Assembly: GCA_012512325.1 (NCBI GenBank)
Contig: JAAZEL010000038.1
Location: 10,518-74,517, forward strand
Direction: 5' to 3'
Source of the DNA: Candidatus Fermentithermobacillaceae bacterium
Lineage (GTDB): Bacteria; Bacillota; Sulfobacillia; Fermentithermobacillales; Fermentithermobacillaceae
DNA: 64,000 bases
Part shown: positions 1 to 64,000 of the stretch, in pieces
How the letters are laid out: the number at the start of each line of letters is the position of its first letter
How positions within the stretch are numbered: the stretch's first letter is position 1
The notes under the pieces: generated by a model
Database searches by the model: none
Told to the model about the DNA's origin: nothing
The model's input: only the letters and a program-made list of their open reading frames with translations
Made by a program: the position numbers and the translations under genes

Positions 1-453
1 GTCAGGACGCAGTTCGGTAATCCTGGTAATCTGCTCTGATTGTGATCTTCCGTCGTCCACCGATATCACATCGAGCACTACCGCTCCTGCGCCCAAGGCT
101 GCCCTGTGAGCTGAACTGGCGCTGATCGACTTGACCAGCCCGGCCACCATCATCTGAAGCCCGCCTCCGGCTGAAGACGTAGAAACGTACATGTCTGCGC
201 CCTTGTTGCCCTGCTTCGGCCGAATCAGGTTGCCATCCTCGTCAAGAAGGGGCCTGTCTATGAGTTCTTCCACTCGCTTTACCGCTTTCCGCACACCGAT
301 CATCACGTTTTCCCACGGAGCTTCTACTGTCGTGGGCATCTCTCCTCGGGTGACCAGCCTGTATTCGTCTCCAATCTTCTCAATCAGAATGGCTTTGGTG
401 GTAGTAGAGCCAACGTCTGTGGCTAAAATGGACTCAACCTTCCTGTCTTCCAT
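1..453 (-). CDS. ASKHA-fold ATPase of the GlmL/MutL (glutamate mutase L-like) family; 3' end cut by window edge
   Basis: Minus-strand translation from ATG at 453..451 gives MEDRKVESILATDVGSTTTKAILIE...SSAGGGLQMM, with DVGSTTTK and SAGGG phosphate motifs. RBS AGGAGGG lies 7 nt upstream. This ORF is absent from the supplied track because it is truncated. Confidence 0.5.
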   Translation of the reverse strand, partial: MEDRKVESILATDVGSTTTKAILIEKIGDEYRLVTRGEMPTTVEAPWENVMIGVRKAVKRVEELIDRPLLDEDGNLIRPKQGNKGADMYVSTSSAGGGLQMMVAGLVKSISASSAHRAALGAGAVVLDVISVDDGRSQSEQITRITELRPD

Positions 454-579
454 ACCAGATCCCTCCTATGTCCCCCCTGTCGCCAATCAAATACGAAAGA
501 ACATGGACCAGAGATATCTAGTTCATAGATAGGTAGAATAAGAACTCTATGAATAGTGCCGGAGGATATGTAGTGTCAG

Positions 580-1281
580 CTAGTCTTTCGAACGAAATCT
601 GCGGATGCGCCTGATGGCCGCACGCAGCCCGCCTTTTTCTTCCTTCTGTTTGTGGCCTGAGGTGAGTGCTTCGTCGAGAGGCTTCAACTTTGAACTGACA
701 ATGCGAAGGATTTCATCTTTATTCGAACAATCTTCGTAATAGTAGAGAAAGATCCCCTCCTTCATTCGCCCCCTGAAAGTCCGTATATCATGTGTAAGGA
801 GCACGCCGTCGGGAAATTCCTTGTAGGCCAAGAAAGCATCCCATGGGCGGATATCACGTGCCAGGAATGTCCTGTATCCAACTCTTTCTTCGGAAAGGAT
901 GAACGTGACAGGAAACAGATATGGGGCCAGACGATTGAGGAATATCAAGCTGATGACCGCTACAAAAAACAGCTGGGGTACCGCCCAATAAGCAAGAGCT
1001 ATACATCCGATAAACGAACCTATGACGAAGACGGCAACAAGGGGCCTCCTGGGCAGAAGCCAGTTCCTCCATCTGTACAACTCCACGTCTTCCGTGGTTT
1101 CTCGTTCCTGTTCCTGCTCAACAGGAGCAACCTCCTTGGCCCCTTCCTTGGCCTCCTCCTTGACGGCTCCCAGGGACTCTCCCCGAGGCCTTAAGCTTCT
1201 AAGATAAGCGGGCCTTCCGTCGGTTTGCACCGACCGGCTTTGCTCCGCTTGACTGTCCTTGTTTTTCCGTGACATTAGCAA
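580..1281 (-). CDS. hypothetical membrane protein; charged N-terminus, two TM helices, C-terminal bPH-like (YdbS-type) domain suspected
   Basis: 233-aa ORF with hydrophobic stretches LVAVFVIGSFIGCIALAYWAV and LFFVAVISLIFL. No confident family match. Confidence 0.5.
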   Translation of the reverse strand: MLMSRKNKDSQAEQSRSVQTDGRPAYLRSLRPRGESLGAVKEEAKEGAKEVAPVEQEQERETTEDVELYRWRNWLLPRRPLVAVFVIGSFIGCIALAYWAVPQLFFVAVISLIFLNRLAPYLFPVTFILSEERVGYRTFLARDIRPWDAFLAYKEFPDGVLLTHDIRTFRGRMKEGIFLYYYEDCSNKDEILRIVSSKLKPLDEALTSGHKQKEEKGGLRAAIRRIRRFRSKD

Positions 1282-1373
1282 CCTCCATATAAGCTACTCT
1301 TTACAGAATTCGACGATTTTTCATTATATCCTGCCTTGAATAATGGCACGCCCTGTCAAACATTCCAATGTAT

Positions 1374-2510
1374 TCATATATTCCAGGTCTTCATGATATC
1401 AAGCACCATATCCACAGGCAAGGCCATCCTGGTGTTGCCGTCTCTGCCTTCCATAGTTTCTGCAGCAAACAGCGAATTAAGAACCGCTTCTTCGGTAGCT
1501 TCGACTGCAGCTGCGAAGATCCTTCCCAATTCTTTAGAATCATCCCGTAGCCATTTGCCGGCAACGAAGCGCGAAGCATCATCGTGGGGCACCTTATTGG
1601 CTGTAGAAAACGCCACTACGAAATCCCCGCTTCCGTTTTGGAAGGTAGCGCCTACCCGTGCCAACCCGCCCCCGCACCGTTTGGCGATCCTGTAAAGCTG
1701 CCTGGGCGAGACCGGTGCATCGGTTGCCAGCACAATCACTATGGAGCCTGGAGGAGCTTTGTGCCCATCCCCCAAACGTTTCTCAAGCTCCGGCCCTACC
1801 GGGACTCCCGATATTCTCAACTCGTGCATGCTGCCGAAATTGGACATCACCAAGACGCCCACCGACCAACCGTTCCCACCGATTTCTACGCGTCTGGAAG
1901 CGGTACCTATACCTCCTTTGAAACCAAGGCACGACATTCCGGTACCGCCGCCTACGTTCCCTTCAGCCACCTGCCCTGATGCAGCGTTGTTTAGGGCAGA
2001 CAACACATGATGCTTCTTCACGTGCCTGCCCCTGATGTCATTGAGGAAGCCATCGCTGCACTCAAGCACCAAGGGGTTCACCGTGCCTGTAGTCACTCCG
2101 ATTTCCGGATTGAGTTCCAGCATATACTCACAGAGGGCATCCCAAGCCTGGCCGACGCTCAAGGTATTGGTGAGCACGATGGGGGTTTCAATCACCCCTA
2201 GTTCCCGGACTTGCGCAATGCCTGTCGCCTTGCCGAATCCGTTTATCACGTAAACGGCCCCGGGCACTTTTTCTTGGAACAGGTTGCCCGGGTGAGGCCT
2301 GATAGCCGTCACACCCGTCCTTATGGGCCCCTTACCCGGAACCAGGGACCCCTCCCCTTCTACTATCGTGGAATGCCCTACCAGAACGCCGGGCACATCC
2401 GTAATTGCGTTGTAGGGCCCCGTGGGCAACCTTCCTATGACGATCCCGGCATCCCTGCACCTGGGTCTGCTTGAGTTGCTGTAACGACCTGCACCGGCTG
2501 TGTTTTCCAT
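1374..2510 (-). CDS. DmpA/S58 family aminopeptidase (L-aminopeptidase/D-esterase-like)
   Basis: 378 aa. VPGVLVGHSTIV and GGGTGMSCLGFKGGIG are typical of the DmpA/ArgJ-like fold. Confidence 0.75.
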   Translation of the reverse strand: MENTAGAGRYSNSSRPRCRDAGIVIGRLPTGPYNAITDVPGVLVGHSTIVEGEGSLVPGKGPIRTGVTAIRPHPGNLFQEKVPGAVYVINGFGKATGIAQVRELGVIETPIVLTNTLSVGQAWDALCEYMLELNPEIGVTTGTVNPLVLECSDGFLNDIRGRHVKKHHVLSALNNAASGQVAEGNVGGGTGMSCLGFKGGIGTASRRVEIGGNGWSVGVLVMSNFGSMHELRISGVPVGPELEKRLGDGHKAPPGSIVIVLATDAPVSPRQLYRIAKRCGGGLARVGATFQNGSGDFVVAFSTANKVPHDDASRFVAGKWLRDDSKELGRIFAAAVEATEEAVLNSLFAAETMEGRDGNTRMALPVDMVLDIMKTWNI

Positions 2511-2543
2511 TGCCTCATTCCCCCGCTTGATGTTTTGCTCTGA

Positions 2544-3251
2544 CTAATCCTTGAATCCCTTGGCAGCTTCGATCAGTGCTTCAAACGGCCTGATGAAAAC
2601 ACGCTCACGCTTCCACATGCATTCAGGATGCCATTGCAGCAAGAGCACGAAATTCCTACGGCCTTCGACCACCTCGGTGACGCCGTCAAGCGCCCGGCCC
2701 GAGACCACCAGGCCCTCTCCGGGATCCCTGACTGACTGGTGATGGAATGAATTTACCGTCAACCGCCTGACCCCGAACACCTCAAACGCCATGGAGTTTT
2801 CGTCAATGATGACTTCATGTGTCCCGTGCCAACTGGGCGCCTCTTGCCGGTGTTTCATGGCGCCGCCAACCTGGGAGGGTATGTCTTGGATCAGAGTACC
2901 CCCGGCCGCAACGTTGACCACCTGGCATCCCCTGCATATCCCCAGAACCGGTAATCCGGCATCCAAGACCCTTTTTGCCACATGCAATTCGAGTTCATCG
3001 AGGCGCGGATTGACCCCACCCAACTTCAGGTGAGGCCTTTCACCGTACCTGGCCGGGTCAACATCGGCACCTCCGGGAAACAGGATGCCGTCCAGTTTGG
3101 GTAGGATCTCCTCGGCTTCCTCCTTACCCACCATGGGTATGGCCAAAGGAATGCCACCTGCTTCCAGCACGGCGGCAACATATGTATGGGATACCACAGA
3201 CGTTTCCTTTTCCTCATTCCAACTGGCTACAATACCGATTACCGGCTTCAT
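2544..3251 (-). CDS. class I glutamine amidotransferase-like hydrolase (peptidase C26, gamma-glutamyl-GABA hydrolase family)
   Basis: 235 aa with GATase1 catalytic motifs LGICRGCQ and HHQ. Confidence 0.75.
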   Translation of the reverse strand: MKPVIGIVASWNEEKETSVVSHTYVAAVLEAGGIPLAIPMVGKEEAEEILPKLDGILFPGGADVDPARYGERPHLKLGGVNPRLDELELHVAKRVLDAGLPVLGICRGCQVVNVAAGGTLIQDIPSQVGGAMKHRQEAPSWHGTHEVIIDENSMAFEVFGVRRLTVNSFHHQSVRDPGEGLVVSGRALDGVTEVVEGRRNFVLLLQWHPECMWKRERVFIRPFEALIEAAKGFKD

Positions 3252-3316
3252 TTGTACCCTCTCCTTTGAGATTTACTTGGGCAAACCGGCCTTACCGCTG
3301 TAGGATTTCAGCCATG

Positions 3317-3667
3317 CTACACCGGTTTCAGCCCCAAAGATATTTCCAAGGCCTCATCCACTTGCTTCATGATGTCCATGTCCAGCTTGGCTACCCGCTT
3401 CTTGAGGCGCTTCTTGTCTATGGTCCTTATCTGCTCGAGCAGGATGACTGAATCTTTCTCAAGGTTGGAGAGGGGGGCAGGGAGTTCCACATGCGTTGGA
3501 AGCCTCGCCTTTTGAATCTGGGAAGTGATGGCAGAGATGATAACGGTGGGGCTGTATTTGTTGCCGATATCGTTTTGGACAATCAAAACGGGCCTGAATC
3601 CCCCTTGTTCCGAACCGAGAACAGGGTTCAGATCGGCAAAGTAGATTTCACCCCTGGAAGGCTCCAA
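3317..3667 (-). CDS. mazF: type II toxin-antitoxin system toxin, PemK/MazF endoribonuclease family
   Basis: 116 aa. [28 protein letters not shown] and [11 protein letters not shown] are hallmark MazF/EndoA sequence. The gene lies immediately downstream of the antitoxin gene. Confidence 0.85.
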
Positions 3668-3991
3668 TCAAGTTTTCCTCCGTCTGGCATATAAATCGTG
3701 GCGAGCAGATTCACCTACATGGGAACGTTCTTCATCGATAGGCCCCCATGAGGGCAGACAGTCGAAATCGCATGCTATTTCTTCAGCCAAAAGCCTGTTG
3801 ATCTCGGCCATCTCCAGATAGCCGTTTATCATCTGCGCCCGCATAGTCTCCTTCTTCACCTTTTCCATGTAAAAGCAACAAGCTTCACGGATAAACAGGG
3901 AACGAGTCTTTTTTGTTTCTACTAGTATGTCGTCGATACCTGCCAATATGTCTTCAGGAAGTGCTACAACCACTCTCTTCATCTTAGCCAA
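3668..3991 (-). CDS. mazE: ribbon-helix-helix (CopG/MazE/EndoAI-like) antitoxin
   Basis: 107 aa. KRVVVALPEDILAGIDDI is an RHH N-terminus. Its stop abuts the mazF start at 3667/3668. Confidence 0.7.
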   Translation of the reverse strand: MAKMKRVVVALPEDILAGIDDILVETKKTRSLFIREACCFYMEKVKKETMRAQMINGYLEMAEINRLLAEEIACDFDCLPSWGPIDEERSHVGESARHDLYARRRKT

Positions 3992-4006
3992 GATAGGTTG
4001 GCCTCC

Positions 4007-5785
4007 TTATAGCCGGCCCTTCCCTTGCTTCTGAAACCGGTAAGATTGGGTTTCTATAAGAGCCCGGGCCTCAGGCAAACATTCAATGATGTCGCCGGCC
4101 AGTATGCCATAGGCACCTTTTCGTTTCATAGCCACTTCACCTGCAAGCCCGTGCCAGAACACTCCCAGCCATGCACTGGAATAAGAAGGGAGCCCCTGGG
4201 CAGCTAAGGCGGCAATCACTCCGGTGAGTACATCACCTGAGCCTGCGGTTGCCATGTAAGGCCCGCCTGACGTATTTACCACCAGGCTCCCTGGCGGCCC
4301 GGCCGTGCATGTTCCTGCGCCTTTGAGGCACACGATGCAGTTGCCCTGACGCGCCGCTTCCCGGGCCCACCCGGGCCTGTCCTTTTCGATCTCTTCCACC
4401 CTGGCCCCAGTAAGCACCGACATCTCCCCGGGGTGGGGTGTCAGGATAAAGCTTCCCTGGATTCGGGCCAGATATGACAGCCCGCCCAGTTGCTTCAAAG
4501 CAAACAACGCGTCAGCATCTGCCACACAGATTTTTTTCGACACAGCAGGCAGGATCTCCTTCAGAAACCCTGTCTGAAAATCCCCCCTGCCCCATCCGGG
4601 CCCGATCACCACGGCATCAGCTCGATCCAGCTTGTCAGCCACCGTGTCCACGCACTCTTGCCCCGGGTGAAACACGCCTGACGAACCGCAAGGTACCACC
4701 ATTATCTCTGGAGCCATGGATGCGCATACATTGTAAGCCTCGCCGGGGCAAATCACGGTGACGGTCCCGGCCCCGGACCTCAGGGCGCCCTTCGCGGCCA
4801 ACACAGCGGCCCCGGCCATGCCCACGGAACCTGCGATTACCAGGACATGGCCTGACAAGCCTTTGTGGTGGTTCCCGCGCCGTTCAGGCAGCAAGGAACC
4901 GGCTTCCTCAAAGGTGGCAGCCTTAGCAAGGATTCTCATACCGGCTTGGGTTGCCCCGGCGCCGGGGGTGGCTTCCTGCAAGTGGGCCGCCGAGCCGGAA
5001 CCAATTTCACCTGCCTGGTCAACCACCAGATCAGGAGAGAAACTGAGGCTTTCCACGATGAGGTGCCCCGTATACATGCGCCCCGGGTAGCTCACGAGCC
5101 CTACCTTCGCAAAGCCCATGGTGACAGTAAGGTCCGCCCTGATGGAAGGCGAATAGGCATGCCCTGAATCAGCGGAAACCCCTGAGGGTAGATCGCAGGC
5201 AATTACCGGTGCATCTTGGGAATTGGCCCACCTGATTGCCATATCCATTGGAAACCGGGGATCGCCCTTGCATCCTATCCCCAAGAGGGCGTCGATTATC
5301 AGATCCGGTTCGCCCAAGGCATCCAGTATTTCATAGGGGGACAAGGATTCACAGGAGTAGATCTCCACAGGATAAGAGGCCAACGCCTTGTAGTTCAGGC
5401 GCGCTTCCTCGGGCAACCGGTCTTCTACCCCGAAGAAGCCCACCCTCATCTTGTGCCCTCTTGCAGCCAAATGCCTGGCGGCGCAAAACCCGTCACCGCC
5501 GTTCTGACCCGGCCCCGCCAAGACCACGATGTCCTTGGCTTGTACCGGGGTTCTTGGTCTCGGGCATCCTTGTGCCGGGATGCCTTGTCCCGGCCTTTCC
5601 CGTACCGCAGCTGACCAGACATCCTCAAGTGCCCCGGGAGACATCCCGGCCAACAGGCTCTCAGCGTGGTCCGCCAACGCTCTTCCTGCGTTTTCCATGA
5701 GGATAAGGGCTGGGATTCCTCTCCTTTGAGCCATCTTGTCCAGTTCACGCATCTCGGCGGCAGAAACCAGAAGCATCCATACCAA
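4007..5785 (-). CDS. nnr: bifunctional NAD(P)H-hydrate repair enzyme Nnr (YjeF-N epimerase + YjeF-C ADP-dependent dehydratase)
   Basis: 592 aa. N-terminal domain LILMENAGRALADH...VVLAGPGQNGGDGF and C-terminal carbohydrate-kinase-like GxGD motifs. Pro-rich low-complexity insert. Confidence 0.85.
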   Translation of the reverse strand: MVWMLLVSAAEMRELDKMAQRRGIPALILMENAGRALADHAESLLAGMSPGALEDVWSAAVRERPGQGIPAQGCPRPRTPVQAKDIVVLAGPGQNGGDGFCAARHLAARGHKMRVGFFGVEDRLPEEARLNYKALASYPVEIYSCESLSPYEILDALGEPDLIIDALLGIGCKGDPRFPMDMAIRWANSQDAPVIACDLPSGVSADSGHAYSPSIRADLTVTMGFAKVGLVSYPGRMYTGHLIVESLSFSPDLVVDQAGEIGSGSAAHLQEATPGAGATQAGMRILAKAATFEEAGSLLPERRGNHHKGLSGHVLVIAGSVGMAGAAVLAAKGALRSGAGTVTVICPGEAYNVCASMAPEIMVVPCGSSGVFHPGQECVDTVADKLDRADAVVIGPGWGRGDFQTGFLKEILPAVSKKICVADADALFALKQLGGLSYLARIQGSFILTPHPGEMSVLTGARVEEIEKDRPGWAREAARQGNCIVCLKGAGTCTAGPPGSLVVNTSGGPYMATAGSGDVLTGVIAALAAQGLPSYSSAWLGVFWHGLAGEVAMKRKGAYGILAGDIIECLPEARALIETQSYRFQKQGKGRL

Positions 5786-5831
5786 CTCCTGCCTAACTTC
5801 TGAGTTTTACCGAATCCTCCAATCGAGCAGC

Positions 5832-6293
5832 TTAACGTGTCCCCTTGATAGACTCCCGCGAAGAACCTGCCCGAGTCGTTCTTGGCACTCCTACGGCGAC
5901 GGCTGCGGCCAGCTTTCCGTCGTGGGTGATGGACACCTGTATGTACGCGAGCTTGTACCGCTCCATGAGCTCCTGCGCCTTGCCACTGAGTTTAACCCTA
6001 GGCTGCCCTGCCCCGTCACGGGCTATTTCCACGTCTGTCCACGGTAAATACGGCCAGCCCCTTCCCAGGACTTTCATCACCGCTTCTTTGGCGGCTATGC
6101 GCCCTGCAAACCGCTGGAACCTGCGGCTGGGTTTGGCGGCAGCGAGGCAGTATGCCATCTCAGCTTCGGTGAAGAACCTTTGGACAAACTGCCGAGGCCT
6201 CTTCCGGTACATCTGCTCCACGCGGGGTACAAGCACCACATCAAGGCCTACTCGGAGCCGTCCTGGCTCAAACACATCCATCACGCCTTTCAT
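5832..6293 (-). CDS. acpS: holo-[acyl-carrier-protein] synthase
   Basis: Core VGLDVVLVPRVEQM...FTEAEMAYC...ITHDGKLAAAVAV matches AcpS. Start assigned to the ATG at 6293 (MKGVM); the 202-aa ORF from 6440 is probably over-extended. Confidence 0.7.
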   Translation of the reverse strand: MKGVMDVFEPGRLRVGLDVVLVPRVEQMYRKRPRQFVQRFFTEAEMAYCLAAAKPSRRFQRFAGRIAAKEAVMKVLGRGWPYLPWTDVEIARDGAGQPRVKLSGKAQELMERYKLAYIQVSITHDGKLAAAVAVGVPRTTRAGSSRESIKGTR

Positions 6294-6441
6294 GCTTTCC
6301 CTATATATTGCAGTCGAAACAAACCCCTTTGTCAATCGAACTATCAACACCGGTGAGAAGGAGACCTGCCACCAGGCATTGAAAACAACACCGGAAATAG
6401 CATCCTGGTTGAACTGATTGGGTTGACGGGGGGAGCGCAAT

Positions 6442-7899
6442 ATGGGGAATTCTCCTCTAGGCGCCTTTCATGGATTTGTCCCGGAAGATTGCAGCGCTGT
6501 CATTGTGGGCAAAGAAGCGTCGGCCACAGGCGAAGTGCTATTCGGGCACAACGAAGACGACTCAGGCAACAACGTGATGGTACAGCATCTGGTCCCCAGG
6601 GCGACACACCAACCAGGGAAGCTCGTTGAACTCGAACCTGAATGCGCCAAGATCCCCCAGGTCGGGCAAACCTGGGCGTATCTCTGGTCAGAAACCAGAG
6701 CCGACTGGAAAGCATCGTTCAGCGACACCTTCATCAACGAACGGGGTGTGGCAATAGCTTCCGACAACTGCTCTCCGTCCAGGGAAGACATGCCTGAGAT
6801 CACCAACGGCGGAATCGGGTACGGCCTAGGGCATATCATTGCCCAAAGGGCCAGGACCGCCAGGGAAGGCGTTGAGATCGCAGCCGAGCTCATAGAGAAA
6901 TACGGTTACACTGCCTCTGGGCGCGCCTACCTCATTGTGGACAAGGGCGAAGGCTGGGTGCTCCAGGTAGTGCAAGGCAAGCATTATGTGGCCAAGAGGG
7001 TCCCCGATGACCACGTGCTGTTCATTCCCAATTGGTACACCATCTACCGGGTGGACCTGTCGGACAAAGCCAACTACATTGCATCCGAAGACATTATCAT
7101 ATATGCCATAAGCCGCGGGTGGTACACCCCGGAGCGCCCCGGGGATTACAGCGACTTCAGCTTTGCCCTGGCCTATCAAGACCCCGAGAAGAACCAGGAT
7201 GGCAATATGGTACGCCACAAGAACGCCTTGAGGCTCATCCTCAAGAGGGAGCCCGCCGATATCCGGGCATTTTCGGTGAAACCTCAGGAAAAACTGGGCG
7301 TTGACGACGTAAAGGCCATCCTCCGCACCCACTACGAAGGGACTGACGATGATCTGTCCAACGGTTACGTCGTAAACCCCCATAGGACCGGCAAGCGCAC
7401 CATCTGCACCTCAACCACCCTTGAGAGTTTCGTGGTTCAATTCAGGGAGCAAGCTGAACTCACATGCATATGGCGGGCCCTGCTCAATCCGTGTACAAGC
7501 CCCTATGTACCCTGGTACCTTGGGATTACAAAGGTTCCTGCGGGTTACACCTGGATGTCACCGGAAGAAGCCCTGGCCAGCCATTTCAGCGTCCCCCAGT
7601 CCGACCTGTCATACCGCCCCGGCCGTGCATGGTGGGCTTTCCGGAACGTCCAGGATCTTGCCGATGCTGCATACGCTGAAGTATTCCCGGAGATACGGGA
7701 AGCAAGGGATGCCCTGGAAAAAACCTGGGCGGAGCAGCAAATCCAATTTGAACGGCAGGTATACGGCGTTTTCAAGGAAGACCCTGAAAAGGCCAGGGCA
7801 ATGCTGACGGACTACACCCAGGCACAGGCAGTGAGAGCGTGGCGCACCTGGTGGGCATTATTCCAGCGGTTGATGCAGAAAGGATGCAGGAGCCTATGA
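6442..7899 (+). CDS. C69 family dipeptidase (Ntn-hydrolase)
   Basis: 485 aa. N-terminal EDCSAVIVGKEASATGEVLFGHNEDD matches the C69 nucleophile-Cys region. Confidence 0.75.
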   Translation: MGNSPLGAFHGFVPEDCSAVIVGKEASATGEVLFGHNEDDSGNNVMVQHLVPRATHQPGKLVELEPECAKIPQVGQTWAYLWSETRADWKASFSDTFINERGVAIASDNCSPSREDMPEITNGGIGYGLGHIIAQRARTAREGVEIAAELIEKYGYTASGRAYLIVDKGEGWVLQVVQGKHYVAKRVPDDHVLFIPNWYTIYRVDLSDKANYIASEDIIIYAISRGWYTPERPGDYSDFSFALAYQDPEKNQDGNMVRHKNALRLILKREPADIRAFSVKPQEKLGVDDVKAILRTHYEGTDDDLSNGYVVNPHRTGKRTICTSTTLESFVVQFREQAELTCIWRALLNPCTSPYVPWYLGITKVPAGYTWMSPEEALASHFSVPQSDLSYRPGRAWWAFRNVQDLADAAYAEVFPEIREARDALEKTWAEQQIQFERQVYGVFKEDPEKARAMLTDYTQAQAVRAWRTWWALFQRLMQKGCRSL

Positions 7900-9255
7900 C
7901 ACCGAGGGGTTCCTGCGGGAATCCCATGCCCTCGCCTGCTCGGCGATGACCGACTTCAGGTAGCGGATACACCTGTCAACCGTGGCAGCATCTTGAGATT
8001 CAACCATTATCCTGACCAATGGCTCGGTGCCTGAAGGGCGCACCACCACCCGGCCTACACCTTCAAGGTCTTTGCTTACCTTCTTGACCGCTTCCTGCAC
8101 CCCGGGCAGGTTTACCACTTCCCGGGGCGAGTCACATTCCACGTTTACCAGGACTTGAGGCGCCGGCTTGACACACGAAGCAAGCTCCGACAAGCTGCGG
8201 CCCGACTCAGCAAGCACCCGGGCGAGTTTCAGGGATGTGAGCATCCCATCACCTGCAGGCAGGATGTGACCGAAGATGATGTGCCCTGACTGCTCCCCGC
8301 CAAGGGTATATCCCCCTCGCTCCATCTCTTCCAAGACAAAGCGGTCTCCCACAGGCGTTCTGAGTAGTCTAATCCCGCACGAAGACAGGTACAGCTCCAG
8401 GCCAAGGTTTGCCATCACCGTACCTACAACCGTATTCCCTGCAAGCCGATTGTTTGCAGCCATGTTTGAAGCCATAATCGCCATTATGTGGTCGCCGTTT
8501 ATCACATTGCCTTTCTCGTCCACGGCTATGCACCTGTCGCCGTCCCCGTCGTAAGCAAAACCGGCGTCGTACCCGCCGCGGACTACCTCCTCGGCCAAGC
8601 CGGCCGGAGCCGTGGAACCGCAACCTTTGTTGATATTGACCCCATTGGGGCTGCAGTTGATAAAGGTCACATCCCCATCAAGGGCCTTCCACACTTGCGG
8701 GGCAAGGTGAGACGCAGAACCGTTAGCCGCATCTACAACTATCCGCAGCCCTGACATACCGGGTTCCACAAACCCTCTGAGGAATTCCACGTAGCTCCCG
8801 ACCATCCCCCTTCCGTCGGTGGCCGTGCCAATCCTCTCGCCTGCCGGCAAAGACAAGCAGCCGGCCTCACCGAGTATCATGCGGGAAAACAGGAGTTCCG
8901 TTTCCTCTGAAATCTTCCTGCCGTCAGGGCCGAACACTTTGAGGCCGTTGTACTCGAGCGGATTGTGGGATGCGGAAATCATCACCCCGCCACCCAGCTT
9001 GAAGCGGTTCACAGTATAAGAAAGCCCCGGAGTGGTGATCACTCCCAGGCATATGGCGTCCCTTCCTGTGCTGGTGATTCCCGCAATGAGGGCTGCTTCC
9101 AGCATGCCGCAGGAAATCCTGGTGTCCTTGCCCACACAAATAGGCTTGCCCGGGGAAAGGTGCAAGCCCACAGCTTGGCCCAACCTAAAAGCAATTTCAC
9201 ACGTCAAATCCTCGTTAGCTATGCCACGGATACCGTCAGTTCCGAACAGATTCAT
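7894..9255 (-). CDS. glmM: phosphoglucosamine mutase
   Basis: 453 aa. MNLFGTDGIRG... and the phospho-Ser loop SASHNP. Confidence 0.9.
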   Translation of the reverse strand: MNLFGTDGIRGIANEDLTCEIAFRLGQAVGLHLSPGKPICVGKDTRISCGMLEAALIAGITSTGRDAICLGVITTPGLSYTVNRFKLGGGVMISASHNPLEYNGLKVFGPDGRKISEETELLFSRMILGEAGCLSLPAGERIGTATDGRGMVGSYVEFLRGFVEPGMSGLRIVVDAANGSASHLAPQVWKALDGDVTFINCSPNGVNINKGCGSTAPAGLAEEVVRGGYDAGFAYDGDGDRCIAVDEKGNVINGDHIMAIMASNMAANNRLAGNTVVGTVMANLGLELYLSSCGIRLLRTPVGDRFVLEEMERGGYTLGGEQSGHIIFGHILPAGDGMLTSLKLARVLAESGRSLSELASCVKPAPQVLVNVECDSPREVVNLPGVQEAVKKVSKDLEGVGRVVVRPSGTEPLVRIMVESQDAATVDRCIRYLKSVIAEQARAWDSRRNPSVS

Positions 9256-9346
9256 CCATGTACCCTCCGGTTCTCTTCCGATTGCCCTTGCCTACGGTGG
9301 GCGAATCCTGCTATCGCCGTGGGGTTGCTTCGCCGTCCGGTTGGGA

Positions 9347-10567
9347 TCACCGTTTGGTCAGGGTAAGCTTTACACGGGCCGGTTTGATATCCACTTGCAG
9401 CATGTCGGGATCGGTCCCTTCAGGAGCTTTTATCCTGTACGCAACCACCAGATCCGCTGTACCCTCTGTTCTGCCGTAGGCATCTATATATACTGTTATG
9501 TCGTCCTTGGCAATTTTATCTAAGATGTCGCTCCGCCCTGTGATGTTAACGTTCACTATGGCCGGATCGATCTCCCAAGCATAGCCCACAGGCGGAGACT
9601 CAAGTTGCACGATCACGCCCTCGTAGGTCTCGGTAGTGATGTCTTCAACGATTTCAACAGTAATGAGTACGCGGCCGTCCTGCACGGTCACCCCCTGGGG
9701 CAGGTCCAATGTGGCCTGGTGCAAGAAGGTACTGTCTTTTCCGGTGACGTCAATGGGTTTGGTGGAAATGTGGCCTATGTTTCTCAGCACCGGCTCAGGC
9801 GCCCTTATTTTCACCTGGGCAGGGCTGGCTGAAACAGGCCCTACGGCAAACCCGGCCTTTGGCGTACCGGCCACCACTGCTTGTACAGGTACGATCTTTG
9901 ACGGCGGAAGAGAATTGAGAGGCACGGTGACATGCACCTGATTGGGTTCAAGGCTCACTCCCGGGACTTCGTTGCCGGCTGAGTCACGGGCCGACAGCTT
10001 GACCAATTGAGTTATGGCTTCCCGGGCACCTGAGACATCGACGGAACCCTGTACATATTTCACCCTTTCCACCAGCCTCTTGGGCCCTGTGACCCTTACG
10101 GTGCCGGCGGAAGGTATGGGATCTCCTCTTTCGAAGTCTTCGTGGGGTGTACCCAGCGTTTCAATGGCCACGTCTACGTTGGCAGAAGACATAACGTCCA
10201 CATGGAAACCGGCCGTCTGCGGGCTTATCTCTACAATCTTAACCCCGTAAGGTGCATCAACCGATAATTCGGCGGAAAACGTACCTTCCTGCGCCTCAGA
10301 CAGGTCAGCTACCGCCTTCAATCGCTCTTCATCGATCTCGTCAAGGGTCCTGGCGCGGCCTTCCAACACCACGTTCACCTTAGGCGGATCGCTGGACACG
10401 ATAAGGATTTCCTGAGGCACGTTCTCCGGAACCACGTCCACCGCCAAGACCCGCCTCTCCAAAGGGTTCTTGTCGTTGAACACCTGGACCCAGACGATGA
10501 GAGCCAGGATAACCGATATTATCTTCGCGGTATAATCGTCAGTCAGCATCTTACGTATCATTTCCAA
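9347..10567 (-). CDS. cdaR: CdaR (YbbR-domain regulator of diadenylate cyclase)
   Basis: 406 aa. N-terminal TM helix followed by repeated YbbR-like beta domains. Sits between cdaA and glmM as in B. subtilis. Overlaps cdaA by 10 nt. Confidence 0.8.
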   Translation of the reverse strand: MEMIRKMLTDDYTAKIISVILALIVWVQVFNDKNPLERRVLAVDVVPENVPQEILIVSSDPPKVNVVLEGRARTLDEIDEERLKAVADLSEAQEGTFSAELSVDAPYGVKIVEISPQTAGFHVDVMSSANVDVAIETLGTPHEDFERGDPIPSAGTVRVTGPKRLVERVKYVQGSVDVSGAREAITQLVKLSARDSAGNEVPGVSLEPNQVHVTVPLNSLPPSKIVPVQAVVAGTPKAGFAVGPVSASPAQVKIRAPEPVLRNIGHISTKPIDVTGKDSTFLHQATLDLPQGVTVQDGRVLITVEIVEDITTETYEGVIVQLESPPVGYAWEIDPAIVNVNITGRSDILDKIAKDDITVYIDAYGRTEGTADLVVAYRIKAPEGTDPDMLQVDIKPARVKLTLTKR

Positions 10568-11370
10568 AGCCTCCGGCTGGAAATGTAACCGGCCCCCTGT
10601 ACGCCAAGGGCCTCCAGGAGCTTCTCCCTCAAGGTCTTGGCATCAAGCCCCCTGATTAGCCTGCCTCCCGAGGCGAGGGACACTGTGCCCGTCTCCTCGG
10701 ATATCACTATGGCCACTGCATCAGATACCTGGGTGATGCCCAAGGCGGCCCTGTGCCTGGAACCCAGTTCCACCGTGACAGGATCCTGAGTTGGAGGAAG
10801 GAAGCTGGCAGCCGCCGCGACCCTGTCCCCTCTTATAATGACGGCGCCGTCGTGCAGGGGGCTCCCATATACGAAGATGTTCTCAATTAGCTGGCTTGTG
10901 ACAAAGCCGTCGATGCGGACGGCGTCCTCCATGTATTCTTCCAGGCCCGTCTCCCGTTCCAACACAATGAGTCCGCCGGTTCTCTGAGCAGACAGGCTGA
11001 AGCACGCAGCGACCAGTTCTTCCACGATCTTCTCAACGTCGTGTTCTTGGAAGCGGAACAGGGTGCGGGAAAACAGCCTGCCTCGTCCTATCTGCTCAAG
11101 CCCTCGCCGCAGCTCGGGCTGGAACACAATGGGCAGGGCTACAAGCAACATGGTCCTTACCTGGACCAAGATCCAGTTGATGGTATAGAGCCTCGCCCAC
11201 TGGGTTACGGACACGAGGACAAACAGGAAGGCAACCCCCTTGAGCAGCTGAACGGCTCTTGTCCCACGGATTATCGTGAAAATCTTGTAGAACAAATACG
11301 CCACCACTGCGATATCCACTATGGCCAGGAGCACGTCCTGCCAGGTGAAGAAACGAAGCTGTTCCAGCAA
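10558..11370 (-). CDS. cdaA: diadenylate cyclase CdaA (DisA_N/DAC domain, membrane-anchored)
   Basis: 270 aa. Three N-terminal TM helices. DAC motifs DGAVIIRG and ...HRAALGITQVSDAVAIVISEETG. Confidence 0.9.
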   Translation of the reverse strand: MLEQLRFFTWQDVLLAIVDIAVVAYLFYKIFTIIRGTRAVQLLKGVAFLFVLVSVTQWARLYTINWILVQVRTMLLVALPIVFQPELRRGLEQIGRGRLFSRTLFRFQEHDVEKIVEELVAACFSLSAQRTGGLIVLERETGLEEYMEDAVRIDGFVTSQLIENIFVYGSPLHDGAVIIRGDRVAAAASFLPPTQDPVTVELGSRHRAALGITQVSDAVAIVISEETGTVSLASGGRLIRGLDAKTLREKLLEALGVQGAGYISSRRLWK

Positions 11371-11556
11371 GAACCGTCCACTTCCTTTCCGTACGTCTAT
11401 AGGATATCATTCGTCCGCTGCTTAAGGAAACCTTTTTTGTCTGTTTATCTCAGTCTCAAAATCTGTCAGCTCCCATCTGTCTGGGTTTTGGTCCTTTGCT
11501 TTGCTCGGGTATTGTGTATTATTGGTAGTGACACACTTGTACAGGAGGTGGACGCC

Positions 11557-12120
11557 ATGGCCGTCTTGTTCGAGGCTCCGGGACGGCACAACACAGAGGA
11601 AGTTGCCCGGCTGGCGCTCAAACGGGCCGGGGAATTGGGCATAGCTTGCATAGTCGTGGCCTCAAACACAGGGTACACCGCAGACTTCTTTGTGGGGAAA
11701 GGCCCGAAGACGGTGGTTGTAACCCACCATGTAGGGTTCCGTGAGCCCGGGTTTGACGAAATGAGCCCCGAAACCAGGGAGAGGCTGAAAACGCAGGGCG
11801 CAGAAGTGTTAACCACCACTCACCTGTTCGCCAATGTAGAGCGGGCTGTTACCAATAAGTTCGGCGGGCTCTACCCGGGAGGCCTGATTGCCCACGCCTT
11901 GCGGATGTTTTCCCAGGGTACCAAAGTAGCGGTTGAGATCGCCGTCATGGCCCTGGATGCAGGCCTCATCCCTTACGGAGAGCCTGTAATCGCAGTAGGC
12001 GGCACGCGCAGGGGAGCCGATACAGCCCTGGTACTCATACCGGCTCACGCCCACTCAATATTTGACACACAAATTCTTGAGATAATCTGCAAACCCAGAA
12101 GGCCAAGAGACGCAAACTAA
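11557..12120 (+). CDS. pyruvate kinase C-terminal (alpha/beta) domain-like protein
   Basis: ATG at 11557 preceded by AGGAGGTG. The track ORF from 11041 is an antisense-of-cdaA extension. Sequence ...CIVVASNTGYTA...VAVEIAV resembles the PK_C fold. Confidence 0.55.
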   Translation: MAVLFEAPGRHNTEEVARLALKRAGELGIACIVVASNTGYTADFFVGKGPKTVVVTHHVGFREPGFDEMSPETRERLKTQGAEVLTTTHLFANVERAVTNKFGGLYPGGLIAHALRMFSQGTKVAVEIAVMALDAGLIPYGEPVIAVGGTRRGADTALVLIPAHAHSIFDTQILEIICKPRRPRDAN

Positions 12121-12127
12121 ACCAGAG

Positions 12128-12940
12128 GTGAGCGCAAAGATGATTGATCTTTCGGATATTGCGGGCTTCCCCGTTACCCTGAACGACGATGGCTTCCTTG
12201 AATTCGGCCAGGGCGTTATGGCGCCGGAACCTGAGGCCAGAAGGCGCAGTGATATGATTGAGGTATTGCTGTATCCTGAGCAAGGCGGGCCAGACGTTCT
12301 GTATCACATGTACAGGGCCACAGGCCTTGAAAAGGACAGGATACCTATGATGAATGCCCGCTTGCGATACGATATCACCGTAATCCATCCGGGCAAGATT
12401 GGTTCGGAATACATAAAGACCTTCGGACACTACCATCCCATGGCCCCGGGACAGCTGTATACATACCCCGAAGTGTACCAAGTGCTTCACGGCAAGGCCC
12501 ACTTCCTGATGCAAAAAGGCGGAGATGTCACAGGTGAGATCGAAGACTTCGTTATCGCCGATTTTGAAAAGGGGGATATCTTGCTAATCCCGCCGTTTTA
12601 CGGCCACGTGACGGTCAACCCCGGAAGCGAGCCTTTGGCGATGGCCAACTGGATTGCCAGGGATTTTTCGTCAATATACGACCCGATCAGGGCCAGAAAA
12701 GGTATGGCGTATTATAATGTTGAATACAGGGGCCAGAGCATTTTCATGCCCAATGACAGTTACAGCACTCATCCCAAGCCCAGGCTCCAACAACCCGGAG
12801 ATATACCGGAACTTGGCTTGTACAGGGGGAAAAGCATGTACACGTCGTGGCAGGAAGGTGCTGACTTGAACTTCCTGGTCAAGCCCCACCTGTACGCCAA
12901 GCTTTGGGAGTCCGTAGGGGCCGGGAAGGCCGGGAGCTAG
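12128..12940 (+). CDS. pgiA: cupin-type glucose-6-phosphate isomerase (cPGI)
   Basis: GTG start. Both cPGI signatures are present: TFGHYH...PEVY and IPPFYGHVTVN (PPx3Hx3N). Confidence 0.75.
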   Translation: MSAKMIDLSDIAGFPVTLNDDGFLEFGQGVMAPEPEARRRSDMIEVLLYPEQGGPDVLYHMYRATGLEKDRIPMMNARLRYDITVIHPGKIGSEYIKTFGHYHPMAPGQLYTYPEVYQVLHGKAHFLMQKGGDVTGEIEDFVIADFEKGDILLIPPFYGHVTVNPGSEPLAMANWIARDFSSIYDPIRARKGMAYYNVEYRGQSIFMPNDSYSTHPKPRLQQPGDIPELGLYRGKSMYTSWQEGADLNFLVKPHLYAKLWESVGAGKAGS

Positions 12941-12969
12941 TCTGTGGGAATCTTTGGATCGAGGTTGAT

Positions 12970-13866
12970 GTGGGCTTGAACCCAAATGCCAGCATCGTCA
13001 TAATTACAGGCTTGTCGGGCGCAGGGAAGTCACATGCCCTAAAGACCCTGGAGGATCTTGGGTACTTCTGTGTGGACAACCTCCCCCCGTCCCTGATACC
13101 CAAGTTTATGGAGCTTTGCTCCCAAGGAGTTGAGCCCAGGGAAAAGATCGCCCTGGTTGTGGACATCAGGGGAGGCGAGTTTTTCCAGGACCTTGCCGAT
13201 GCCATGGAACAGATGACATCGGCCGGGATAAGCCCGCTGATCTTGTTCCTTGAGGCAGATGACGACACTTTGATCAAACGTTACAAGCTCACGCGTAGGA
13301 GACACCCCTTGTCCGGCCAAGGGGGTATCCTGGAGGCAATCAAGACAGAGCGGAACCGCCTCCAATCCATCCGGGACCGGGCCACCACAATCGTGGATAC
13401 GTCAAACATGACCCCGGCCGATCTCAGAAGGGAACTGCTTGAGATTGTTTCCCACCACACCAAGATAAAGAAGCTGCTTATTACGGTAATATCCTTTGGG
13501 TTCAAACACGGCCTGCCAAAAGACGCAGACCTTGTATTTGACGTGCGGTTTCTGCCCAACCCCCATTACGTACATGAATTGCAGCCTCTCACAGGGCTTG
13601 AACCCCAGGTATCCAAGTTTGTGCTGGATTCACCCCTAACCAAGAGGTTCCTGCGCCACCTCACGGCATTCATGGACTTCCTGCTACCCAATTTCATCGA
13701 AGAAGGCAAGACCCACCTCACAGTCGCCATAGGATGTACCGGAGGACAGCACAGGTCGGTGGCAATAGCTGAAACCTTGAAATCCTATTTTGAGTCCAAG
13801 GAACATATGGTTGTTGTAGAGCACAGGGACATACACATTGGAGAATCCGGAGGTCCTGACGGGTGA
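12970..13866 (+). CDS. rapZ: RNase adapter protein RapZ (YvcJ)
   Basis: P-loop ITGLSGAGKS near the N-terminus. Start set at the GTG at 12970 (GAGGT 4 nt upstream). The track ORF begins at the TTG at 12904, inside the pgiA 3' end. Confidence 0.8.
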   Translation: MGLNPNASIVIITGLSGAGKSHALKTLEDLGYFCVDNLPPSLIPKFMELCSQGVEPREKIALVVDIRGGEFFQDLADAMEQMTSAGISPLILFLEADDDTLIKRYKLTRRRHPLSGQGGILEAIKTERNRLQSIRDRATTIVDTSNMTPADLRRELLEIVSHHTKIKKLLITVISFGFKHGLPKDADLVFDVRFLPNPHYVHELQPLTGLEPQVSKFVLDSPLTKRFLRHLTAFMDFLLPNFIEEGKTHLTVAIGCTGGQHRSVAIAETLKSYFESKEHMVVVEHRDIHIGESGGPDG

Positions 13867-14840
13867 AACGGCAACTCAGTCCCAAGATCGTGGTCATAGG
13901 CGGGGGTACAGGCCTGGCTACCGTTCTGAGAGGACTAAAGGCTTACGATTGCCATATCACGGCCATTGTCACCGTGGCAGATGACGGGGGCAGCTCAGGG
14001 GTACTTCGCAAGGATATGGGGATCCTTCCCCCGGGGGACATCAGGAACTGCCTGCTGGCCCTGGCGGAAGCCGAGCCTGAAATGGCGGCCCTGTTCAACC
14101 ACAGGTTCTCCAAGGGCAGCCTAAAGGGACATAGCTTCGGCAATCTGTTCTTGGCAGCCATGACCGAGATGACAGGCGACTTTCAGGAAGCCATAAGGGC
14201 CATGTCCCGCATCCTGGCAGTAAAAGGCAAGGTGCTGCCGGCCACCTTGAGCGACGTGTCCCTGGTAGCCGAAATGGAAGACGGTTCGGTAGTGCTGGGC
14301 GAAGCAGCCATCCCTCTCGCCAACGGAAGAATCAAGAAGCTCAGCTTGCATCCGGAAGATCCTCCGGCCCTGGATGACGCAGTAGAACAAATCCGGGATG
14401 CCGACGGGATCATAATAGGGCCCGGAAGCCTTTTCACGTCCGTTATCCCAAACCTGTTGGTCAGGGGGATAAGGGAGGCCATCAGGCAATCTCATGCTTG
14501 CAAACTCTATATATGCAATGTCATGACCCAGCCGGGTGAAACCGACGGCTTCGCCGCCCTGGATCATGTGAGGGCCATAGAAAGGCACGCGGGACCGCTG
14601 TTTTCCCATGTCCTGATCAACACCGCAGGTGCTCCCAAGGATGTGCTGAGGAAGTATGCAGAAGAAGGCAAGTATCAGGTGGCCGCCGATTTGGAACAAC
14701 TTAAGCAAGCAGGCTACGAGCTCATATCCGGTGACTATCTTGCAAAAGGCGATTTGGCAAGGCACGATTCACTGAAAGTGGCAGCCGCCATCACGGCTTT
14801 TGTCGACTCCCACTTCCGGAAACAAGGAGCAACTGCTTAG
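13863..14840 (+). CDS. yvcK: gluconeogenesis factor YvcK (UPF0052/CofD-like)
   Basis: 325 aa. KIVVIGGGTGL...VADDGGSSG. rapZ-yvcK-whiA synteny. Confidence 0.85.
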   Translation: MKRQLSPKIVVIGGGTGLATVLRGLKAYDCHITAIVTVADDGGSSGVLRKDMGILPPGDIRNCLLALAEAEPEMAALFNHRFSKGSLKGHSFGNLFLAAMTEMTGDFQEAIRAMSRILAVKGKVLPATLSDVSLVAEMEDGSVVLGEAAIPLANGRIKKLSLHPEDPPALDDAVEQIRDADGIIIGPGSLFTSVIPNLLVRGIREAIRQSHACKLYICNVMTQPGETDGFAALDHVRAIERHAGPLFSHVLINTAGAPKDVLRKYAEEGKYQVAADLEQLKQAGYELISGDYLAKGDLARHDSLKVAAAITAFVDSHFRKQGATA

Positions 14841-14862
14841 GGACAGGTACGTTCGGAATCCA

Positions 14863-15756
14863 ATGAAAACCGGAAGAGACACATTTTCCAGAACGCTTAA
14901 AGAAGAGTTATCCAGGGTTGAGATAACCGGTGCATCTCAAGCCTTCTGGGAGGACTATGCCATAAGGAGCCTCCTAGAAGGCGAAGGCTGGATGCCTCAA
15001 AATCCAACCCAGGCAGAGCAAAACCGGGCAAGCCCCAAACGGCAGGCATTAACTCCCGGCACACGGGCAAGGCCGTACCTTCTGCGCAGGCTGTTTTACC
15101 TGAGAAAAAAGCTGTCAGGAACTGAACCAGCGCTGTCAGGAGTTGAAACCGCAAGCAAGGCCGGCCTGGACGACCCCCGAAACAGGCGGAGCTACCTGCG
15201 AGGAATATTCCTGGTAAGAGGTTCCCTTATATCCCCCGTCCGCGGCCACCATCTCGAAATAGCTTTGCCCACTCAAGAACAAGCTTCCCTTGTGAGGAAG
15301 CTCATAGCCGGCGAAGGGCTCAAGAGTGGGATGGTCAAGCGACGCTCCGCGTGGGTGGTTTACCTCAAAGACGCCGATGACATCTCCCAGTTCCTCGCCC
15401 TCCTGGGAGCGACACGTTCGGTGCTTAGGTACGAAGACATCAGGGTGCAGAAAACGGTCAAGAGTTCGGTTCTGAGGCAGATGAACATGGACAAGGCCAA
15501 TTTGTCGAGATCCGTTGAATCCAGCGTGAAACAGATCGAAGATATCCTACTGCTCGATGAGGAAATCGGGCTAAAGCGGCTTCCCAGGGCCCTCCGAGAG
15601 ATAGCAGAAGCCAGGCTGAACAACCCGGAGCTTACCATGGAAGAACTGGGCCAAACCCTCAATCCCCCTATATCGAAATCGGCGGTAAACCACAGGATAA
15701 GGAGGATAGCCCAGAAAGCCGAGAGTCTACGGAACAAATACAAGAGGGAGCAATGA
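14863..15756 (+). CDS. whiA: sporulation/cell-division regulator WhiA
   Basis: C-terminal HTH and RRSYLRGIFLVRGS...YHLEI-like core conserved. Start set at the ATG at 14863 (MKTGRD...) to avoid overlap with yvcK. Confidence 0.85.
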   Translation: MKTGRDTFSRTLKEELSRVEITGASQAFWEDYAIRSLLEGEGWMPQNPTQAEQNRASPKRQALTPGTRARPYLLRRLFYLRKKLSGTEPALSGVETASKAGLDDPRNRRSYLRGIFLVRGSLISPVRGHHLEIALPTQEQASLVRKLIAGEGLKSGMVKRRSAWVVYLKDADDISQFLALLGATRSVLRYEDIRVQKTVKSSVLRQMNMDKANLSRSVESSVKQIEDILLLDEEIGLKRLPRALREIAEARLNNPELTMEELGQTLNPPISKSAVNHRIRRIAQKAESLRNKYKREQ

Positions 15757-15880
15757 CCTGCCCCCTGAAATACAGTGCTATACAACCCCTATACAGCCCT
15801 CTTGCAGCGGGCCATATCCTCTTAGCCGGACTTCCGCCCCGGAGTTCTCCGCGATGTGGGTTTCAAGTACAGCGGCGGTA

Positions 15881-16267
15881 TCACTCCAGTTCAATCTCTA
15901 CCCGGTGCCCTTCCTCATCATCCTCCACGTCGATGATCTTGCCTTTGCTGCCGCCGTACATCAACGCCGCCCTGAGCTGGTTCAAGTCTATGCCCATCTC
16001 GTCAAGGTCCGGGCCCCCCATGGAAATAAACTTACTTCCCGTCCTGAGCGCCCAGTCCACCAGCCCCACAGGCAGGTTTACCATCACTTTGGGCTTGTCT
16101 TTCCCCCGTTCGGTGATGCGTACCCTCAGCCATTTGGCTTTTGTCCGCTCCGCCGGTTCAGCTTCCCCGGCCTGAGGTTCAAGGGCTTCAAGAAGCTTCA
16201 GGGCTTCGTCTACGGATATCTTGCCCTCTTTCAGCATCTGCAAGATTCGAATGCGTTCCCCTTCCAT
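15881..16267 (-). CDS. small protein with N-terminal SHOCT-like helical motif (ILQMLKEGKISVDEALKLLEAL)
   Basis: 128 aa. Shares its N-terminal motif with the adjacent DUF4097 protein. RBS AGGAGGG. Confidence 0.55.
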   Translation of the reverse strand: MEGERIRILQMLKEGKISVDEALKLLEALEPQAGEAEPAERTKAKWLRVRITERGKDKPKVMVNLPVGLVDWALRTGSKFISMGGPDLDEMGIDLNQLRAALMYGGSKGKIIDVEDDEEGHRVEIELE

Positions 16268-16281
16268 ACCAGGCCCTCCTT

Positions 16282-17376
16282 TCAGAACACAACCCGGATC
16301 TTGCCGTTGTTGGTGGTAGCCTTTATGCGTCCTTTCACTTGAGCGTCATCGAACCCGCGGGACCGGGCCTTGTAACGCCGCCTCTGCCTGCCCATCACTT
16401 GTTCCTCCACCGCTTCCAAGTCGTCCAGGCCTTCAACTGTGATGCCACCCGATCTGGCCGTCAAATCAAGCTCATAGGCTGCGTCCTCATCCTTGCTCAC
16501 ATTGACGGTGATGCGTCCGTTGGCACTGCTAAACTTCCAGTTACCTGTTCCCTTTAGATCCGCAGTGACAGCCCCGTTGGCGGTTGAAGCCTCCAACTCA
16601 CCGGCAACCCCTTGGTACTCTATCCTGCCATTGGCCGTGCTCACCCTGGCCTTGTCAAACTCGCAGCCCAATGCCACAACCCGTCCGTTGGCACTGCTCA
16701 TGGAGCAGCTGCTTCCAAGCACATTCTCAGCGACTACCCTTCCGTTGGAAGATTTGATGTTCAACGAAACCTTTCTTGAACCAGGCACTCTCAACAAGAA
16801 CCTTACAGACATGTTCCTGAAGACCGGGTCAAGATCGGTGATGGCTTTGGCCTCCAGGGACAACCCGTCATGTTTGAACTCGTAGCAGCCCTCAAGCGCT
16901 TGCTTGGCTTCATCTTCATCCCTGCCATCCACCCGTTTGACCACCGTGAGCAGGTAACCCGGTTCGTCCCAGGCCTCGACCACCACTCGGCCGTTGGTAG
17001 TGGTGAGGGTAACATCGATTTCGCCTTCATCAGGAAATTCACCCTTGATTTCATCTGTGAGTTCAAACCGCGGACCGCCAAAGGAGCGGTCTGCGAAGAT
17101 CCGGGAGATCACTTTCCCGATATTGCCTGCCACGCCCTGGGCGATGTCGCCCGCCCTTACCGCAGCTCCTTCAACTTTTTGCCTTACGACGTCTTCGATG
17201 TCGGTTTCCCATGGCAACCCTCGGGACAGCCCCTCCGATATCCCTTGCGTTACCCCATGAGGCAGTTCACGGGGTTTTCCGGGTTCTAACGCGTTTAGCA
17301 GTTCAACCCCTTGTTCGGGTGTGATCTGCCCGTCGGCCACCATCTGCAAAATCAGGGTTTTCTCTTCTTTGGACAT
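16282..17376 (-). CDS. DUF4097 beta-strand repeat protein (YvlB/LiaG-like putative adhesin)
   Basis: 364 aa. Repeated SSNGRV/STANGR beta-helix-like units. N-terminal LILQMVADGQITPEQGVELLNAL motif. Confidence 0.75.
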   Translation of the reverse strand: MSKEEKTLILQMVADGQITPEQGVELLNALEPGKPRELPHGVTQGISEGLSRGLPWETDIEDVVRQKVEGAAVRAGDIAQGVAGNIGKVISRIFADRSFGGPRFELTDEIKGEFPDEGEIDVTLTTTNGRVVVEAWDEPGYLLTVVKRVDGRDEDEAKQALEGCYEFKHDGLSLEAKAITDLDPVFRNMSVRFLLRVPGSRKVSLNIKSSNGRVVAENVLGSSCSMSSANGRVVALGCEFDKARVSTANGRIEYQGVAGELEASTANGAVTADLKGTGNWKFSSANGRITVNVSKDEDAAYELDLTARSGGITVEGLDDLEAVEEQVMGRQRRRYKARSRGFDDAQVKGRIKATTNNGKIRVVF

Positions 17377-17538
17377 GGGACTTCCTCCTTGCCTGCTGCG
17401 CCCGGCCTACTGCATGCCGGGCATGTGTCGGACACGGTAGTCTTCCTTGGCCTCAAGCATGCAACCGGCAACCACCACGTGCTCGTCATTCACCCGACAA
17501 TTGGCCCCCTACCGGCCGGAACGCTCCATTCATCCCTA

Positions 17539-17943
17539 CTACTTGAGGTTTCTCAGCAACCGGACAGCTTCTGAAGCGGAAATCTCACCCCGAGCAAGTA
17601 TATCAAGTATCTGCTTGCGCTTCTCGGCTTGCTCCCCGTCACCGGAGTGGCCTGACTCGGAATCCACCGGGTACCCGAGGGCTCTGATCAGTGCCTCCAG
17701 ACGCCCTCGGACCGTCGGGTAAGAAATGCCCAGTTCCTTTTCAACTTCCCTGATGTTCCCGCGGTTCTTGATGAAAACTTCTGCGAAGTGCTTTTGTTCT
17801 TCGGTCAGGCTGCAAAACTTACACATCTTGAAGCTACCTGATATCGTTGTGTTGCACGCGGGGCATGTCAACTGGGTTACTTCCAAAGCTTCAGAACATA
17901 CCGGGCAACGTCCGATTACTTCTCGTCTCACTTCTATCCCCAC
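17539..17943 (-). CDS. DUF2089-like zinc-ribbon + HTH protein with C-terminal SHOCT-like motif
   Basis: 134 aa. CPVCSEALEVTQLTCPACNT zinc ribbon, HTH (ISYPTVRGRLEAL), and a C-terminal ILDILARGEISASEAVRLL motif. Confidence 0.65.
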   Translation of the reverse strand: MGIEVRREVIGRCPVCSEALEVTQLTCPACNTTISGSFKMCKFCSLTEEQKHFAEVFIKNRGNIREVEKELGISYPTVRGRLEALIRALGYPVDSESGHSGDGEQAEKRKQILDILARGEISASEAVRLLRNLK

Positions 17944-18014
17944 CTTCTGGCATTAATGATACGAGGAAATCTTTAAAATGTCAATAGCAATATTAATCTT
18001 TTTAAGGCGAGATG

Positions 18015-19925
18015 TTAATTTTCTTCTGGGTCGCCGGAGGCCATTCGGGGTTTATTGAAGTATTCATAGATTGTCTCGGCCAGGTGGGGTCCTATTCCCT
18101 CGGTTTTCCGAAGGTCTTCAACTGAAGCGCTTCTTATCGCATTCACGCTGCCGAAAGCTCTCAGAAGCCGCCTGATCCTCGCCGGCCCCAACCCCGGGAT
18201 GTCCGACAACTCACTGTGAAGGGCTTGCTTCTGCCTGAGCTTTCGGTGGTACGCAAGGGCAAACCGGTGGGCTTCGTCCCTGAGGCGCATCACCAGGAAC
18301 AAGGCGCCTGAATCCCGGGGCAACACTATAGGCTCTTTGGCGCCGGGAAGGAACAACTCTTCGTTTTTCTCAGCCAGCCCTACCACGGGGATATCCAGCC
18401 CCAGCTCGTCCAGCACCTGTTTGCCTGCATTGACCTGACCTTTGCCTCCGTCCACCACAACCAAGTCAGGGAATACCGCAAACTTGCTCTTCCTAAAGAG
18501 GGTGCTGCCCTTGGCTTCAAGCTCTGCCCGTTCATCCAGGCCCTTCCTGAACCTCCGCCACAGCGCCTCCTGCATCATGGCAACATCGTTGGGTTTGTCC
18601 CCCGTCTTGATGCGGAAACGGCGGTAAGAAGACTTGTCCGGCTTTCCGTCCTGAAGCACCACCATTGAAGCCACGGCTTCCCTGCCCGAAATATTGGATA
18701 TGTCATAACCCTCAATCCTTGTGGGCAAGTTCGGGAGGTTCAATGCTTCGGCCAGGTCTTCCATGGCCTTCATTTGCTCGCCGGCTTCCCGCTTATACCT
18801 GGGCATACCGGTATCCATCATGGCCCTGGCGTTTTCCCCGGCCATCCCCACAAGTTCCTTGAGCACGCCCCGCTTGGGGGTACGCAGTTTGGCCCCTATA
18901 TAACGGCTGATTTCCTCGCTGTCTTGCAGCGACACGGGGATGACAATTTCCTTGGGCACAAAGGGAGCATTGGGGTAATACTGGGTAATGAAAGCCCTTA
19001 TAATCTCCGGGTCATCATCTAACTCACTCCCCGTGAGTACAAATCCTTCCCTTCCCATGAGCTTACCTTGCCGCACAGGCAGGAGAGCCACAAAGGCATG
19101 CTTGCCTGAGCGTGCCAGACCCAGTACGTCCCTGTCTTTCATATCGCTAAGCACAGCTTTTTGGCGTTCTGTCACGTCGTCAAGGGCCCTTATCCGGTCC
19201 CTGGCCCTGGCTGCATTTTCGAAGTCCAGATTGGCAGCCAGTTCAAGCATGCGCTTTTCCAGGCGATTTCTTACTTCTCTATGCCGCCCCTCGAGAAACT
19301 TGACAACTTCGCCCATGGTCTCCATGTACGCCTCCCGGCTGAGCTCGCCGGTGCACGGACCTAAGCACCGCCCTATATGGTAGTTGAGGCAGGGCCTGCT
19401 CGTCTGGGCAAGGCTTTTGTCTGAACAAGTCCTGTAAGGGAATATCCTGCGAAGGAAGGACAGGGTTTCCCGCACAGAACCCGGCCTGGTAAACGGCCCG
19501 AAATACCTGGCCCCGTCTTTGTTCATCCGTCGTACCACAGACACGGTGGGCCACTCATCGTTAAGGTTTATCCTCAAGTAGGGGTATTGCTTGTCGTCCC
19601 TGAGGAGTATGTTGTAGCGGGGCCTGTGTTTCTTGATGAGGTTGGCTTCAAGGATGAACGCCTCGGCCTCTGAATCCACCACTATAACCTCCAGGCCTTC
19701 CACCCTGGACATGAGAGCCTCCGTCTTTACAGGCAGGTTTGATGCAAAATACGACCGAACCCTGCTCCGGAGGTTTATCGCCTTCCCGACGTAGAGCACC
19801 TCGCCCCCCTGTCCCCGGAACACGTACACACCGGGAGAATCGGGCAGTGAGCTTATATGTGCTGCAAGTTCATGCCTGTCACCTTTAAACCCGGCCCACA
19901 TGCGGTCGATGGAATTAGACTTCAT
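18015..19925 (-). CDS. uvrC: excinuclease ABC subunit C
   Basis: 636 aa. GIY-YIG N-terminus (PGVYVFRG...LYVGKA), UvrBC motif, RNaseH-like and HhH C-terminus. An alternative start at the ATG at 19901 would remove the 11-nt overlap with uvrA. Confidence 0.9.
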
Positions 19926-22809
19926 TTGCGCCTGCCTCCGTCATCCCCCTGGCGACAGCCGCAGCTTGAAGGGTGGGCTTCACCTTGAGTACCTCCCTGA
20001 GGAATTGGCCGGTGTACGAACCAGGACTGGCAGCCACTTCTTCAGGCGTGCCCTGGGCAACTACATAGCCGCCCTCCTCGCCCCCTTCAGGCCCCAGGTC
20101 GATTATGTAATCGGCAGTCTTGATCACATCCAGGTTGTGTTCGATTACAACCACGGTGCTGCCTGCGTCTACCAACCTTTGCAGGATGTTCAACAGCTTG
20201 CGCACGTCTTCAAAATGCAGCCCGGTGGTAGGTTCGTCCAGGATATACAGGGTCCTCTCGTTGCCACGCCTGGACAGTTCCGATGCCAGCTTCACCCGCT
20301 GGGCTTCGCCTCCTGACAGGGCGGTTGCGGGCTGCCCCAGCTTTATATATCCGAGCCCTACGTCATAAAGGGTCTCCAGTTTCCGTTTGACTACAGGTAT
20401 ATTCTTGAAAAACTCAAGGGCTTCTTCGACAGTCATGTCCAGTACGTCGGCTATGGTCTTGCCCCTGTACTTCACCTCCAGGGTCTGGCTGTTGTACCGT
20501 TTGCCGTGGCATACCTCACACGGCACATACACATCGGGAAGGAACTGCATCTCAATCCGGATGATACCGTCACCCCTGCACGCTTCGCACCTTCCGCCCC
20601 TCACGTTGAAGCTGAACCTGCCAGGTTTATAGCCCCTCATCTTGGCTTCAGGGGTCTGGGCGTACAGCTGGCGGATATTGGTAAACACGCCTGTATACGT
20701 TGCAGGGTTTGACCTCGGTGTCCTGCCGATGGGCGACTGGTCTATGTTGATCACTTTTTCAAGTTGTTCAATGCCTTGGATCCCGTCGTGGGCGCCCGCC
20801 CGTTCCCTGGCCCCATGCAAGGCCGACGCCAGCTTCCTGTACAGGATGTTATCCACCAGAGTGCTCTTGCCCGAGCCTGACACTCCCGTGACGCATGTAA
20901 ACACGCCCAGGGGAATCCTCACATCTATGTTTTTCAGGTTGTGCTCCCTGGCACCCAGAATCCTTATGAACCTGTCGGACCTACGCCGCTTCTGGGGCAC
21001 GGGGATTTTCTTCCTGCCGGAAAGATAAGCGCCTGTGAGGGAATCCTGGCAGTTCATCACGTCAGCCACTGAGCCTGCCACAACCACATGGCCCCCGTCT
21101 TTACCGGCACCGGGCCCTATATCTACCACATAGTCGGCGGACCTGATGGTTTCTTCGTCGTGTTCCACCACGATCACCGTATTGCCCAAATCGCGCAGGT
21201 GCTTCAAGGTGTTCAACAGCTTGCCGTTGTCCCTGGCGTGAAGCCCGATGCTTGGCTCGTCCAACACATACAGCACCCCTACCAGTCCCGAGCCTATCTG
21301 GGTTGCCAACCGTATCCTCTGGGCTTCCCCGCCTGACAAGGTGCCGGCCTGCCTGTCTAAGGTAAGGTAACCTAAGCCCACGTTCAGCAGGAATTCCAGC
21401 CGCGCCGACAGCTCCTTTATTATCTGGCGGGCTATGAGGCGTTCCCGCTGGGTGAGCTCCAGCCCTCTGATGAACTCAAGGGCCTTGTCACACGACATCC
21501 TCGTGAGTTCGGCTATGTTGAGCCCGCCTACGGTAACCGCCAGGGCTTCAGACTTAAGCCGCTTACCTTGGCATACGTTGCACGGGACCGTGGTCATGAA
21601 GCCCTCGATCCACTGGCGGATGTAGCTGCTGGACGTCTGCTTATACCGTCTTTCCAGGTGAGCGATGACTCCTTTGTAGGTGATTGCACGGTCATACACC
21701 CTGCCGTACTTGTTTTCGTATCGGAAGGGTATTCGGTGGTCAGGAGCTCCGTACAAGAGGATATGTACATGCTCCGGAGCCAGGTCAGCTATGGGCGTGT
21801 CCGTGGAAAACCCGAGATAATCGGCTACAGCCTCCAGCAGCTGGAAGTAATAGGTTTCGGGACTGCCGTTCCACGGAGCTATGGCCCCGTCGCCAATGGA
21901 CTTCCTCTTGTCGGGGATGATCATCTCAGGATCAAGTTCCATGTTGACCCCCAGCCCATTGCAAGCGGGACACGCCCCGAAAGGGCTGTTGAACGAAAAC
22001 AGCCTTGGCTCAAGCTCGGGGATGGATATGCCGCAGTCAGGACATGCCAGGGACTGGCTGAAGATAAGGTCCCGCTTCTCTTCGCCCATCACTTCGATAA
22101 CCACCAGGTTGCCTGAGAACTGCAGGGCGGTCTCGATGGAGTCAATAAGGCGGGGCCTGATGCCATCCCTGATTATCAGCCTGTCAACCACGGCTTCTAT
22201 AGTGTGTTTTTGATGCCTGGACAGCCGTTGTCCCACCAACTCCGAGATCTCGGCGGTGACCCCATCCACCCTGGCCCTCACAAAACCTGCCTTTAGGATG
22301 TCATCAAACACCTTGCTGTACTCGCCTCTTCTCCCCATTACCAGGGGCGCCAATACCGAAAACCTGGTGCCCTCGGGCAGGGACAGCACCTGGTCAGCAA
22401 TCTGATCCACCGTTTGCTGGGAAACCGGCTTGCCGCACTGGGGGCAGTGGGGATGCCCAATCCTGGCGTAAAGCAGCCGCAGGTAGTCATAAATTTCCGT
22501 GACAGTGGCCACGGTGGAGCGGGGATTGCGGCTGCCTGCCTTCTGGTCTATGGAAATGGCCGGCGACAACCCTTCTATCCGGTCCACGTCAGGTTTGTTC
22601 ATGAGCCCCAGGAACTGCCTGGCGTAGGCGGACAAGGACTCAACGTACCGCCTCTGGCCCTCGGCATATATGGTGTCGAAAGCCAGGGAGCTTTTCCCAG
22701 AGCCCGACAAGCCCGTTATCACCGTCAAGGTGTTCCTCGGGATCTCCAGGTTTATGTTCTTGAGGTTGTGCTGGCGGGCACCCTCAATGATTAGGCTTCC
22801 CTTTTGCAT
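19915..22809 (-). CDS. uvrA: excinuclease ABC subunit A
   Basis: 964 aa. Two ABC ATPase modules with zinc-finger inserts. Confidence 0.95.
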
Positions 22810-24829
22810 GCTTGTAACTCCTTAGTTTGGAAGGCTTGTCTATTTGCTTCTCCAGTTCAAATATCATATCCCGCAGCAGGGCCGCCCGCTCAAATTCGAG
22901 CCTGGCTGAAGCTTGTTTCATCTCAGCCATGAGTTCGGCTATGAGTTCAGGCACTGCCTCTTTGGGAATCTCGTCAAAGCTCTTGTCTTTGAGCACGGCT
23001 TCCGGCTCAAGGGGCTTGCCGTGTTGGATCACTTCGTGAATCTGCTTCTGGACGGTCTGTGGCACAATTCCGTGCTTTTGGTTATACAAGGTCTGCTTGG
23101 CCCTGCGCCGCTCAGTTTCCCTGATGGCCCGTTCCATGGAGCCGGTGATGGTATCCGCATACATTATGACCTTGCTGTTGACGTTCCTTGCAGCCCTGCC
23201 GATAGTCTGTATCAGGGACGTCTCAGACCGCAGAAAACCTTCTTTGTCTGCATCGAGAATGCAAACCAGGGACACTTCAGGCAGATCCAGCCCTTCTCTG
23301 AGCAAGTTTATGCCTACGAGCACATCAAACACTCCCAGGCGCAGGTCCCTTATGATCTCCATCCGCTCTATGGTTTCCACGTCGGAGTGCATATACCTTA
23401 CCTTCAGCCCGGTTTCCCGCAGGTACTCGGTTAGATCCTCGGCCATGCGTTTGGTTAAGGTTGTGATCAAGACCCGTTCGTTCCTGTCGATCACCTTCCG
23501 CACTTCGCCTATCAGATCGTCTATCTGGCTCTTGACCGGCCTCACGTCAACCACGGGATCGACCAGCCCCGTAGGCCTTACCACTTGCTCTGCGATCTGG
23601 GTTGCCATCCTGAGCTCAAACTCACCGGGCGTGGCGGATACGTATATCACCTGACCGACTCTGTCCATAAACTCGTCAAAGGTAAGGGGCCTGTTGTCAA
23701 AGGCTGACGGCAGCCTAAAACCGTAGCTCACCAGGGATTCTTTCCTTGAACGGTCGCCGGCATACATGGCCCTGAGCTGGGGAATGGTCACATGGGACTC
23801 GTCTATTACCACCAGGAAATCCTCGGGGAAGAAATCCAACAGGGTGTACGGAGGCTGGCCCGGAGCCCGGCCGGTAAGGTGCCGGGAGTAGTTTTCAATC
23901 CCGGAACAGTACCCCATCTCCTGGAGCATCTCGAGGTCGAAACGCGTTCGCTGTTCCAGCCTGTACGCTTCGAGGATCTTGCCCTGGTCCCTGAGCTCCT
24001 TGAGCCTTTGATCCAGCTCTTCTTCAATGGACTGTATCGCCCGGCGCATTTTGTCGCCTTTCACCACATAGTGGGTGGCCGGGTAAATCATAACGTGGTT
24101 TATCTCCGCAAGGGCCCGGCCGGTGAGCACGTCAAACTCGAGCAGCCTGTCGATTTCGTCGCCGAACAGTTCAACCCGCACTGCCTTCTCAGAGTAGCCC
24201 GCCGGGTAAATCTCGATGGTGTCGCCTCTCACCCTGAAAGTGCCCCGCTGAAAGTCTATGTCGTTCCTGGTGTACTGGATGTCCACCAGGCGCCTCAAGA
24301 TGGCGTCCCTATCCCTTACCATGCCCTTACGCAACGACAATCCTAGGTCCCTGTAATCTTCAGGCGAACCCAGGCCGTATATGCATGAAACGCTCGCCAC
24401 GACCAGCACGTCCCGCCGCTCAAAGAGGGCACACGTGGCCGAGTGCCTGAGTTTGTCGATTTCCTCGTTGATCGCGGCATCTTTTTCTATGTACGTATCA
24501 GTCTGGGGCACATACGCCTCAGGCTGGTAATAGTCGTAGTAGCTGACGAAATACTCCACGGCGTTGTTGGGGAAGAAGTGGCGAAACTCGCTGGCAAGCT
24601 GGGCTGCCAGTATCTTGTTATGAGAAATCACCAAAGTGGGCCGGTTGAGCCTGGCCACAACATTGGCAATGGTAAACGTCTTCCCGGACCCTGTCACCCC
24701 GAGCAAGATCTGATGCTTGTGGCCCTTCTGTATGCCTGAAACCAGAGTCTCGATGGCTTCAGGCTGGTCCCCTTTGGGAGTAAATTCGGACACCAGTTGA
24801 AATCCTTGCATTGCCATTCCCCCGTTCAC
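22784..24829 (-). CDS. uvrB: excinuclease ABC subunit B
   Basis: 681 aa. Helicase motifs [10 protein letters not shown] and DESH, and a UVR C-terminal domain. Confidence 0.95.
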
Positions 24830-24981
24830 CCATTATAACTTCACGTGGCAATGCAATCAAATGTTCTATATATGTGTCTCCTCCGCATCTGAAATGGTGC
24901 ATTACATGCACCGTTAGTGCGGCTTTGTCGAACCGGAAGAGCAGTGGCCCATCCCGTGCACCCTTTACCAGATTCCTGCTA

Positions 24982-25019
24982 CCTACAACGAACAAACCGG
25001 CGCATCGCGTGCGCCGGTT
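24982..25019 (-). terminator. probable intrinsic terminator downstream of the minJ-like gene
   Basis: Perfect 10-bp inverted repeat aaccggcgca/tgcgccggtt (about 24995..25019) with a 5-nt loop. On the minus strand it is followed by TTTGTTCGTTG. Coordinates may be off by 1-2 nt. Confidence 0.5.
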
Positions 25020-25056
25020 TCACGGTTCTGCGACCCACTGTGCTTTATCTTGCTTG

Positions 25057-26421
25057 CTACCTGTCAGAACCTCCCTTGTTATCGGCCCCGTCCCCATCTT
25101 CTCCGCCCTTACCTTCTTCGTCCTTACCTTCTCCGTCCCTACCTTCTCCGTCCTTATCTGCCTTGCCCTTAATCAGGTTCTTTATGAACCTGAGCAGGGG
25201 GCCTTCTGAGGTGGAACCGGCCATAGGCTTGTCGTCAGGCTCGGGCACAGGGATAATGCCCAACTCCTCACCGGCTTCCCGGCGCACTTCCACCCTACGC
25301 AAAGCCTGGCTGCCACGGGAGTCGTGAATCCAAAGGGACACGGGCCCGGATGTACCGGCCAGGGCAGCTTCAAGGGAATTTCTGTCCGCAACGTGGACAT
25401 CGTCCACCAAGCGGATTATGTTGCCGCTCTTCAGCCCCGCCCTTTTTGCAGGGCTGCCTTCGGCCACGTCAAGGAGCAAGACCCCTTCTTGAACCGGGGT
25501 GTAGATGGGCTCCTGCCCGTACTCCTCGCGGAGCCCCGCCCTGATCACTAACTCGTGGCCGATAGGGGCAAACAGGGTAGCCACCCATGCAAAGGGCTGC
25601 CATTTCGACCCGGCAACCGAGAGGATGAGCAGGGCTATGCTGAACAGCATGAGGTTTCTTGAGGTGATCCTTGCCTTGTCCCTGGGAGCCCTGGCTATGG
25701 CAATATCCCCGTATCCCAGGGCAGCTATCAGGGGCATCATGGCGAACACAGGGTGGCCTGGGCCGGGGATGTCAGGCGCCTTAATCAGGGGCCACCAGTC
25801 AGGCAGGTATATCAAATCAGGCACCTGTGACAGATCAGGCACCTTGATCAAGAGCAACACTATCAGAGGGATCGGCCAAAACCGCTGCAAGGCAAAGCCT
25901 CCCACCACGTCCCCGTTCTCATGGGAAAGGTAAAGCGGGGTAGAGCAAGTGTGGCCTGAAAGCAATATGAGAAAAGCTTCCGCAGCGTGAAGACAAGCCA
26001 CAAGCGCCATGAGTGCGGGCACGTTTACCTTGGGCCATCCGAAGATCAAGTGGCTTAGGGCGGCCAATCCGCCTGCGTAGGAAAAACACAAAAGCCTTGG
26101 GCTGAACAGGTACAAGAGCAGGGCAACAGGCATCAGATAGGCGATACCGCTGTCTGTCACCGACACGCCGATAAACACCATCAACAAGCTGGCCAAGAGT
26201 CCCCCGAGCAAACCCAGGCCAACCGCGCTGAGGGTCTGCCAAAAAGCCTTATTTGATGCCGTACCGTACAGCCTTTCCTCAGTGCGTTGAACCCTGGCGT
26301 ACTGGCTTGCAATCAGCACCAGCACCACAAGGTAAAGCACATCCACTGCCGGGTTTGAGAATATGCCCGGATACGCACGCAAAACCGACTTAACCAGTTG
26401 AAACAGAGGGCCCACACCCAT
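25057..26421 (-). CDS. polytopic membrane protein with C-terminal PDZ domain (MinJ-like)
   Basis: 454 aa. Multiple TM helices, then a PDZ domain (GVLLLDVAEGSPAKRAGLKSGNIIRLVDD), then a Gly/Asp/Lys-rich repeat tail. Position between uvrBA and ctp mirrors B. subtilis minJ. Confidence 0.55.
   Translation of the reverse strand: MGVGPLFQLVKSVLRAYPGIFSNPAVDVLYLVVLVLIASQYARVQRTEERLYGTASNKAFWQTLSAVGLGLLGGLLASLLMVFIGVSVTDSGIAYLMPVALLLYLFSPRLLCFSYAGGLAALSHLIFGWPKVNVPALMALVACLHAAEAFLILLSGHTCSTPLYLSHENGDVVGGFALQRFWPIPLIVLLLIKVPDLSQVPDLIYLPDWWPLIKAPDIPGPGHPVFAMMPLIAALGYGDIAIARAPRDKARITSRNLMLFSIALLILSVAGSKWQPFAWVATLFAPIGHELVIRAGLREEYGQEPIYTPVQEGVLLLDVAEGSPAKRAGLKSGNIIRLVDDVHVADRNSLEAALAGTSGPVSLWIHDSRGSQALRRVEVRREAGEELGIIPVPEPDDKPMAGSTSEGPLLRFIKNLIKGKADKDGEGRDGEGKDEEGKGGEDGDGADNKGGSDR
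25086..25170. repeat. about 18-nt tandem repeats (cttaccttctccgtccyta, about 4 copies) encoding a Gly/Glu/Asp/Lys-rich C-terminal tail
   Basis: Direct inspection of 25080..25180. The translation is KGKADKDGEGRDGEGKDEEGKGGEDGDG. Confidence 0.6.
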
Positions 26422-26490
26422 TGCCCCTTTCGCCCAATAGCCTGGATGAAAACGTTGTCAAGATCTTGTCAGGACATTGTCCCGACGTTT

Positions 26491-27615
26491 TTAGGACGTT
26501 CCTGAAACCTCCGCCCTGGCCAGTTCAATCGCTTTGGCCAGTTGTTCCTCGTCCCCTTCTACAAGTATGTCCGGCTCAAGCCCCTTGCCGTTAATTGAGC
26601 GCCCGTTAGGAGTAAAATACTCTGCTATAGTCACTTTTACAACCGAACCGTCCTTGAGCTTATACGAATTTTGCACCAGGCCTTTGCCGAAAGTCGGGGT
26701 GCCTATCAGGGTCCCAACTTCGTAATCCTGTATGGCCCCTGCCAGGATCTCGGAAGCGCTGGCCGTCCCTCCGTTTACCAAGACGAACAAGGGTTTGTCA
26801 ATCCCCGGGCCCTTGGACGTATAACTGGTTTCCTCAAAGGACTTGCCCTTGACGGTTACCACGTTGCCTTCGGGGACGAACATCCTTGCGATGTCAATGC
26901 ACCTGTCCAGCAGCCCGCCTCCGTTATAGCGCAGGTCCAGGATGATTGCTTTGGCACCTTGACGTTGGAGTTCTTGCATGGCTTCCGCCATGGCAAGGGC
27001 GGATCCCTCGTTGAACGTTATGAGTTCGATGTACCCTATCCCTTCTTCTTTCATCTCATACTCCACTGCAGCGATGGTTATGTCTTCCCTTACTATGGTT
27101 ACGTCAAACGTGTCTCCGTCCCGGTATATGGTGAGCGTCACCTCGGTGCCTGCAGGCCCCCTGATCAGGGCTGCAGCCTCGTCACCGCTGGACACCGGCT
27201 TGCCGTCAACTTTGATTATGAAATCGTTGACCCTGAGCCCCGCAGCTTCAGCAGGCGCACCCTTCATAGGAGATACGATGCATACCCCGCCGTCCTTATC
27301 GGTGATGGTTACCCCTATCCCTGAATACTCGCCGCTTGTGCGTATATAAAACTCGTACCATTCTTCCTGGGTCATGTACACGGAATACGGATCCCCCAAA
27401 GCGGCCACCACGCCCCTGGCGGCGCCTTCCAAGATCTCTGCCTGGTCAAAGTCTTTGTAGTAGGTGTTTTCCAGCAAGCGGATAATGCCCAGAACCTTAC
27501 CCACAGGCGTGAATTGAACCAGAGCATATGCGCCCAGGCCGGCGGTTACCAGAACCGCTAGGAGAGCAGCGACTATGCATAACCTTACGGCCTTTGACCT
27601 GGAAATCGTATCCAC
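26491..27615 (-). CDS. ctpA: carboxy-terminal processing protease (S41, Ctp family)
   Basis: 374 aa. N-terminal TM helix, a PDZ domain, and S41 catalytic-region sequence. Confidence 0.85.
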   Translation of the reverse strand: MDTISRSKAVRLCIVAALLAVLVTAGLGAYALVQFTPVGKVLGIIRLLENTYYKDFDQAEILEGAARGVVAALGDPYSVYMTQEEWYEFYIRTSGEYSGIGVTITDKDGGVCIVSPMKGAPAEAAGLRVNDFIIKVDGKPVSSGDEAAALIRGPAGTEVTLTIYRDGDTFDVTIVREDITIAAVEYEMKEEGIGYIELITFNEGSALAMAEAMQELQRQGAKAIILDLRYNGGGLLDRCIDIARMFVPEGNVVTVKGKSFEETSYTSKGPGIDKPLFVLVNGGTASASEILAGAIQDYEVGTLIGTPTFGKGLVQNSYKLKDGSVVKVTIAEYFTPNGRSINGKGLEPDILVEGDEEQLAKAIELARAEVSGTS

Positions 27616-27788
27616 TCACATCACCGTCTTTCTGTCCCAAGATACACACATGGGTAGTAAACAACAAACCGGTCTGAAACTACCTGACTAAGTTACATTC
27701 AGTCTAGCACAACCGCGCCCCTCCCTCTACAGCTGACAAGCTGTGCCAAGCCGGGAGTAAGCTGCAAAGGGATTCAAGAGAGCTCCCT

Positions 27789-27832
27789 GTAAAACAAAGC
27801 AGGCTGCCCGGTGGTTCCCAGCACCGGACAGC
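27789..27832 (-). terminator. probable intrinsic terminator after the M23 peptidase gene
   Basis: Imperfect hairpin ggctgcccggtg...caccggacagcc (about 27803..27832). On the minus strand it is followed by TGCTTTGTTTT. Confidence 0.5.
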
Positions 27833-27861
27833 CCCGAATTGTCTTGCGTGTTATGTATATC

Positions 27862-29019
27862 CTAAAATTGAACCCATTTCCTGGGATCATCGGTGGCCCC
27901 GTTGATGCGCACCTCAAAGTGGAGGTGGGGACCTGTGGACACGCCTGTGCTCCCTACAAGGGCGATTGTCTGCCCCCTGGTCACCACATCGCCCTTACTC
28001 ACAAGCAGTTTTGAACAGTGCGCGTAAAGGGTGGATATGCCTCCCCCGTGGTCTATGACCACATAATACCCGTAGCCCGAATCCCTGGTGGCTACGATGA
28101 CAGTGCCATCCTCTGCGGCCTTAATCGGAACACCGCTGTCCACCGCTATGTCAATGCCCGAGTGGAACCTGTAGTACTGCAGTATGGGATGCCACCTGTT
28201 GCCGTATTCAGAGCTCACCCAGCCGCCTTGGACAGGACGAATCATTGACAACCCTTCTTTTTTCTCCCGCTGGTGGCCCTGGGCTTGAAGCTCCTTGATC
28301 AGCTGCTCTAAGGCCTTGGATTCACGCTCGATTTGATCCAGGGCCTCTTCCAGTTTCTTGCGGTCCTGTTGGAGTTGGGCCAAGTACCTCTCCCTGTCGG
28401 CGCTGCGGGAAGCCACTTGAGCCCGTTTTTGCTCCTGCTGGTTCTTTGCCAGGGTAAGAGCTTGTACATCTTGTTCAAGCAGTTCTTTCTTGTCGGCGAG
28501 CTCCTGCCTTAATAGCTTGTACTCTTCTATGAGGCGGGAATCTTCCTGGGCGATTTCACGGAGGTAATACAGTTTGGCCATGAACTCAGACACGCTCTTT
28601 GAGTCCAGGAGCACTTCAAGGTAGGAAGTCCGTCCCGCCTTATACATGCAAACCAATCTGTCGCAAAACAGTTCCCTTTTTTCTTCGGTTTTCTTTTCCA
28701 CTTCGGCGATTTCTTGTTCCGTCTCTTCTATCCTGTCGGAAAGATACTGTATCCTGGCCAGCAGGTAGTCAAGTTCCCGCTGGGCAAGCTCAAGCTCCAG
28801 TTCAAGCTGTTCAAGTTCTTTCATTACGGAGCTCTCAGAACGCTTCTTGGCTTCGATTTGCTTCTTGGTTTCCTCAATCTCTTTCTGCATTTGCTCGAGC
28901 TCGGAGTATTTTTCATCCAGTATGCCCGCCCTGGCAATCGGGACGGCCTTGACCGCCTGGATTGCCAACACCAGGGCCAAGCAAAGCACGCACAGATAAG
29001 CGGTTCTTCCTCTCCTCAT
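27862..29019 (-). CDS. coiled-coil M23 (LytM) peptidoglycan hydrolase/activator, EnvC-like, partner of FtsEX
   Basis: 385 aa. Signal peptide, a long coiled coil, and a C-terminal M23 domain with HxxxD...HLHFE. Immediately downstream of ftsEX. Confidence 0.8.
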   Translation of the reverse strand: MRRGRTAYLCVLCLALVLAIQAVKAVPIARAGILDEKYSELEQMQKEIEETKKQIEAKKRSESSVMKELEQLELELELAQRELDYLLARIQYLSDRIEETEQEIAEVEKKTEEKRELFCDRLVCMYKAGRTSYLEVLLDSKSVSEFMAKLYYLREIAQEDSRLIEEYKLLRQELADKKELLEQDVQALTLAKNQQEQKRAQVASRSADRERYLAQLQQDRKKLEEALDQIERESKALEQLIKELQAQGHQREKKEGLSMIRPVQGGWVSSEYGNRWHPILQYYRFHSGIDIAVDSGVPIKAAEDGTVIVATRDSGYGYYVVIDHGGGISTLYAHCSKLLVSKGDVVTRGQTIALVGSTGVSTGPHLHFEVRINGATDDPRKWVQF

Positions 29020-29041
29020 GCCTATGTACCTCCGGAAAAGC

Positions 29042-29926
29042 CTAGACTCTCAGGTGCCGCCTCACTGAAAAAGCAGAGCCTGTGAGGCCAACTATCACAC
29101 CCGTCAAAGCCATGATCCCGAACATCTCCTGTATGGACTGGGTTTCCAGGCCCACTATGGGCATAAACGGTATGAACTCGGCGATTTTTCCCGCTACCCA
29201 GTTGTAGACCCCTACGGCAAACCCAGTGCCCAAGGCGCTGCCCAGAAGCCCGAGGAATACCCCTTCAAGCAGAAAGGGCATCAGAACGAAACCGTCAGTA
29301 GCCCCCACCAGTTTCATTATCCCGATCTCCTGCCTCCGGGCGTCAATCGCAAGCCTAATAGAGTTGGCTATGACCATCACTGCCACAATGCCTACAATCA
29401 ACATGCCGCCCAAGGACAGGTATTGCACGGCCTTGCCGATTTGTGCCAGCCGTTCTGAGACTTCTTCCTGATAGATCACATCGTTTATAACGTCGATACT
29501 CTTGAGCGCCTCGACCACGACAGGTATTTGCTCCGCACCTGTCGTATTTACCCTCACGCTCGGCGGGAGAGGACTATCCTCTTCCAGGGAATCCAGCACA
29601 GACGCTTTGTCTTTGAACATATCCTTGAGTTCTTCCAGAGCTGCTTCTTTGCTGACGAACTTCACTTCACTTACGCCGGGCATGTCCCGTATCTGGGTTA
29701 CGGCAGCCGCCAGCTCCGCATCTGAGGCTTCCTTGTTCATGTAAGCTTGGATCTCCATCTGGCTTTCAGCCATCTGGTACATATAGCCCAGGTTGATGGA
29801 GACCAGGAAGCTTGTCCCAAGCAGAAAAAGGGCGAAACCTGTTGTGAGGGAAGAAAGGAACGACGACAGCTTGTTCCGCCATAGGCTGCGGAAAGTTTGA
29901 GAAAACATATATCCTATGAGCCTCAA
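29042..29926 (-). CDS. ftsX: cell division permease-like protein FtsX
   Basis: 294 aa. Four-TM FtsX topology with a periplasmic loop. The ftsE stop overlaps its start. Confidence 0.85.
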   Translation of the reverse strand: MRLIGYMFSQTFRSLWRNKLSSFLSSLTTGFALFLLGTSFLVSINLGYMYQMAESQMEIQAYMNKEASDAELAAAVTQIRDMPGVSEVKFVSKEAALEELKDMFKDKASVLDSLEEDSPLPPSVRVNTTGAEQIPVVVEALKSIDVINDVIYQEEVSERLAQIGKAVQYLSLGGMLIVGIVAVMVIANSIRLAIDARRQEIGIMKLVGATDGFVLMPFLLEGVFLGLLGSALGTGFAVGVYNWVAGKIAEFIPFMPIVGLETQSIQEMFGIMALTGVIVGLTGSAFSVRRHLRV

Positions 29927-30615
29927 CAGCTATACGCCCCTCTTCTTTCATCCCGCACAAGGGTACCGTCCCTGAGTTCCACAACCCGCTTTCTAAGGTT
30001 ATTGACGATATCCTGGGCATGGGTGGCTACAACCACCGTTGTCCCGTAAAGGTTTGCACGTTCCAGCAAGCTGAAGATTTCCATGGATGTCTTAGGATCC
30101 AAGTTGCCGGTAGGCTCGTCCGCAAGTAAGATATCAGGGTTCCTCACAAGCGCCCTGGCAATAGCTATCCTTTGCTGCTCGCCCCCTGAAAGCTCGTTTG
30201 GGAATGCCTCGCGCCTGTCCAAGAGCCCAACCAGGTTGAGTGCCTGGCTTACCCTCCGGTTGATCTCCCGCCTGGAAGTGCCTGTAACCTCAAGGGCGAA
30301 CGATACGTTTTCCCACGCATTCTTGTGTTCCAGGAGTTTGAAATCCTGAAACACTACGCCGATCCTCCGCCTGAAGTACGGGACTTCGCGTCTCCGCATT
30401 TTCGCGAGGTCTTTCCCCAAGACGAACACCTGGCCCCCGGAAGGCGTCTCTTCCCTGTATATCATCTTGATAAGGGTGGACTTGCCTGCGCCGCTTGCGC
30501 CCACCGCAAAAACAAATTCGCCCTTATCTATATGCAAAGACACTCCGTTAAGGGCCTTAACACTGCCGTTATATACCTTGGAAACGTTCCTAAAGCTGAT
30601 CAACGAATATGTCAC
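29923..30615 (-). CDS. ftsE: cell division ATP-binding protein FtsE
   Basis: 230 aa. ABC ATPase Walker A (GASGAGKST), signature LSGGEQQR, and Walker B. Confidence 0.9.
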   Translation of the reverse strand: MTYSLISFRNVSKVYNGSVKALNGVSLHIDKGEFVFAVGASGAGKSTLIKMIYREETPSGGQVFVLGKDLAKMRRREVPYFRRRIGVVFQDFKLLEHKNAWENVSFALEVTGTSRREINRRVSQALNLVGLLDRREAFPNELSGGEQQRIAIARALVRNPDILLADEPTGNLDPKTSMEIFSLLERANLYGTTVVVATHAQDIVNNLRKRVVELRDGTLVRDERRGAYSC

Positions 30616-30737
30616 CTGCCGGACCGAGCAACAGCAGCAACCGCTGCACTGTCATATTATTCGACACGATCTGAGCCAATCCTGTTCCCGAAAAAACTGG
30701 AAAAGGCGCGAACCTGCGTGATTTGGCGACAGACCCT

Positions 30738-30834
30738 CTCTTGTTCCTCAAATCTCCCGCTTACCGGCTCTCGCTTGCAAGCTCCCGTTTGCGTCTCCCG
30801 TGTCCAAGCCTCCGTCTACTGTCTGCCGCTTACG
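30738..30834. repeat. 13-14-nt tandem repeat (TCTCCCGYTTRCN-like), about 6-7 copies, in the ftsE upstream region, running into the tkt-C 3' end
   Basis: Direct inspection: aatctcccgcttacc/ggctctcgcttgcaa/gctcccgtttgcg/tctcccgtgtccaa/gcctccgtctact/gtctgccgcttacg. Confidence 0.55.
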
Positions 30835-31805
30835 ATCTTCCGCGCAACCTCGCAATAATGTTCGGAAGTAAGCCCGTAATGCTTTATCAGGGCTTCAGCC
30901 GAACCCGATTCACCGAATTCGTCGTTTATCCCCAAGATCGCAACGGGAACAGGATGGTTCCTGGCGGTGACCTCGCACACAGCGCTGCCCAAGCCGCCTA
31001 TCACGCTGTGTTCCTCGCAGGTCACTATGGCCTTGCTGCGTTTTGCTATCTTAACCAGCAGGTCTTCATCAATGGGCTTCACCGAAGCCATTTCTGCGAC
31101 TAAACAAGGGATACCCTCTTTTTCGAGGGCACGGGCTGCCTCAAGTGCCGGGGCCACCGTGATCCCACACGCCACAAAAGCCATATCGAAAACACGGCCC
31201 TCTTCCAGCACTGCGTTGAACTGGCCGGGAACCTCAGGCTCAGGCCAAAGCACCAACCCCTTGCCTATCTGAAACCCTGCATCCTCGGGGTATACCTGGG
31301 GTACCTTTGCCCTGCCCAACCGTATGTACACCGGCCCGTCATGGGAAGCGGCAGCCATCACAGCCAGCCGGGTCTGCCTGGCATCACTCGGCACAAGCAC
31401 CGTCATCCCAGGGAGGGCCCGCATCAGTGCAATATCTTCCAGGGCTTGATGGGTGGCGCCGTCTTCACCTACGGTGATCCCTGCGTGGGAAGCGGCGATC
31501 TTTACGTTGAACCGGGGGTACGCGATTGACTGGCGGACCTGGTCGTAGGCCCTGCCTGCGGCAAACACCGCAAAGGTTGATGCAAAAGGGATTTTGCCTG
31601 AATGGGCAAGCCCTGCGGCAATCCCCATCATGTTGGCTTCGGCAATTCCCACGTTGAAGAACCTTTCAGGAAACTCCTGGGCGAAAGCCGAAGTCCTGGT
31701 CGACGAAGACAGGTCGGCGTCGAGCACCACGATATCAGGATTCTGCCTGCCCAGTTCCACCAGGGCCTCCCCGTAAGCATCCCTTGTTGCCTTCATTTGA
31801 GACAT
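30816..31805 (-). CDS. transketolase, C-terminal (pyrimidine-binding + C-terminal) subunit
   Basis: Start set at the ATG at 31805 (MSQMKATRDAYGEAL), with AAGGTGA RBS. The upstream part of the 358-aa ORF is unlikely to be coding. Confidence 0.8.
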   Translation of the reverse strand: MSQMKATRDAYGEALVELGRQNPDIVVLDADLSSSTRTSAFAQEFPERFFNVGIAEANMMGIAAGLAHSGKIPFASTFAVFAAGRAYDQVRQSIAYPRFNVKIAASHAGITVGEDGATHQALEDIALMRALPGMTVLVPSDARQTRLAVMAAASHDGPVYIRLGRAKVPQVYPEDAGFQIGKGLVLWPEPEVPGQFNAVLEEGRVFDMAFVACGITVAPALEAARALEKEGIPCLVAEMASVKPIDEDLLVKIAKRSKAIVTCEEHSVIGGLGSAVCEVTARNHPVPVAILGINDEFGESGSAEALIKHYGLTSEHYCEVARKIVSGRQ

Positions 31806-31921
31806 CCGTATCACCTTTTCAATGCTTATGTGAATGTTCGCGTGACATGCGCGTGACCTGAAACGCTTACTTCGCTCAAAGGGCTGATCCACTCAAGCAT
31901 CCGTTAAGCAGCCCTCCATTG

Positions 31922-32764
31922 CTAAACAGCCTGCAATTGCTTCAACGCTTCCTCCAGCTGGCCTGGGTTGGGCGCCTTGCCGTGCCAGTCTTTCTCCCCC
32001 TCCATGAAGCTGACTCCCTTGCCTTTCACCGTGTCAGCCACTACCACTGCAGGCTTTCCTTTTATGTCCAGCGCTTGCTGAAACACATCCAAAAGGATGT
32101 CGACCCTGTGGCCGTCCACCCTGAACACGTGCCAGCCAAACGCCCTGAACTTGTCATCGATGGGATCTATGCTCATGACGTCCCTTACCCGGCCGTCTAT
32201 CTGAAGCCCGTTGTGATCCACGATGGCTATGAGGTTATCGAGTTTGTAATGGCTCGCCGCCATGGCAGCCTCCCAGATCTGGCCTTCCTGACATTCCCCG
32301 TCACCTAACAGCACCCATACGTTGTAATCCTTTTGATCCAGCCTACCCGCCAGGGCCATGCCTACCGCCATGGACAGCCCCTGACCCAAGGAGCCTGTGG
32401 ACACCTCTACGCCGGGCACCTTCTTGCAGTCCGGGTGGCCTTGGAGGGGCGAACCTAATTGTCTCAAGGTGTCCAGCCAGTCCGCCGGGAAAAAGCCGCG
32501 TCCGGCCAGGGCCGAATACAGCACAGGTGCAGCATGGCCTTTGCTCAGAACAAACCTGTCCCTGTCCGGCCAATCGGGCTCATCAGGCTTAACCCTCAGA
32601 ACTTCGCCGAAATACAAGGTCGCAACTATGTCTGCGGCGGAAAGGGAGCCGCCGGGATGGCCGGACCCTGCTTTAGCGGTCATCTTGACGATGTCGATCC
32701 TGATTTCCCGGGCTTTTTGCTCAATAAACCGTATCAGACTCTCCTTGTTCCCTGGATTCTGCAT
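31922..32764 (-). CDS. transketolase, N-terminal (TPP-binding) subunit
   Basis: SGHPGGSLSAADI...GDGECQEG TPP-binding motifs. Start set at the ATG at 32764 (MQNPGN). Overlaps the tagA-like 3' end by about 44 nt. Confidence 0.8.
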   Translation of the reverse strand: MQNPGNKESLIRFIEQKAREIRIDIVKMTAKAGSGHPGGSLSAADIVATLYFGEVLRVKPDEPDWPDRDRFVLSKGHAAPVLYSALAGRGFFPADWLDTLRQLGSPLQGHPDCKKVPGVEVSTGSLGQGLSMAVGMALAGRLDQKDYNVWVLLGDGECQEGQIWEAAMAASHYKLDNLIAIVDHNGLQIDGRVRDVMSIDPIDDKFRAFGWHVFRVDGHRVDILLDVFQQALDIKGKPAVVVADTVKGKGVSFMEGEKDWHGKAPNPGQLEEALKQLQAV

Positions 32765-33527
32765 TGTGTGACTCCCCTTTTTCCCTGGTCCGGTCAAACA
32801 TGCTCAGGAGCTGGACCCTGGCGGCAAACTCCAAGAGAGCCAGGTTGCGCCAAATCCTTGCCGGTTCCAACACCATTCTCCAGAGCCATTCCAGACCGGC
32901 CTCTTGTACGCGTCCAGGAGCCCTCTTCTTAGCCCCTGAAAGCACATCCAAGACGCCTCCCAGGCCGATTCCGACTTTGGCCCCCAACCGGTTTCTGTAT
33001 TTCCACAGGAATTTCTCCTGCCTGGGAGAACCCATGGCGCAAAAGATTACATCCGGCCGGGCGGAGGCGATCTTTTCCGCCACTTGTTGCTCTTCCTCGG
33101 GCATAAAGTAACCGTGGTGGGTTCCGCATATCCTTACTCCGGGTATGGACTTAACCACGTTTTCAGCTGCCTTTTCCGCCACCCCGGGCTTGCCGCCGGC
33201 AAAGAAGAACCTGGGGGAAGGTTTTTTCCTCAAGAGTGCATCGGCAAGGTCAACTCCTGTAACCCTTTCAGGCAGCTTGACCCCTTGCTTCCTGGCGGCC
33301 CAAAGAATGCCCATCCCGTCCGGCACGATCAGGTGGGCGTTTTCAAGGATGTCCATGAATTCCGGATCCCTTTGGGCTGTCATGACCATGATGGGATTTG
33401 CCGTCACCACAAGCCTGGTGCAATTGTCTTCCCGGCTCATCATCCACTCCAAGGCACTAACTGCACCCTGGAGCGTTATGGGATAGAACTCGACGCCCAA
33501 GATTCTCACAGACAAGTCAACATCCAC
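32721..33527 (-). CDS. tagA: WecB/TagA/CpsF family glycosyltransferase (ManNAc transferase-like)
   Basis: 268 aa. ...VVTANPIMVM...LIVPDGMGILWAAR...IFCAMGSPRQE conserved blocks. Confidence 0.8.
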   Translation of the reverse strand: MDVDLSVRILGVEFYPITLQGAVSALEWMMSREDNCTRLVVTANPIMVMTAQRDPEFMDILENAHLIVPDGMGILWAARKQGVKLPERVTGVDLADALLRKKPSPRFFFAGGKPGVAEKAAENVVKSIPGVRICGTHHGYFMPEEEQQVAEKIASARPDVIFCAMGSPRQEKFLWKYRNRLGAKVGIGLGGVLDVLSGAKKRAPGRVQEAGLEWLWRMVLEPARIWRNLALLEFAARVQLLSMFDRTREKGESHNAESREQGESDTVY

Positions 33528-33691
33528 CCTTTTTCTGATGCACCATGAGTATCTTACGCCACTTTTCTACAACAAGTCCATCCGATCCTCTGTTTTCGCC
33601 TTAGCTATTGCTGCTTGGGACTGGGAGGTTTTTCTGTTATGATCCCGTCAGAAGATAAGGGACGGGAGTGTAGACGTACTCAAGAAACGGG

Positions 33692-34792
33692 GTGCTGTAT
33701 GTGAAGCGTATCCTCCTGTCAGGATACTACGGGTTCGGCAACACGGGAGACGAAGCCATCCTGGCTTCGACGGTGAAAGCCCTTAGACAAGCACGCCCGG
33801 ATCTTGAGATCATGGTGTTGTCGGAACACCCAGATGAAACCGGCAGCACTTACGGGGTGAGAGGGTTCCACAGGATGAGCCCTACCCAGGTCCTAAAGGC
33901 GATTCACCTCGCAGACCTCGTGGTTTTCGGCGGAGGCAGCCTGCTCCAAGACATCACTTCTCTAAGATCCCTGATTTACTACCTTTCCATCATCCGGCTA
34001 TCCCGCCTGTCCGGCAAACCCGTGGTGGTGTACGCAAACGGGATCGGCCCCATAAGATCCAAGTTAGGCAGGTTCCTCACTAAGCATACCCTGTCAAGAG
34101 TGAAAGCGATAACCGTCAGGGATGCCGAATCTGAAACGGAACTCAGAAGGCTCGGGGTGCCCTTGCCGGTACAAGTAACCGCAGATCCCGCGTTCCTGCT
34201 GGACCCATCCCCCGACCACATGGCCGATTCCATCCTCAAGGAGCACGGGATTGGCTCTTCCAAAGGGATCGTATGGATCGCTTTGCGCCGGATGAACACC
34301 CCACCGTGGTTCCTGAACCAGATCCAAGATCTCATTGGCTGGCTGAGGCAGGAACACAGGGAACCGTCTTTTCTGGCAATGCAAGAGCGTGACCTGGCTG
34401 TGGCTCAAGTACTTAACCGGGAGCTGGTTTCAGCCGGGCAAAAACCCATGCCCACGGTGTCCGGCATTTCCCCTGAAGACGCCTTGAGCATCCTGGGGAA
34501 AGGGGACTATTGTCTGGGGATGCGCTTGCACACCCTGATCCTCTCGGCCAGGGTCGGGGTGCCATTCATGGGGGTAGAAATAGACCCGAAAATCGGCGCT
34601 TTCTGCAGGAGCACCGGCTGCCCGGCGATGCCCGGCCCCGATCCTCAAGAACCGAACTTCAGCATCGTGGACGAGTTCAAAGCCTTCATGCAAGACGGGG
34701 ATAAACTAAGGCAGGCACTCCAGGAGCACCTGCCCCGGTTCCGCTCACTGGCAAGGCAAAACATAGATATGGTGCTTAGCTATCTCCGGTGA
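33692..34792 (+). CDS. csaB: polysaccharide pyruvyl transferase CsaB
   Basis: 366 aa. N-terminal ILLSGYYGFGNTGDEAIL and the overall CsaB family layout. Divergent from the tagA-like gene. Confidence 0.8.
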   Translation: MLYVKRILLSGYYGFGNTGDEAILASTVKALRQARPDLEIMVLSEHPDETGSTYGVRGFHRMSPTQVLKAIHLADLVVFGGGSLLQDITSLRSLIYYLSIIRLSRLSGKPVVVYANGIGPIRSKLGRFLTKHTLSRVKAITVRDAESETELRRLGVPLPVQVTADPAFLLDPSPDHMADSILKEHGIGSSKGIVWIALRRMNTPPWFLNQIQDLIGWLRQEHREPSFLAMQERDLAVAQVLNRELVSAGQKPMPTVSGISPEDALSILGKGDYCLGMRLHTLILSARVGVPFMGVEIDPKIGAFCRSTGCPAMPGPDPQEPNFSIVDEFKAFMQDGDKLRQALQEHLPRFRSLARQNIDMVLSYLR

Positions 34793-34966
34793 TCTTCCTG
34801 TTGTCGATGGGTCTGGATACCGCCATGCTTCAGAGCCGTCTCGAATGCCCCTCCGTCCTCTGTGCCGTAATCCCTGGGCCCTATCCGGTCGGGCCGCACT
34901 GCTTCATTGTAGGCTCTCCCTGCGCTTAGAAACGCCGGGCACAAATGTCAGACAGCCTAGGTCGTA

Positions 34967-35398
34967 CTACTTTATCGTGAACTCTCCCCGCACCATGACG
35001 ATGGCATCTGACGTAGCCTTGATTCCCCTTCCGTCATCCCTGGGAACCAGCAACAGGTGGTTGGCAGGGACTGCCGAGCCACCGCCGAGATCAACGCCCT
35101 GGGTAACATCGCACAGGCCCCCGAGCTCCGAATCTATTACCGTAGCTTGTCCGCCCCTGAGGATGATCTCAGTCCCGGAGTAGCCTATCAGGGTTTGCCC
35201 AGAGGCAAGCTCAACCACACTCATCTTGAGCCTTGAGTTAACATATGAGTCAACATATGCCTTGGTAACCAAGGGATCGCCCTCGCTACCCGGTAAAGGC
35301 ATGTTGGATGCGGCAAACCCCTTGCCAAACCACCTAAGGGCCGCGCCTACGGCCACCAACAACACTGCGTAGATCAACCCTTTCTTCCTGCCTGCCAT
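34967..35398 (-). CDS. hypothetical secreted/membrane-anchored protein
   Basis: Start at the ATG at 35398 (MAGRKKGLIYAVLLVAVGAAL...) with a strong RBS GGAGAGGTGGAG. The track ORF from 35575 overlaps prfB and is rejected. No family assignment. Confidence 0.5.
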   Translation of the reverse strand: MAGRKKGLIYAVLLVAVGAALRWFGKGFAASNMPLPGSEGDPLVTKAYVDSYVNSRLKMSVVELASGQTLIGYSGTEIILRGGQATVIDSELGGLCDVTQGVDLGGGSAVPANHLLLVPRDDGRGIKATSDAIVMVRGEFTIK

Positions 35399-35421
35399 CT
35401 CCACCTCTCCTTTCCCTTTCC

Positions 35422-36523
35422 CTATCCTGAAGCGTCCTGCCTTAGCTTGGCGTATATGAAGTCGTCGATGTCGCCGTCCATGACCCTTTCCACACTGCCT
35501 GCTTCTACTCCGGTGCGGTGGTCTTTGACCAAGGTGTACGGTTGGAAAACGTAAGACCTTATCTGACTGCCCCATGCAATTTCCTTTTGAGGCCCTCTCA
35601 ACGCCTCAATCTGCTTCATCCGCTCTTCTTCTTTGAGCGCCAGAAGCTTCGCCTTGAGCATCCTCATGGCCAGGGCCTTGTTGGAATGTTGGGAGCGCTC
35701 GTTCTGACAAGTGACCACTATACCGGTGGGGATGTGGGTAATCCTCACCGCCGAATCGGTCTTGTTTACATGCTGCCCTCCTGCACCCGAAGATCTAAAG
35801 GTGTCGATCTTGAGATCTTCGGGGTTGATGTCTATCTCTGCCTCTTCCTCTATTTCAGGCAGCACATCCACAGACGCGAAGGAAGTGTGACGGCGCTGGT
35901 TGGCGTCAAACGGGGATATCCTTACAAGCCTGTGGACCCCTTTCTCAGTGCGCAGAAAACCGTAGGCATAGTCTCCCCGAACGGAAAAGCTCACGCTCTT
36001 CAGCCCGGCCTCTTCCCCCGGGAGTATGTCCAGGGTTTCCAGCTGAAAGCCCTTGCGTTCCGCCCAACGGGAATACATCCGGTAAAGCATGCTCACCCAA
36101 TCCATGGCTTCGGTACCGCCTGCGCCTGCATGGAGGGTTACAATCGCATCCCTGGAATCGTACTCCCCTGAAAGAAGTGTCTCAAGTTCAAAATCACGGA
36201 CCTTGAGGGCAGCTTGTTTCGCAGATTCGGTGAGATCGGGCAAGAGCTCCAGATCCCCCTCTTCTTCCGCCATCCGGGCGATATCGATGCTGTCCCTGAT
36301 CAAGACCTCAAGTTCCCTGTACCGCTTGATTTTGTCCTCAATCCGGCTGATTTCAGTGCCCACTCTCTTGGCTCTCCGCCGGTCTTGCCAGATTGACGGA
36401 TCTTCCATCTGCTTCTTCAGGGAAGCAAGTTGCTGCTCAAGCCCTGGGAAGTCAAAGAGACCTCCCGATATTGCTTAGTCTTGCCTGCAATGTCTCAAAC
36501 TCGCTTATGACCTGTTCGTACAT
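35422..36523 (-). CDS. prfB: peptide chain release factor 2, expressed via programmed +1 ribosomal frameshift
   Basis: Frame-0 ORF from ATG at 36523..36521 reads MYEQVISEFETLQARLSNIGRSL-stop, with CTT TGA C at 36457..36451. The +1 frame continues DFPGLEQQ..., joining the 328-aa ORF 35422..36408, which carries the GGQ motif SGAGGQHVNKTDSAVR. Confidence 0.9.
36451..36466 (-). other. RF2 autoregulatory +1 frameshift site (SD-like GGGAGG, then CUU UGA C)
   Basis: Minus-strand read is atc GGG AGG tct CTT TGA C. This is the canonical prfB recoding signal. Confidence 0.85.
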
Positions 36524-36567
36524 GCCTGTTCCCCCTAAACCTAATTTGGCTATGGTATTCGCCACCG

Positions 36568-39327
36568 CTACGCAAGTTTACCGCAGCAGTGCTTGTACTT
36601 CTTGCCGCTACCGCAAGGGCACGGAGCATTGCGTCCGACTTTCCTTACAGCTTGCCCTGCAGGTGCCCTACCGGCTGCAGCTGCCTGATGGGACCTTGGA
36701 GTTGGCCTCCTGGAACCGGGAACTCCCGCCCCTCCGGCGGCCACCTGTGTCCGGCGCCGCCTGGCGGCTTCACCGGTGCCCGCTAAGGTTACCCTGAAAA
36801 TATAAGACACTGTGTCTTTTTCGATGCTTTGAACCATGCCTTGGAAAATCTCGTAACCTTCTTTTTGATACTCAAGGAGAGGATCCCTTTGCCCGTACGC
36901 CCGGAGGCCGATACCTTGCCTAAGGCTTTCCATGGCCTGAAGGTGGCCTATCCACTTCTGATCCACCACCCTTAGGAGTATCAGCCTCTGTATGTCCTGG
37001 AAGTGCTCACCCAAGATCTCTCCTTTTTGTCTGTATGCGGCATGGAAAACCTGGGTGACTGCCTCAAGTGCTTCCTCCCTGGAAGGGGACTGCTGGAATA
37101 CGGACGCAAAATCCGCGTCAGGCAAGATTTCCTTAAGATATGATTCCAGCCCGGCGAGGTCAGCTTCAGCCTGGGACACACCGGGAGCCCAGAACAGGTC
37201 AAAACCCAAGGCAATCGACCTTTCCATCATCCCCAGGACTATCTCTGACAGATCGTCCCTTTCCAGCACTTCACGCCTCTGGGCATAGATCACTTCCCGC
37301 TGCTTGTTCAGGACGTTGTCGTATTCAAGCACGTTCTTTCTGATTGAGAAATTATGAGCTTCTATCCTTTTCTGGGCGGTCTCCACCGATTTGGTGATCA
37401 GGGGATGCTCTATGGGTTCGTCTTCGGCAAATCCCATCTTCTCCATCACGCTGCCAATCAGGTCGCCGCCGAACAGCCTCATAAGTTCGTCCTCTATGGA
37501 CAAGTAAAACCTCGATGAACCGGGATCTCCCTGCCTGCCGGCCCGCCCCCTCAGCTGGTTGTCTATCCGCCTCGCTTCATGCCTTTCAGTCCCGATAACG
37601 TGGAGGCCGCCTAAAGCCACAACCTCCTCGTGCTCCCTGTCTGTGAGCTTCTTGGCTCTTTCATAGAGTTCCCGGTACCGCTTGCGTGCCTCCATTACCG
37701 TGTCCAGGTACTCGTCTGTTTCACCCGAGCTTATCTTCGCCATCATCGCCTGTGGAAGCACTTTTTCAGTGGCCACGGCAATCACATCGGGCTCGAAACC
37801 TTCCTTCCTGAGGGCGGAACGCGCCATGAACTCAGGGTTCCCGCCCAGGAGTATGTCCGTGCCCCTTCCGGCCATATTGGTGGCTATGGTCACGGCCCCT
37901 TTCCTCCCGGCCTGGGCCACTATCTCAGCTTCCCTTTGGTGATGCTTGGCGTTGAGCACTTCGTGGGGGATCCTTCTTTTCTTAAGCATCCCGGACAAGA
38001 CTTCGGATTTTTCAACTGACCTGGTACCCACAAGCACAGGCCGCCCGGTCTTGTGAAGTTCTACTATCTCTTCCGCCACCGCGTTGAACTTAGCTTTTTC
38101 CGTAGCCCAGATGGAATCGGGCATGGCGGTTCTTATGAGAGGCTTGTTGGGAGGTATCTGCACCACGTCCATGCCGTATATCTGGATGAACTCAGCCTCC
38201 TCAGTGGCAGCCGTCCCCGTCATCCCCGCCAGCTTCTTGTACATCCTGAAGAAGTTCTGCACCGTTATGGTGGCAAGCACGTCCGACTCCTCCCGCACAG
38301 TAACCCCTTCTTTGGCCTCTATGGCTTGGTGGAGCCCGTCGGAAAACCGCCTGCCAGGCAGGAGACGGCCTGTGAACTCGTCGACTATGAGCACTTCGCC
38401 GTCTTTGACCACGTAGTCCACGTCCCGGTGCATGAGTTCCTTTGCTTTTACCGCCTGCTTGACGTAATGTTCGATACCTATGTTTTCTTCTGAGGAGATG
38501 TCGTCAATCCCCAGGTAATCCTCGATGAGGCCAATCCCTTCTTCGGTGAAAGCCACTGTCTTGGCCTTTTCTTCCACTGTGTAATGTTTATCCCTGACCA
38601 TCCGGTCCGCCAGGAGCTTGAACTTGCGGTACTTATCCGTGGAACCCTGGACCTGGCCGGAGATGATCAAGGGGGTCCTTGCCTCGTCTATGAGGATGGA
38701 GTCCACTTCGTCGATTATGGCGTAATCCAGGACGCCCTGGACCAGGTCCTGCTTACGCAAGGCCATGTTGTCCCTCAAGTAGTCAAACCCGAATTCGGCG
38801 TTGGTCCCGTATACTATCGGGCACGAATACGACCGCCGTTTGGCGACAGGATCCATGCCCGGCACCACCAATCCCACTTCCAGCCCCAGGAACCGGTAAA
38901 TCTGGCCCATCCATTCTTTGTCCCGGGATGCCAGGTAGTCATTGACGGTCACCACATGGACGGTATGCCCGCCTATGGCGTTGAGGTATGCAGGCAAAGT
39001 GGCCACCAGGGTCTTGCCCTCGCCTGTCTGCATCTCCGCAATCCGTCCCTGGTGAAGCACGATGCCGCCCATTACCTGCACACCAAAATGCCTCATATCA
39101 AGCACACGCCTGGCGGTTTCCCGCACCACCGCAAAAGCTTCAGGCAGGAAGCTGTCAAGGGATTCCCCCCTTGAGCTGCGTTCCCGGAACTCTCCGGTCT
39201 TGGCCTGAAGCTCCTGATCTGAAAGTCGTCTCATATCAGGCTCAAGCTTGGATACGGCCTGGACAATGCGGGACAGCTTGCGCAATTCCCGTTCGTTTGA
39301 GTTAAGCAGATTTCTGAATATAGACAC
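36568..39327 (-). CDS. secA: preprotein translocase ATPase SecA
   Basis: 919 aa. DEAD-like motor motifs, a long low-complexity linker, and a C-terminal zinc finger [14 protein letters not shown]. Confidence 0.95.
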
Positions 39328-39387
39328 GGTTATCCCCTTTTCACCTTACACTGTAAGACAGTTTTGGCCTTCCATATTCATGTCAGC

Positions 39388-39477
39388 GTGCTCATCCTGG
39401 CCATGCTAATGCTGGCAGTGTTCATCCCAGCCCTGTTCACATTAGCCGCGGTCATCTTGGCCGGGCTCAGCTAATTC
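39388..39477. repeat. three imperfect 30-nt direct repeats in the secA 5' region, overlapping the DUF5317 gene stop
   Basis: Units are gtgctcatcctggccatgctaatgctggca, gtgttcatcccagccctgttcacattagcc and gcggtcatcttggccgggctcagctaattc, about 60% pairwise identity. Both strands carry short repeat-encoded ORFs. Confidence 0.6.
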
Positions 39478-40039
39478 TAGCATCCTTTTGGGTGTCAGGG
39501 AAACCGCGGTGCAGGGTGTGAAGGACAAACCACAACACGCCGCCGGCCATGAGGATATCGCCGACGCTGAAGGTAGTGGGAACCTTGGAAAGGAATCTCC
39601 ATCCGAAGATGTCTGCCAGGAACCTCAGCCTCACGCCGTCTGGGATCACCTGATGGGTAAGGCTTGAACCCAGATCTCTCACCTGGCTCTCGAGCAAGCT
39701 CATGCCGATGCCATGAGGGTCAACAGGCATCCGACCCCCGTTTGCCATTATGGCCATGAAGTTAAGGAACATGCCCAAAGCCATGGGCACAAAGCCGGGC
39801 AGCCTGAGATTGGGGTATAGACCGTAAAACAGCACCAGGTAGGTAACCAGAGATATCCCCATGCACAAACCAGGGGATGGCTCAGCTTTTCCTTGGAGCA
39901 ACAGCACGGAACCGAACTTAACCACGAAAGCACCTGCGATCCAAGGGAAGCGCTCAAGTTTTATGTCGCCAAGCCTTGACAACTTACCTCCTGTCAACAC
40001 GCCGAGGACAAGGGAGAGCAGCACCGCAAACCTGAACAA
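39467..40039 (-). CDS. DUF5317-like polytopic membrane protein
   Basis: 190 aa, multi-TM. Its stop is 5 nt upstream of the HD-GYP gene... correction: it lies immediately downstream of the HD-GYP gene with a 4-nt gap, which suggests co-transcription. Confidence 0.55.
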   Translation of the reverse strand: MFRFAVLLSLVLGVLTGGKLSRLGDIKLERFPWIAGAFVVKFGSVLLLQGKAEPSPGLCMGISLVTYLVLFYGLYPNLRLPGFVPMALGMFLNFMAIMANGGRMPVDPHGIGMSLLESQVRDLGSSLTHQVIPDGVRLRFLADIFGWRFLSKVPTTFSVGDILMAGGVLWFVLHTLHRGFPDTQKDARIS

Positions 40040-40043
40040 GGCG

Positions 40044-41309
40044 TCACTTCCTCAACAGCTCATGGTCGATGATCTTGACCATGGCTTCCACCACTTTGGG
40101 ATCGAACTGGGTCTCTGAGCATATCAGGAGTTCTTGTCTTGCTTCTTCATATGACATTTTATCTTTGTACGGCCTGTCGGTAGTCATGGCGTCAAACGCG
40201 TCGGCACACGCAATAATCCGGGCGCCCAAGGGAAACTCATCGCCCGCCAGCCCGTCAGGAAAGCCTGTCCCATCCCATCTCTCGTGATGGTGCCTTACCC
40301 ATTGCTCCCTTTTGCCGAGGAACTTCATGACCTTGATTATGTCGGCCCCAACCTCGCTGTGCTTCTTCATCGCCTCATACTCGTGGTAGGTATAAGGGCC
40401 TTCTTTTTTCAGCAGGCTGTCAGGCATACCCACCTTGCCCACATCGTGGAGCAGGCCCACGTATCTTATTAGTTCAACTTCTTCATCGCTGAGTCCCAGG
40501 TACTTGGCGAGCTTGGCGGAATACTCAGAAACCCTGACTGAGTGGCCGTGGGTGTAGGAATCCCGGGCATCCAGGGCGATACTCAAGGCAGCTGCCATTT
40601 CGTTGTAGGTTTCCCAAAGGTCAATGTATTTTTGGAGGGAAACCTTGGTAACTATGAGGGGCAGGTAAAAAAACACGAGCACCGGAGGGCTTGTCTGCTG
40701 GACTACCAGCACCATGAGCGCACCCACAGGGAACAAAGCAAACATGTTTGGAAGCATCCACACGATGTTACGGCGCCATATTGATGAAAACGACACTCTC
40801 ATGTCGAGGGCAATTCCTCCACCGATCAAGCAGGCATTAAGGAGGGTAAAAGCTGAAGCGGCCAGTATGAAAGCAACTAAACCTTTCGGGAATTCAATGT
40901 TTCCAAATCCGCCATAAACCATGAAGTATATTTGGGAGAATACATAAGCGCATATGGTTAAGACGCCCCTGTTAAACATTACCACGGTTGTCGGCACTTC
41001 AAGGGACAAATCTCTCTTACGCAAAGTAGCCACGGCAGCCACCCACATCCCCACTGCCGGCCCATATAGCACAATCACTGTGAGTATCAAGGGGGTAGCC
41101 ATAGAGGCAGTGCCTTTTCCTCTGGGGAACGGTACTGCTGCGGCTTCGCCGCACGCAACCAAAACGGCGAGGAAAAGCACTTCAGCTAAGTGACCGCCAT
41201 CCTCAAATCTGGGGATATTGGTTGCGAGAAGGAAAATGCCCAGGCCTGCAATGCCCCAAGCGTATGCGTTAAAGAGTCTGAATCCTTTTTTCAATCCCGG
41301 ACACCTCAT
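40044..41309 (-). CDS. 7TM-receptor-linked HD-GYP domain phosphodiesterase (putative c-di-GMP phosphodiesterase)
   Basis: 421 aa. N-terminal multi-TM region, then an HD domain (LLHDVGKVGMPD, HHERWDGTGFPDGL; GFP in place of GYP). Confidence 0.8.
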   Translation of the reverse strand: MRCPGLKKGFRLFNAYAWGIAGLGIFLLATNIPRFEDGGHLAEVLFLAVLVACGEAAAVPFPRGKGTASMATPLILTVIVLYGPAVGMWVAAVATLRKRDLSLEVPTTVVMFNRGVLTICAYVFSQIYFMVYGGFGNIEFPKGLVAFILAASAFTLLNACLIGGGIALDMRVSFSSIWRRNIVWMLPNMFALFPVGALMVLVVQQTSPPVLVFFYLPLIVTKVSLQKYIDLWETYNEMAAALSIALDARDSYTHGHSVRVSEYSAKLAKYLGLSDEEVELIRYVGLLHDVGKVGMPDSLLKKEGPYTYHEYEAMKKHSEVGADIIKVMKFLGKREQWVRHHHERWDGTGFPDGLAGDEFPLGARIIACADAFDAMTTDRPYKDKMSYEEARQELLICSETQFDPKVVEAMVKIIDHELLRK

Positions 41310-41566
41310 AGAAGGGCCGACAGCCCCCAGTCATTATCCCATCTGGAAACAAGCAGCTCCAGCCAAAAGAAGCGTAAGAATGGCAAGAATCGCCTTAAGA
41401 ACCTTGTTCACCAGAAACCCCCCGTTACCTGCTTGTATCCGAACCGCTAATTCAGATCCACCTTGGCTCCGCTGGAAAACATTCCGGGCTGTCGGCACTA
41501 TGTATCTGTTCTACATGATAGTCCAGTTTCCTCTTGATAACCAGCCAAAATTGTGACTAAGACAGT

Positions 41567-42217
41567 CTAATTGTCTAACAACATAGGAAACTTGCGGTTA
41601 ATAGCATCTAAGGTAGCTCTCACCACAGCCTCCCTCTCATCGCAATCGATAGGACAGGAACCGCTGAGCATAGCCTCTTTCCCGCCCCCCACAAGGGTTA
41701 CAGTAACCAGTGCTATCTTCGCCGACTTGGATTGAGCTATGGTGGCATCATTGAGCACAAGCTTCACCTTGGGGGACACCAGCTTGGCCAAGGCATCCAG
41801 AGTTGCCTCTGCAGCAAGCCGGAGCCACCGTGTAGGTGTAGGAATCCCTGTTGCATTCCCCGACACCAAGGCATTCCCCAAGCCCAGCTCGACTGTCACT
41901 TCGGCCTCGTCCTTGCCCGATGTGAGGGAGACTCTCGTTAGCACCAGCCTGTCCTTGTCCCTGATATCCCCTTCCTGGCCCAACTGGGCTATTGAAATCT
42001 TCCGCCTGTCTAATGTCTCGCCACAAGCTGCCAGGATCGCCGATTCGATATCCCTTGCTATGTACCTGGGAGAACGCCCTGGACGTGCCAGTACATGGAC
42101 TTCGTCGACTTCGCCATCCTTGCCAAACACTGCCCTGCAAGCTATGACGTCTTTGATCTTCTCAACAGTGCTCTCAATCTTCCTCGCTCTAGCTAACTCA
42201 TCAGGCATTACTGACAC
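41567..42217 (-). CDS. hypothetical protein (216 aa)
   Basis: ORF only. No recognisable family. Lies between the HD-GYP gene and hpf. Confidence 0.45.
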   Translation of the reverse strand: MSVMPDELARARKIESTVEKIKDVIACRAVFGKDGEVDEVHVLARPGRSPRYIARDIESAILAACGETLDRRKISIAQLGQEGDIRDKDRLVLTRVSLTSGKDEAEVTVELGLGNALVSGNATGIPTPTRWLRLAAEATLDALAKLVSPKVKLVLNDATIAQSKSAKIALVTVTLVGGGKEAMLSGSCPIDCDEREAVVRATLDAINRKFPMLLDN

Positions 42218-42276
42218 CCCGTATCCTTAATGGCATGGCCGGACTACCATCCCGGGACAGGGGAGTTACAGCGGCG

Positions 42277-43392
42277 CTACCTATAACCTTCGCTTTCGCT
42301 TACCACCATCTCAGCCAAAATCCACAGCCCTGCGGCAACAAGGCTGTGCCCTCCGAGAATAACCGGTATAGGTGATTCCAAGGCACACCGTGTGAACTCC
42401 CTTACCCACTCGTCGCCAATCAGTTCATATCTGCCCAGATCAGACTGGAACCTATCCCAGTCTGAGACCTGTTTGTTCAGGTGGGCAAAGACTACCCGGC
42501 TGTCAATGAAAGCCAGGTCACATACTCTTGAGACGTATTCGAAAAACTTGCAGGGACCAAGCTCTTCGATCATGTACCCGATAAGGGAAACCACTTCGCC
42601 CCGTTCATCACGGCCAAGGGCCTTCATACCTCTTTCTTCGGAATATACCCGCATTCTGTGAACCATATTTGTGTTGATGTACTGGATCACAGACGGGCCC
42701 ACCCTTCCGAAAACTGCGATTTCGCGGGAATCTTGCCGCAGGATATTCAGGGCTTGCTTTAACTTCTCCGTGGGCCAGTCCAAGGCTTGGATGGCCTTAA
42801 GTGCCCTTGGGCCACATTGAGGGTGCATTCCCAGGATTTGAATGTCCACAGGTGTGTCAAGGTCGAAGTTTATCCGGCCTGAATTGGGAATCAACAGCCG
42901 GCGCATGCCGATGCCACGCAACAGGTTGCCTAGAGCGTTGTCAGACTCGGGAAGGTCAACTTCATCGATGGCCCGGGCGGGCGTAAAGCCAACCAGATCT
43001 GCAGATTGGACATTGTTTACGATCACAACGTTCTTGTTGGTCTTGAGTGAAAGAGCAATTTCGTTGAACTCCGCTGAAGTAATGAGAGGAGCGGCCGCTC
43101 CCCCCATGTAAATCACGTTGTTCAGCTTGTACTTGACGATGAGTTCTCTCAAGCGCATGCCAAAATGAAACTGCCGCTTGTCTGAGTCAAAGTCCACTTC
43201 TGCGAGTTCAGATGCTTCGTCCGCCAGCTCTCGATTATTGGTTACCAAGAACACCCGGTCGATTTCAGGTGCCTGGGCCAACTTGGCCAGGGTGTCCAGC
43301 ACCACTTGAGTACGGACGTGCATTATTATCTTGTCCAGGGATGTCCGAGCTTGTCCTCCTTCGAAAATGACTGCGGTTACCGAACGGTCCAT
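42277..43392 (-). CDS. hypothetical protein; the N-terminus weakly resembles a MobA/CofC-like nucleotidyltransferase (AVIFEGGQARTSL)
   Basis: 371-aa ORF. Weak motif resemblance only. Confidence 0.45.
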   Translation of the reverse strand: MDRSVTAVIFEGGQARTSLDKIIMHVRTQVVLDTLAKLAQAPEIDRVFLVTNNRELADEASELAEVDFDSDKRQFHFGMRLRELIVKYKLNNVIYMGGAAAPLITSAEFNEIALSLKTNKNVVIVNNVQSADLVGFTPARAIDEVDLPESDNALGNLLRGIGMRRLLIPNSGRINFDLDTPVDIQILGMHPQCGPRALKAIQALDWPTEKLKQALNILRQDSREIAVFGRVGPSVIQYINTNMVHRMRVYSEERGMKALGRDERGEVVSLIGYMIEELGPCKFFEYVSRVCDLAFIDSRVVFAHLNKQVSDWDRFQSDLGRYELIGDEWVREFTRCALESPIPVILGGHSLVAAGLWILAEMVVSESEGYR

Positions 43393-43413
43393 TTAGTGCC
43401 TCCGCTCCCGGAG

Positions 43414-43932
43414 CTACATATTCTCAGGCTCAATGAGCCCGAAATTACCGTCTTTGCGCTTGTATATTACATTCACCAGTCCCGTTTCACAGTTAGAAAA
43501 TACGAAGAAGTCGTGACCCAGAAGTTCCATCTGAAGGGCGGCTTCTTCCGGGGTCATAGGTTTCATGGCAAACCGCTTAACCTTCACGATTCTCCCTGTT
43601 TCAGGCGCTTGCTTACCCTGTTCCTGCTTTATCTCAGGCTTGTCGCGCCTGAGCAGCCTGGTCTTGTACTTTTCAAGCTGACGCTCGAGTTTCTCCACTA
43701 CGAGGTCAACTGATGAAAACGCATCCTGAGCCGATTCCTCAGCTCTCATGAGCATGTTGTTGAGAGGAATGGTGACTTCTACTACCCATCTGCCCCGTAC
43801 AGTTGAAAAGGTAACCTGACACACAACAGGATCGTGCCTGATGTATTTTTCCAACTTGCTGAGCCTTTTTTCTGCATACTGCCGGAGTGCAGGCGCTACA
43901 TCCACGTTTTTCCCTCGGATACTGAACTCCAT
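43414..43932 (-). CDS. hpf: ribosome hibernation-promoting factor (long HPF/YvyD)
   Basis: Start at the ATG at 43932 (MEFSIRGKNVDV...) with RBS GGAGGT. N-terminal RaiA-like domain plus a C-terminal dimerisation domain. Confidence 0.85.
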   Translation of the reverse strand: MEFSIRGKNVDVAPALRQYAEKRLSKLEKYIRHDPVVCQVTFSTVRGRWVVEVTIPLNNMLMRAEESAQDAFSSVDLVVEKLERQLEKYKTRLLRRDKPEIKQEQGKQAPETGRIVKVKRFAMKPMTPEEAALQMELLGHDFFVFSNCETGLVNVIYKRKDGNFGLIEPENM

Positions 43933-44267
43933 CCCGCATACCTCCAACAAGAGTATTTGCCTAATAGTTATTCCCTATGAAGGCAACGGACACCTCCAAG
44001 AGCGTTCCACTGGAAATACACCTTACATACTAGTTTTCGACATAATAAAACCCAAGTCAATACGGATAATCGACACATATTGACAATCCACAGGAATATC
44101 CCCAACCGGAAACCCAGATTTAACTGGTTATCAACACAATTGTCCACATTATCCACAGGAAGCAACTCACACTATCCACAGGAGGCAACTCGCTCCGGTG
44201 TGCTGACTCTTAGCCGGTAATCTCCGAAATCTCGACCGATACTGTGTTGGCAACTCTCCCCGGTGTG

Positions 44268-44296
44268 TTGACTCTTAGTCCCGGGAATGCTATAGT
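44268..44296 (+). promoter_or_regulatory. sigma-A-type promoter for the cold-shock gene (TTGACT-17-TATAGT)
   Basis: Near-consensus -35 and -10 boxes with 17-nt spacing, about 75 nt upstream of the csp ATG. The 5' UTR contains the hairpin gacgacgcggcggggacccgtcgtc. A degenerate duplicate of the -35 module lies about 68 nt upstream. Confidence 0.6.
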
Positions 44297-44371
44297 CCGA
44301 ACACGAGCTAAAAGCTCCAAAAGACGACGCGGCGGGGACCCGTCGTCAGGAATTAGGAGGAATGTCCCTAA

Positions 44372-44575
44372 ATGCAAGGCAGAGTAAAATGGTTCAACGC
44401 GCAAAAAGGCTATGGTTTCATTCAACGGGATGGCGGACCGGACGTATTCGTCCACTACTCGGCAATCCTGGAAGAAGGGTTCCGCACCCTTAACGAAGGT
44501 GATCTTGTAGAATTTGACATTATCGAAGGGCCCAAGGGCCTTCAGGCTGCCAATGTAAGCAAGATTCTTGCGTAA
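44372..44575 (+). CDS. csp: cold-shock protein (CspA family, S1-like OB fold)
   Basis: 67 aa [32 protein letters not shown]..., with RNP1 and RNP2 motifs. RBS AGGAGGA. Confidence 0.9.
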
Positions 44576-44590
44576 GCATGGCCAACGTTT

Positions 44591-44628
44591 GCCCCGGCCT
44601 TAGATGCGCCGGGGCTTTCATATTTTGT
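44591..44628 (+). terminator. rho-independent terminator of csp
   Basis: gccccggc / gccggggc stem followed by tttcatatttt. Confidence 0.7.
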
Positions 44629-44650
44629 CGCACTTGCTCATGACTCTGGT

Positions 44651-44735
44651 TTGTTTCGCTCTTGTTTTTTGCTCTTGTCTATAGCTCTTGTCTTTTGCTC
44701 TCTTGCTTATGGCTCTTGCTTATTGTTCTTGTTTG
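44651..44735. repeat. about 13-nt tandem repeat (GCTCTTGTYTWTN), about 6-7 copies, in the convergent csp/fliT intergenic region
   Basis: tcgctcttgtttttt gctcttgtctata gctcttgtctttt gctctcttgcttatg gctcttgcttatt gttcttgtttgg. Confidence 0.6.
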
Positions 44736-44828
44736 GTCCGCCCTTGCCCGGTCACTGCTTTCAACCACATTGTTTCAGTCCCATTGGTTAGGTGGTTCGT
44801 TTACCTTCATTCACATTGCAGCAGGCTC

Positions 44829-45170
44829 CTACAAGGTGTTGTCAAACCGCCTGTTGCCCCGCAAACCCCTGGAATAAGCCATGAGCACCCTGAGTTTGTT
44901 TGCGATTTCAAGCATTTCCCGGTTGCCCCGGTCCATTTCTTCCCTTACGAGTTCAGCTATCTCGGCATCCAGCTCATTGATGCAGAGGGCAACTTCCTTG
45001 GCAAGCACCTTCTGGGTATCGGTAAGTGCAGGCTTGGCCCTGGAGCTGAGCTGCTCAAGCACCGACCCACGTTTTTCTATAAGAACGCTCACGTCCTGGA
45101 AATTGCCTGCCCGGGCCGAGTCTCTGGCCTGGGCGGTAAGTGCCAGAAGATCTTTGAACGCCTCAACCAT
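44829..45170 (-). CDS. fliT: putative flagellar export chaperone FliT-like protein
   Basis: 113 aa from the ATG at 45170, which overlaps the fliS stop (tATGgtTGA). Helical, about FliT size, and directly downstream of fliS as in B. subtilis. Sequence similarity was not verified. Confidence 0.45.
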   Translation of the reverse strand: MVEAFKDLLALTAQARDSARAGNFQDVSVLIEKRGSVLEQLSSRAKPALTDTQKVLAKEVALCINELDAEIAELVREEMDRGNREMLEIANKLRVLMAYSRGLRGNRRFDNTL

Positions 45171-45564
45171 AGTTACGCACCGCTTCCTCCCAAGCATCCC
45201 TGATCTGGGTCATCACATTCACGGCATCATGTACCAAGCCGGCTTCCTTGTGCACATTGGCTTTGAGGAGGCACAGATACACGAAACTGTAAAGGGAGTT
45301 GAGCCTTGCGGCCAGGTCGCCCACGCTTAAGTCGAGAGCAGCCCTTAGCTCGTCGGTGATGTCCTGGGCATGAACCAGCTTTTCGTTGGCCCCTGAGTAG
45401 TCCTTTGCCTCAATGCAATTGATGGCTTCCTTCATGCTTCTGAGGCACACGTTGAACAGCATCAACACAAGTTCTGCAGGGGAGGCGGTCTCCACACTTG
45501 ACTGCTTGTAAGCGTTTACCACCTTCTGCCTGTCGGTAGCTTTAGCAACGTAGAACAAATCCAA
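45163..45564 (-). CDS. fliS: flagellar export chaperone FliS
   Basis: 133 aa. ...ASPAELVLMLFNVCLRSM...LNSLYSFVYLCLLKAN...IRDAWEE matches the FliS family pattern. Confidence 0.85.
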   Translation of the reverse strand: MDLFYVAKATDRQKVVNAYKQSSVETASPAELVLMLFNVCLRSMKEAINCIEAKDYSGANEKLVHAQDITDELRAALDLSVGDLAARLNSLYSFVYLCLLKANVHKEAGLVHDAVNVMTQIRDAWEEAVRNYG

Positions 45565-45650
45565 TCACCCGATCTTTCAACATCTGTCTACAGGGCATTT
45601 GCTAAACCGCGCATCCGTCAAAAGCGACATCCGCTACACAGTGGCTACAC

Positions 45651-47009
45651 CTAGGACATGAACAAGCTCTGTATCTGCTGGGTGATAAACAAGCCCTGGG
45701 TGTTCATCTGGAGCAACAGGGATTCCAAGGCGGTGAACTGCTTCCTCAGGTTCACAAGCCGGATTTGCAGCCGCCTCTCAAGGTTTTCGATCTGACGGGA
45801 TATATCCTTATCCTGGGCTTCCAGCCTGTTCTGTCTCAGAGGCAGCAAGCCGTCATGGCCTATGTACATCTCCAGCGCCTGCTTGAGCTTGGTCAACACC
45901 CCTTGTGAGCCTGCTTCATCCTTCCCGAGAAGGGAGGCAACTCCGTCCCTGTCTGCGGCAAGGGCTTCCCTGAGCTTCGACTCGTCAAGGCTGAGTTTGC
46001 CGTCCCTCGAATACGCACCGATGGCGCCTGTGCTTATCCCTATCTGACCGACAAACCTGAACCCGGGAAGGTTGTCTTCCACTTCCCTGAAGGTGATGTC
46101 CCTGACTTGGCTAAGCAGCCTTTGAAGCAGAGGGTCGCCGAACAGCAAGCCTGCCGTCCTTGTTTCGCTGTCGTACGAGTTGTACTTGGCCGCCAAATCC
46201 AAGAGGCTGTTGTACTCGTTTATCAAGTCGCGCAAGGCTTTTACCAAGGCATCATCGTCGTAGTCTACCGTAACCGAAGTAACCCCGGTCTTGAGCAGGT
46301 TGAGGGTCACTCCGGGGATCGCGTCTGTCACCTCATTAGCATCCCTCTGGAACATGATGCCGTTTATCTTGAACACAGCTTTGGATGGCTCCTGGCCTTC
46401 CACGGTAGCCAATCCCAAGTTCAAGTCTTGCTCCTCAAAGGTGATGGTTTGTCCCGTGTCAGTTCCGGTCAATACAAGGGTGTACTCTGAAGGCACCGTT
46501 TCCAACACTGAAGCCTTGATCCCGAGGCCTTCCGTCCCGTTGATCCGGGCGGCAATAGAATGGAGGCTGTCATTCTCAGCGACCACTATCTCCTCGGTCA
46601 CCCCGCCTATGCTCAACACCAAGGTACCCGTAAAGCCCAGCGCCTCGTCAGGGGATTGGGCGAAACTGCGGGATTGGACGGTGTGAGCCCTCGCCAGGCT
46701 TACTATTTCAACCTCATAGGTCTCCGGCACGGCAGTCCGGGTAGCGGTAGCCGCGACCACAGCCGCATCCCCTGTCTTGGTCGCCTTTGCGGTGTAGACC
46801 TCCTGTTCCAGAAGTGGCCTCATTTTCGCCATGAGCGACTCTATCTTGGACTTGAGTGCATTCCAGGCTGTCTTTTTCTCCGAGATCGCCTTCTGCTTGG
46901 CCTCCAAGGCAACCACCGGCTGCCGCTCAAGTCTCATAAGTTCCTGAATCAGGGTTTCGGTATCAAGTCCCGTTACGTTAAAACTGATTGGGGAACTCAA
47001 ACAGACCAC
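45651..47009 (-). CDS. fliD: flagellar filament capping protein FliD (hook-associated protein 2)
   Basis: 452 aa. N-terminal ISFNVTGLDTETLIQELMRLERQP and the C-terminal FliD helical domain. Confidence 0.85.
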   Translation of the reverse strand: MVCLSSPISFNVTGLDTETLIQELMRLERQPVVALEAKQKAISEKKTAWNALKSKIESLMAKMRPLLEQEVYTAKATKTGDAAVVAATATRTAVPETYEVEIVSLARAHTVQSRSFAQSPDEALGFTGTLVLSIGGVTEEIVVAENDSLHSIAARINGTEGLGIKASVLETVPSEYTLVLTGTDTGQTITFEEQDLNLGLATVEGQEPSKAVFKINGIMFQRDANEVTDAIPGVTLNLLKTGVTSVTVDYDDDALVKALRDLINEYNSLLDLAAKYNSYDSETRTAGLLFGDPLLQRLLSQVRDITFREVEDNLPGFRFVGQIGISTGAIGAYSRDGKLSLDESKLREALAADRDGVASLLGKDEAGSQGVLTKLKQALEMYIGHDGLLPLRQNRLEAQDKDISRQIENLERRLQIRLVNLRKQFTALESLLLQMNTQGLFITQQIQSLFMS

Positions 47010-47024
47010 CTCGCCAAACAGTGT

Positions 47025-47267
47025 TCAGTCTCCGCTGGGCTTACCAACCAAGTCGTCCAGAACATCCAACACAGGGTCCTTGGCCTCCATCATTTCCCTG
47101 GTCACTTCAACCTCAACTTCTTCCCGCAAAACCTTGGTGCCCAGGGGTGCCTCTATGCCCAACCGGACCGAAGCCCGTGTCCCCCGGCCCCTTACCTCGA
47201 TTACACGGACAACAACGTCATCGCCGATTAATATGGCCTCACCTACGCGCCTGGACAAAACAAGCAT
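47025..47267 (-). CDS. csrA: carbon storage regulator CsrA
   Basis: 80 aa MLVLSRRVGEAILIGDDVVVRVIEV... Confidence 0.9.
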   Translation of the reverse strand: MLVLSRRVGEAILIGDDVVVRVIEVRGRGTRASVRLGIEAPLGTKVLREEVEVEVTREMMEAKDPVLDVLDDLVGKPSGD

Positions 47268-47268
47268 G

Positions 47269-47721
47269 TCAGCCCGTCCTTTTCATCAGGTCCTGAAGCG
47301 CCGCAAAAACCTGATGTTTAGTGGTGTATTTGGGATCGCTTACGATCACCTGTCTGCCAAGGCGTTTCTCAGGGTTGATCAGGAGCGGCGCCAACAGGTT
47401 TGCCGTCATCTCCTTTGCATCTCCGGGCACCGTAACCACGGACATCAGCACCAGTTCATCCGGACGGCACGCTCCCAGGCCCTGGAGGTCTCCGGGAGCA
47501 AAAACGGGATCGTAGTCAACGAACGGCACCCGGGGATCTATAATCACAAACCCCAAAGATTCTTCGTCTACGGATTGGAGCCACTTGAGAAACCCGCCCT
47601 TATCCAAGTCCAGCACGATGAATCTCCGGTAATCGGGAAAACCGATGAGCCCTTCGGGGAAATGCAGGATGCGGCTTTCGTCCACTTCCACTATCCCAAA
47701 CCGTTTGGTCGGAACTTCCAC
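47269..47721 (-). CDS. fliW: flagellar assembly factor FliW
   Basis: 150 aa. ...ILHFPEGLIGFPDYRRFIVLD... Confidence 0.9.
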   Translation of the reverse strand: MEVPTKRFGIVEVDESRILHFPEGLIGFPDYRRFIVLDLDKGGFLKWLQSVDEESLGFVIIDPRVPFVDYDPVFAPGDLQGLGACRPDELVLMSVVTVPGDAKEMTANLLAPLLINPEKRLGRQVIVSDPKYTTKHQVFAALQDLMKRTG

Positions 47722-47760
47722 TCATATCCCTCCTGTGCGGCGCTATGCAGGACTCACCCC

Positions 47761-48576
47761 TTACCTGAGATGATCAAGCAGGCTGGGTTGGATAAGCCGA
47801 GCACCTGCCGCCAAGGCAGCCTGGTAAGCTGCTTCCTGAGACTTGAGCTTTACTATGACCTCGACCAGGTCTGCTTCCTCAACGTTTGAAAGCAACCTCT
47901 GGTATTCAATGTCCATGCTGACTGCCTTTTCGCTCAGGATATCAAGCCTCCTGAGCCTTGCCCCGTTCTCCGCCCGCTCAGCTAAGACCCTGTCCAAGCC
48001 GTCATCCAAACGGCCCAAGGCATCCTGTATGACACCTTCATCAGCGGACTCAAGCCCACCTATGAGTTGGTCGAAGACATCCACGACTTCCTGGCGAAAG
48101 TCGGTCAAGTCCTTGACCGTAACGATAACGTCACGGGCCAGCCTCCACTCGGGCATGGTGCCGGTGAGCAGGTTCCTGTCCTCAACCGTGGTGTCCATGA
48201 TGCTCAATGCTTCGTCCTTGAGCTGCCTGACCTCAGCGGCAATAGCGGCTTTGGCATCGGGAGGGGTGGTCCCCGTAGCCCCGTACAGAGCAAGTTCCCT
48301 GGCCCTCTCAAACACCGCGGTCAAGTGGGCAAGGGCCGACTCCGTCTGCTCCATCCAGTTCCTGGCTTTGTCCATATTCCGCCGGTACTGGTTGATCACA
48401 GACCTATCGTGGCGCAAGTATATGGCCCTTCCCGCCCCTATGGGGTTATCCTGGGGCCTGGTAATCGCCTTGCCTGAAGACGCTTGGTCTTGCAGCTTGG
48501 CAAGCCTCTTCTCCAGCTTGAAAATGTTGTATAGGAAGTTCCTCTCGATGGACAGATCCGTAACGCGCACAAGCAT
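47761..48576 (-). CDS. flgL: flagellar hook-associated protein 3 FlgL
   Basis: 271 aa. Flagellin-like N-terminus (RLAKLQDQASSGKAITRPQDNPIGA) and C-terminus. Confidence 0.85.
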   Translation of the reverse strand: MLVRVTDLSIERNFLYNIFKLEKRLAKLQDQASSGKAITRPQDNPIGAGRAIYLRHDRSVINQYRRNMDKARNWMEQTESALAHLTAVFERARELALYGATGTTPPDAKAAIAAEVRQLKDEALSIMDTTVEDRNLLTGTMPEWRLARDVIVTVKDLTDFRQEVVDVFDQLIGGLESADEGVIQDALGRLDDGLDRVLAERAENGARLRRLDILSEKAVSMDIEYQRLLSNVEEADLVEVIVKLKSQEAAYQAALAAGARLIQPSLLDHLR

Positions 48577-48602
48577 CTACCTCCAGTCACCCTGCGCCTT
48601 CA

Positions 48603-50045
48603 TCAGCGGCCTGCAATTCCCATCCTGTTAATGATAGTATCGAGCATTTCGTCTGCCACTGTAATCACCCTGCTGGCTGCGCTAAAAGCATGTTGTTCCC
48701 GTATGAGGTTGGTGATTTCCTCGTCAATGGACACCCCGCTTATGGAATCCCTCCTGTTTGAGAGCTCCTTGACCAGCAGTTCCTGGGTATCGAAGGCGCT
48801 ATCAACTTTCTGGGCATCGATCCCCAAGCTGCCCACAATGACCACCCATTTTTCGGTGAAATCCCCGTCAGACACCTGGAATGAAGGATCCAGGCTCGCA
48901 AGGTACTCAAGGTGCTCGTTGTGGGTGCCTTCTATAAAGTCGGCTATGGCCAAGGCTATGCTGCCGTCAAGGGGATCGTCACCCACCTGGGTCCTGATAT
49001 TACCCGGATCCTGGACGATCAGGTCGTTCACCTTGATAGTCGCCAGTATATCGTCGTGGAACTGGAAGAAGGGAATCCCCTGGATTCCTGAATCAGGGTC
49101 TACGTTCGACATATGGATGAAGTTTATCCCATCCACCACTTTGCGCACCGATTCGCTCAGTTGAACGCGGAATCTGGTTACCACGTCGTCCCTGGCGATC
49201 TTATGGCCGCCCAGGCTGCCGCCGACGGAATCCAGATGGATCTTGTCCGTCTCATTGGGTCCCGTAATCACGTGGAACTTCACGCCTTCAGCGGTAAAGG
49301 CGTATCCCAGTCCGTAGCACTTGTAGCCGTCCACCAGGCGGACCCCGCCCAGGTTGACTTGGACCGTGCCATCTTCCAGGTAGCTCACTGTGGCGCCTGT
49401 GAGTTCGGCCAACTCGTCAAGGAGCAGATCCCGCCTGTCCAGCAAGTCTCCTACAGGCTCTTTCCTGGCAAGCGCCCTGGAAATCTCAACGTTCAATGAG
49501 GTCACCCGTTGCGCAAGCATATTGACTTTGGCAACCGCCGCGTCAATCCCGTTTTCCAGGTCCACTGTGAGTGAGTCCAGCTGGCTCGCCAGGTGCCTCA
49601 GCATGTCACAGAGGGACCGGCCTGCTTCCAGCAGTTGGGCCCTGGCTGAAGCGGAGTCGGGCTCGGAAGAAAGGTCATGCCACGCCGCCCAGAAGAAGTC
49701 TACTGAATCCCTGATGCTCGAATCAGACGGTTCAGCAAACACAATCTGCATGTGCTCAAACACTTCTTTTTGGATGGCTAGCGCGGCTTTTTTCTCCTGT
49801 TCGTTTCTCAGCACCGCATCTACGAACTTGTCTCTGATCCTAGCTATGTCGGCCACCTTCACTCCCATTCCTGATACGCCTACACCCAGCGGCAATCTCT
49901 GGATGATGGGCTCCGAGTTGACCCGTTGCCGGGAATAGCCGGGAGTGGCGGCGTTGGCTATGTTGTGCCCTGTAACATCCATGGCGTGCCTGGCAGCAAT
50001 CAGGGCTGACTTGCCTATCTCAAGAGTGGTAAAGGTCGACGGCAA
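48603..50045 (-). CDS. flgK: flagellar hook-associated protein 1 FlgK
   Basis: 480 aa. N-terminal ...LEIGKSALIAARHAMDVTGHNIANAATPGYSRQ. Confidence 0.9.
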   Translation of the reverse strand: MPSTFTTLEIGKSALIAARHAMDVTGHNIANAATPGYSRQRVNSEPIIQRLPLGVGVSGMGVKVADIARIRDKFVDAVLRNEQEKKAALAIQKEVFEHMQIVFAEPSDSSIRDSVDFFWAAWHDLSSEPDSASARAQLLEAGRSLCDMLRHLASQLDSLTVDLENGIDAAVAKVNMLAQRVTSLNVEISRALARKEPVGDLLDRRDLLLDELAELTGATVSYLEDGTVQVNLGGVRLVDGYKCYGLGYAFTAEGVKFHVITGPNETDKIHLDSVGGSLGGHKIARDDVVTRFRVQLSESVRKVVDGINFIHMSNVDPDSGIQGIPFFQFHDDILATIKVNDLIVQDPGNIRTQVGDDPLDGSIALAIADFIEGTHNEHLEYLASLDPSFQVSDGDFTEKWVVIVGSLGIDAQKVDSAFDTQELLVKELSNRRDSISGVSIDEEITNLIREQHAFSAASRVITVADEMLDTIINRMGIAGR

Positions 50046-50063
50046 TCATACCACCTCCCAATG

Positions 50064-50516
50064 TTAAGCCTTCTGGTCAAAGGCGATAGGCGGATTCTTG
50101 GAAGCCTTAGAGTAGTCATCCTGAGGGAGGAAAAGCCCCAGCTCGAACCTGACGATTTCCAAGCTCTTGGCCAAGAGCTTCTGTGTCTGCTCGTTTATCG
50201 TCTGAAGGCGCCTCACCTTTTCCGCCACTTCGCCCTTTAACCGGGCTTGGACTTCGCTGCTCTCAGGGTCATCAGCCACAAGGAGGGGCTCAGCCCCGAG
50301 CCTCTCCTGAAGGGTATCAAGGTCATTGAGCATCTGCTGCTCCTTACGGATTATCTCTTCCAACCCTTGGCAATCGCCGGCAACCACCAGACGTTGCTTC
50401 TCTTTGGCAGTATCGATCAATCCGTCAAGCAGTGAACCCAAACCGGACAATAAAAACAACGTGGAGGTTTCTTGTTTCCCGGAGGTTTGCTGCTTCAACA
50501 AAATCGCCCCTTTCAC
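50064..50516 (-). CDS. flgN: flagellar protein FlgN-like chaperone
   Basis: Helical, about 145-150 aa, between flgM and flgK as in B. subtilis yvyG. A likely start is the TTG at about 50501 preceded by AAAGGGG. The track ORF starts with the GTG at 50516. Confidence 0.6.
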   Translation of the reverse strand: MKGAILLKQQTSGKQETSTLFLLSGLGSLLDGLIDTAKEKQRLVVAGDCQGLEEIIRKEQQMLNDLDTLQERLGAEPLLVADDPESSEVQARLKGEVAEKVRRLQTINEQTQKLLAKSLEIVRFELGLFLPQDDYSKASKNPPIAFDQKA

Positions 50517-50561
50517 AGGGACGGTAGCACGTTAAGGTAAGGCCTTTATTGAGGCGGGTCG

Positions 50562-50888
50562 TTACCTGATTCGATCTGCCAGGAGCCTTCCCAGCATCTT
50601 TTCTGCCACAGACTCAAGGTCTACTGAATACTCACCGGACTCAACTGCACGGGCAAGAGGCTCGACCAGTTCTTCGCGGATATCGGGGCAAGCGTTAACC
50701 ACCCGCTTTACCTTCTCGATGTCTTCCGCGCTGAATGACAGCTTAACCTTGTCTTGCCTGGCTGGCTGAGCACCACCGGTGTCCCGAGGAACCGGCTTTG
50801 AAGCCTTGCTCGCCTTGTATATCTTGAGCACCTGGTCTATCTGCGTCCTGGATATTTTCACCTTGACATCGCCTCTTTCAGATGCCAC
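50562..50888 (-). CDS. flgM: anti-sigma-28 factor FlgM
   Basis: 108 aa. GTG start. C-terminal ...VESGEYSVDLESVAEKML matches the FlgM sigma-binding helix. Confidence 0.75.
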   Translation of the reverse strand: MASERGDVKVKISRTQIDQVLKIYKASKASKPVPRDTGGAQPARQDKVKLSFSAEDIEKVKRVVNACPDIREELVEPLARAVESGEYSVDLESVAEKMLGRLLADRIR

Positions 50889-50945
50889 CGTCCGTTTTAC
50901 ACATCGTGACGGAGTGGCACCGCGTTTAGCTTTGTTGACCGAAAC

Positions 50946-51392
50946 CTAGAACCGCCTTCTTCTGCGGATCAAGTCAATCGTATACATCCTCGTACTGTCA
51001 TCGACTCTTGGCTTCTCCATGATTGCATCAGGGGCCTCGGGGCCGGCTTCATCAGGACGAAGCTTGTCAAGTTTCGAATTTGACAGGGCTTTCTGGCAAC
51101 TAACGCATATCCGGCCTCTGGAAATGGGGGTCTTACATATGGCGCACTGATTGGTTTCATCAGGTTCAATGTCAACCCCAACCAGGTGCCCCCGGCGCAC
51201 GAACTCGGTGACAATTTCTACGGGAACCCCTGTGTCTTCGCTCACCTTCCTCGCCGTAGCCCTCTTATGCTCTGCCAGGTATTTCTTGACTATCTGAAAC
51301 TGCTCTTCTTCTTTTTCATAACAATCAGGACAAATCGGCACGCCTGAACTTACGAAAACTTTACCACACCTATCACAGTTTTTCACCCGCAA
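50946..51392 (-). CDS. flagellar operon zinc-ribbon protein (YvyF/TIGR03826-like)
   Basis: CDRCGK...CPDCY and CAICKTPISRGRICVSCQ zinc ribbons. Start set at the TTG (codon 21 of the track ORF) preceded by AGGAGGGG. The track start at 51452 would overlap comFC by 55 nt. Confidence 0.6.
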   Translation of the reverse strand: MRVKNCDRCGKVFVSSGVPICPDCYEKEEEQFQIVKKYLAEHKRATARKVSEDTGVPVEIVTEFVRRGHLVGVDIEPDETNQCAICKTPISRGRICVSCQKALSNSKLDKLRPDEAGPEAPDAIMEKPRVDDSTRMYTIDLIRRRRRF

Positions 51393-51397
51393 GTGTA

Positions 51398-52219
51398 TCA
51401 CCCCTCCTCTCGGGTCGAAGGATACGGCATGGTCCGTGCCAGGGTTACGCATAAAACTTCGGCCGCTCCTGCGGATTTCAGGGCCCTGGCTGCTTCGTCA
51501 AGGGTGGCGCCTGTGGTGGCCACGTCATCTACCAGCAAGACTGAAACACCTGCCAGGCGGGAACCGCCTGACACACTCATGGTACCCCTTAAGTTGCGCC
51601 ACCTGTCACGGCGGCTCAGCCGGGCTTGAGAACCGCGAGCCTCCTCCCTTTCTAAAATATCGGCCAAGGGCACGCGAATATTAGACGACACCTCAGCAGC
51701 CAGGTCCTTAGCCTGGTTGTAGCCCCTGGCCTTAAGGCTTGATCTGGAAAGGGGCACGGGGACCACCAGCCCTACGGGGCTGAATTCGTGGCTGAGCTGC
51801 CTGGCCACCTGGCTGAGCAGCCGCCCCAAGGGCCTGGACAACCACCTCTCCCCTGAGTATTTCATCCGGCGAATGGCTGACATGAGCCGGCCCGTGTATA
51901 TGCCGGCTGAGCGCTGCACATCGAAATAATACATGTTGAGGCGGCAGTCATTGCACAACTCCAAAGGAGGGCGCAGGGGCATGCCGCACACTTTGCACAC
52001 CCAGGCCATTTGCTGCGCCAGCTGGGCGGTGCACTCGCTGCATATGCCGGTGAATATGCCGGCATCGCCTGCAACAGGGGCATTGCGCCCATGCTCCGAA
52101 AATGGATGGCCCCTCGGTATCGGGCTTCCGCTGGAAACCGGAGCGAAGCACAAAGGACAACGGGCAGGATCACCGTAAACCCAATGGGACAACTTGTCCA
52201 ATGCCTCAAGCCAGGCCAT
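51398..52219 (-). CDS. comFC: ComF family protein (ComFC-like phosphoribosyltransferase)
   Basis: 273 aa. N-terminal CPLC...C..C zinc finger and a C-terminal PRTase motif VLLVDDVATTGATL. Confidence 0.8.
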   Translation of the reverse strand: MAWLEALDKLSHWVYGDPARCPLCFAPVSSGSPIPRGHPFSEHGRNAPVAGDAGIFTGICSECTAQLAQQMAWVCKVCGMPLRPPLELCNDCRLNMYYFDVQRSAGIYTGRLMSAIRRMKYSGERWLSRPLGRLLSQVARQLSHEFSPVGLVVPVPLSRSSLKARGYNQAKDLAAEVSSNIRVPLADILEREEARGSQARLSRRDRWRNLRGTMSVSGGSRLAGVSVLLVDDVATTGATLDEAARALKSAGAAEVLCVTLARTMPYPSTREEG

Positions 52220-52252
52220 AATACACCTCTCTACCCCTTTACAGCTGCGCGA

Positions 52253-52392
52253 GCCTTACGGGTGTGCCGGCCTTACGGGCGTGTCGTGTCGGGCCCTGCG
52301 GCGGTGCCGGGCCCCCCGGCTGTACCGGCCCCTATGGCTGTGTCGGACCCTGCGGCTGTGCTGGCCCCTACGGCTGTGTCGGACCCACGCAG
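52253..52392. repeat. 18-nt tandem repeat (SCCYNNGGCTGTGYYGGM), about 7 copies, upstream of comFC
   Basis: gccttacgggtgtgccgg / ...gccctgcggcggtgccgg / gccccccggctgtaccgg / cccctatggctgtgtcgg / accctgcggctgtgctgg / cccctacggctgtgtcgg / accc... All six frames stay open across it, which produces the spurious track ORFs. Confidence 0.65.
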
Positions 52393-52718
52393 GAACTCGG
52401 ATTGATGACGAAATCAGCTTCAGCTGAAAGGTGCGACGCGATGACCCCGTCATCGACAAGCTTCCTCACCACTGCGACACATTGATGGCTGCAGCCCCTG
52501 GCATCCACGGCAATCTCAAGGTCAACGCCGGCCAATTGCCACCCGAGCTTCAGGCAACGCACCAGAGGTTCAACAACTTCCTGGAGATCGGGACATCCGG
52601 TTAGGGATACGATGACTCTCACCGGACCAGAAGTAGGCTTCAGCACTGCACCTTCCAGTATTACCAGAATACACCAATAGGAGACGGACAACAAGAGCAG
52701 CTTGTTGACGTCGGCCAA
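52368..52718 (-). CDS. hypothetical Cys-containing small protein (116 aa)
   Basis: ORF only. Hydrophobic N-terminus. Cys in TGCPD...RC...GCSHQC. No family recognised, and it is not ComFB-like. Confidence 0.4.
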   Translation of the reverse strand: MADVNKLLLLSVSYWCILVILEGAVLKPTSGPVRVIVSLTGCPDLQEVVEPLVRCLKLGWQLAGVDLEIAVDARGCSHQCVAVVRKLVDDGVIASHLSAEADFVINPSSCVGPTQP

Positions 52719-52798
52719 GAAACTTCCCCCTCAGCAATATATGCGTCGGGGGAAGCACATGGCAGTCAGAGCAGTTACCAACACAATCGTGAAAGCAG

Positions 52799-53986
52799 TT
52801 AAACGTACTTCAGGATATCATCCTTAAGGTCTAACCGCTCCCACGGAAGGTCCAAATCTTCCCTTCCGAAGTGGCCGTAACATGATACCTGCGAGTATAT
52901 GGGCCTCCGCAGGTCGAACCGTTCGATAATGGCCCCCGGCCTGAAATCGAAGGTTTTCTTCACAACCTCCAGAATGGCTTCATCAGGCACTTGTGCCGTG
53001 CCCTTGGTGTCAACGGTGATTGAAACAGGTTGCGCCACTCCTATTACATACGCCACTTGGACCTCGCATTCACGGGCCAAGCCTGCAGCCACCACATTCT
53101 TGGCTGCGTAACGGGCGGCGTAACTCCCTGAGCGGTCAACCTTAGTGGGGTCTTTTCCTGAGAAACTCCCGCCTCCGTGCCTGGCAAATCCTCCGTAAGT
53201 GTCTACGATGATCTTGCGTCCTGAGAGCCCGCTGTCCCCTTGAGGGCCTCCTACCACAAACCTTCCGGTGGCGTTGACCAGTATGCGGGTATCGTCATCC
53301 ATGAGATCCGCCGGAATGGTCTCCCTTATTACATGCTCAACAATGTCTTCGCGTATTTTGGAAAGGGCAACTTCGCTCGCATGTTGTGCGGAGACCACCA
53401 CGGTATGTACTCTTACGGGCTGGCTGTCGTAGTATTCTACGGTAACTTGAGTCTTCCCGTCAGGCCTGAGGTAAGGCAGAATCTTCTCGTGCCGAACCTG
53501 AGACAGCCGTCTGGCCAAGCGGTGTGCCAGGTGAATGGAGATGGGCATGTACACATCGGTTTCGTCGCAGGCATAACCGAACATAAGGCCCTGGTCACCG
53601 GCACCCAAAGTCTCAGGCATTTCGCCCAGCTTGGACTCAAGGGAACGGTCTACGCCCAGAGCTATGTCAGGGGACTGGTCTTCGATTGCAGTGAGCACCG
53701 CGCATGTATCGGCGTCAAAACCGAATTTGGCCCGGGTATAACCGATGCGGCGCAAGGTGTCCCTGACGATATCCGGCATCTCCACGTAGCACTCGGTGGA
53801 TATCTCTCCTGCTACCAACACAAACCCTGTCTTGACGAGGCATTCACAGGCAACCCGCGCAACCTTGTCCTTCTCAAGGATCGCATCGAGGATGGCATCG
53901 ACAATCTGGTCGGCTACTTTATCCGGGTGGCCCTCAGTCACAGATTCTGAAGTGAACAGCTGTCTTCCTCTGCCCATCGTTGGCAT
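52799..53986 (-). CDS. metK: S-adenosylmethionine synthetase
   Basis: [23 protein letters not shown] and the rest of the MetK core. Start assigned to the ATG at 53986 (MPTMGRG...), GGAGGTG upstream. The track ORF starts at 54004. Confidence 0.9.
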
Positions 53987-54072
53987 AGCCAGGCACACCT
54001 CCACGGGGAGTAATGTCCGAATCTAACCAGGCTACAGGCTGGAGTGTTTAAATCATCTTAGCACTGGCTGAA

Positions 54073-54078
54073 ATTATA
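54073..54078 (-). promoter_or_regulatory. candidate -10 box (TATAAT) for metK
   Basis: Minus-strand gacTATAATttc lies about 90 nt upstream of the metK start. No convincing -35 box. No S-box (SAM-I) consensus in the about 75-nt leader. Confidence 0.3.
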
Positions 54079-54079
54079 G

Positions 54080-54706
54080 TCAAACGCCCAAGGCAAACAC
54101 AAAGACGGCAGCCGCTACCTCCCGGCCTGCTACGAATGCCTTTCCCCGTGCCCTGCATACGTTCATGCGCAAAGGTTCGACCTCCACTTCAGCGCGCAGG
54201 GTGTCACCGGGCTTCACCGGCTGCTTGAACCGGGCGTTTTCAATCGCAGCCAGATAGGCCGGCTTGCCCCTGCGGCCCGGTTCGGACAGGACGGCCAAAG
54301 CAGCGGTCTGCGCCATCATCTCCAGGGTAATCACGCCGGGGAACACAGGCTCCTGGGGGAAATGCCCCCGGAAGAGCACATGATCTCTGGGGACATCGTA
54401 TTCAGCCACAGCCCATCGGCCCTGCTGTATGCTTATTGCGCGGGTCACAAACAGAAAGGGCGGCCGGTGCGGGAGGATGTCCGTGATAGGGGTAAGGCTT
54501 TCGCATCCGTTAGCCAGGTCAGGAGGCTTCGTACTATCGTGGCACGGATGACTCGTGGTATCCCGGCATGGAGGGTTCGCCTTATCGTCGCACGGATGGT
54601 TCGTGCCGTCCCGGCATCGATGGTTCGTGTTATCTTTTCGAGGAGGGTTGGCATTATCGTGGAATGGAAGGTTCATATTATCACGGCATCGGGCTTTCCT
54701 GTCCAT
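54080..54706 (-). CDS. fabZ: 3-hydroxyacyl-[ACP] dehydratase FabZ, possibly with a repeat-containing N-terminal extension
   Basis: The C-terminal about 145 aa are FabZ (ILPHRPPFLFV...HFPQEPVFPGVITLEMMAQT...). No in-frame ATG directly precedes the hot-dog domain. The nearest credible start is the ATG at 54706 (MDRKARCRDN..., GGGAG 9 nt upstream), which gives about 60 aa of octapeptide repeats. The track ORF to 54982 overlaps the flgJ-like gene. Confidence 0.65.
   Translation of the reverse strand: MDRKARCRDNMNLPFHDNANPPRKDNTNHRCRDGTNHPCDDKANPPCRDTTSHPCHDSTKPPDLANGCESLTPITDILPHRPPFLFVTRAISIQQGRWAVAEYDVPRDHVLFRGHFPQEPVFPGVITLEMMAQTAALAVLSEPGRRGKPAYLAAIENARFKQPVKPGDTLRAEVEVEPLRMNVCRARGKAFVAGREVAAAVFVFALGV
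54526..54693. repeat. 24-nt tandem repeat, 7 copies (GGTTCGTGNTATCNNGGCANSGAN)
   Basis: Units at 54526, 54550, 54574, 54598, 54622, 54646 and 54670. Spans the fabZ 5' region and the last codons of the flgJ-like gene. On the minus strand it encodes about 7 times an 8-aa T-N-H-P-C-R-D-x unit. Confidence 0.7.
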
Positions 54707-55001
54707 CCTCATCATCTCCCGGCAAGTCGCTGGGAGATGATTTCGACAGTTGGTCATAAAGCACCTTCGCCAGGCCGATTCCTCCTCCTTGGGCCCACAC
54801 CTGTCCCATGGATTGGGACATGAGCACGTCCCATGGCCCAAGGTCCACGCCTGCATTCTTGGCCATGTTGCGCCACAGGATTGTGAGAAACAGGGACTCA
54901 AATTCACGGCAAGCTTCAGCCAGTTTGAGATCTTGCTTATCCTGGTTTGAACCTGCAACTCTGGCCAAGCTGTAAGGTACAATGCTTATGTGGTTGTCCA
55001 T
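54681..55001 (-). CDS. flagellar rod-binding (FlgJ N-terminal-like, Rod_binding domain) protein
   Basis: 106 aa. ...LAEACREFESLFLTILWRNMAKNAG...GGGIGLAKVLYDQL matches the rod-binding domain pattern. Sits downstream of the rod genes. Confidence 0.6.
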   Translation of the reverse strand: MDNHISIVPYSLARVAGSNQDKQDLKLAEACREFESLFLTILWRNMAKNAGVDLGPWDVLMSQSMGQVWAQGGGIGLAKVLYDQLSKSSPSDLPGDDEDGQESPMP

Positions 55002-55189
55002 ATGTCATGTCCCTTCCGCATCGATTCCGTATGAACAATCAGAGCCTCATTACTCATTGTCCGCATCGGCCATCTCATTATCCTCTCATTGTCCTCATCA
55101 GCTATCTCATTACCCTCATCAGTCTCATTGCTTTGTCTTCATAGGCATCTCATGGTCCTGCATTCGATCCCGACGTGGAATTGTGAGGT

Positions 55190-55951
55190 TTAGCGCCTTA
55201 TACTGTTTGCAATGGCCCACATCTGATCGGCTGTCTCCACCGACTTGGAGTTAAGCTCAAAAGCCCGCTGGGCGATAATCAGGTTCACCATCTCAGACAC
55301 GATTTCTACGTTGGATTTCTCTATGTAACCTGACAAGATAGTGCCCGAACCCTGCTGGCCGGGCTGCACTTCAATCCCTTGCCCCGACTGAGGGGTCTCT
55401 CTGTACAGATTCGAACCTATTGCGTGCAAGCCTGCGGGATTAGGGAACATGGTAATCACAATTTGCCCAAACTCCTCGAAAGCGCCGCCTATCCTGGCCC
55501 GGATTACGCCTTCCTCATCTATGCTTATCTCCTCGGCCTCGGGGGGAATCCTGCTTCCGTTTCTCAACCTCACGAGATGGCCGTTGGCAGTCACCAACCT
55601 GCCCTGGCTGTCCAGCCTGAACGAACCGTCCCGGGTGTAATAGTCGTTGCCGTCAGGACCGGCTATGGTGAAGAAGCCCTGGCCCTGAATAGCCAGGAAC
55701 AGGGGATCGTCCGCCGGCTCAAGAGCGCCCTGCCCGAAGTCCCTGTAGGTGCCTGCCACACGCACCCCGCTTCCTACCGAAGCCAGACTGTTCCTGCCCA
55801 CCAGGATGTTCTGATAGTAGAGGTCCTGGAAGTCCACCCGCTGTCTCTTGAAGCCCAGAGTGCTCACGTTAGCAAGGTTATTGGAGATGTTGTCTATGTT
55901 GAACTGCTGGGCCGTCATGCCCGTCGCACCGGACCACAGAGCTCTTATCAT
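55190..55951 (-). CDS. flgG: flagellar basal-body rod protein FlgG (FlhP-like)
   Basis: 253 aa. N-terminal ...GMTAQQFNIDNISNNLANVSTLGFKRQ and a C-terminal rod domain ...NVEIVSEMVNLIIAQRAFELNSK. Confidence 0.85.
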   Translation of the reverse strand: MIRALWSGATGMTAQQFNIDNISNNLANVSTLGFKRQRVDFQDLYYQNILVGRNSLASVGSGVRVAGTYRDFGQGALEPADDPLFLAIQGQGFFTIAGPDGNDYYTRDGSFRLDSQGRLVTANGHLVRLRNGSRIPPEAEEISIDEEGVIRARIGGAFEEFGQIVITMFPNPAGLHAIGSNLYRETPQSGQGIEVQPGQQGSGTILSGYIEKSNVEIVSEMVNLIIAQRAFELNSKSVETADQMWAIANSIRR

Positions 55952-55976
55952 TCCGGTCTACCTCCCTCATCTACAC

Positions 55977-56150
55977 GCTTCCTATTTTTGCATGCTGCCT
56001 ATTCCTGCGCGCTTCCTGTTTCAGGCTAGCTTCCTATTTTTGCACGCTTCCCGTTTCCTGCTAGCTTCCTATTCTTGCACGCTTCCCGTTTCCTGCTAGC
56101 TTCCTATTCTTGCATGCTTCCTGGTTCTGCACGCTTCCTGTTCCTGCCGG
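55977..56150. repeat. about 36-nt tandem repeat (gcttcctattcttgcacgcttcccgtttcctgctag), about 4-5 copies, upstream of flgG
   Basis: Copies at about 55977 (degenerate), 56029, 56065 and 56101. The minus (mRNA-sense) strand is rich in GGAAG/AGGAA motifs. Confidence 0.65.
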
Positions 56151-56206
56151 TTCCCGCCCCTACATGCTCCATATTCCTGCACGACTCCTGGAAGGCTGCT
56201 CCGCAA

Positions 56207-56944
56207 CTACACTCTTCCAACCCGGTTCACAGCTTGCTCCAGGGTCTCATCGTGGGAACGCAATGCCCGCTGGGCAGCTTCGTATACCCTCATTGATGTA
56301 ATGAGGGCTACCATTTCAGACACAGGGTCCACCGTGGACTTCTCAAGCACCCCCACCAGCACCCTGGGAGACTCAATCTGGGTGGCGTATCCTCCGATCA
56401 GCCTAAGAAGGCCGTTACCCTCTTTCTCCAACTCATAGTCTCCTGAAAACGAGAAAACCGACAGGCTGTCCACCGTTTCATCGTCAGCGACTACGCTCCC
56501 GTCGTCGGAAATGCTGTAGACCTTGCCTGCCTCAAGGGCAATGGGGCCGCTTGTGCCCAACACCCTGTATCCGCCCACTGTGAGGCAACCGTCCATGTCC
56601 CTGAGGTTGCCCATACGCGTGTACCTGGTGCCTGCAGGAGTCTCAACGGCCAAGTAGGTACCCTGGGGCAAGGCAATGTCCAAAGGCCTGTGGGTGGTCT
56701 CAAGCCCGCCTACAAGGTCCATGGTGGCAATATCGTGAAGTACCGTTCCGCTGGAAAAACCTCCGATGGCTGTGTGGGACAGGCTCTCGAACCTGTACAT
56801 CAGCGCATCGTGGAAGCTCTGAAACACCACTTTGTCCTTTTGATACGCTACGGTGTCCACATTGGCCAGGTTGTTGGCGATCACTTCCTGGTTGAGCACC
56901 TGAGCCCTCATGGCCGTAGCGGCAGACAGAATGCCTTTGATCAA
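56207..56944 (-). CDS. flgF: flagellar basal-body rod protein FlgF (FlhO-like)
   Basis: 245 aa. ...AQVLNQEVIANNLANVDTVAYQKDK... and C-terminal ...DPVSEMVALITSMRVYEAAQRAL. Confidence 0.8.
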   Translation of the reverse strand: MIKGILSAATAMRAQVLNQEVIANNLANVDTVAYQKDKVVFQSFHDALMYRFESLSHTAIGGFSSGTVLHDIATMDLVGGLETTHRPLDIALPQGTYLAVETPAGTRYTRMGNLRDMDGCLTVGGYRVLGTSGPIALEAGKVYSISDDGSVVADDETVDSLSVFSFSGDYELEKEGNGLLRLIGGYATQIESPRVLVGVLEKSTVDPVSEMVALITSMRVYEAAQRALRSHDETLEQAVNRVGRV

Positions 56945-57049
56945 GTAAAAATCCCCCTTGAAGTTTTATCGGCCAAGGGCTCAAACGTATTAGGTGTCTG
57001 AGGAGGAAATGGTTTATTGCAAACAGACCCAGCACCCAATGGTCAGAGT

Positions 57050-57230
57050 CAGACCATCCATCGTGGCGATCTGGATATTTCGGGCAAGGTAGTCGTTACC
57101 CTGCAAAGGCCTTCGCAGCTCAGGCCATACATCGTGGCAATCTGAACATTTTCGGGCAAGGTAGTCGTGACTCTACGGTAGCCTTCGCAACTTAGACCAT
57201 ACATCGCGGTAATGCGGTAATCCGGTCATT
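57050..57230. repeat. about 71-nt direct repeat, about 2.4 copies (atcgtggcRatctgRayatttYcgggcaaggtagtcgt...ccttcgca...cat)
   Basis: Copy starts at about 57060, 57131 and 57203 (partial), read from the sequence. Confidence 0.65.
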
Positions 57231-57431
57231 TCCGGACCGGTATAGGACCGGGTCTGTGGGGGCTAATCTGAGACCGGTTTTGGTACTGCACCGGCCAAGA
57301 GGCTACCGGATGTTGCAGGAGACCGGCCAATCCCAGACCAGGTTCCGACCAAATCCTGACACTCCGGTCGATCTCAAACCAGCTTGGCTCTCGAGTTGGT
57401 CAGAAGCAGGCCAGCCGCGCCGTAGAATGGC

Positions 57432-57950
57432 CAATTCCAGACCAGATCGGGGACCGGATCCGAGCACTCTGGCCAATCTCTGACCAGTCCGACTCCCGAA
57501 GTGGTCAGAATGGAACCAGATGTCGCCGTGATCTGGTCAATTCGAGACCAGACCATTGACCGGATCCGAGCACTCTGGCCAATTTCTGACCAGTCCGACT
57601 TCCGAAGTGGTCAGAATGAAGCCAGATGTCGCGGTGATCTGGTCAATTCGAGACCAGACCATCGACCGGATCCGAGCACTCCGGCCAATTTCTGACCAGT
57701 CCGACTTCCGAAGTGGTCAGAACGGAACCAAAAGGCGGGGCAACCTGGTCAATTCCTGGCCGGTCCCCGGTCAAACCGGAGAACTCTGGTCAATCTGAGA
57801 CCAGGCTCATCAGTTGAAGTGGTCAGATACAGACCAGGTTTCGCGCAAAGCCGGTCAATTCATAGCCAGACCCAAGACCGAAACCCAAGATCCTGGCCAA
57901 TTCCTAACCGGTTCCGATGCAGAAGTGGTCAAATCGAAGCCAGGCGAGGT
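57432..57950. repeat. about 96-106-nt tandem repeat, 3 near-identical copies (57432..57725), then degenerate copies to about 57950. Recurring words: ctggtcaattc, ggccaattt, gaagtggtcagaa
   Basis: The anchor ggatccgagcactc recurs at about 57466, 57562 and 57668. ccagatgtcgcSgtgatctggtcaattcgagaccagacc recurs at about 57516 and 57622. No ORF longer than 80 codons on either strand. Confidence 0.7.
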
Positions 57951-58982
57951 CTAACCGGTGAGACTTTCGATGTGCTCCCTGTAGAGGTTAAAGTTCTCCA
58001 AGGCCGCGATGGTACCTCTTGCCACACACGAAATGGGGTCTTCAGCCACATGGACCGGCAAGCCGGTTGCATCCCTTATAAGCTGGGTTATGCCTTTCAG
58101 AAGGGCTCCGCCTCCTGTAAGCACGATGCCTTTATCGATGATGTCGCCCAACAGCTCAGGTGGGGTGCGGTCCAATACCTGCCTTATGGCGTGACAGATC
58201 AAATCGAGGGGTTCCCTCAGGGCGACCCTTATGTCTGCGGAACTCACTGACACGCTCCTGGGAAGTCCTGTAATGGCGTCCCTGCCCCTGACCTCATACC
58301 TGGTTTCTTCGTTTGCTTCAGGGTGGGCCGACCCTACTGCTATCTTTACTTCCTCCGCAGTGGATTCGCCAATGAAAAGGGTGTATTCCCTGCGCATATG
58401 TCTTATGATGGCCTCGTCGAACGCATTGCCGCCCACGCGGGTGGAGGCGCCTGTGACTATCCCGTTGAGGGAAAGCACGGCGATGTCAGTGGTTCCTCCT
58501 CCGATGTCCACAACCATATGGCCTTTAGGAGCAGTGATGTCTATACCCGCCCCCAGAGCAGCGGCGAGAGGTTCTTCAATGAGGTATACCTTCTTACCTC
58601 CTGCTGCCAGCCCTGCTTGGAGCACCGCCCTCCGTTCCACTGAAGTAACCGCAGCAGGTACACATAAGAGGAGTGTGGGCTTAAACACCAAGGTTGAACC
58701 GAGGCTCTTGCGCAAGAAGTACCTGAGCATTATCTCAGTGACCTCGAAATCATTGATCACGCCCTCCACCAGAGGGCTTACGGTCACAATGCTTCCAGGC
58801 GTCCTGCCGACCATTCTCCTGGCCTCTGTGCCTACCGCCAAAACCTCTTTGGTTTCGACATGCCTGGCTATCACTGAAGGCTCTCTTAGGACGATGCCTT
58901 TGCCTGATACGAACACCAAGACGGAGGAAGTTCCGAGGTCAATTCCTACATTCCGGCCACCTATCACGCTAAGCCACCCCAC
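57951..58982 (-). CDS. mbl: rod shape-determining actin homologue, MreB/Mbl family
   Basis: 343 aa. ...NVGIDLGTSSVLVF..., DIGGGTTD and other actin-fold motifs. Adjacent to spoIIID as mbl is in B. subtilis. Confidence 0.9.
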   Translation of the reverse strand: MGWLSVIGGRNVGIDLGTSSVLVFVSGKGIVLREPSVIARHVETKEVLAVGTEARRMVGRTPGSIVTVSPLVEGVINDFEVTEIMLRYFLRKSLGSTLVFKPTLLLCVPAAVTSVERRAVLQAGLAAGGKKVYLIEEPLAAALGAGIDITAPKGHMVVDIGGGTTDIAVLSLNGIVTGASTRVGGNAFDEAIIRHMRREYTLFIGESTAEEVKIAVGSAHPEANEETRYEVRGRDAITGLPRSVSVSSADIRVALREPLDLICHAIRQVLDRTPPELLGDIIDKGIVLTGGGALLKGITQLIRDATGLPVHVAEDPISCVARGTIAALENFNLYREHIESLTG

Positions 58983-59069
58983 TGGATTACTTAGCAGTTA
59001 GTTCTACAGATGGTGCCAGGATCCTTCAAAGAGTGGCAATTCTGTCCAGGAAACGGGGTTCACGTTGGA

Positions 59070-59321
59070 TCAGGTGGCTTTTTGGTACTTCCTTCTGGTA
59101 GCTTCTCCCCCTCTGATGTGCCTCTCGGCCTTATTCACATCTAATATTTCACGCACAAGTTTTGCCAGCTGCGGGCGGATTTTGGGCAACCGTTCTGTAA
59201 CATCCTTGTGCACAGTACTCTTGGAAACCCCGAAGATGCGGGCGGCTTCACGGACCGTCGAGTGTGTATCCCTGATGTATTCGCCAATCTCGATGGCGCG
59301 CTTCCATATCACTTCATTCAT
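59070..59321 (-). CDS. spoIIID: sporulation transcriptional regulator SpoIIID
   Basis: 83 aa. ...IGEYIRDTHSTVREAARIFGVSKSTVHKDVTERLPKI...RGGEATRRKY, near-identical in pattern to B. subtilis SpoIIID. Confidence 0.9.
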   Translation of the reverse strand: MNEVIWKRAIEIGEYIRDTHSTVREAARIFGVSKSTVHKDVTERLPKIRPQLAKLVREILDVNKAERHIRGGEATRRKYQKAT

Positions 59322-59402
59322 ACAAGCGTCCCCCTTAGTGGGATGTTACGGTAATATATATGCACGTGCGGGGAATTCATGAACCAAGAGCCCGCTCACC
59401 GG

Positions 59403-60302
59403 CTAACTGCCGTCGCTTGTGAATGCCGCAGGGTCCACTGCTTCGCCGTCCTCGAACAGTTCAAAACGGAGGATGTCCCCTTCGGTCCTTCCGATGGTTT
59501 CTCCCCTGGACACCTGTTGCCCGGGGACCGGGCCCGGAGCGGACACTCCCGCATAACGAGTCTCATACCTGTCTCCGTGGTCGATTACGATCACCAGGCC
59601 GACACCCTCGTCCCGGTAAACCCGCTTGATCACCCCTGACCCGGCAGCCTTCACCTCTGCCCCGGGTTCGGCTGAGATGGCCACTCCCGGGTAGTAACGC
59701 CAGTCGCCCAGTTCTTCTGAGTAGCCCCAGCCGGGCCGTTTTATAATCTGCCCTGAAACCGGCATTATGATTCCGTACGGATCGAAAGCTGGGACGGCCT
59801 GGTTGTCCTCACCCTGGCTGTCCCGTGAATCCTGGTCGGGGGCCCTCGCGCTGCCGTGGGTCACCTGGTCCGCATGCCGGTCTGTAAGTTCCTGCCTGCT
59901 CTCAGTGGTACCGGTTGCAGTACCCACGGATTCCGTTCCGAACCCGTCCGTTCCCGATCCGTCTTTCATGTCTTCGTTGCCGGGCAGCTGGATTCGACCG
60001 TCGAGCACCTCACCTGGGTGGGGGTCATAGTCCTGTGAACTCCCTGTGTCGTGCGCGTTCCACCCGGAAGCCGGCGCCTCGAGGAAACTTGCCCGCAGCC
60101 CGAGGAAAATTCCTAAACTGAACAGGGCGATGCAACCCGCGACGATCAAAAGCCCTTTGAAGGCGCTCCTGAAGCGCTTTGACCTCTTAAGTCGCCTGAG
60201 GGTGTTATAGTCACTTCCCAGTGTGAAGTACTTGAGTCTTGATTTTCCCCTCAACCCCTCGGAAGTCCGGTTGTCCTGACCCCTGATGTCATCCGCCTGC
60301 AT
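59403..60302 (-). CDS. membrane-anchored M23/LytM-domain protein (SpoIIQ-like by position)
   Basis: Start at the ATG at 60302 (MQADDIR) with RBS GGAGGTG. TM helix GLLIVAGCIALFSLGIFLGL, a low-complexity linker, and a C-terminal LytM domain (...VIDHGDRYETRYAG...). Confidence 0.65.
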   Translation of the reverse strand: MQADDIRGQDNRTSEGLRGKSRLKYFTLGSDYNTLRRLKRSKRFRSAFKGLLIVAGCIALFSLGIFLGLRASFLEAPASGWNAHDTGSSQDYDPHPGEVLDGRIQLPGNEDMKDGSGTDGFGTESVGTATGTTESRQELTDRHADQVTHGSARAPDQDSRDSQGEDNQAVPAFDPYGIIMPVSGQIIKRPGWGYSEELGDWRYYPGVAISAEPGAEVKAAGSGVIKRVYRDEGVGLVIVIDHGDRYETRYAGVSAPGPVPGQQVSRGETIGRTEGDILRFELFEDGEAVDPAAFTSDGS

Positions 60303-60541
60303 AACAACACCTCCGGCGGATAGTATTGACATAATTTGGAGGAAACATGCAAACACGCGTCGGGCGTCGGGATGACCGGAAGGACGCGATTCGCCCGCAG
60401 GTGGCGGCCGCCCCTAGACAAAAGGCATGCTGCAATGGTTTCATTTATTCTCTGAAGAGCAGGTTCTATGGCAACCAGAGCAATTACTGGATAGGACCGC
60501 ATAGAGATAGGTCATTCCACGACTATGACTCTGGATAACAG

Positions 60542-61528
60542 TTATTCTTCGAAGATATGCGACACCTGAGTACCGGGGTAGTAGTTGGCAAGAATCTCGA
60601 GGAAGTCCATGCCTGCCCTGGCTGCGCCGTCAGCCCCGTACTGGCACAGGCCTACTCCGTGGCCGTAGCCAGAAACCTGGAACACGATGTTCTCACCCTG
60701 TACTGACCAGGTGAACTTGGTGGACTTGAGGCCCAAGGCTGACCTAAATTCCAGCCCCCTTACGGTCTTGCCGTCTACTGAAATTTGCTTCACCCTGCCT
60801 GTGGGAGACAAGGAGGTGACGGCAATGACCCCTTTCTGCGACACCTTTGAGGCTGGGACGGCGATTCCAAGGCTCCCCATGGAACTGGATATCTGAGTCG
60901 CGGACAACACGACTTTGGAGATCTTGTAGTGAGGTGACGAAGCGCAGTAATTGCAGGTCACGCTTTGTAGATAATCCACATCCTTACCCCAAACATCCTT
61001 TGCGGCTTCGGTGGCTCCGCCGCAGGTAGAATGGTACACCGACTCGGCAGGCAGCCCCTTGTAAGTGAGAATCAGCCCCTGGGTTTCTCTCACCGCCTTT
61101 TCTATCTTGGGCCAGTTCAGCCACCATCCGATAGTCCCCCAGCGTTCTTTGAGCACATGTTCGGGATTCCACGCCTGGTCCTTGGCAGGGTTCGATGTAA
61201 CATCGGCTTTTCCGGGCATAGACGGTGTGCCGCCAAAGATTTGCATCTTGCGTAAGGCATAGGTCCTGGCAATCACGGCCTGGGCCTTGAGAGCCTCTGG
61301 GTGGAAAGATGCGGGCATTTCAGAAGCTACCACATGCTTCACGTACTCTTCCAAGTCCATGCTTATCACTTTGTCTTCAGGTTCGTAGTATACGTCTATC
61401 CTGAGGAACGGATAACCGGCGGCCGGCGTTTGAGGCATCTTGGGCTGTTCGACGGGGCCAGGTGCACCGCTTGACAGCCCTGCCAGCAAGCCAAAAAGGA
61501 ATAACAAGAAAAAGAAGGCCTTTTTCAT
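60542..61528 (-). CDS. spoIID: stage II sporulation protein D (SpoIID/LytB domain)
   Basis: 328 aa. Signal peptide, then SpoIID-domain sequence ...YHSTCGGATEAAKDVWG... Confidence 0.85.
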   Translation of the reverse strand: MKKAFFFLLFLFGLLAGLSSGAPGPVEQPKMPQTPAAGYPFLRIDVYYEPEDKVISMDLEEYVKHVVASEMPASFHPEALKAQAVIARTYALRKMQIFGGTPSMPGKADVTSNPAKDQAWNPEHVLKERWGTIGWWLNWPKIEKAVRETQGLILTYKGLPAESVYHSTCGGATEAAKDVWGKDVDYLQSVTCNYCASSPHYKISKVVLSATQISSSMGSLGIAVPASKVSQKGVIAVTSLSPTGRVKQISVDGKTVRGLEFRSALGLKSTKFTWSVQGENIVFQVSGYGHGVGLCQYGADGAARAGMDFLEILANYYPGTQVSHIFEE

Positions 61529-61756
61529 GGTGACTGCCTCCGAAGACCCTTTGTTGATTAATATTGGGAAGCGGAGGCATTTATTCTTGTCGAAGGGGCA
61601 TGATATCGAGATGTGTCTGGACGACTGTCAATATCGGGCTGGCTACACTGGCTACACATAGCCGGCTGCACATGGCCAGAGCACATGGCTGGCTACACTT
61701 GGGTAACGGAGCACCTACATGTGAACACATCAGGTGACGGTAAAGCGTCGCGAAAC

Positions 61757-61835
61757 ACCACATCTTCACTGACGCGACAGGCCGACGGTCACTATCTTCA
61801 TTGACACGCAACACCACATCCTCATTGACGCAGGC
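61757..61835. repeat. about 29-nt direct repeat, 3 copies (CACCACATCYTCAYTGACGCR), in the spoIID-murA intergenic region
   Basis: caccacatcttcactgacgcgacagg / cactatcttcattgacacgcaacac / caccacatcctcattgacgcagg. ggctggctacac also occurs twice, at about 61638 and 61688. Confidence 0.55.
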
Positions 61836-61875
61836 TTGGCAGTCGGGTTGGCCGTGGGGCACCGGAGCATTAGCA

Positions 61876-63162
61876 TCACGGGATGAACCCTGAGGCTTGT
61901 TCCATGGCTTCATCGAAAACAGCAATCCGGGCGCCCAAGGAGCGTAGCTTCGAGGCGAAGCCGGCGTAACCCCTTTCCAGGTGCTCAAGCCCGGTAATGT
62001 AACTCACGCCCTGGGCGGCAAGGGCTGCCAGGCACAGGGCAGCGCCTGCCCTCAAGTCCGTGGCTTGTAGAGTAGCCCCGGTAAGCTGGGGTACCCCTTC
62101 GATCACCGCATTGGAACCTTCAATGCGGATCTTGGCCCCCATACGCCTGAGCTCTTCAGCATGGGCAAACCTGTTTTCAAACACGGTTTCAGATATGAGG
62201 CTGGTACCTTGGCCTAAACTCAACAGGCTCATGAACGGGGCTTGGACATCAGTTGGAAACCCCGGATACGGCAGGGTCTTTATGTTCACAGGGTGGGCCC
62301 TTGACGATGAGCTTATCTCTATGCTCTTGTTCCATTCGGCCACGTCAAACCCGCACTCCTGGAGCTTGGCCAGAACGGATTTCAGATGCAGGGGAATCAC
62401 ATTGCCCACAGTTACGCTCCCCTGGGTAATCGCCCCGGCGATAAGATACGTGGCCGCTTCGATCCTGTCGGGGATGATGCTGTACGTCGTGCCCCTGAGC
62501 TCTCTTACTCCATGGATCCGTATCCTCGGCGTGCCGGCTCCTTTTATGCTTGCACCTGCGGAATTCAGAAAATTCGCTAAATCTACAACCTCAGGCTCCT
62601 GGGCTGCATTGTCTATCACAGTCTCCCCGTGGGCAAGACACGCTGCCATCATGATGTTTTCAGTGGCTCCCACGGAAGGCACATCCAGGTAGACTTGGGC
62701 CCCATGGAGCCTGGGCGCACCGGCGTGGACATAGCCTTTTTCTATGGATATCTCGGCGCCCATCGCTTGGAACCCTTTGAGGTGGAGATCCACGGGCCTT
62801 TGGCCGATGGCGCACCCTCCCGGAAGAGGTATCACGGCTTTGCCGCACCGCACCAGAAGCGGGCCCATGACGAGGAAAGACGCCCGCATCTTGCGGACAA
62901 GGTCGTACGGAGCTTCGTGGACCAGAGGCCCTGGGGCACTCACGGAGATCCTGTCCCGGTCTTGGGTCACATGGGCGCCCACCGCACCCAAGAGCTCAAC
63001 CATGGTCCTTACGTCGGCCAAATCAGGCACGTCAAAAATGGCAGCACTATCCATAAGAAGTGCGCCCGCCAGTACCGGCAGGGCGGCATTCTTGGCGCCG
63101 TCACAACGTACTTCACCTCGGAGCGGCTGTCCACCCCAAATTACAAGATTTTTCATATCCAC
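61876..63162 (-). CDS. murA: UDP-N-acetylglucosamine 1-carboxyvinyltransferase
   Basis: 428 aa. ...LVIWGGQPLRGEVRCDGAKNAALPVLAGALL... and the active-site Cys region. Confidence 0.95.
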   Translation of the reverse strand: MDMKNLVIWGGQPLRGEVRCDGAKNAALPVLAGALLMDSAAIFDVPDLADVRTMVELLGAVGAHVTQDRDRISVSAPGPLVHEAPYDLVRKMRASFLVMGPLLVRCGKAVIPLPGGCAIGQRPVDLHLKGFQAMGAEISIEKGYVHAGAPRLHGAQVYLDVPSVGATENIMMAACLAHGETVIDNAAQEPEVVDLANFLNSAGASIKGAGTPRIRIHGVRELRGTTYSIIPDRIEAATYLIAGAITQGSVTVGNVIPLHLKSVLAKLQECGFDVAEWNKSIEISSSSRAHPVNIKTLPYPGFPTDVQAPFMSLLSLGQGTSLISETVFENRFAHAEELRRMGAKIRIEGSNAVIEGVPQLTGATLQATDLRAGAALCLAALAAQGVSYITGLEHLERGYAGFASKLRSLGARIAVFDEAMEQASGFIP

Positions 63163-63259
63163 GCCCCTATATCTGTGTTGCTCAATGGTTTCTGCATTTA
63201 GTGTCCGTCCTCAGAGAGTCGATATCCCCGGTAATGGTGGTATCCCGAGAAAATTTCTG

Positions 63260-63922
63260 CTAATGAGCCCTGACTATTTCTTTGATCTTCATGAGCCTGG
63301 ATATGTTTGCCCTTTCAATTTCCTCGAGCCGCATCTCGACGTCCTTGACGGCTTGCTCCAGTTCAGGAATCAACACATGTTCCAGGGCGTTTACCCTTCT
63401 CCTGGTCTTTTCTATTTCATCTGCCAATAAATGTATCGTACGTTCAATATGGGACAGCCGCACCAGCAAGGGCAGTATCCCTTGAAACTTGGCGATGGCT
63501 TCGTCCAGGTCGGACGAAGTGCTGGCCAGGCCGTAGCTTGGGAGCATCCCCTTGTCCTCGTCCCCGTCTCTGTCCTGTAGCTCCCCGTCGTCCCGGCGTT
63601 GGATTTCCATTTCAGGTACTACCACGTTCATTATGTGCCGGTACGACACGGATATCTCTCCGGCACCGCCCGGCACCATTAGGGCTTCTTCAAGCACGGA
63701 AGGGGACAACACCGCCCGAGCCAGGGAAAAGCTCCTATAGGCCGCGGTCAGGCGCTCTTCGATTTCCTGCCTCAACTTCCGGCTTTCATGGACGATGGAC
63801 AGGAATTCCCTCATAAGCTGGTCCCGCTTATCCTTAAGCAGCCTGTGCCCACGTTGGGCCATGCGAATCCTGGCCTTCAGCCGGGTGAGTTCCTGACGCG
63901 TGGCATTGGCCCTGATTTTCAC
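63260..63922 (-). CDS. V/A-type ATP synthase subunit D
   Basis: 220 aa. GTG start. ...TRQELTRLKARIRMAQRGHRLLKDKRDQLMREF... matches the subunit D family pattern. G-rich SD GGGGGTGG upstream. Confidence 0.75.
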   Translation of the reverse strand: MKIRANATRQELTRLKARIRMAQRGHRLLKDKRDQLMREFLSIVHESRKLRQEIEERLTAAYRSFSLARAVLSPSVLEEALMVPGGAGEISVSYRHIMNVVVPEMEIQRRDDGELQDRDGDEDKGMLPSYGLASTSSDLDEAIAKFQGILPLLVRLSHIERTIHLLADEIEKTRRRVNALEHVLIPELEQAVKDVEMRLEEIERANISRLMKIKEIVRAH

Positions 63923-63936
63923 TTTCTGCCACCCCC

Positions 63937-64000
63937 CTAGCCGGTCTGCTCAAGCTTAGGCATGTACTTGTCCATGTTCCGCTGGGACAGACGCTTAAGC
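63937..64000 (-). CDS. 3' end of the upstream gene, presumed V-type ATP synthase subunit B; 5' part outside the window
   Basis: The minus-strand open frame ends ...LKRLSQRNMDKYMPKLEQTG-stop at 63939..63937. Identity is inferred from position only. Confidence 0.3.
   Translation of the reverse strand, partial: LKRLSQRNMDKYMPKLEQTG

Follow-up and report, generated by a model that had tools for sequence, protein, structure and literature searches.

The tandem arrays described here are probably independent bacterial minisatellites (VNTR type) that arose on the branch of a single species by expansion and decay, with no part in switching. The host is one uncultured anaerobic-digester species of Ca. 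Fermentithermobacillaceae, whose sister species are known as MAGs. Within the window (the whole 64-kb stretch analyzed), approximately a dozen independent loci were crowded within a 37-kb stretch of conserved core genes. The genes concerned were flagellar, sporulation, and housekeeping genes, and the arrays lay between them or at their tips. Together, the arrays added approximately 2 kb of DNA and lengthened the distances between cistrons.

Tandem Repeats Finder (TRF) reported 10 arrays (merged) with a score of at least 50 in the window. Dinucleotide shuffles (n = 30) contained 0.33 such arrays on average (maximum 1), and relatives contained 0.9 per 64 kb (571 kb scanned), an excess of approximately 30-times over the shuffles and 11-times over the relatives. 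Array coverage was 1306 bp in the window and 12 bp in the shuffles. No array with a score of at least 50 was found by TRF in a 50-kb flagellar region of E. coli. The high array density claimed in the preliminary description was therefore borne out, including in the TRF comparison with relatives. The arrays and one associated element are as follows:

25088–25156, minus strand: coding 15-nt array (30-nt higher-order) in the gene for a PDZ-domain protein (25057–26421) (TRF, translation).
30745–30815, minus strand: degenerate 13- to 14-nt array (ACGGGAG-N6, approximately 5 copies) between the tktC stop and the ftsE leader (lag test).
39389–39463, minus strand: degenerate 15-nt array (30-nt higher-order), five copies of GGCCAGGATGAnCAC (lag test).
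44139–44278, minus strand: two local duplications (23 nt, two copies; 65 nt, two copies) in the divergent csp/hpf spacer (TRF; lag 65, z = 13.9).
44644–44734, minus strand: 13- to 14-nt array rich in ACAAGAGC (6.7 copies, 76% matches) in the fliT 3′ region (TRF).
52286–52386, minus strand: 18-nt array (36-nt higher-order) upstream of comF, formed by duplication of the orf116 3′ end (TRF, unit display).
54528–54634, minus strand: coding 24-nt array (48-nt higher-order), in frame in the N-terminal extension of FabZ (TRF).
55053–55159, minus strand: 21/32-nt array (AATGAGA and GATGAGGAC motifs) between the flgG stop and a FlgJ-like ORF (TRF; lag 32, z = 16.4).
55970–56156, minus strand: 17.5/35/70-nt array (GCAGGAAnAGGAAGCnT, approximately 10 half-units) between flgF and flgG (TRF).
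56966–56993, minus strand: conserved promoter-like element CTAAT-N15/16-GCCGATAA with RBS, upstream of flgF (alignment with relatives).
57049–57213, minus strand: 72-nt array (2.3 copies) upstream of the flgF promoter-like element (TRF).
57222–57945, minus strand: 106-nt higher-order array of approximately 7 units, from the mbl stop codon onward (TRF, motif scan, identity matrix).
61639–61702, minus strand: 14-nt array (CCATGTGTAGCCAG, approximately 4 copies) in the murA-spoIID spacer (TRF).
61754–61840, minus strand: 28-nt array of three units (GCGTCAATGAAGATGTGGTGTT-like) just 3′ of the murA stop (lag 56, z = 11.1; unit display).

Array units ranged from 13 to 106 nt and were degenerate (63–92% matches, TRF), and for most arrays TRF reported period doubling. 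All ten positions named in the preliminary description showed tandem periodicity, but several of the periods given there were wrong and three arrays had been overlooked; 55053–55159 (21/32 nt) and 44139–44278 (23 nt and 65 nt, two copies each) were among the omissions. According to TRF, the period was 15/30 nt rather than 18 nt at 25.1 kb, and 17/35/70 nt rather than 36 nt at 56.0 kb. At 61.8 kb there were three 28-nt units rather than 29-nt ones, plus the separate 14-nt array nearby. The arrays at 30.7 and 39.4 kb were periodic by the lag test (lag 14 at 30754–30792 and lag 15 at 39389–39463, each P ≤ 0.005 against 200 shuffles) but weak, with TRF scores below 30. Unit lengths were not mostly divisible by 3, as had been proposed: approximately 5 to 6 of 14 base periods were multiples of 3, compared with 4.7 expected.

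Each locus carried its own unit. An all-against-window blastn-short search found no cross-similarity between array units, and the units were found neither elsewhere in the window nor in viral contigs or plasmids. No Rfam match was obtained with the gathering threshold, nor with a cutoff relaxed to E ≤ 1.

The intergenic arrays lay between operon genes in the orientation of the operon (gene map, spacer table), just after the upstream stop codon and ahead of conserved promoter/RBS sequence. The placement in 5′ regions or gene termini given earlier was correct in part, with two coding tails and one duplicated gene 3′ end; the remaining arrays were intergenic and directly 3′ of a stop codon. The arrays were missing from the corresponding syntenic loci, both in sister species and in more distant relatives. 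All nine array-bearing spacers compared exceeded the sister-species length by roughly the length of the array (approximately 2.0 kb summed), whereas three array-free spacers were equal in length (257 vs. 257/272 nt, 246 vs. 274/257 nt, and 159 vs. 159/161 nt). The spacer sequence kept in relatives was always the 3′, promoter/RBS-proximal part. Relatives without arrays and with correspondingly shorter spacers support the lineage-specific propensity for repeat expansion that had been suggested for this region.

The same pattern was found locus by locus. The 30745–30815 array adjoined the tktC stop codon on its 3′ side and preceded the conserved ftsE leader, in a spacer of 212 nt; the spacers of sister species (115/107 nt) aligned with its 3′ part only. 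The 39389–39463 array lay directly 3′ of the stop of a DUF5317 gene and upstream of the secA RBS; this spacer was 139 nt long, compared with 59/51 nt in sister species, and the common part was only the RBS-proximal GTGAAAAGGGGATA. The csp/hpf spacer had approximately 90 nt more than the sister spacers and was otherwise alignable, and its 23-nt duplication copied a DnaA-box-like TGTGGATAA element (DnaA-box scan). The fliT 3′ array was located upstream of a conserved bidirectional terminator hairpin in a 253-nt spacer, and in sister species (50/47 nt) the terminator alone remained. The murA-spoIID spacer was 347 nt long, compared with 72 to 110 nt in relatives, and only its 3′ 55 nt were common. 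An apparent 126-nt deletion in this spacer in assembly L084 was a scaffold gap containing NN and not a real indel.

The units of the two coding arrays (15 and 24 nt) preserved the reading frame. The first encoded a C-terminal low-complexity tail (...KDGEG RDGEG KDEEG KGGED...) on a protein whose Pfam match was PDZ at residues 304–362 only. The second encoded an 8-aa repeat (N-x-P-C-R/D-D-x-T) in the 211-aa FabZ product, in which the FabA domain begins at residue 81. The fabZ start codons (ATGATG..ATG near 54715) overlapped the end of the FlgJ-like ORF, likewise in relatives, the reading frame was compared with that of 6 relatives, and the stretch from the array to the FabA domain contained no start codon in frame. 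The seed of the FabZ array was visible as an ancestral NPGCRDxT segment. Upstream of comF, the array read in the orf116 frame as GPTQP* GPAQPQ GPTQP* GPVQPG..., the TAG stop having been copied too, and the orf116-comF spacer was 148 nt long, compared with 35 to 81 nt in relatives. Each array was shown to have been amplified locally from its own seed, the seeds including the orf116 3′ end with its stop codon and the FabZ segment.

The mbl-flgF spacer was 1006 nt long (71–135 nt in sister species and 59–135 nt across all relatives), the flgF-flgG spacer 255 nt (12–126 nt), and the spacer between flgG and the FlgJ-like rod-binding ORF (54681–55001, downstream of the 55053–55159 array) 188 nt (20–49 nt). 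TRF called the 106-nt array at 57428–57827 (106/212 nt), and the motif scan and identity matrix widened it to approximately 57222–57945. Its unit consisted of three hairpin sub-units of approximately 35 nt, which were imperfect palindromes; central units were 81–92% identical and edge units 52–73%. The hairpin motif had 12 matches in the 82 kb examined, all within the mbl-flgF spacer. The flgF promoter-like element, which we take to resemble the sigma-D/sigma-28 consensus, was common to the window and to L011, L012, L013/L057, and L014; everything upstream of it differed, and it delimited the inserted repeats on their 3′ side. Three other lineages (L011, L014, and L023) also had small, independent arrays between flgF and flgG.

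Variation between strains was examined in contigs from independent assemblies that were 99.7–99.9% identical. Clean indels among them comprised whole units only (+35 nt and −106 nt). L001 and L002 had one extra perfect 35-nt unit between flgF and flgG, the sole indel in 18.8 kb. L005 had exactly one 106-nt unit fewer in the mbl-flgF array, in a short-read assembly in which repeat collapse is possible. These two arrays, differing by exactly one unit between near-identical strains, also support the lineage-specific propensity, and the youngest two arrays (35-nt flgF-flgG and 106-nt mbl-flgF) were shown to undergo continuing gains and losses of entire units in populations of today. Ten of the 12 arrays were monomorphic in all clean assemblies; no indel was found at 25088–25156 in 6 other assemblies or at 44644–44734 in 5 clean assemblies. 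Smaller differences were a single 2-nt indel in L005 at 55053–55159 and seven clustered substitutions in L010 at 57049–57213. Between L001 and the window, 4 of 11 substitutions were inside arrays, which cover approximately 8% of the aligned length. A perfect 24-nt duplication (2.4 copies) was observed 9 kb beyond the window, which suggests that repeat formation is still under way.

Under the minisatellite explanation, the arrays would have grown by replication slippage or unequal exchange. They would then have diverged and been amplified again as higher-order units (15 to 30, 18 to 36, 24 to 48, 17 to 35 to 70, and 35 to 106 nt), and would finally have decayed from their edges. Selection would act only as a filter, sparing arrays at the few sites without constraint, either immediately behind a stop codon and before the conserved promoter/RBS of the following gene, or in-frame within disordered ends of proteins.

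A switching function is unnecessary to explain the array pattern. The preliminary description had proposed contingency-locus-like variability in the expression of flagellar, competence, and division genes. Under this proposal, changes in copy number would act through spacing or the length of UTRs and make expression vary within the population. The two polymorphic arrays lie on either side of flgF, arrays occupy leaders or intercistronic regions of sigma-D- and sporulation-type genes, and other lineages also have small, independent flgF-flgG arrays. However, this proposal is unlikely and found no support in the repeats themselves: units were long (13–106 nt) and degenerate rather than perfect 1- to 7-nt tracts. 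No array was frame-shifting or lay within a promoter spacer (−35 to −10), the conserved promoter/RBS segments downstream were untouched, most arrays were monomorphic, and relatives manage without them.

It is likewise improbable that some of the arrays function as RNA elements or as binding sites for proteins, with the flgF-flgG GGA array titrating CsrA from within the mRNA or the 106-nt array acting 3′ of mbl as a REP/BIME-like stabilizer or binding platform. The flgF-flgG spacer contained 20 GGA triplets in 255 nt (20–23 GGA motifs), eight of them in [CU]AGGAAG motifs, compared with 0 to 5 GGA triplets in relatives; csrA and fliW were intact 9 kb away, and there is a precedent for CsrA titration by flagellar mRNA (PMC4894983). 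The 106-nt units folded into three hairpins each, with RNA folding far beyond chance (z = −7.3), whereas the flgF-flgG array RNA was weakly structured (z = −1.6). However, the GGA counts were inflated by copying one unit and thus amount to one observation. The motifs of the other arrays were unrelated, which makes a common mutational origin simpler. There was no Rfam match even at E ≤ 1, the hairpin motif was present at no other site examined, and substitutions were enriched, not depleted, in arrays. Because the elements were absent from all relatives, any function would be very young. The narrower proposal, in which rod-gene mRNA carries a young CsrA titration element of variable copy number in the form of the flgF-flgG array, must be considered quite improbable. 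If it were true, flgF-flgG transcription would tune the CsrA-FliW checkpoint on flagellin translation, and Bacillota would have their first sponge-like RNA antagonist of CsrA, here just emerging from a minisatellite.

An origin by insertion of mobile or dispersed repeats (a MITE, REP, or MIRU-like family), instead of amplification in situ, is highly improbable. An intergenic location in operons is shared with MIRUs, and palindromic sub-units of the 106-nt array with REPs, but the arrays had no similarity to one another or to the rest of the window, the hairpin motif was restricted to one spacer, and viral contigs and plasmids gave no matches. Terminal inverted repeats and target duplications were lacking, and two arrays were visibly derived from adjoining gene sequence. 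Assembly artefact can be practically dismissed: metagenome assemblies are error-prone at repeats, and the L084 gap and Ns inside the 106-nt array of L007 are examples, but the arrays were identical base for base in independent NCBI, JGI, ENA, and Logan assemblies, among them contigs 838 kb and 927 kb long.

Several observations run counter to the minisatellite explanation, and the possible repeat collapse behind the −106-nt allele also weighs against it. Strong arrays were present in 8 of 17 spacers (at least 60 nt) at 44–62 kb and in 0 of 17 at 1–43 kb; this clustering of all 8 strong arrays (hypergeometric P ~ 0.001, with the boundary picked post hoc) holds within the 82 kb examined, and it is unpredicted by a uniform genome-wide mutational propensity. 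The recurrent flgF-flgG arrays of L011, L014, and L023 hint that this site is permissive locally or that the feature is under selection. The structure of the 106-nt array, or the GGA-packed 35-nt array, could be functional.

Among known systems, contingency loci (Haemophilus, Neisseria, and Campylobacter) are perfect 1- to 7-nt tracts in ORFs or between −35 and −10 that produce on/off switching. The present arrays share with them repeat-mediated, slippage-driven variation near surface and motility genes, but differ in their 13- to 106-nt degenerate units, located elsewhere than at ORF-shifting or −35/−10 positions. REPs of enterobacteria occupy hundreds of sites per genome. Only the 106-nt array resembles REP/BIME elements (imperfect palindromes of approximately 35 nt in tandem, in a transcribed intergenic region 3′ of a gene), and its motif was confined to one spacer of the 82 kb examined. 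In C. jejuni, flaA mRNA titrates CsrA, and a flagellar mRNA can do so without sRNA antagonists (PMC4894983). The flgF-flgG array is similar to flaA and to CsrB/RsmZ in its dense [CU]AGGAAG/GGA series in a flagellar transcript of a csrA-fliW host; in contrast to CsrB/RsmZ, it does not form an sRNA gene of its own, matches no Rfam family, and is not conserved in relatives. MIRUs (mycobacterial interspersed repetitive units) are tandem 40- to 100-nt units between operon genes, operon-oriented and variable in number, and form one dispersed homologous family of approximately 40 loci. The present arrays are similarly intergenic within operons and in operon orientation, but share no sequence among loci (blastn-short) (for MIRUs, see Supply et al. 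1997 and 2000, listed in PMC2734929). The closest likeness is to the VNTR/minisatellite loci used in MLVA typing, for example, of Bacillus anthracis, Yersinia pestis, and Xanthomonas (general review, PMC3899988): imperfect units of 10 to more than 100 nt, arranged head-to-tail in intergenic regions or in-frame coding tails, with an own unit per locus and whole-unit differences between close strains. Correspondingly, the arrays had tandem units above chance that were locus-specific and formed in situ, with whole-unit variation in 2 of approximately 12. They differ from usual VNTRs in that approximately a dozen loci lie within 37 kb, absent from sister species, with two seen varying.

Short tandem arrays were far more frequent in the window than in shuffled sequence. 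TRF returned 42 rows, which merged into 26 arrays at a score of at least 30 and 10 arrays at a score of at least 50 (1306 bp); the values for 30 dinucleotide-preserving shuffles were 9.6 and 0.33 arrays, respectively (12 bp). All ten positions named in the preliminary description showed tandem periodicity, and several of the unit lengths given there were slightly off. Eight of the ten were strong arrays (measured periods of 15/30, 13, 18/36, 24/48, 17/35/70, 72, 106, and 28 nt), and those at 30.7 and 39.4 kb were too degenerate for TRF and passed the softer lag test (p ≤ 0.005). Three further repeats had been overlooked (55053-55159, 44139-44278, and 61639-61702). Most arrays showed period doubling or tripling by TRF. 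Multiples of three made up 5-6 of the 14 base periods, equal to chance; the idea that unit lengths are mostly divisible by 3 does not hold. Gene calls were transferred to the window from conspecific contigs, and each spacer of at least 60 nt was tested: a strong array was found in 8 of 17 such spacers at 44-62 kb vs. none of 17 at 1-43 kb.

The arrays are not assembly artefacts, since all of them recur in independently assembled contigs with 99.7-99.9% identity to the window. Exact-protein matches came from anaerobic-digester metagenomes and MAGs (e.g., an 838-kb contig of GCA_050952145.1 and a JGI contig of 927 kb). Polymorphism was read from metagenome assemblies, leaving out low-coverage ENA contigs (L004, L034-L037, and L039) with scattered, error-like 1-nt to 3-nt indels. 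Only two clean indels were observed. The flgF-flgG array had one additional perfect 35-nt unit in the GCA_050952145.1 and JGI 3300064082 contigs, and the 106-nt array lacked one unit in one JGI contig, a short-read assembly in which repeat collapse is possible. The 126 nt apparently missing at 61.6 kb from contig L084 correspond to a scaffold gap with NN and were not taken as a deletion. Arrays at 25-53 kb did not vary in clean assemblies. Between the window and the near-identical conspecific contig L001, 4 of 11 substitutions fell inside arrays, which occupy approximately 8% of the aligned length.

The genome was read over 82 kb, that is, the window and approximately 9 kb on either side. No arrays were found in the 8.6 kb ahead of the window start. 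Approximately 9 kb past its end (contig L080, 937-994), a perfect 24-nt duplication (2.4 copies) between a Shine-Dalgarno-like run and the GTG that starts a small ORF for a V-ATPase subunit was identical in three assemblies and was the youngest-looking of all arrays seen. The flanks of GCA_900198705.1 were dropped as a sample of the remaining genome: this record (FZPS01000117.1, 637600 nt; contigs L003, L043, L052, and L082) is not a genome contig; it strings short metagenome contigs together with runs of N between them, and its flanks mix organisms, including the 89%-identical sister species as FZPS01000194.1.

The window was 55% G+C, with nearly all genes on the minus strand, in a conserved Bacillota gene block: uvrCAB, a PDZ protein, ctpB, an M23 peptidase, ftsXE, tkt, prfB, secA, hpf, and csp; then fliT-fliS-fliD-csrA-fliW-flgL-flgK-flgN-flgM, followed by comF, orf116, metK, and fabZ; and finally a FlgJ-like rod-binding ORF, flgG, flgF, mbl, spoIIID, a spoIIQ-like gene, spoIID, murA, and V-ATPase genes. 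Its closest named relatives are Ca. Fermentithermobacillaceae MAGs. Loci in synteny with the window, taken from 21 GTDB species and additional metagenome contigs (571 kb in total), contained 8 arrays with a score of at least 50, or 0.9 per 64 kb. The three closest species had no array of that score across the 20 kb that holds seven arrays in the window, and neither did a 50-kb E. coli segment around the flagellar genes. The metagenome scan recovered relatives and few conspecific contigs, and it found no intermediate lineages. Spacer lengths in the window and its relatives were as follows.

Spacer lengths in the window and in relatives (paired values, two sister species).
mbl-flgF: window 1006 nt; relatives 71-135 nt
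flgF-flgG: window 255 nt; relatives 41-126 nt
flgG-rod-binding ORF: window 188 nt; relatives 20-49 nt
orf116-comF: window 148 nt; relatives 35-81 nt
murA-spoIID: window 347 nt; relatives 72-110 nt
fliT-csp: window 253 nt; relatives 50/47 nt
csp-hpf: window 439 nt; relatives 347/348 nt
DUF5317-secA: window 139 nt; relatives 59/51 nt
tktC-ftsE: window 212 nt; relatives 115/107 nt
hyp213-HD-GYP (array-free control): window 257 nt; relatives 257/272 nt
M23-ctpB (array-free control): window 246 nt; relatives 274/257 nt
secA-prfB (array-free control): window 159 nt; relatives 159/161 nt

In all expanded spacers, the portion that could still be aligned was the 3′ end. For example, the kept sequence before flgF comprised a promoter-like element (CTAAT-N16-GCCGATAA) and the RBS; elsewhere it comprised the hairpin-containing spoIID leader, the secA RBS, the ftsE leader, and the common terminator of fliT and csp. 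Because the spacers are longer and only their 3′ ends align, the arrays are lineage-specific additions, approximately 2 kb in total, to the unconstrained 5′ part of the spacer.

Two arrays were coding. The PDZ protein owes its KDGEG-type C-terminal tail to the 15-nt array, and the 24-nt array forms an in-frame N-terminal extension of FabZ, in which an ancestral NPGCRDxT segment was multiplied (approximately 56 residues added). FabZ (54080-54715, minus strand) appears to be 211 aa long; gene callers give 109 or 225 aa on conspecific contigs. Its start (ATGATG..ATG) overlaps the end of the upstream FlgJ-like ORF (54681-55001; Rod-binding domain at Pfam E = 2e-4) by approximately 35 nt, a layout kept in relatives, and neither a stop codon nor an alternative start was found between this start and the FabA domain. 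The 18-nt array is a duplication of the 3′ end of orf116, TAG stop included. The orf116 gene itself (52368-52718, minus strand) is flanked by metK and comF in all close relatives; it encodes a conserved small protein with a highly variable C-terminus, no Pfam match, and no assigned function. Every remaining array starts immediately 3′ of the preceding gene's stop codon.

The mbl-flgF spacer was repetitive almost throughout, with approximately 7 units of 106 nt, each consisting of three hairpins of approximately 35 nt (RNA fold z = −7.3), followed by a 72-nt array (2.3 copies). Identities in the 106-nt array were 81-92% for central units and 52-73% for edge units. Seven substitutions of the conspecific contig L010 in the 72-nt array showed no signature of gene conversion. 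In the promoter-like sequence of flgF, a substitution at the edge of the −35-like element (56994) recurred in four conspecific contigs. The flgF-flgG array was purine-rich and weakly structured (z = −1.6), with 20 GGA triplets. Three other lineages of the family had small arrays of their own in this spacer (L011, 9932-9981, 11-nt unit; L014, 9948-9976, 15 nt; L023, 9944-9983, 14 nt), so the flgF-flgG spacer is recurrently repeat-prone.

The units showed no similarity between arrays or to other window sequence, viral contigs and plasmids contained nothing matching them, and a dispersed-element test confined the hairpin motif of the 106-nt array to its own spacer. Promoter and terminator consensus counts at 43.9-62 kb did not exceed those of shuffles, with none inside arrays. 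Rfam gave no match in the whole window at the gathering threshold or at 54.0-58.1 kb at E ≤ 1, no SAM riboswitch was found upstream of metK (53987-54079), and ARAGORN found neither tRNA nor tmRNA in the 64 kb. Upstream of spoIID (61529-61585, minus strand), an element of approximately 55 nt, TGCCTCCG-N32-CGGAGGCA, was kept in all relatives; it is predicted to fold into a long-range hairpin and thereby to sequester the Shine-Dalgarno sequence of spoIID. The divergent csp/hpf spacer (44128-44180, plus strand) held a cluster of four DnaA-box-like 9-mers, one of them perfect (TTATCCACA); the cluster was kept in both sister species, and the window species had gained one box by a 23-nt local duplication. 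GC skew gave no replication origin there, so the boxes may mark a promoter under DnaA control or a DnaA-box cluster.

The proposal that the arrays act as contingency loci is not supported: the long units are degenerate, neither reading frames nor promoter geometry is disturbed, and most arrays are invariant. The suggested lineage-specific propensity for repeat expansion is supported, within the 82 kb read, by the low array density and shorter spacers of relatives. The simplest account is a burst of minisatellites, from birth to decay, on the species branch. Minisatellites would have been born, expanded, re-amplified at a higher order, and decayed on this one branch; arrays would have been kept where selection was indifferent, and two loci would still be active. 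The clustering at 44-62 kb and the small flgF-flgG arrays of three other lineages are left unexplained by the burst.

The window offers a clean natural case of intergenic DNA and disordered protein tails arising from nothing in a bacterium: approximately 2 kb of new sequence at approximately 12 sites is datable to one species branch, ancestral states survive in sister species, and two arrays appear to be still in flux. The 35-nt and 106-nt arrays are usable as strain markers for this digester organism, and the arrays account for assembly breaks in these MAGs and for conflicting gene calls, with FabZ given as 109, 225, or 211 aa. A lineage-specific change in slippage control, if that is the cause, is expected to be visible in a complete genome.

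The hairpin array downstream of mbl and the GGA array of flgF-flgG could have been co-opted for function; if either has gained one, it would show the origin of regulatory RNA elements. The hairpin and CsrA-like readings each rest on one amplified unit, neither feature was kept in relatives, and no family-wide conserved CsrA site was found in the flgF-flgG spacer apart from the SD. The csrA-fliW genes lie near this spacer, with csrA at 47025-47267. CsrA titration by mRNA is documented in C. jejuni (PMC4894983). The GGA-rich flgF-flgG array of the window resembles CsrA-binding repeats.

Follow-up and report, generated by a model that had tools for sequence, protein, structure and literature searches.

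What lies between hpf and secA in this genome, and do the genes found there belong together? The two genes are adjacent in Bacillus subtilis. In the window analyzed here (i.e., the whole 64-kb stretch of DNA), four minus-strand ORFs lie between them. Their coordinates, the flanking genes (hpf, secA, and prfB, with fliT, fliS, fliD, csrA, fliW, and flgL upstream), and the start of the DUF5317 gene 4 nt past the HD-GYP stop were all as the original prediction had stated (Table 1). Furthermore, we found that a 257-bp gap (41310-41566), which had been overlooked, is occupied by a structured RNA and, within it, a conserved ORF of 25 codons.

Table 1. Features of the interval and its two anchors, in window positions
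Feature	Position	Strand	Basis
secA, downstream anchor of the block	36568-39327	-	Pfam SecA domains
Gene for 190-aa DUF5317 polytopic membrane protein	39467-40039	-	Pfam PF17248
Gene for 421-aa polytopic HD-GYP phosphodiesterase	40044-41309	-	Pfam HD_5
Structured leader RNA, 181 nt	41316-41496	-	Alignment, RNAalifold, covariance model
Unannotated 25-codon mini-ORF within the leader	41334-41411	-	Codon-level conservation
Gene for 216-aa soluble protein (unk216)	41567-42217	-	
Gene for 371-aa soluble two-domain protein (unk371)	42277-43392	-	
hpf, long-form ribosome hibernation factor, upstream anchor	43414-43950	-	Pfam Ribosomal_S30AE and its C-terminal domain; TIGR00741

Two separable units between hpf and secA

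The four genes had been described as an insertion. We counted species-level genomes with at least 4.5 kb of sequence downstream and found the complete order (hpf, 371-aa gene, 216-aa gene, HD-GYP gene, DUF5317 gene, secA) in 40 of 58, which does not bear out an insertion special to this genome. A horizontally acquired island, as the original wording implied, would fit the adjacency of hpf and secA in B. subtilis and the slightly lower GC content inside the block (0.49-0.55 compared to 0.53-0.58 in the flanks). However, composition changes without a sharp break, no direct repeats, tRNA, or integrase are apparent in the ORF list, the same order is kept across genomes whose 371-aa proteins are only 43-91% identical, and the identity of the block genes declines broadly in step with that of the flanking hpf, secA, and prfB, which makes an island highly improbable. 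Our sequence comparisons indicate that the four-gene block is old, widely conserved, and vertically inherited rather than a local insertion. The original prediction had allowed that the arrangement might prove ubiquitous and already annotated in relatives, or that the two unknown proteins might match well-characterized families; it is ubiquitous in relatives but not annotated there, and neither unknown protein has such a match.

The block had also been viewed as a single four-gene module. Our data indicate instead that it consists of two independent, separable units, since the 371-aa gene parts from the remainder. Unit A is the 371-aa gene, directly after hpf, and it occurs without unit B between hpf and secA in Symbiobacteriaceae as well as in a locus (L042) where it adjoins ftsH/tilS. 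Unit B is a portable module with a fixed order, namely the 216-aa gene, a leader RNA with a mini-ORF, the HD-GYP gene, and the DUF5317 gene. It also occurs without unit A: a Coriobacteriia-type genome (L081) has it after hpf, and in Armatimonadota (L082) it stands behind pheS-pheT, with hpf and secA far away. Both of these copies keep the mini-ORF and the closing helix of the leader. The 216-aa gene was present in every fetched locus having the HD-GYP gene, and of 49 complete loci, 46 have the DUF5317 gene alongside the HD-GYP gene; the two also stand together in Coriobacteriia and Armatimonadota.

We asked whether the block genes might be functionally unrelated neighbors in an old, slowly rearranging housekeeping region (hpf-secA-prfB) and form no joint module. 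The separability of the 371-aa gene is consistent with this, as is the collinearity of the region from the flagellar genes to prfB across the fetched Bacillota loci. We nevertheless consider it quite improbable, since the order of unit B recurs in Armatimonadota behind pheST, with hpf and secA not nearby, and also in Coriobacteriia, while the 216-aa and HD-GYP genes strictly co-occur in the fetched loci and only 4 nt separate the HD-GYP and DUF5317 genes. The proximity to flagellar genes, which had been pointed out for the window, is not kept outside Bacillota. The reading that we favor is of two conserved units, of which unit B would be a membrane cyclic-dinucleotide phosphodiesterase system under leader-RNA control; we infer its function, and we give the whole an even chance of being correct.

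The 371-aa protein of unit A

The 371-aa gene starts only 21 nt past the hpf stop and is probably co-transcribed with hpf. Residues 1-190 of its product have a CofC/FbiD/MobA-type nucleotidyltransferase fold, in agreement with the MobA/CofC-like N-terminus originally proposed, and residues ~195-368 fold into a Rossmann-like domain of four strands, whose invariant motifs are GRVG, SEERGMKALGR, DxR, DRFxSDLG, and LGGHSL. CofC/FbiD are 2-phospho-L-lactate, PEP, or 3-phosphoglycerate guanylyltransferases of F420 biosynthesis. In contrast, the 371-aa protein has no sequence-model match to any nucleotidyltransferase family, it adds a conserved C-terminal domain of 175 residues for which no relative was found, and its gene has no F420 genes nearby, its genomic partner being hpf. 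We suggest that the product may be a cytoplasmic enzyme in which a nucleotidyltransferase domain, fused to the conserved Rossmann-like domain, would link an NMP, drawn from GTP or CTP, to a phosphorylated acceptor. Neither this protein nor the 216-aa protein has a Pfam, NCBIfam, or PDB sequence match, and both are uncharacterized, as anticipated, their database names all being "hypothetical protein" or an automatic MocA/CofC label.

Leader RNA, mini-ORF, and 216-aa protein of unit B

The structure of the leader was derived from two alignments (A5 and A6) with RNAalifold. Its closing helix, P1, pairs 41496-41486 (GCCGACAGCCC) with 41326-41316 (GGGCUGUCGGC). A single-stranded AGCGG lies at 41473-41469, followed by a hairpin, P2 (41457-41451 paired with 41443-41437), whose loop at 41450-41444 reads UUAGCGG. 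The 3' end of the leader is 7-10 nt ahead of the HD-GYP ribosome-binding region. Compensatory changes support both P1 and P2: in a MAFFT alignment 92.6% of cells were paired and 12 of 16 pairs had changed on both sides, compared to 0 of 500 shuffles as high and at most 47% in slid controls, and all 16 pairs had changed on both sides in an alignment fitted to the covariance model (A7). The covariance model (R1) gave one match per module-bearing locus, always between the 216-aa and HD-GYP genes, including about 30 loci outside the set from which it was built; it had a single match in the whole 64-kb window, and in 11 loci lacking the module no match reached E<0.1. The leader has no Rfam match and is a previously undescribed structured RNA. 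Across 27 leaders AGCGG was seen 66 times compared to 9.5 expected (sevenfold), its reverse complement once, and it occupies the P2 loop in most of 46 lineages, with differing stems.

Immediately upstream of the leader there is always the 216-aa gene. Its product, which had been described as of no recognizable family and indeed matched none, has an alpha-beta-beta-alpha-beta N-terminal domain; its C-terminal half, a double beta-beta-beta-alpha domain, is similar to the allosteric domain of LeuA/citramalate synthase. Unlike those enzymes it is stand-alone, with an additional N-terminal alpha/beta domain and no catalytic TIM barrel, and sequence identity to them is 14-16%, with a Pfam score below threshold. 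The protein has a pI of 6.6 and no recognized RNA-binding domain in its fold.

We hypothesize that the leader RNA sets the output of three membrane proteins (HD-GYP, DUF5317, and the mini-ORF product) after transcription, and that the AGCGG repeats, of which some are single-stranded and one is displayed by a hairpin, might be binding sites for a trans-acting factor. Most tentatively of all, we propose the 216-aa protein as the best candidate for this factor because it is encoded immediately upstream, adjacency being our sole argument; its LeuA-type allosteric domain might then allow it to sense a small metabolite. Such regulation would copy the logic of the hutP/hut leader and pyrR/pyr leaders of Bacillus subtilis, where a regulator gene is followed by its own RNA target. 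As in those systems, a structured leader with a short repeated motif directly follows the gene for a small soluble protein (ligand sensing being a prediction here). The folds and motifs are unrelated to the 216-aa protein and AGCGG, the known motifs being UAG repeats for HutP and the PyrR binding loop, and both regulators work by antitermination, whereas no terminator was identified at the window leader. The AGCGG repeats could instead join alternative RNA pairings or bind another factor.

The mini-ORF runs from a GTG at 41411 to a TAA at 41336-41334, with a GGGGGG ribosome-binding site at 41423-41418, and encodes 25 aa ((M)NKVLKAILAILTLLLAGAACFQMG). The product has a basic N-terminus, a single hydrophobic (transmembrane) helix, and a conserved C-terminus, A-G-(G/A)-A-x-(F/W)-Q-x-G, and belongs to no Pfam or NCBIfam family. 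We found the mini-ORF at the same place in 56 of the 64 loci having unk216; the other eight gave no match, and some of these loci are cut off by a contig edge. A Shine-Dalgarno sequence and start codon are present in nearly all of 35 loci inspected. Judged by its codon-level pattern, the mini-ORF bears a coding signature: mean entropy at codon positions 1, 2, and 3 is 0.95, 0.47, and 1.61 bits, and the synonymous share of codon differences is 41% in frame compared to 7-9% when either of the alternative frames is read. Type I toxin mRNAs (hok, tisB, and aapA types) likewise carry a gene for a short hydrophobic single-helix peptide inside a long-range 5'-3' helix, and the mini-ORF resembles them as a very short hydrophobic-helix gene so enclosed. 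However, its C-terminal motif is conserved and its place within the operon is fixed across at least three phyla, and we know of no type I toxins that are syntenic in this manner.

Leader ORFs often control downstream genes, and the leader with its mini-ORF could similarly be a ribosome-dependent device, in which translation of the mini-ORF or membrane insertion of its product opens the closing helix and thereby sets translation or stability of the HD-GYP-DUF5317 message. No dedicated RNA-binding protein would be needed, the peptide would matter mainly as translated sequence, and the 216-aa protein would work at the protein level (e.g., as an allosteric partner of the enzyme). Besides conforming to this common mode of control, a device of this kind is favored by the 3' arm of P1, which lies just ahead of the HD-GYP ribosome-binding site and, in many lineages, 3-20 nt past the mini-ORF stop, within reach of a terminating ribosome; in the family of the window genome the mini-ORF start and stop regions can also pair with an UAGCGGUUCG segment. 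In some lineages, however, the arm is 30-50 nt beyond the stop, and since this distance varies from 3 to about 50 nt depending on lineage, no single, simple mechanism of translational coupling suits every lineage. At termination a chain of 25 residues has not yet left the ribosome tunnel and so cannot signal its own insertion into the membrane in the way that SecM or MifM do. Furthermore, the peptide sequence is conserved across phyla, above all in its terminal (F/W)-Q-x-G, and this argues for a functional product, and the AGCGG enrichment would be left without explanation. We consider a ribosome-dependent device unlikely and retain control through a leader-binding factor as our working model.

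The HD-GYP enzyme and its proposed membrane partners

The predicted HD-GYP domain with the motif HHERWDGTGFP was confirmed by Pfam (HD_5, E 1.4e-34; HD, E 1.4e-23) at residues 226-416, behind about 6-7 transmembrane segments at residues ~13-222 (hydropathy). The true start of the protein may be a TTG at 41294, 6 nt past a conserved GAGGTG. Its best PDB sequence matches are V-cGAP3 (5z7c, E 5e-42) and PmGH (4mcw, E 6e-34), with which the catalytic domain aligns over about 185 residues (HD, HH, and D kept), and no metal-binding or catalytic motif (H, HD, H, HH, D) is missing from the alignment. Those two active enzymes are soluble with other N-terminal domains, whereas the window protein is polytopic and has Phe for the GYP tyrosine. 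Where PmGH has a Glu, which appears to be Glu185, the third-metal ligand, the window protein has Tyr, as does V-cGAP3. Given this intact motif set at the center of the block, the predicted link to cyclic dinucleotides is reasonable. No GGDEF gene was found in the 64-kb window, which says nothing about the genome as a whole.

The nearest studied architecture is the hdgA-hdgB operon of Streptomyces venezuelae, which encodes a 6TM-HD-GYP protein and then a 6TM degenerate HD-GYP protein (PMC6205966). Like HdgA, the window protein has a polytopic N-terminal membrane domain fused to HD-GYP. The window has one HD-GYP gene only, with GFP rather than GYP, whereas in the Coriobacteriia-type locus, in Armatimonadota, and in several Bacillota a second, HdgB-like HD-domain paralogue trails the HD-GYP gene, as in hdgA-hdgB. 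Descriptions of that operon mention neither a 216-aa gene nor a DUF5317 partner, and no leader RNA or mini-ORF. Both hdgA and hdgB are poorly expressed, and their deletion had no detectable effect on growth or development (PMC6205966, PMC13232838). In MASE9-HD-GYP proteins of the Thermotoga maritima TM1467 type, ligand sensing inside the membrane has been proposed (Galperin and Chou, bioRxiv 10.1101/2021.11.05.467447). The window protein similarly fuses a 6-7-helix integral-membrane domain directly to HD-GYP but scores below the MASE9 cut-off (18.7 compared to 24.3 bits, over residues 108-221 only), so membership is not established.

The GFP noted originally as a variant is present but is a lineage-specific Tyr-to-Phe change and not a general one, with GFP in 34 orthologues and the canonical GYP in 25 more distant ones. 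The GYP tyrosine contacts c-di-GMP (bioRxiv 10.1101/2021.11.05.467447), and the HD-GYP protein of this lineage might spare c-di-GMP, acting on another nucleotide (e.g., 3'3'-cGAMP) or as a non-catalytic signaling scaffold. Such a role would be in line with the Phe of the 34 orthologues, with a best solved relative, V-cGAP3, that is cGAMP-specific, with the second paralogue in modules of other lineages, which is degenerate in the Coriobacteriia-type locus, and with documented catalytically inactive HD-GYP proteins that act via protein contacts (bioRxiv 10.1101/2021.11.05.467447). The complete, aligned set of metal-binding and catalytic motifs argues against it, and the replacement of Tyr by Phe is both conservative and recent, distant orthologues keeping GYP; we therefore regard it as rather unlikely.

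Within the phosphodiesterase system that we favor, the HD-GYP protein, DUF5317, and the mini-protein would act jointly in the membrane, where a signal perceived at or inside it would lead them to hydrolyze c-di-GMP or a similar cyclic dinucleotide (e.g., 3'3'-cGAMP). The predicted DUF5317-like membrane protein was confirmed by Pfam (E 9.5e-28) and has a pI of 9.9. Its conserved motifs are NGGRMPV, LADI, and SxGD, and its invariant residues (alignment A4) are G89, N93, N100, M104, P105, D143, S158, G160, D161, and G167.

Conservation of the gene order between hpf and secA

Our data indicate that the block between hpf and secA is old and has been inherited within deep-branching Bacillota, given its conserved gene order, the spread of its 371-aa protein (43-91% identity to the window's copy across the fetched loci, the closest locus at 91%) and a GC content that shifts smoothly across the block with no compositional break. 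With one genome scanned per species, relatives of the 371-aa protein turned up in at least 562 species. We fetched 80 loci and mapped the window's proteins onto them, with block counts based on the 58 loci that extend at least 4.5 kb downstream. The full order hpf-371-216-HD-GYP-DUF5317-secA (371 and 216 denoting the genes of the 371-aa and 216-aa proteins) was present in 40 of the 58 loci, and eight further loci were short only of secA or DUF5317 within reach. Seven loci, from Symbiobacteriaceae and a few other metagenome-assembled genomes, consisted of hpf-371-secA only, while in one locus the 371-aa gene stood alone beside ftsH, tilS and spoIIE. Assembly LSQX01 encodes a 216-aa protein identical to that of the window, which belongs to Candidatus Fermentithermobacillaceae.

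The original prediction had read the four genes as an insertion between hpf and secA. Since their presence is not patchy and no break in composition accompanies them, we reject a genomic island or recent insertion. In Bacillus subtilis hpf and secA are adjacent, and that adjacency is simply another state. The underlying observations were confirmed, since the four minus-strand ORFs, the Pfam assignments of DUF5317 and HD-GYP, the HD-GYP motif and the neighbours are all as described. The neighbours found are hpf, secA and prfB, with fliT/fliS/fliD/csrA/fliW/flgL and an opposite-strand cspA upstream. The 190-aa ORF starts 4 nt past the stop of the 421-aa ORF.

Features of the block and of the gap within it, in window positions
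Feature	Position	Strand	Detail
371-aa protein gene	42277-43392	minus	ORF
216-aa protein gene	41567-42217	minus	ORF
421-aa protein gene	40044-41309	minus	HD_5 E 1.4e-34, HD E 1.4e-23 (Pfam)
190-aa protein gene	39467-40039	minus	DUF5317, Pfam E 9.5e-28
Mini-ORF	GTG at 41411 to TAA at 41336-41334	minus	encodes (M)NKVLKAILAILTLLLAGAACFQMG
P1 5' arm	41496-41486	minus	GCCGACAGCCC
P1 3' arm	41326-41316	minus	GGGCUGUCGGC

We found that the four genes do not form a single unit either, as the 371-aa gene is separable from the other three. The 216-aa family extends outside Bacillota, and its HMM matches all fetched loci that carry the HD-GYP gene. In a Coriobacteriia-type actinobacterium, a 2-Mb contig carries hpf, then the 216-aa gene, HD_5, degenerate HD, DUF5317, a BTAD/TPR regulator and secA, and the 371-aa gene is absent. 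The actinobacterial homologues retrieved come from Coriobacteriia and other metagenome-assembled genomes. In Armatimonadota, infC-rpmI-rplT-pheS-pheT is followed by the 216-aa gene, HD_5, HD_5, DUF5317 and a PMT_2 glycosyltransferase, and both hpf and secA are absent nearby. From these orders without the 371-aa gene, we conclude that the 216-aa gene, one or more HD-GYP genes and DUF5317 are a portable module, and that the 371-aa gene forms a unit of its own linked to hpf, best treated as such.

Module content varied among the fetched loci. A second HD-domain membrane paralogue lies between HD-GYP and DUF5317 in nine of them (L029, L032, L034, L037, L043, L053, L074, L081 and L082); it is degenerate in L081, the Coriobacteriia-type locus, and resembles Streptomyces hdgB, and the window's lineage is single-copy. 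In three other loci (L039, L054 and L077) secA comes straight after the HD-GYP gene and we detected no gene for DUF5317, so DUF5317 is not strictly obligatory for the module.

Proteins encoded by the block

The 421-aa protein is predicted to be an HD-GYP phosphodiesterase by its profile matches and its intact motif set. It scores 119.7 bits against Pfam HD_5 (PF13487; cut-off 27.2) and 83.8 bits against HD, and its catalytic domain aligns over approximately 185 residues with V-cGAP3 (5z7c, E 5e-42) and PmGH (4mcw, E 6e-34). The H, HD, H, HH and D motifs of the HD-GYP domain are conserved relative to both proteins, and the HHExxDGxG-P motif is present as HHERWDGTGFP. Phe takes the place of the GYP tyrosine in the window's protein and 34 close orthologues, and GYP is kept in 25 more distant orthologues, including those of Symbiobacterium thermophilum and the Coriobacteriia-type locus; the Tyr-to-Phe change is confined to Fermentithermobacillaceae and near relatives. 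The annotated ATG (41309) falls within a conserved GAGGTG that resembles a ribosome-binding site, and an in-frame TTG at 41294-41292 (minus strand), 6 nt downstream of GAGGTG, would give a protein of 416 aa, the length of several orthologues.

Hydropathy indicates about 6-7 hydrophobic segments in the N-terminal part of the HD-GYP protein. MASE9 (PF20972), a domain defined by Galperin and Chou for this kind of protein (bioRxiv 10.1101/2021.11.05.467447), matched residues 108-221 only and below threshold (18.7 bits, with a cut-off of 24.3). The closest described architecture is that of the hdgA-hdgB operon of Streptomyces venezuelae, in which a 6TM-HD-GYP protein is followed by a 6TM degenerate HD-GYP protein; these proteins are membrane-bound and poorly expressed, and their deletion gave no phenotype (PMC6205966; PMC13232838). 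Our literature search found no paper that connects HD-GYP to a leader peptide, and none that mentions DUF5317.

The DUF5317 protein matches the full PF17248 model (97.5 bits, model positions 2-151 of 151) and is basic, with a pI of 9.9. Its invariant polar residues N93, N100, D143, S158 and D161 lie in or near membrane segments, within the motifs NGGRMPV, LADI and SxGD. By eye, LADI...FSVGD resembled signal peptidase II (LspA), a relationship that we rejected at an hhalign probability of 3%, obtained with an approximate E. coli LspA query sequence.

Neither the 371-aa nor the 216-aa protein had a significant match when compared with Pfam, NCBIfam and PDB sequences. The 371-aa protein has a GT-A-like nucleotidyltransferase fold (CofC/FbiD/MobA-like) in its N-terminal part. 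Nucleotidyltransferase models of Pfam and NCBIfam returned only noise at E<=1 for this protein, and database names that call the family a nucleotidyltransferase are automatic JGI labels only. The fold predicts that the enzyme would form an NMP-linked phospho-compound. Residues ~195-368 make up a four-stranded Rossmann-like domain with the invariant motifs GRVG, SEERGMKALGR, DxR, DRFxSDLG and LGGHSL. A profile of this C-terminal domain found no match in PDB sequences or Pfam, and the fold searches matched the N-domain only.

The 216-aa protein has the double beta-beta-beta-alpha fold of the LeuA allosteric domain. It scores 15.2 bits against PF08502, under the Pfam cut-off of 24.9, and one homologue, P0167, has a precomputed PF08502 match. 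The family comprises about 4000 clusters at 50% identity.

A mini-ORF and a structured leader in the gap

The most distinctive part of the block is the gap between the 216-aa and HD-GYP genes, which was supposedly empty. Its length, 257 bp in the window, is similar across all relatives. We found a mini-ORF peptide of approximately 25 aa in 56 of the 64 loci that have the 216-aa gene; the Coriobacteriia-type locus encodes MKRIAVLLASLAALVMGGGAHFRL, and Armatimonadota loci carry one too. The mini-ORF shows a clear coding signature: the three codon positions have mean column entropies of 0.95, 0.47 and 1.61 bits, and 41% of in-frame codon differences are synonymous, versus 7-9% in the two alternative frames. 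Among the 35 loci inspected, nearly all have a GGAGG- or GGGGG-type ribosome-binding site 6-10 nt before GTG, ATG or TTG, and the penultimate Q-x-G is near-invariant (34/35). The peptide matched no family in Pfam or NCBIfam.

Several known kinds of short peptide were considered. The lipobox-like LAGAAC might imply a lipoprotein signal peptide, but most lineages have N, S or T in place of the Cys, for which reason we rejected this reading. A secretion monitor of the SecM/MifM type, for which the position beside secA would be apt, is unlikely since 25 residues stay in the ribosome tunnel until termination and since the module also occurs far from secA, in Armatimonadota. The short hydrophobic peptide together with a long-range mRNA helix resembles a type I toxin-antitoxin system, but the fixed operon position of the mini-ORF across phyla opposes this reading.

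The long-range helix, P1, encloses the mini-ORF, its 5' arm preceding the stop codon by about 160-205 nt. The arms vary by lineage yet remain complementary (UGGACCGGCGAUG/CAUCGCCGGUCCA, GGGACACCAGCACC/GGUGCUGGUGUCCC and UGGGCCAACGCCGUG/CACGGCGUUGGCCCA). Between the P1 5' arm and the mini-ORF lie 2-6 copies of the pentamer AGCGG; 27 leaders contain 66 copies where 9.5 are expected, and the reverse complement occurs once. Elsewhere in the window, AGCGG clusters are chance pairs within coding regions only. One copy usually occupies a hairpin loop, that of P2. The P2 stem covaries: AUCUGAA pairs with UUCGGAU in the window, and CCACCA/UGGUGG, CUGUCCC/GGGACAG and UUCUUCCAUC/GAUGGGAGGA are found elsewhere. 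With csrA 5 kb away, the pentamers might be CsrA sites, which is unlikely because the loop copy is often AGCGGU or AGCGGC and the GGA core is lost.

In a MAFFT alignment of 26 leaders, P1 and P2 together are 92.6% paired, and 12 of 16 pairs have changed on both sides; none of 500 shuffles scores as high as the real alignment, and slid controls do not exceed 47%. R1, a covariance model built from this alignment, has exactly one match within the 64-kb window. Outside the model set it has one match each in about 30 module-bearing loci, always in the gap between the 216-aa and HD-GYP genes (97 bits in L044 and 53 bits in L050, from S. thermophilum), and nothing at E<0.1 in 11 loci without the module. 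In the alignment fitted with R1, all 16 pairs have changed on both sides and 90.6% are paired versus 63% in shuffles, values that lean towards structure because this alignment was fitted to the model.

A search of 34000-50000 with Rfam 15 at E<=1, c-di-GMP riboswitches and the raiA motif included, gave no match but a sub-threshold cspA hit elsewhere, and 41250-41620 returned noise only at E<=10. We therefore rejected a c-di-GMP riboswitch or other known RNA in the gap, and a raiA motif near hpf. Scans for promoters and terminators were uninformative, as they returned about as many candidates as shuffled sequence did. Columns 55-90 of the leader alignment (about 41500-41540, minus strand), which lie upstream of the 5' arm of P1, hold a conserved AAAAGGAAA followed by CGUAGAA(Y); this may represent a promoter -10 region or a further RNA element.

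Proposed regulation and wider context

Our comparison shows a fixed, portable order of a soluble protein with a ligand-binding-type fold, a structured leader with repeats and an embedded gene for a membrane peptide, a membrane HD-GYP enzyme whose motif set is intact, and a closely coupled membrane partner. The three membrane products may act jointly as a sensor and phosphodiesterase whose substrate would be c-di-GMP or a related cyclic dinucleotide, and the leader RNA would set their expression post-transcriptionally. The original idea of an uncharacterised cyclic-dinucleotide signalling module is thus reasonable, while the insertion, the unity of four genes and the empty gap need correcting. 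Adjacency, namely an invariable position just upstream, makes the 216-aa protein the foremost candidate for a reader of the AGCGG motifs, a tentative assignment that we would expect to fail sooner than hold. Such an arrangement would follow the logic of hutP or pyrR, which are precedents for a regulator encoded next to the leader.

A serious rival is ribosome-dependent, in that termination at the mini-ORF would open P1 beside the HD-GYP ribosome-binding site. The P1 3' arm lies from a few to about 50 nt past the stop codon, a variable distance that argues against this rival, as does the conserved peptide sequence. Returning to a protein-read leader, its fullest form is a new class of cis-regulatory RNA, read by a metabolite-sensing, RNA-binding 216-aa family, that gates an HD-GYP/DUF5317/mini-protein complex in Bacillota, Actinomycetota and Armatimonadota. 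We regard this combination as improbable; if true, it would tie a metabolic signal to cyclic-dinucleotide turnover.

To our knowledge, no branch of c-di-GMP signalling is less well understood than that of HD-GYP enzymes with fused membrane domains, and Streptomyces HdgA/HdgB, the one studied relative of this architecture, has no known role. The enzyme class is already known; the genomic context is new, with three unannotated protein families and an RNA motif that Rfam lacks, all of them conserved in three or more phyla. One of these families is very large and another, the 25-aa peptide, is missed by gene callers. The locus gives the membrane HD-GYP branch a defined, widely conserved genetic context and corrects the annotation of hundreds of genomes, where the mini-ORF and RNA feature are missing. 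The control of these enzymes, the membrane complex and the 216-aa family as a new kind of RNA-binding regulator become testable questions.

Further features were observed around the block. Upstream of the prfB ORF is a classical RF2 programmed +1 frameshift site (36451-36466, minus strand), with an SD-like GGGAGG, then UCU CUU UGA C, and a short first frame from ATG 36523. The cspA thermoregulator RF01766 matched 44281-44619 (plus strand) below threshold (36.3 bits where the gathering score is 78; E 2.4e-6), a stretch that takes in the 5' UTR and the coding sequence of a cold-shock gene (44372-44575). Relative to hpf, this gene lies on the opposite strand in Fermentithermobacillaceae and on the same strand in most other Bacillota loci. 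The 139-nt secA leader (39328-39466, minus strand) contains three similar repeats (GGCCAAGAUGA, GGCUGGGAUGA and GGCCAGGAUGA) and, further downstream, AUGGAAGG; judged from their sequence, the repeats could be GGA-type (CsrA-like) or other regulatory sites.

Follow-up and report, generated by a model that had tools for sequence, protein, structure and literature searches.

The window analysed here, a 64,000-nucleotide stretch of DNA from a Candidatus Fermentithermobacillaceae bacterium, carries on its reverse strand a fabZ gene placed between a rod-binding gene and metK, downstream from flgG-like, flgF-like and mbl/mreB-like genes (Table 1). The flgF-flgG-rod-binding-fabZ-metK order is kept in four related genomes, where the 3' end of the rod-binding gene runs into fabZ, and the position of fabZ beside flagellar rod genes and mbl matches the gene order of B. 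subtilis (mbl-flhO-flhP-fabZ). In the window, fabZ contains a tandem array of 24-nt units within the segment that precedes the hot-dog domain. The fabZ frame is open from 54982 to the stop at 54080. This agrees with a first-pass annotation, made from the sequence alone, in describing an open frame upstream of the hot-dog domain; its length is about 165 codons rather than the 200 estimated there, and the part lying above the ATG cluster merely overlaps the upstream gene.

Table 1. Features of the fabZ region. Positions are those of the window. Leader codon counts run from the first ATG to ...PPF; junction enlargements are relative to the related genome L141.
Feature	Position	Strand	Description
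mbl/mreB-like gene	58982-57951	(-)	
flgF-like gene	56944-56207	(-)	
flgG-like gene	55951-55190	(-)	
Rod-binding gene	54681..55001	(-)	FlgJ N-terminal-like, 106 aa; fabZ start and unit 0 overlap its last 26 nt
SD-like GGGAG	54716..54720	(-)	9 nt before ATG 54706; within GGGAGATGATG
ATG cluster	54704..54715	(-)	three in-frame ATGs (54715, 54712, 54706), the third being the start called in orthologues
fabZ CDS	54080..54706	(-)	from the orthologous ATG; 208 aa plus stop (ORF, translation)
fabZ array	54512..54703	(-)	eight in-frame 24-nt units, U0 to U7; no stop codon
Units U0 to U3			DRKARCRD; NMNLPFHD; NANPPRKD; NTNHRCRD (fabZ frame)
Units U4 to U7			GTNHPCDD; KANPPCRD; TTSHPCHD; STKPPDLA (fabZ frame)
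ATG 54676 (MNLPFHD...)	54674..54676	(-)	final canonical start codon in frame ahead of the hot-dog domain
Conserved leader end, NGCESLTPITDILPHRPPF	54455..54511	(-)	directly 3' of the array; purifying selection as protein
Hot-dog domain	54092..54490	(-)	residues 73-205 of 208; Pfam PF07977, E 1.8e-22
Stretch of FabZ tail, NTNHRCRDGTNHPCDDK			within the predicted tail
metK	54004-52799	(-)	
Leader, window			MMRM, 8 units, NGCESLTPITDILPHRPPF; 87 codons = 31 + 7x8
Leader, L141			MMPM-DKNPGSRD-NTCEGLRRITDILPHRPPF; 31 codons
Leader, L143			MMRM-DRTPDCPN-PKCEGPKAVTDILPHRPPF; 31 codons
Leader, L001			38 codons
Leader, L002			36 codons
mbl to flgF junction			+924 nt; periods 72 and 106 nt
flgF to flgG junction			+183 nt; periods 17/35 nt
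flgG to rod-binding junction			+168 nt; periods 11/21/32 nt
fabZ leader			+168 nt; period 24 nt
116-aa ORF to comF-like junction			+113 nt; period 18 nt

The catalytic portion of the product has the characters of FabZ. It matches the NCBIfam model NF000582 over residues 73-205 with 128.6 bits (cutoff 113) and scores 117.4 bits with TIGR01750, under the stricter cutoff of that model (155). The catalytic residues H115 (GHFP) and E129 (LEMMAQ; PGVxxxExxAQ) are invariant in a 65-sequence alignment, and the sequence matches the solved FabZ structure 6n3p with an E value of 2.9e-27. In the AF2 model, pLDDT exceeds 90 in the hot-dog portion from about residue 70 onward. When this model was compared to the PDB with Foldseek, the best 50 matches were all FabZ proteins, headed by B. 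subtilis FabZ (9a6k_B, TM 0.93, rmsd 0.9 A). Canonical FabZ (NF000582/TIGR01750, PF07977; 9a6k, 6n3p) and the protein of the window share the hot-dog fold, the GHFP histidine, the LEMMAQ glutamate and the LPHRPPF strand. The difference lies in the residues preceding the start of the FabZ profile: about 68 in the window, about 12 in typical members and 23-30 in the close clade. Among the best 120 database matches, none is longer than 170 aa except for LpxC-FabZ fusions. The 70-residue leader is rich in a few kinds of residue (10 Asp, 9 Asn, 9 Pro, 7 Arg, 6 Cys and 5 His), and residues 1-63 have no secondary structure in the AF2 model (pLDDT 46-56). The product is best explained as a canonical FabZ dehydratase with a predicted unstructured N-terminal tail of about 68 residues, which leaves FabZ chemistry as known unchanged.

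The array consists of eight gap-free units at 54703-54512, laid out by codons from ATG 54706 with no insertions or deletions. TRF assigned periods of 24 and 48 nt to 54528-54634, and a repeat search found six 58-nt copies in register, spaced by exactly 24 nt, over 54521-54698. Self-identity at a lag of 24 nt amounts to 0.583, compared to 0.261 +/- 0.033 in 2000 dinucleotide-preserving shuffles, none of which reached the observed value. The repeat array is therefore confirmed as real and beyond chance. Its location and its octapeptide translation in the fabZ frame are as the first-pass annotation had described them; the count of seven units given there holds for the extra units relative to the nearest relatives (seven out of eight, 168 nt), the total being eight. 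Pairwise identity among units ranges from 37 to 79%. Cys, Asp and Pro occupy fixed positions within the unit, the proline at position 5 being retained through CCA, CCT and CCG codons. Comparison among units gives a pN/pS ratio of 0.50 for the fabZ frame, below that of any other frame (0.64-1.95 in the other five), a figure that constitutes weak evidence since it derives from 8 codons in six non-independent units. Similarly, the openness of the fabZ frame carries little weight because three of the six possible frames run through the array without a stop. Two further ORFs traversing the array (54362-54823 on the forward strand and 54445-54654 on the reverse strand) were discarded: they show pN/pS values of 1.28-1.95, have no homologues and overlap two conserved genes. 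A dispersed repeat or mobile element was also discarded, since neither this array nor any of the neighboring tandem arrays recurs elsewhere in the 64-kb window.

The array was compared in thirteen other loci of this species, drawn from independent assemblies of several studies (ENA, NCBI, Logan and JGI), with contigs of 638 kb and 838 kb among them. Identity to the window is 99.7-100% throughout, and at no locus is there an insertion or deletion in the fabZ array. A 321-nt block spanning the SD sequence, the array and ILPHRPPF is exactly identical in 12 of them; the remaining locus, L061, differs by two SNPs, both outside the array. Identity across independent assemblies rules out an assembly artefact as well as a variable locus. 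No difference in copy number and no phase variation of the fabZ array were found among the 13 assemblies. The array is fixed in the species, and no other species was found to carry it.

Translation of fabZ could begin at several in-frame codons. The SD-like GGGAG is positioned to serve ATG 54706, as the first-pass annotation had proposed, and the orthologues start at the corresponding conserved GGGAGATGATGnnnATG. The surrounding GGGAGATGATG is conserved in three of four related genomes, L141 carrying AGGAGATGATG (AGGAG) in its place. Starts called by NCBI for this species fall on either side of this codon: ATG 54676, giving a 198-aa protein (NLC15338.1), or ATG 54757, giving a 225-aa protein (MGI6620842.1). 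NLC15338.1, named 'FabZ' and assigned to Candidatus Fermentithermobacillaceae bacterium, is 100% identical to the product of the window read from ATG 54676; the fabZ cluster has P0001, P0124 and P0127 as members. In L061, the two SNPs, at 54715 and 54704, abolish the first and third ATG of the cluster, the orthologous one included, so that the exact fabZ start is not fixed. ATG 54676 sits 2 nt after the TGA of the rod-binding gene. This TGA (54683-54681) lies within unit 0, consistent with the earlier remark that the array overlaps the stop region of the flgJ-like gene, and the extra units start directly after it. The rod-binding gene and fabZ overlap likewise in L141, L001 and L002. Between ATG 54676 and GTG 54448 there is no in-frame ATG, GTG or TTG, in accord with the original observation that no ATG separates the repeats from the domain.

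Comparison with related genomes suggested how the array arose. FabZ of the window is 77% identical to that of L141 and L142, 73% to that of L143, 66% to that of L001 and 71% to that of L002 (Ca. Fermentithermobacillaceae DTU015). Relatives' FabZ (HHX09944.1, HHT85205.1 and LFST01000046 of DTU015) are encoded in the same operon with the same overlapping GGGAGATGATG..ATG start, and share a leader built on the pattern M-D/N-K-N-P-G-C/S-R-D followed by NxCE..ITDILPHRPPF. The relatives have one unit in their leaders (possibly two in L001) as opposed to eight in the window. As the window leader equals exactly the 31 codons of L141 and L143 plus seven times eight, the repeated unit corresponds to the first 8 codons behind the gene's own start codon. 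Thus, what had been described as a fusion of FabZ to an N-terminal segment is instead a seven-fold, in-frame amplification of these 8 codons; judged from the leader alignment, the array arose internally and is not a foreign fusion. The 8-codon unit after the fabZ start (ancestrally D-[KR]-x-P-x-C-R-D) would have been amplified in frame to eight copies, probably by slipped-strand events or unequal recombination, lengthening by 56 codons the stretch from the conserved start to the NxCE..ITDILPHRPPF entry to the hot-dog domain. Ribosomes would then translate from the ATG cluster (54715-54706), or at the latest from ATG 54676, through the array.

Evidence bearing on this last point comes from the codons located immediately downstream from the array. 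In the 19 codons that follow it, comparison to L141, L143 and L002 gives pS values of 0.73-0.91 and pN values of 0.14-0.22; in the last 11 of these codons, there are 6-8 synonymous differences and 0-1 nonsynonymous ones. The predominance of synonymous differences shows clear constraint as protein and indicates that the stretch after the array is translated. Since canonical in-frame starts are found only at 54676 or above, this in turn suggests that the array is translated as well. The array lies in frame with fabZ, as initially claimed, and the best-supported reading is that ribosomes read through at least six of its units. Two findings that could have spoken for a different arrangement did not materialize: no orthologue begins at the hot-dog domain with a non-ATG codon, the upstream ATG being used instead, and no frameshift was found upstream of ILPHRPPF.

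An alternative would be that the array is an untranslated 5' leader, transcribed from a promoter at 54705-54677, with fabZ starting at a non-canonical codon close ahead of the domain (CTG 54517, ATC 54487 or ATC 54478). A sigma-70-like sequence at that position, TGGACA-17-GATAAT, matches 10 of 12 positions and is also present in L141; its use would place the mRNA start past every ATG. Against this, the number of promoter-like sites found, two, equals what shuffled sequences yield (1.6), while L143 and L002 lack the motif and, in L141, it would leave no usable start. The tendency of gene callers to avoid the array and the loss of the orthologous ATG in L061 are also in line with an untranslated leader. 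On the other side, all orthologues use the upstream ATG, and there is no SD-like sequence ahead of CTG 54517 or of either ATC. In addition, the NGCES... sequence right after the array is conserved as protein, CTG 54517 lying merely two codons before it. Nor does the array resemble a regulatory RNA. Its predicted fold is no more stable than expected (z +0.59; 148 of 200 shuffles at least as stable) and Rfam gave no match at E values up to 1 within 52000-58200, which ruled out a structured RNA element. Taken together, these data make an untranslated leader very unlikely.

Prodigal-based pipelines do not report the complete gene; on more than 30 contigs, they call only a 109-aa fragment (from GTG 54409) or an 88-aa fragment, which shows that the coding statistics of the array are poor. 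At face value, such calls might mean that the insertion disabled fabZ, leaving either a truncated product from GTG 54409 or GTG 54448 or a decaying pseudogene replaced by a dehydratase encoded elsewhere. We regard this as exceedingly improbable. Initiation at GTG 54448, the next canonical start, or at GTG 54409 would delete the invariant LPHRPPF, whose codons vary only synonymously relative to those of the relatives. Twelve assemblies carry the same uninterrupted full-length frame, both catalytic residues (His and Glu) are present, and the domain is modelled with confidence. The reading that we favor is, with good probability, that of a translated and largely neutral disordered tail.

Further indications came from the surroundings of fabZ. 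Six tandem arrays lie within the same 5.6 kb, and five junctions, the fabZ leader among them, are enlarged compared to L141 (Table 1), the remaining gaps being unchanged. Neighboring intergenic gaps measure 188-1006 nt in the window as against 20-126 nt in relatives. Strain L140 deviates by one unit in the 35-nt intergenic array but not in the fabZ array. That non-coding junctions nearby expanded in like manner suggests a mutational rather than a selective cause. These findings point to local tandem duplication at weakly constrained junctions as the source of the expansions, and we infer that the fabZ array stems from the same burst of local tandem duplication that enlarged four neighboring junctions. 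The expansion in fabZ would have been retained because its length is divisible by three and the protein remained unbroken. That five junctions expanded within about 6 kb of one operon, and in one species only, hints at a local duplication process.

The composition of the tail had led to the suggestion that it looks like a metal-binding repeat. In its stronger form, this would make the array a selected Cys/His/Asp-rich tail (H-P-C-x-D every 8 residues) that binds metal or senses redox state and modulates the activity, stability or localization of FabZ. The 70-residue leader does contain 6 Cys, 5 His and 10 Asp; Cys, Asp and Pro recur at fixed positions of the unit, with pN/pS among units below 1; the leaders of close relatives also hold 1-3 Cys; and the array is fixed and identical across strains. 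Other results weigh against a function of this kind. No Pfam family matched the 76-aa leader at E values up to 10, and no word-sharing homologue of the tail was found in 5.8 billion proteins. A phmmer search of 1.84 billion representatives returned nine proteins, long and eukaryote-like, with octapeptide arrays of their own (including ITDTPLQD, SNNIPIED and SSRAPCQD); these were judged to be unrelated low-complexity proteins, sharing only periodicity and composition with the tail, and were rejected as homologues. Elsewhere in the window, the motif HPC[RHD]D has one partial chance match only. The ancestral unit, KNPGCRD or DKNPGSRD, lacks His, which is thus a novelty of this species' units, and Cys is missing from two of the eight units (NMNLPFHD and NANPPRKD). 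Restriction of the array to one species, absence of structure in the AF2 model and the parallel expansion of non-coding junctions, which points to a mutational cause, also speak against it, and a selected, functional tail appears unlikely.

Short periodic or low-complexity sequences rich in metal ligands are known from the tails of Hpn, HypB, SlyD and UreE and from the PHGGGWGQ octarepeat of the prion protein, whose period is also 8. The tail of the window is not homologous to any of these and has a much lower ligand density: no stretch of 8 residues has more than one Cys and one His, and there are neither CxxC motifs nor runs of His. A metal-binding reading of the tail is speculation based on composition alone. 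Our default view is that the protein tolerates the tail as a largely neutral addition, and that the tail is not a module dedicated to metal binding. It seems distinctly doubtful that the tail is a newly evolved metal- or redox-responsive element by which a thermophilic anaerobe would tie FabZ, and hence the synthesis of membrane lipids, to metal or redox conditions. The fact that Cys, His and Asp are regularly spaced in the tail could still matter.

The phase-variable contingency loci of Neisseria and Haemophilus likewise have a tandem repeat directly behind the start codon. Unlike the repeats in those loci, the unit in fabZ is a multiple of three, its copies are 37-79% identical and the copy number is constant in all 13 assemblies; since 24 nt correspond to 8 codons, gain or loss of a unit cannot switch the fabZ frame. 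That FabZ tolerates a large N-terminal addition can be seen in LpxC-FabZ (NF009667), where the added portion is a folded enzyme domain and not a tandem amplification. In the apicoplast-targeted FabZ of Plasmodium and Toxoplasma, the N-terminal addition is a targeting peptide (PMC8438308). A literature search on Fermentithermobacillaceae and on N-terminal extensions of FabZ found nothing on an octapeptide array. If the tail is translated, fabZ would provide a clean, datable case of a housekeeping enzyme gaining a disordered, ligand-rich extension, the single-unit ancestral state being preserved in sister genomes. The locus can also serve to test how start codons are called across repeats, given the 109-aa calls and the discordant lengths of 198 and 225 aa.

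Finally, the sense strand of the spacer preceding flgG contains the sequence GGAAGC every 17-18 nt, and CsrA is encoded about 7 kb away. In a broader and likewise doubtful reading, all of the arrays in what may be a sigma-D-type flagellar-fabZ operon would have a regulatory role, and the flgG spacer could act by titrating CsrA.

Two SNPs, 11 nt apart, distinguish the same-species locus L061 (LSQX01242832.1) from the window at the equivalents of positions 54715 and 54704, and these are the sole differences across 2.5 kb. Both fall in the fabZ start cluster, where they change the first ATG to CTG and the third to ATC; in the overlapping frame they cause two residue changes in the tail of the rod-binding protein. 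Public gene calls for fabZ in this species are discordant, with products of 88, 109, 198, 208 and 225 aa (contigs L050-L059; proteins P0121-P0128). The 88-aa and 109-aa calls, made on more than 30 contigs, place the start within the hot-dog domain and are almost certainly in error. The disagreement appears to arise because the fabZ repeat has poor coding statistics.

Repeat arrays also occupy other spacers of this region (see table). The gap separating flgG from the rod-binding gene measures 188 nt in the window versus 20-49 nt in relatives. It contains numerous short ATG...stop mini-frames and no stable RNA fold (z +0.51). The expansion amounts to 168 nt, exactly that of the fabZ leader, an equality that is probably a coincidence.

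Repeat arrays and promoter-like element in the spacers around the flagellar genes and the comF-like gene
Feature	Position	Strand	Description
mbl-to-flgF gap arrays	57428-57827 and 57049-57213	minus	106-nt x3.1 and 72-nt x2.3 arrays, filling the gap
CTAATACGTTTG-N-GCCGATAA element	window about 56955-57000; L001 1960-2000; L002 2055-2100	minus (window)	
flgF-flgG spacer	55952-56206, array 55970-56156	minus-strand sense	17/35/70-nt tandem units
flgG to rod-binding gene gap	55002-55189, array 55053-55159		AATGAG(A/G) repeats, 11/21/32-nt periods, sense strand
18-nt x5.6 array	52286-52386	minus	3' end of ORF 52718-52368 (116 aa)

The flgF-flgG spacer is 255 nt long, as compared to 41-126 nt in relatives, and its array is longer by one 35-nt unit in a second same-species locus, L140. 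The sense strand is 72% purine and carries nine exact copies of GGAAGC at 17-18-nt intervals; GGA motifs number 20, against 12.3 +/- 2.6 expected. RNA folding gives this spacer a z-score of only -1.8. Since fliW and csrA lie approximately 7 kb downstream, a possible lead is that this spacer might act as a leader that binds or titrates CsrA.

Directly upstream of flgF, the window shares with two relatives (L001 and L002) a conserved CTAATACGTTTG-N-GCCGATAA element that resembles the sigma-D (FliA) promoter consensus known from B. subtilis. Should it be a sigma-D promoter, a flagellar promoter could drive flgF, flgG, the rod-binding gene and fabZ as one transcript. Inspection for a separate fabZ promoter gave no convincing candidate. 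In many Bacillota, metK is preceded by a SAM (S-box) riboswitch; the segment upstream of metK in the window (54004-54090) matched neither this nor any other Rfam family at E values up to 1. All that was seen there is a sigma-70-like site, TTGACT-17-TAAGAT, with a TG extension (54083-54055).

The gap between mbl and flgF spans 1006 nt, as opposed to about 80-135 nt in relatives. RNA folding places two strong hairpins in each 106-nt unit, CUGACCA...UGGUCAG and GGUCUGGUC...GACCAGAUC, and the overall fold z-score is -5.3, none of 100 shuffled sequences being equally stable. No Rfam family matches.

Finally, the 18-nt array, whose period is a multiple of three, runs from the end of the 116-aa ORF into the spacer preceding the comF-like gene; the equivalent spacer in the related locus L141 is 35 nt long, without an array. 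Read in the ORF frame, the array yields the hexapeptides GPTQP*, GPAQPQ, GPTQP*, GPVQPG and GPAPPQ and includes two in-frame TAG codons.

Follow-up and report, generated by a model that had tools for sequence, protein, structure and literature searches.

A higher-order tandem array of REP-like palindromes in the mbl-flhO gap of an uncultured Bacillota lineage

Results

Genes and signals around the mbl-flhO gap

The organism studied here is an uncultured member of the Bacillota, Candidatus Fermentithermobacillaceae (lineage DTU015), from anaerobic digesters, and all positions refer to a 64-kb window, i.e. the whole stretch of DNA that was analysed. The assignment to this family comes from FlhO homologues and from scanning one genome of each species. 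On its minus strand the genes follow one another in the order murA, spoIID, M23 peptidase, spoIIID, mbl, gap, flhO/flgF, flhP/flgG, fabZ and metK. Among these, murA (61876-63162), spoIID (60542-61528), the M23 peptidase gene (59403-60356) and flhP/flgG (55190-55951) were assigned with Pfam and the gene calls of a second assembly, L001. The upstream flank of the gap is mbl (57951-58982, minus strand), which belongs to the MreB/Mbl family (Pfam PF06723, E 2.9e-134), and the downstream flank is a flagellar rod gene of the flhO/flgF type (56207-56944, minus strand; Pfam PF06429 and PF00460). The latter begins with a TTG start (56944-56942), preceded by the ribosome-binding site AAGGGGG (56953..56959) and by a predicted sigma-D/sigma-28-type promoter of flhO-flhP, CTAAT-N15-GCCGATAA (56966..56993), all on the minus strand. 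This promoter emerged from an alignment of 14 species, in which TAA ... CGATA ... GGGG (the ribosome-binding site) ... TG is invariant over the last 90 nt before flhO, and it was assigned to sigma-D through the known consensus, TAAA-N15-GCCGATAA.

No intrinsic-terminator-like site was found after mbl in the terminator scan, the sole terminator-like site lying inside flhO, and the sigma-70 promoter scan returned no promoter-like site. ARAGORN detected no tRNA or tmRNA in the window, and a resemblance of CTGGTC-TCGAATT-GACCAG to a tRNA T-arm was unsupported by the same program. Moreover, a domain scan of about 50 ORFs revealed no transposase, RAYT, integrase, cas or partition genes in the 64-kb window. 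The gap itself (56945-57950) holds no ORF longer than 80 codons, as the preliminary description of this DNA had stated, and the longest ORF inside it encodes 80 aa (57556-57798, plus strand).

Organization of the array

The main feature of the gap is a higher-order tandem array of about seven units of 106 nt (57216..57950), which abuts the mbl stop codon and was delineated by TRF, unit and subunit tables, MAFFT alignment and a motif scan. Each unit consists of three subunits, a, b and c, spaced 42/32/32 nt and each centred on an 18-bp motif, YGGYCA-N6-RRCCRG, which is an imperfect palindrome (CTGGTC-N7-GACCAG). TRF reported the 106-nt unit in 3.1 copies at 57428-57755 with 89% matches, together with a 212-nt row that extends to 57827. 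Three near-identical central units (57428..57745) form a homogenised core with a pairwise identity of 83-90%, while the two outer units on the mbl side share 45-63% identity with the central ones and the two on the promoter side are alignable only with gaps. The preliminary description had proposed a unit of 96-106 nt in three near-identical copies that degenerates up to about 57950; the three copies and the degeneration were recovered, but the unit measures 106 nt, and the decay proceeds in both directions over a larger block (about 57216-57950, about seven units). At no more than one mismatch, the motif has 25 matches in the 64-kb window, every one of them within 57040-57943, whereas 3.7 +/- 2.3 are expected for the whole window and 25 was reached in none of 100 shuffles. 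The recurring words noticed before, ctggtcaattc, ggccaattt, gaccagtccgac and gaagtggtcagaa, are all present.

The b and c subunits pair as a 33-nt hairpin that recurs in each central unit. In the copy at 57690..57722, the inverted b/c pair forms a long imperfect hairpin, TTCTGACCAGTCCG...CGAAGTGGTCAGAA, whose 14-nt arms are 86% complementary (inverted-repeat search and MFE folds). Beside the flhO promoter lies a second tandem repeat, with a 72-nt unit in 2.3 copies and 80% matches (57049..57213; TRF, direct-repeat search and frame analysis). It had been read as a 71-nt unit in about 2.4 copies at 57050..57230, so that the repeat stands with a slightly different period and extent. The 72-nt repeat is probably a derivative of the same complex as the 106-nt unit, because its 5' part resembles the c/a subunit junction of the latter (63% over 32 nt). 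The repeat block stops about 40 nt upstream of the sigma-D-type promoter.

A CRISPR array has identical repeats around unique spacers, with a leader and usually cas genes close by. Here, whole 106-nt units including the inter-motif stretches are 83-90% identical, and no cas domains occur in the 64-kb window. The stretches between the repeats are thus themselves repeated, which bears out the earlier exclusion of CRISPR.

Reproducibility between assemblies

Identical FlhO and Mbl proteins are encoded on NCBI, ENA and Logan contigs from several projects. The MAG GCA_050952145.1 (L001) shares 99.7-99.9% identity with the window over 18 kb and 99.6% at the array, which it reproduces with all three near-identical central units; the copy number of the 106-nt array is therefore equal in these two strains. 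Agreement with the other assemblies is partial. The metagenome contig LSQX01242832.1 (L003) carries the same outer units with an N run inside the central repeats, and L002 (coverage 1.9x) has indels in one central unit. Only the outer units are reached by L068-L076, and their order agrees. In fact, short-read contigs typically end within the array, with a matching order of units. Separately, we observed that the array breaks short-read assemblies at the mbl-flhO locus and coincides there with chimeric contigs.

The preliminary description had named a collapse of the repeats in an independent assembly as an outcome that would speak against it. L001 reproduces the array, and one Logan contig (L067) has one central unit fewer, which could be an assembly collapse. 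If the repeats as such were an assembly artefact, this would agree with the breaks or N scaffolding that short-read contigs often show inside the array (L003, L067-L076); however, L001 as a separate assembly recovers the same order of diverged and near-identical units, and the same unit order also comes from several short-read assemblies of different projects. We rejected the artefact explanation, whose probability is practically negligible. The array was found in every assembly of the host species, in several projects, and its presence throughout fits either neutrality or usefulness.

Relatives without the array

The gene order murA ... mbl-flhO-flhP-orf106-fabZ-metK ... flgM-flgN-flgK is common to the family loci examined in detail. 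The mbl-flhO gap measures about 45-170 nt in all 25 family genomes in which mbl was located (L009-L034 without L022 and L032, plus L055), and the Mbl of the window is 92% identical to that of array-less relatives. The closest relative (L009, FlhO 90% identical) has a gap of 101 nt, and homology between it and the window resumes about 40 nt upstream of the flhO promoter. About 915 nt (roughly 57036-57948) is thus a gain in the window's lineage, located exactly in the interval bounded by the mbl stop codon and the flhO promoter, because 25 relatives keep the gene order with the short gap and because the homology to L009 restarts at that point.

Two contigs, L065 and L066, looked like a near-identical strain without the array (FlhO 99% identical, gap 101 nt). 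They match the L009 species at 100% identity as far as about position 1390 and the window's species at 100% from there on, and were rejected as assembly chimeras.

Other tandem arrays nearby

The same species has five other tandem arrays in adjoining gaps within about 6 kb. In the window, TRF placed six arrays at 52.2-57.9 kb; the corresponding region contains no array in 25 of 26 relatives. Five gaps, all from the same 10-kb stretch, are enlarged in L001 as compared with the four closest relatives: flhO-flhP (290 nt, or 255 nt in the window, vs 41-126 nt), flhP-orf106 (188 vs 20-49 nt), murA-spoIID (347 vs 72-110 nt), spoIID-M23 (239 vs 18-87 nt) and orf116-comFC (148 vs 26-72 nt). Four of the five contain short repeats of their own, the exception being the spoIID-M23 gap. 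Moreover, the window and L001, which are 99.8% identical, differ by one unit in a neighbouring 35-nt array. Intergenic tandem amplification is a trait of the window's lineage and of this stretch, and it is locally active, because several arrays occur in the stretch, the relatives lack them and the 35-nt copy number varies. As for the 106-nt array, the idea that it is recombination-prone was not borne out: two strains 99.7-99.9% identical share its copy number, and it is the neighbouring 35-nt array that differs by one unit.

A second locus in another family member

A pattern scan of metagenomes led to a second array, in an ORF-free gap of 560 nt on the downstream side of an amidohydrolase gene in another Fermentithermobacillaceae organism, represented by L119 (from a 119-kb JGI contig), L133 (a 598-kb JGI contig) and L157 (Logan). 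An HMM built from the seven units of the window gave nearly full-length matches there (E 2.8e-7, 1.2e-6 and 1e-3), the motifs keep a 32/32/41 rhythm, and the 105-106-nt phase survives, although the units share no more than 33-54% identity and TRF detects no repeat. The proteins nearest to the amidohydrolase come from Fermentithermobacillaceae, and the organism is probably a species other than that of the window's MAG, because the exact protein is absent from NCBI sources. The array orientation relative to the flanking genes is opposite at the two loci, and this difference argues for a DNA element over a cis-acting RNA.

The preliminary description had left a choice between a dispersed and a local repeat. 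A diverged array of the same 106-nt unit at an unrelated locus of another family member suggests that the repeat family is dispersed, and its distribution over two loci would make it mobile. No further copies were found in the rest of the 64-kb window or in about 330 kb of the relatives' loci, and no related sequence in viral contigs, plasmids or phages. The pattern scan of metagenomes yielded 80 matches, nearly all of them due to chance; L092 and L147 seemed rich in motifs and proved to consist of simple repeats of 11 and 19 nt without relation to the family (TTGGTCAAAA and the like), in AT-rich sequences. The orthologous amidohydrolase loci of other species (L158-L164) hold no unit of the 106-nt family. 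As a side observation, L158 and L159 carry unrelated 53-nt arrays.

Coding potential

All reading frames of the array are closed by stops, and 106 is not a multiple of 3. The translated 80-aa ORF had no homologue and no shared words among 5.8 billion proteins, and the same search therefore pointed to no other arrays hidden in spuriously called genes. We nevertheless considered whether the region might be a decayed or mis-sequenced protein-coding gene, or encode small peptides such as the 24-residue repeat MYGLSCEG..RVTTTLPE from the 72-nt units. In favour of this, the 72-nt length is divisible by 3, and of the seven codons that differ between the first two copies of this repeat, five are synonymous in one frame and two non-synonymous. 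However, the strain variant L004 shows two synonymous and five non-synonymous changes in the same frame (counted by eye), the ATGs have no preceding ribosome-binding site, and the 24-residue peptide has no match elsewhere among the sequences compared. The synonymous excess was treated as chance, because of the opposite pattern in L004, the missing ribosome-binding site and the missing homologue. With stops in all frames of a unit not divisible by 3, a sequence that agrees across independent assemblies and an 80-aa ORF that lacks a homologue in the protein database, the coding explanation is highly improbable and was rejected. The region is non-coding, in agreement with the first reading of it.

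RNA folding and covariation

An Rfam 15 scan of both strands of 55500-58500, a check proposed in the preliminary description, returned no family at E<=1. In the central 328 nt, both the sense RNA (-160 kcal/mol, z -6.9) and the antisense RNA (-142 kcal/mol, z -6.2) fold strongly, as expected of any palindromic DNA. Among the 31 motif instances of both loci, hairpin covariation was not significant (score 0.162 vs 0.133 in shuffles, with 45 of 500 shuffles reaching it), and the share of cells paired in the 6-bp hairpin is 77.4%, compared with 75.8% for shuffles (reached by 85 of 500). The G-U asymmetry, considered as a possible sign of the transcribed strand, is weak, about 15 vs 8, and comes from non-independent copies.

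The array might still act as RNA, namely as a long, highly structured 3' UTR or spacer co-transcribed with mbl, which would block exonucleases, be cut by RNase III or uncouple mbl from flhO-flhP, or else as a sponge for an RNA-binding protein. Such a role would suit the lack of an intrinsic terminator after mbl, the folding of the three central units as sense RNA, the 13-14-bp hairpin in each unit and the excess of GGA triplets on the sense strand, which is about twofold (22 vs 11 in 742 nt); REPs downstream of genes are likewise thought to be RNA elements (PMC3733652). On the other hand, the antisense strand folds almost equally well, no Rfam family matches, covariation is absent and the G-U asymmetry weak, the second locus has the array in reverse with respect to its flanking genes, and the GGA stretches are lost in the outer units. 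We consider a dedicated RNA role less likely than DNA binding, and improbable on balance; the structured ncRNA put forward at first has no backing, given the lack of an Rfam match and of covariation, the similar z-scores of the two strands and the reversed orientation. A CsrA sponge formed by the 106-nt array was also examined and dropped: each unit has three sense GGA, which are not kept in the outer units and are mostly paired.

Constraint on the motif and its spacing

Among the diverged units, identity amounts to 77-82% for the 6-nt arms of the motif, 56-58% for the loops and 44-50% for the spacers. The contrast has a Fisher p of about 1e-9 to 1e-22, which is inflated by the motif-anchored alignment. 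The left half of the motif keeps bases beyond the palindrome (GGYCAATT), and the spacings of 42/32/32 nt, 106 nt in all, come near to 4, 3 and 3 helical turns, with only two of the spacings being independent. Taken together, the conservation of the arms, the left half and the spacing without covariation suggests that it is sequence and spacing that are constrained and not a hairpin. It is the pattern that a protein recognition site would give, whether for a transposase-like enzyme that spreads the repeat or for a host DNA-binding protein.

The main rival to a neutral or selfish satellite is accordingly built on DNA binding: the region would be a phased array of candidate binding sites for a regulator, a nucleoid-associated or a centromere-type protein, with about 18 copies of the 18-bp motif on one helix face forming a nucleoprotein complex just upstream of the flhO sigma-D promoter. 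Its analogues are sopC/SopB of plasmid F and the binding of IHF or gyrase at BIMEs. The high identity of the arms over the spacers, the conservation of GGYCAATT past the palindrome without covariation (a constraint of sequence, not structure), the near-integral helical spacing, the rhythm kept at the diverged second locus, and an orientation not conserved relative to the genes, as suits a role at the DNA level, all speak for it. Against it, no candidate binding protein is encoded beside either locus, where the neighbours are housekeeping genes; the motif matches none of the operators compared by eye (CtsR, CIRCE, Spo0A, CodY, GntR-type); the same promoter lacks the array in 25 of 25 relatives with a measurable gap; and the phasing rests on two independent spacings, with a motif-anchored alignment of arms and spacers. 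A binding array of this kind is possible, though we would not call it probable.

The operators compared by eye, none of which fits in both sequence and spacing, were those of CtsR (GGTCAAA direct repeats), CIRCE, the Spo0A box and CodY, and likewise the GntR/DasR-type TGGTC-TA-GACCA, SpoIIID, attC and dif.

Discussion

Comparison with known repeats

The array resembles the REP/BIME-2 elements of enterobacteria and the REPINs of Pseudomonas, which are also short imperfect palindromes, intergenic and located between co-directional genes (PMC3733652, PMC3116915). REP/BIME palindromes are imperfect, 20-40 nt long, extragenic and often arranged in close pairs of opposite orientation, and the 19-nt motifs and the 33-nt b/c hairpin correspond to this description. 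As in REPINs, the b and c subunits are inverted and form a longer hairpin; as in BIME-2, tandem amplification involves a composite unit of about 100 nt; and as with REP/BIME in general, the repeat family occupies more than one locus. Arrays of about 100 nt of the REP/BIME type have long been known (PMC3733652, PMC3116915), and E. coli has a 100-nt satellite family (PMC6749651). Most REP families carry an unpaired GTAG or CGTC tag at one end (PMC3733652), whereas the palindromes here are without either tag. GTAG occurs once in the array, at 57422-57425, and is not kept in the other units, and the four bases that flank the motifs are GATC/ACCA, ACTC/TCCG and GAAG/ATGT. Motif arms of only 6 bp are a further difference from REP/BIME. 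REP/BIME repeats are also present in high numbers across the genome and accompany a RAYT (Y1 transposase) gene that they flank; the 64-kb window showed one array locus and no RAYT gene, and about 330 kb of relatives showed no locus. Because the tag is absent, we do not claim the array as a member of the REP family proper; it is REP/BIME-like.

Prokaryotic satellites are a second point of reference (Subirana and Messeguer 2019, PMC6749651), including the transposed families of Leptospira interrogans, with which the array shares its non-coding nature and a unit that is longer than 30 nt and not a multiple of 3. Its units are head-to-tail, non-coding and reproducible between assemblies, as expected of a non-coding satellite. 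It likewise has a related array at another locus, and the clustering of arrays in one genome region is as reported for C. difficile. Unlike the published satellites (PMC6749651), the array here is of higher order, with three palindromic subunits per unit, and its family spans species of a family instead of one genome. Satellites with long non-coding units are rare in bacteria and transposed families rarer still, the latter having been found in one bacterial species only among 119 bacterial genomes surveyed (PMC6749651), and the rarity asserted in the preliminary description agrees with this survey.

Two other kinds of repeats deserve mention, beginning with a feature of our array: it shares with the MIRU type intergenic tandem repeats of 40-100 nt within operon-like gene strings and a dispersed family. 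MIRU minisatellites of mycobacteria are oriented with the operon, and their short ORFs, which overlap the stop and start codons on either side, couple the translation of flanking genes; the array here differs in that all its frames are closed and its orientation is variable. The centromere of plasmid F, sopC, consists of twelve 43-bp repeats, each with an inverted-repeat SopB site. The likeness lies in tandem direct repeats with one short inverted repeat each and a spacing of whole helical turns, but our array is chromosomal, has no similarity to plasmid or phage DNA and has no adjacent ParB/SopB-type or ParR-type gene. A plasmid-type centromere has adjacent partition genes (ParA/ParM plus ParB/ParR), while the neighbours here are the housekeeping genes mbl and flhO. 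To our knowledge, no REP/BIME-type elements or palindromic satellites of this kind have been described from this uncultured Bacillota lineage.

Origin and persistence of the array

On the present evidence we lean, with somewhat better than even confidence, towards a lineage-specific non-coding satellite of REP-like palindromes that was inserted, then amplified in tandem, and is probably selfish or neutral. The anatomy of the array, its non-coding nature, its species specificity and the second locus are established, and the minisatellite suggested earlier fits as a higher-order tandem array; from these we infer that the repeat was inserted and subsequently amplified, and that it serves no dedicated function. 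A copy of a palindromic repeat circulating in Ca. Fermentithermobacillaceae may have inserted between the mbl stop codon and the flhO sigma-D promoter, after which the three-subunit 106-nt block would have multiplied in tandem through slipped-strand or unequal recombination, the centre being kept homogenised while the edges decayed. Identity of 83-90% among the central units, and of 45-63% between them and the outer ones, is what arrays evolving through unequal exchange usually show. The three central units also indicate by their identity a recent amplification or homogenisation rather than a remnant; of the earlier proposal of a remnant of a dispersed element, the dispersal is thus supported by the second locus and the remnant is not.

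Most likely the array persists as selfish or neutral DNA. The conserved mbl-flhO-flhP arrangement can do without the array, which is missing from every relative examined. The array would have at most side effects, as about 900 nt of strongly hairpin-forming DNA between mbl and the flhO promoter could dampen read-through or alter mRNA stability. A point against pure neutrality is that the arms are 77-82% and the spacers 44-50% identical among diverged units, and the phase kept at the second locus despite a unit identity of 33-54% looks like constraint, unlike a purely neutral satellite. Recognition of the arms by a transposase or some other protein could account for this constraint just as well. 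Against the satellite as such stand the absence of a transposase or RAYT gene from the 64-kb window, the absence of REP tags and the fact that only two loci are known. A bolder and rather doubtful proposal is that the helically phased arms mark an undescribed chromosomal protein-binding array of Ca. Fermentithermobacillaceae, which would nucleate a nucleoprotein structure and so insulate or regulate adjacent promoters, in this case the sigma-D promoter of the flagellar rod genes; it would take in arrays of 53- or 106-nt period in long intergenic regions, namely those of the window and L119 and the unrelated 53-nt arrays of L158/L159.

Significance

The satellite described here is a new example of a long non-coding array, from an uncultured digester lineage, and comes with a before/after comparison through 25 array-less relatives. 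The case adds a second, diverged locus, and the motif arms and their spacing are conserved while the spacers drift. The array is a possible strain-typing marker for its host organism in digesters. If whole genomes confirm a dispersed family, this would be a REP/BIME-like system in Bacillota, and if the array binds a protein or shapes how the flagellar rod genes are transcribed, it would be an example of a satellite recruited into regulation.

Expanded and repeat-rich intergenic regions around mbl and flhO

A cluster of intergenic regions at 52.2–61.9 kb of the window is 2- to 9-fold longer than the corresponding gaps in the four closest relatives. The expanded gaps include murA-spoIID (61529–61875), spoIID-M23 (60357–60541), flhP-orf106 (about 54983–55189) and orf116-comFC (near 52286–52386). 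Three of the four carry short repeats of their own, such as GTCAATGARGATGTGGTGTT, GTGTAGCCAGC, AATGAG-rich stretches and units of 18/36 nt; the exception is spoIID-M23, in which none were seen. With the tandem repeat finder TRF, six arrays were found within about 6 kb of the window, compared with none in 25 of the 26 relatives. GC skew shows no switch across the window, and the cause of this clustering of expanded gaps was not found.

The gap between flhO and flhP (55952–56206) contains a 17/35-nt tandem array, whose sense strand is the minus strand. On this strand (A/C)AGGAAGC occurs in about 10 copies, one per 17–18 nt, and the ribosome-binding site of flhP follows directly downstream. Within these 255 nt there are 20 GGA and 13 AGGA, the latter compared with 4.3 ± 1.9 in shuffled sequences; this GGA density is similar to that of CsrA sponges of the CsrB type. 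In the relatives the gap is 41–126 nt long and has few motifs of this type, and the near-identical MAG GCA_050952145.1 (L001) possesses one 35-nt unit more than the window. The csrA-fliW genes are located about 8 kb downstream of the array.

Upstream of flhO lies a promoter of the sigma-D/sigma-28 type on the minus strand (56966–56993, CTAAT-N15-GCCGATAA), and its core bases are invariant across 14 species of the family. FlhO cluster P0001 (99% identical) was discarded as an artefact, because the Logan contigs L065 and L066 (ERR6170086 and ERR6189698) are chimeras of two sister species found together, with 100% identity to the closest relative species (L009) until mid-flhO and 100% identity to the window thereafter.

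Possible coding repeats

In the 72-nt unit (57049–57213, minus strand), most differences between copies 1 and 2 fall on every third base, giving five synonymous and two non-synonymous codon changes in the frame MYGLSCEG(Y/L)(R/C)RVTTTLPE. A coding reading was nevertheless rejected, since strain variation runs contrary to it and no homologue was found. In the fabZ ORF (54080–54982), with a 48-nt repeat at 54535–54634, the FabA-like domain is preceded by an extension of about 85 to 160 residues, its length depending on which start codon is used. This extension is repetitive and rich in Cys, Pro and Asn (e.g. NPPCRD); it can be aligned in the closest relatives at 50–57% identity and so may be genuine instead of the result of calling too long an ORF.

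Palindromic arrays elsewhere in the family

Another organism of the Fermentithermobacillaceae carries a second array of the 106-nt family, strongly diverged, on the downstream side of an amidohydrolase gene (metagenome contigs L119 2330–2900, equal to L157 2585–3155, and L133 4560–4854); it was found by the HMM of the window's 106-nt units but missed by TRF. In another MAG of the family, GCA_964641455.1, intergenic regions of 400–900 nt harbor two unrelated 53-nt tandem arrays (locus L158 12636–13190 and 4290–4650; locus L159 6932–7441), with up to about 10 copies and a higher-order period of 158–159 nt. Both arrays bear palindromes (TGGTACAC-CTG-GTGTACCA; GGCTC-N7-GAGCC), and their 53-nt period equals half the 106-nt unit. 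In Fermentithermobacillaceae, palindromic satellites may thus be a wider trait.
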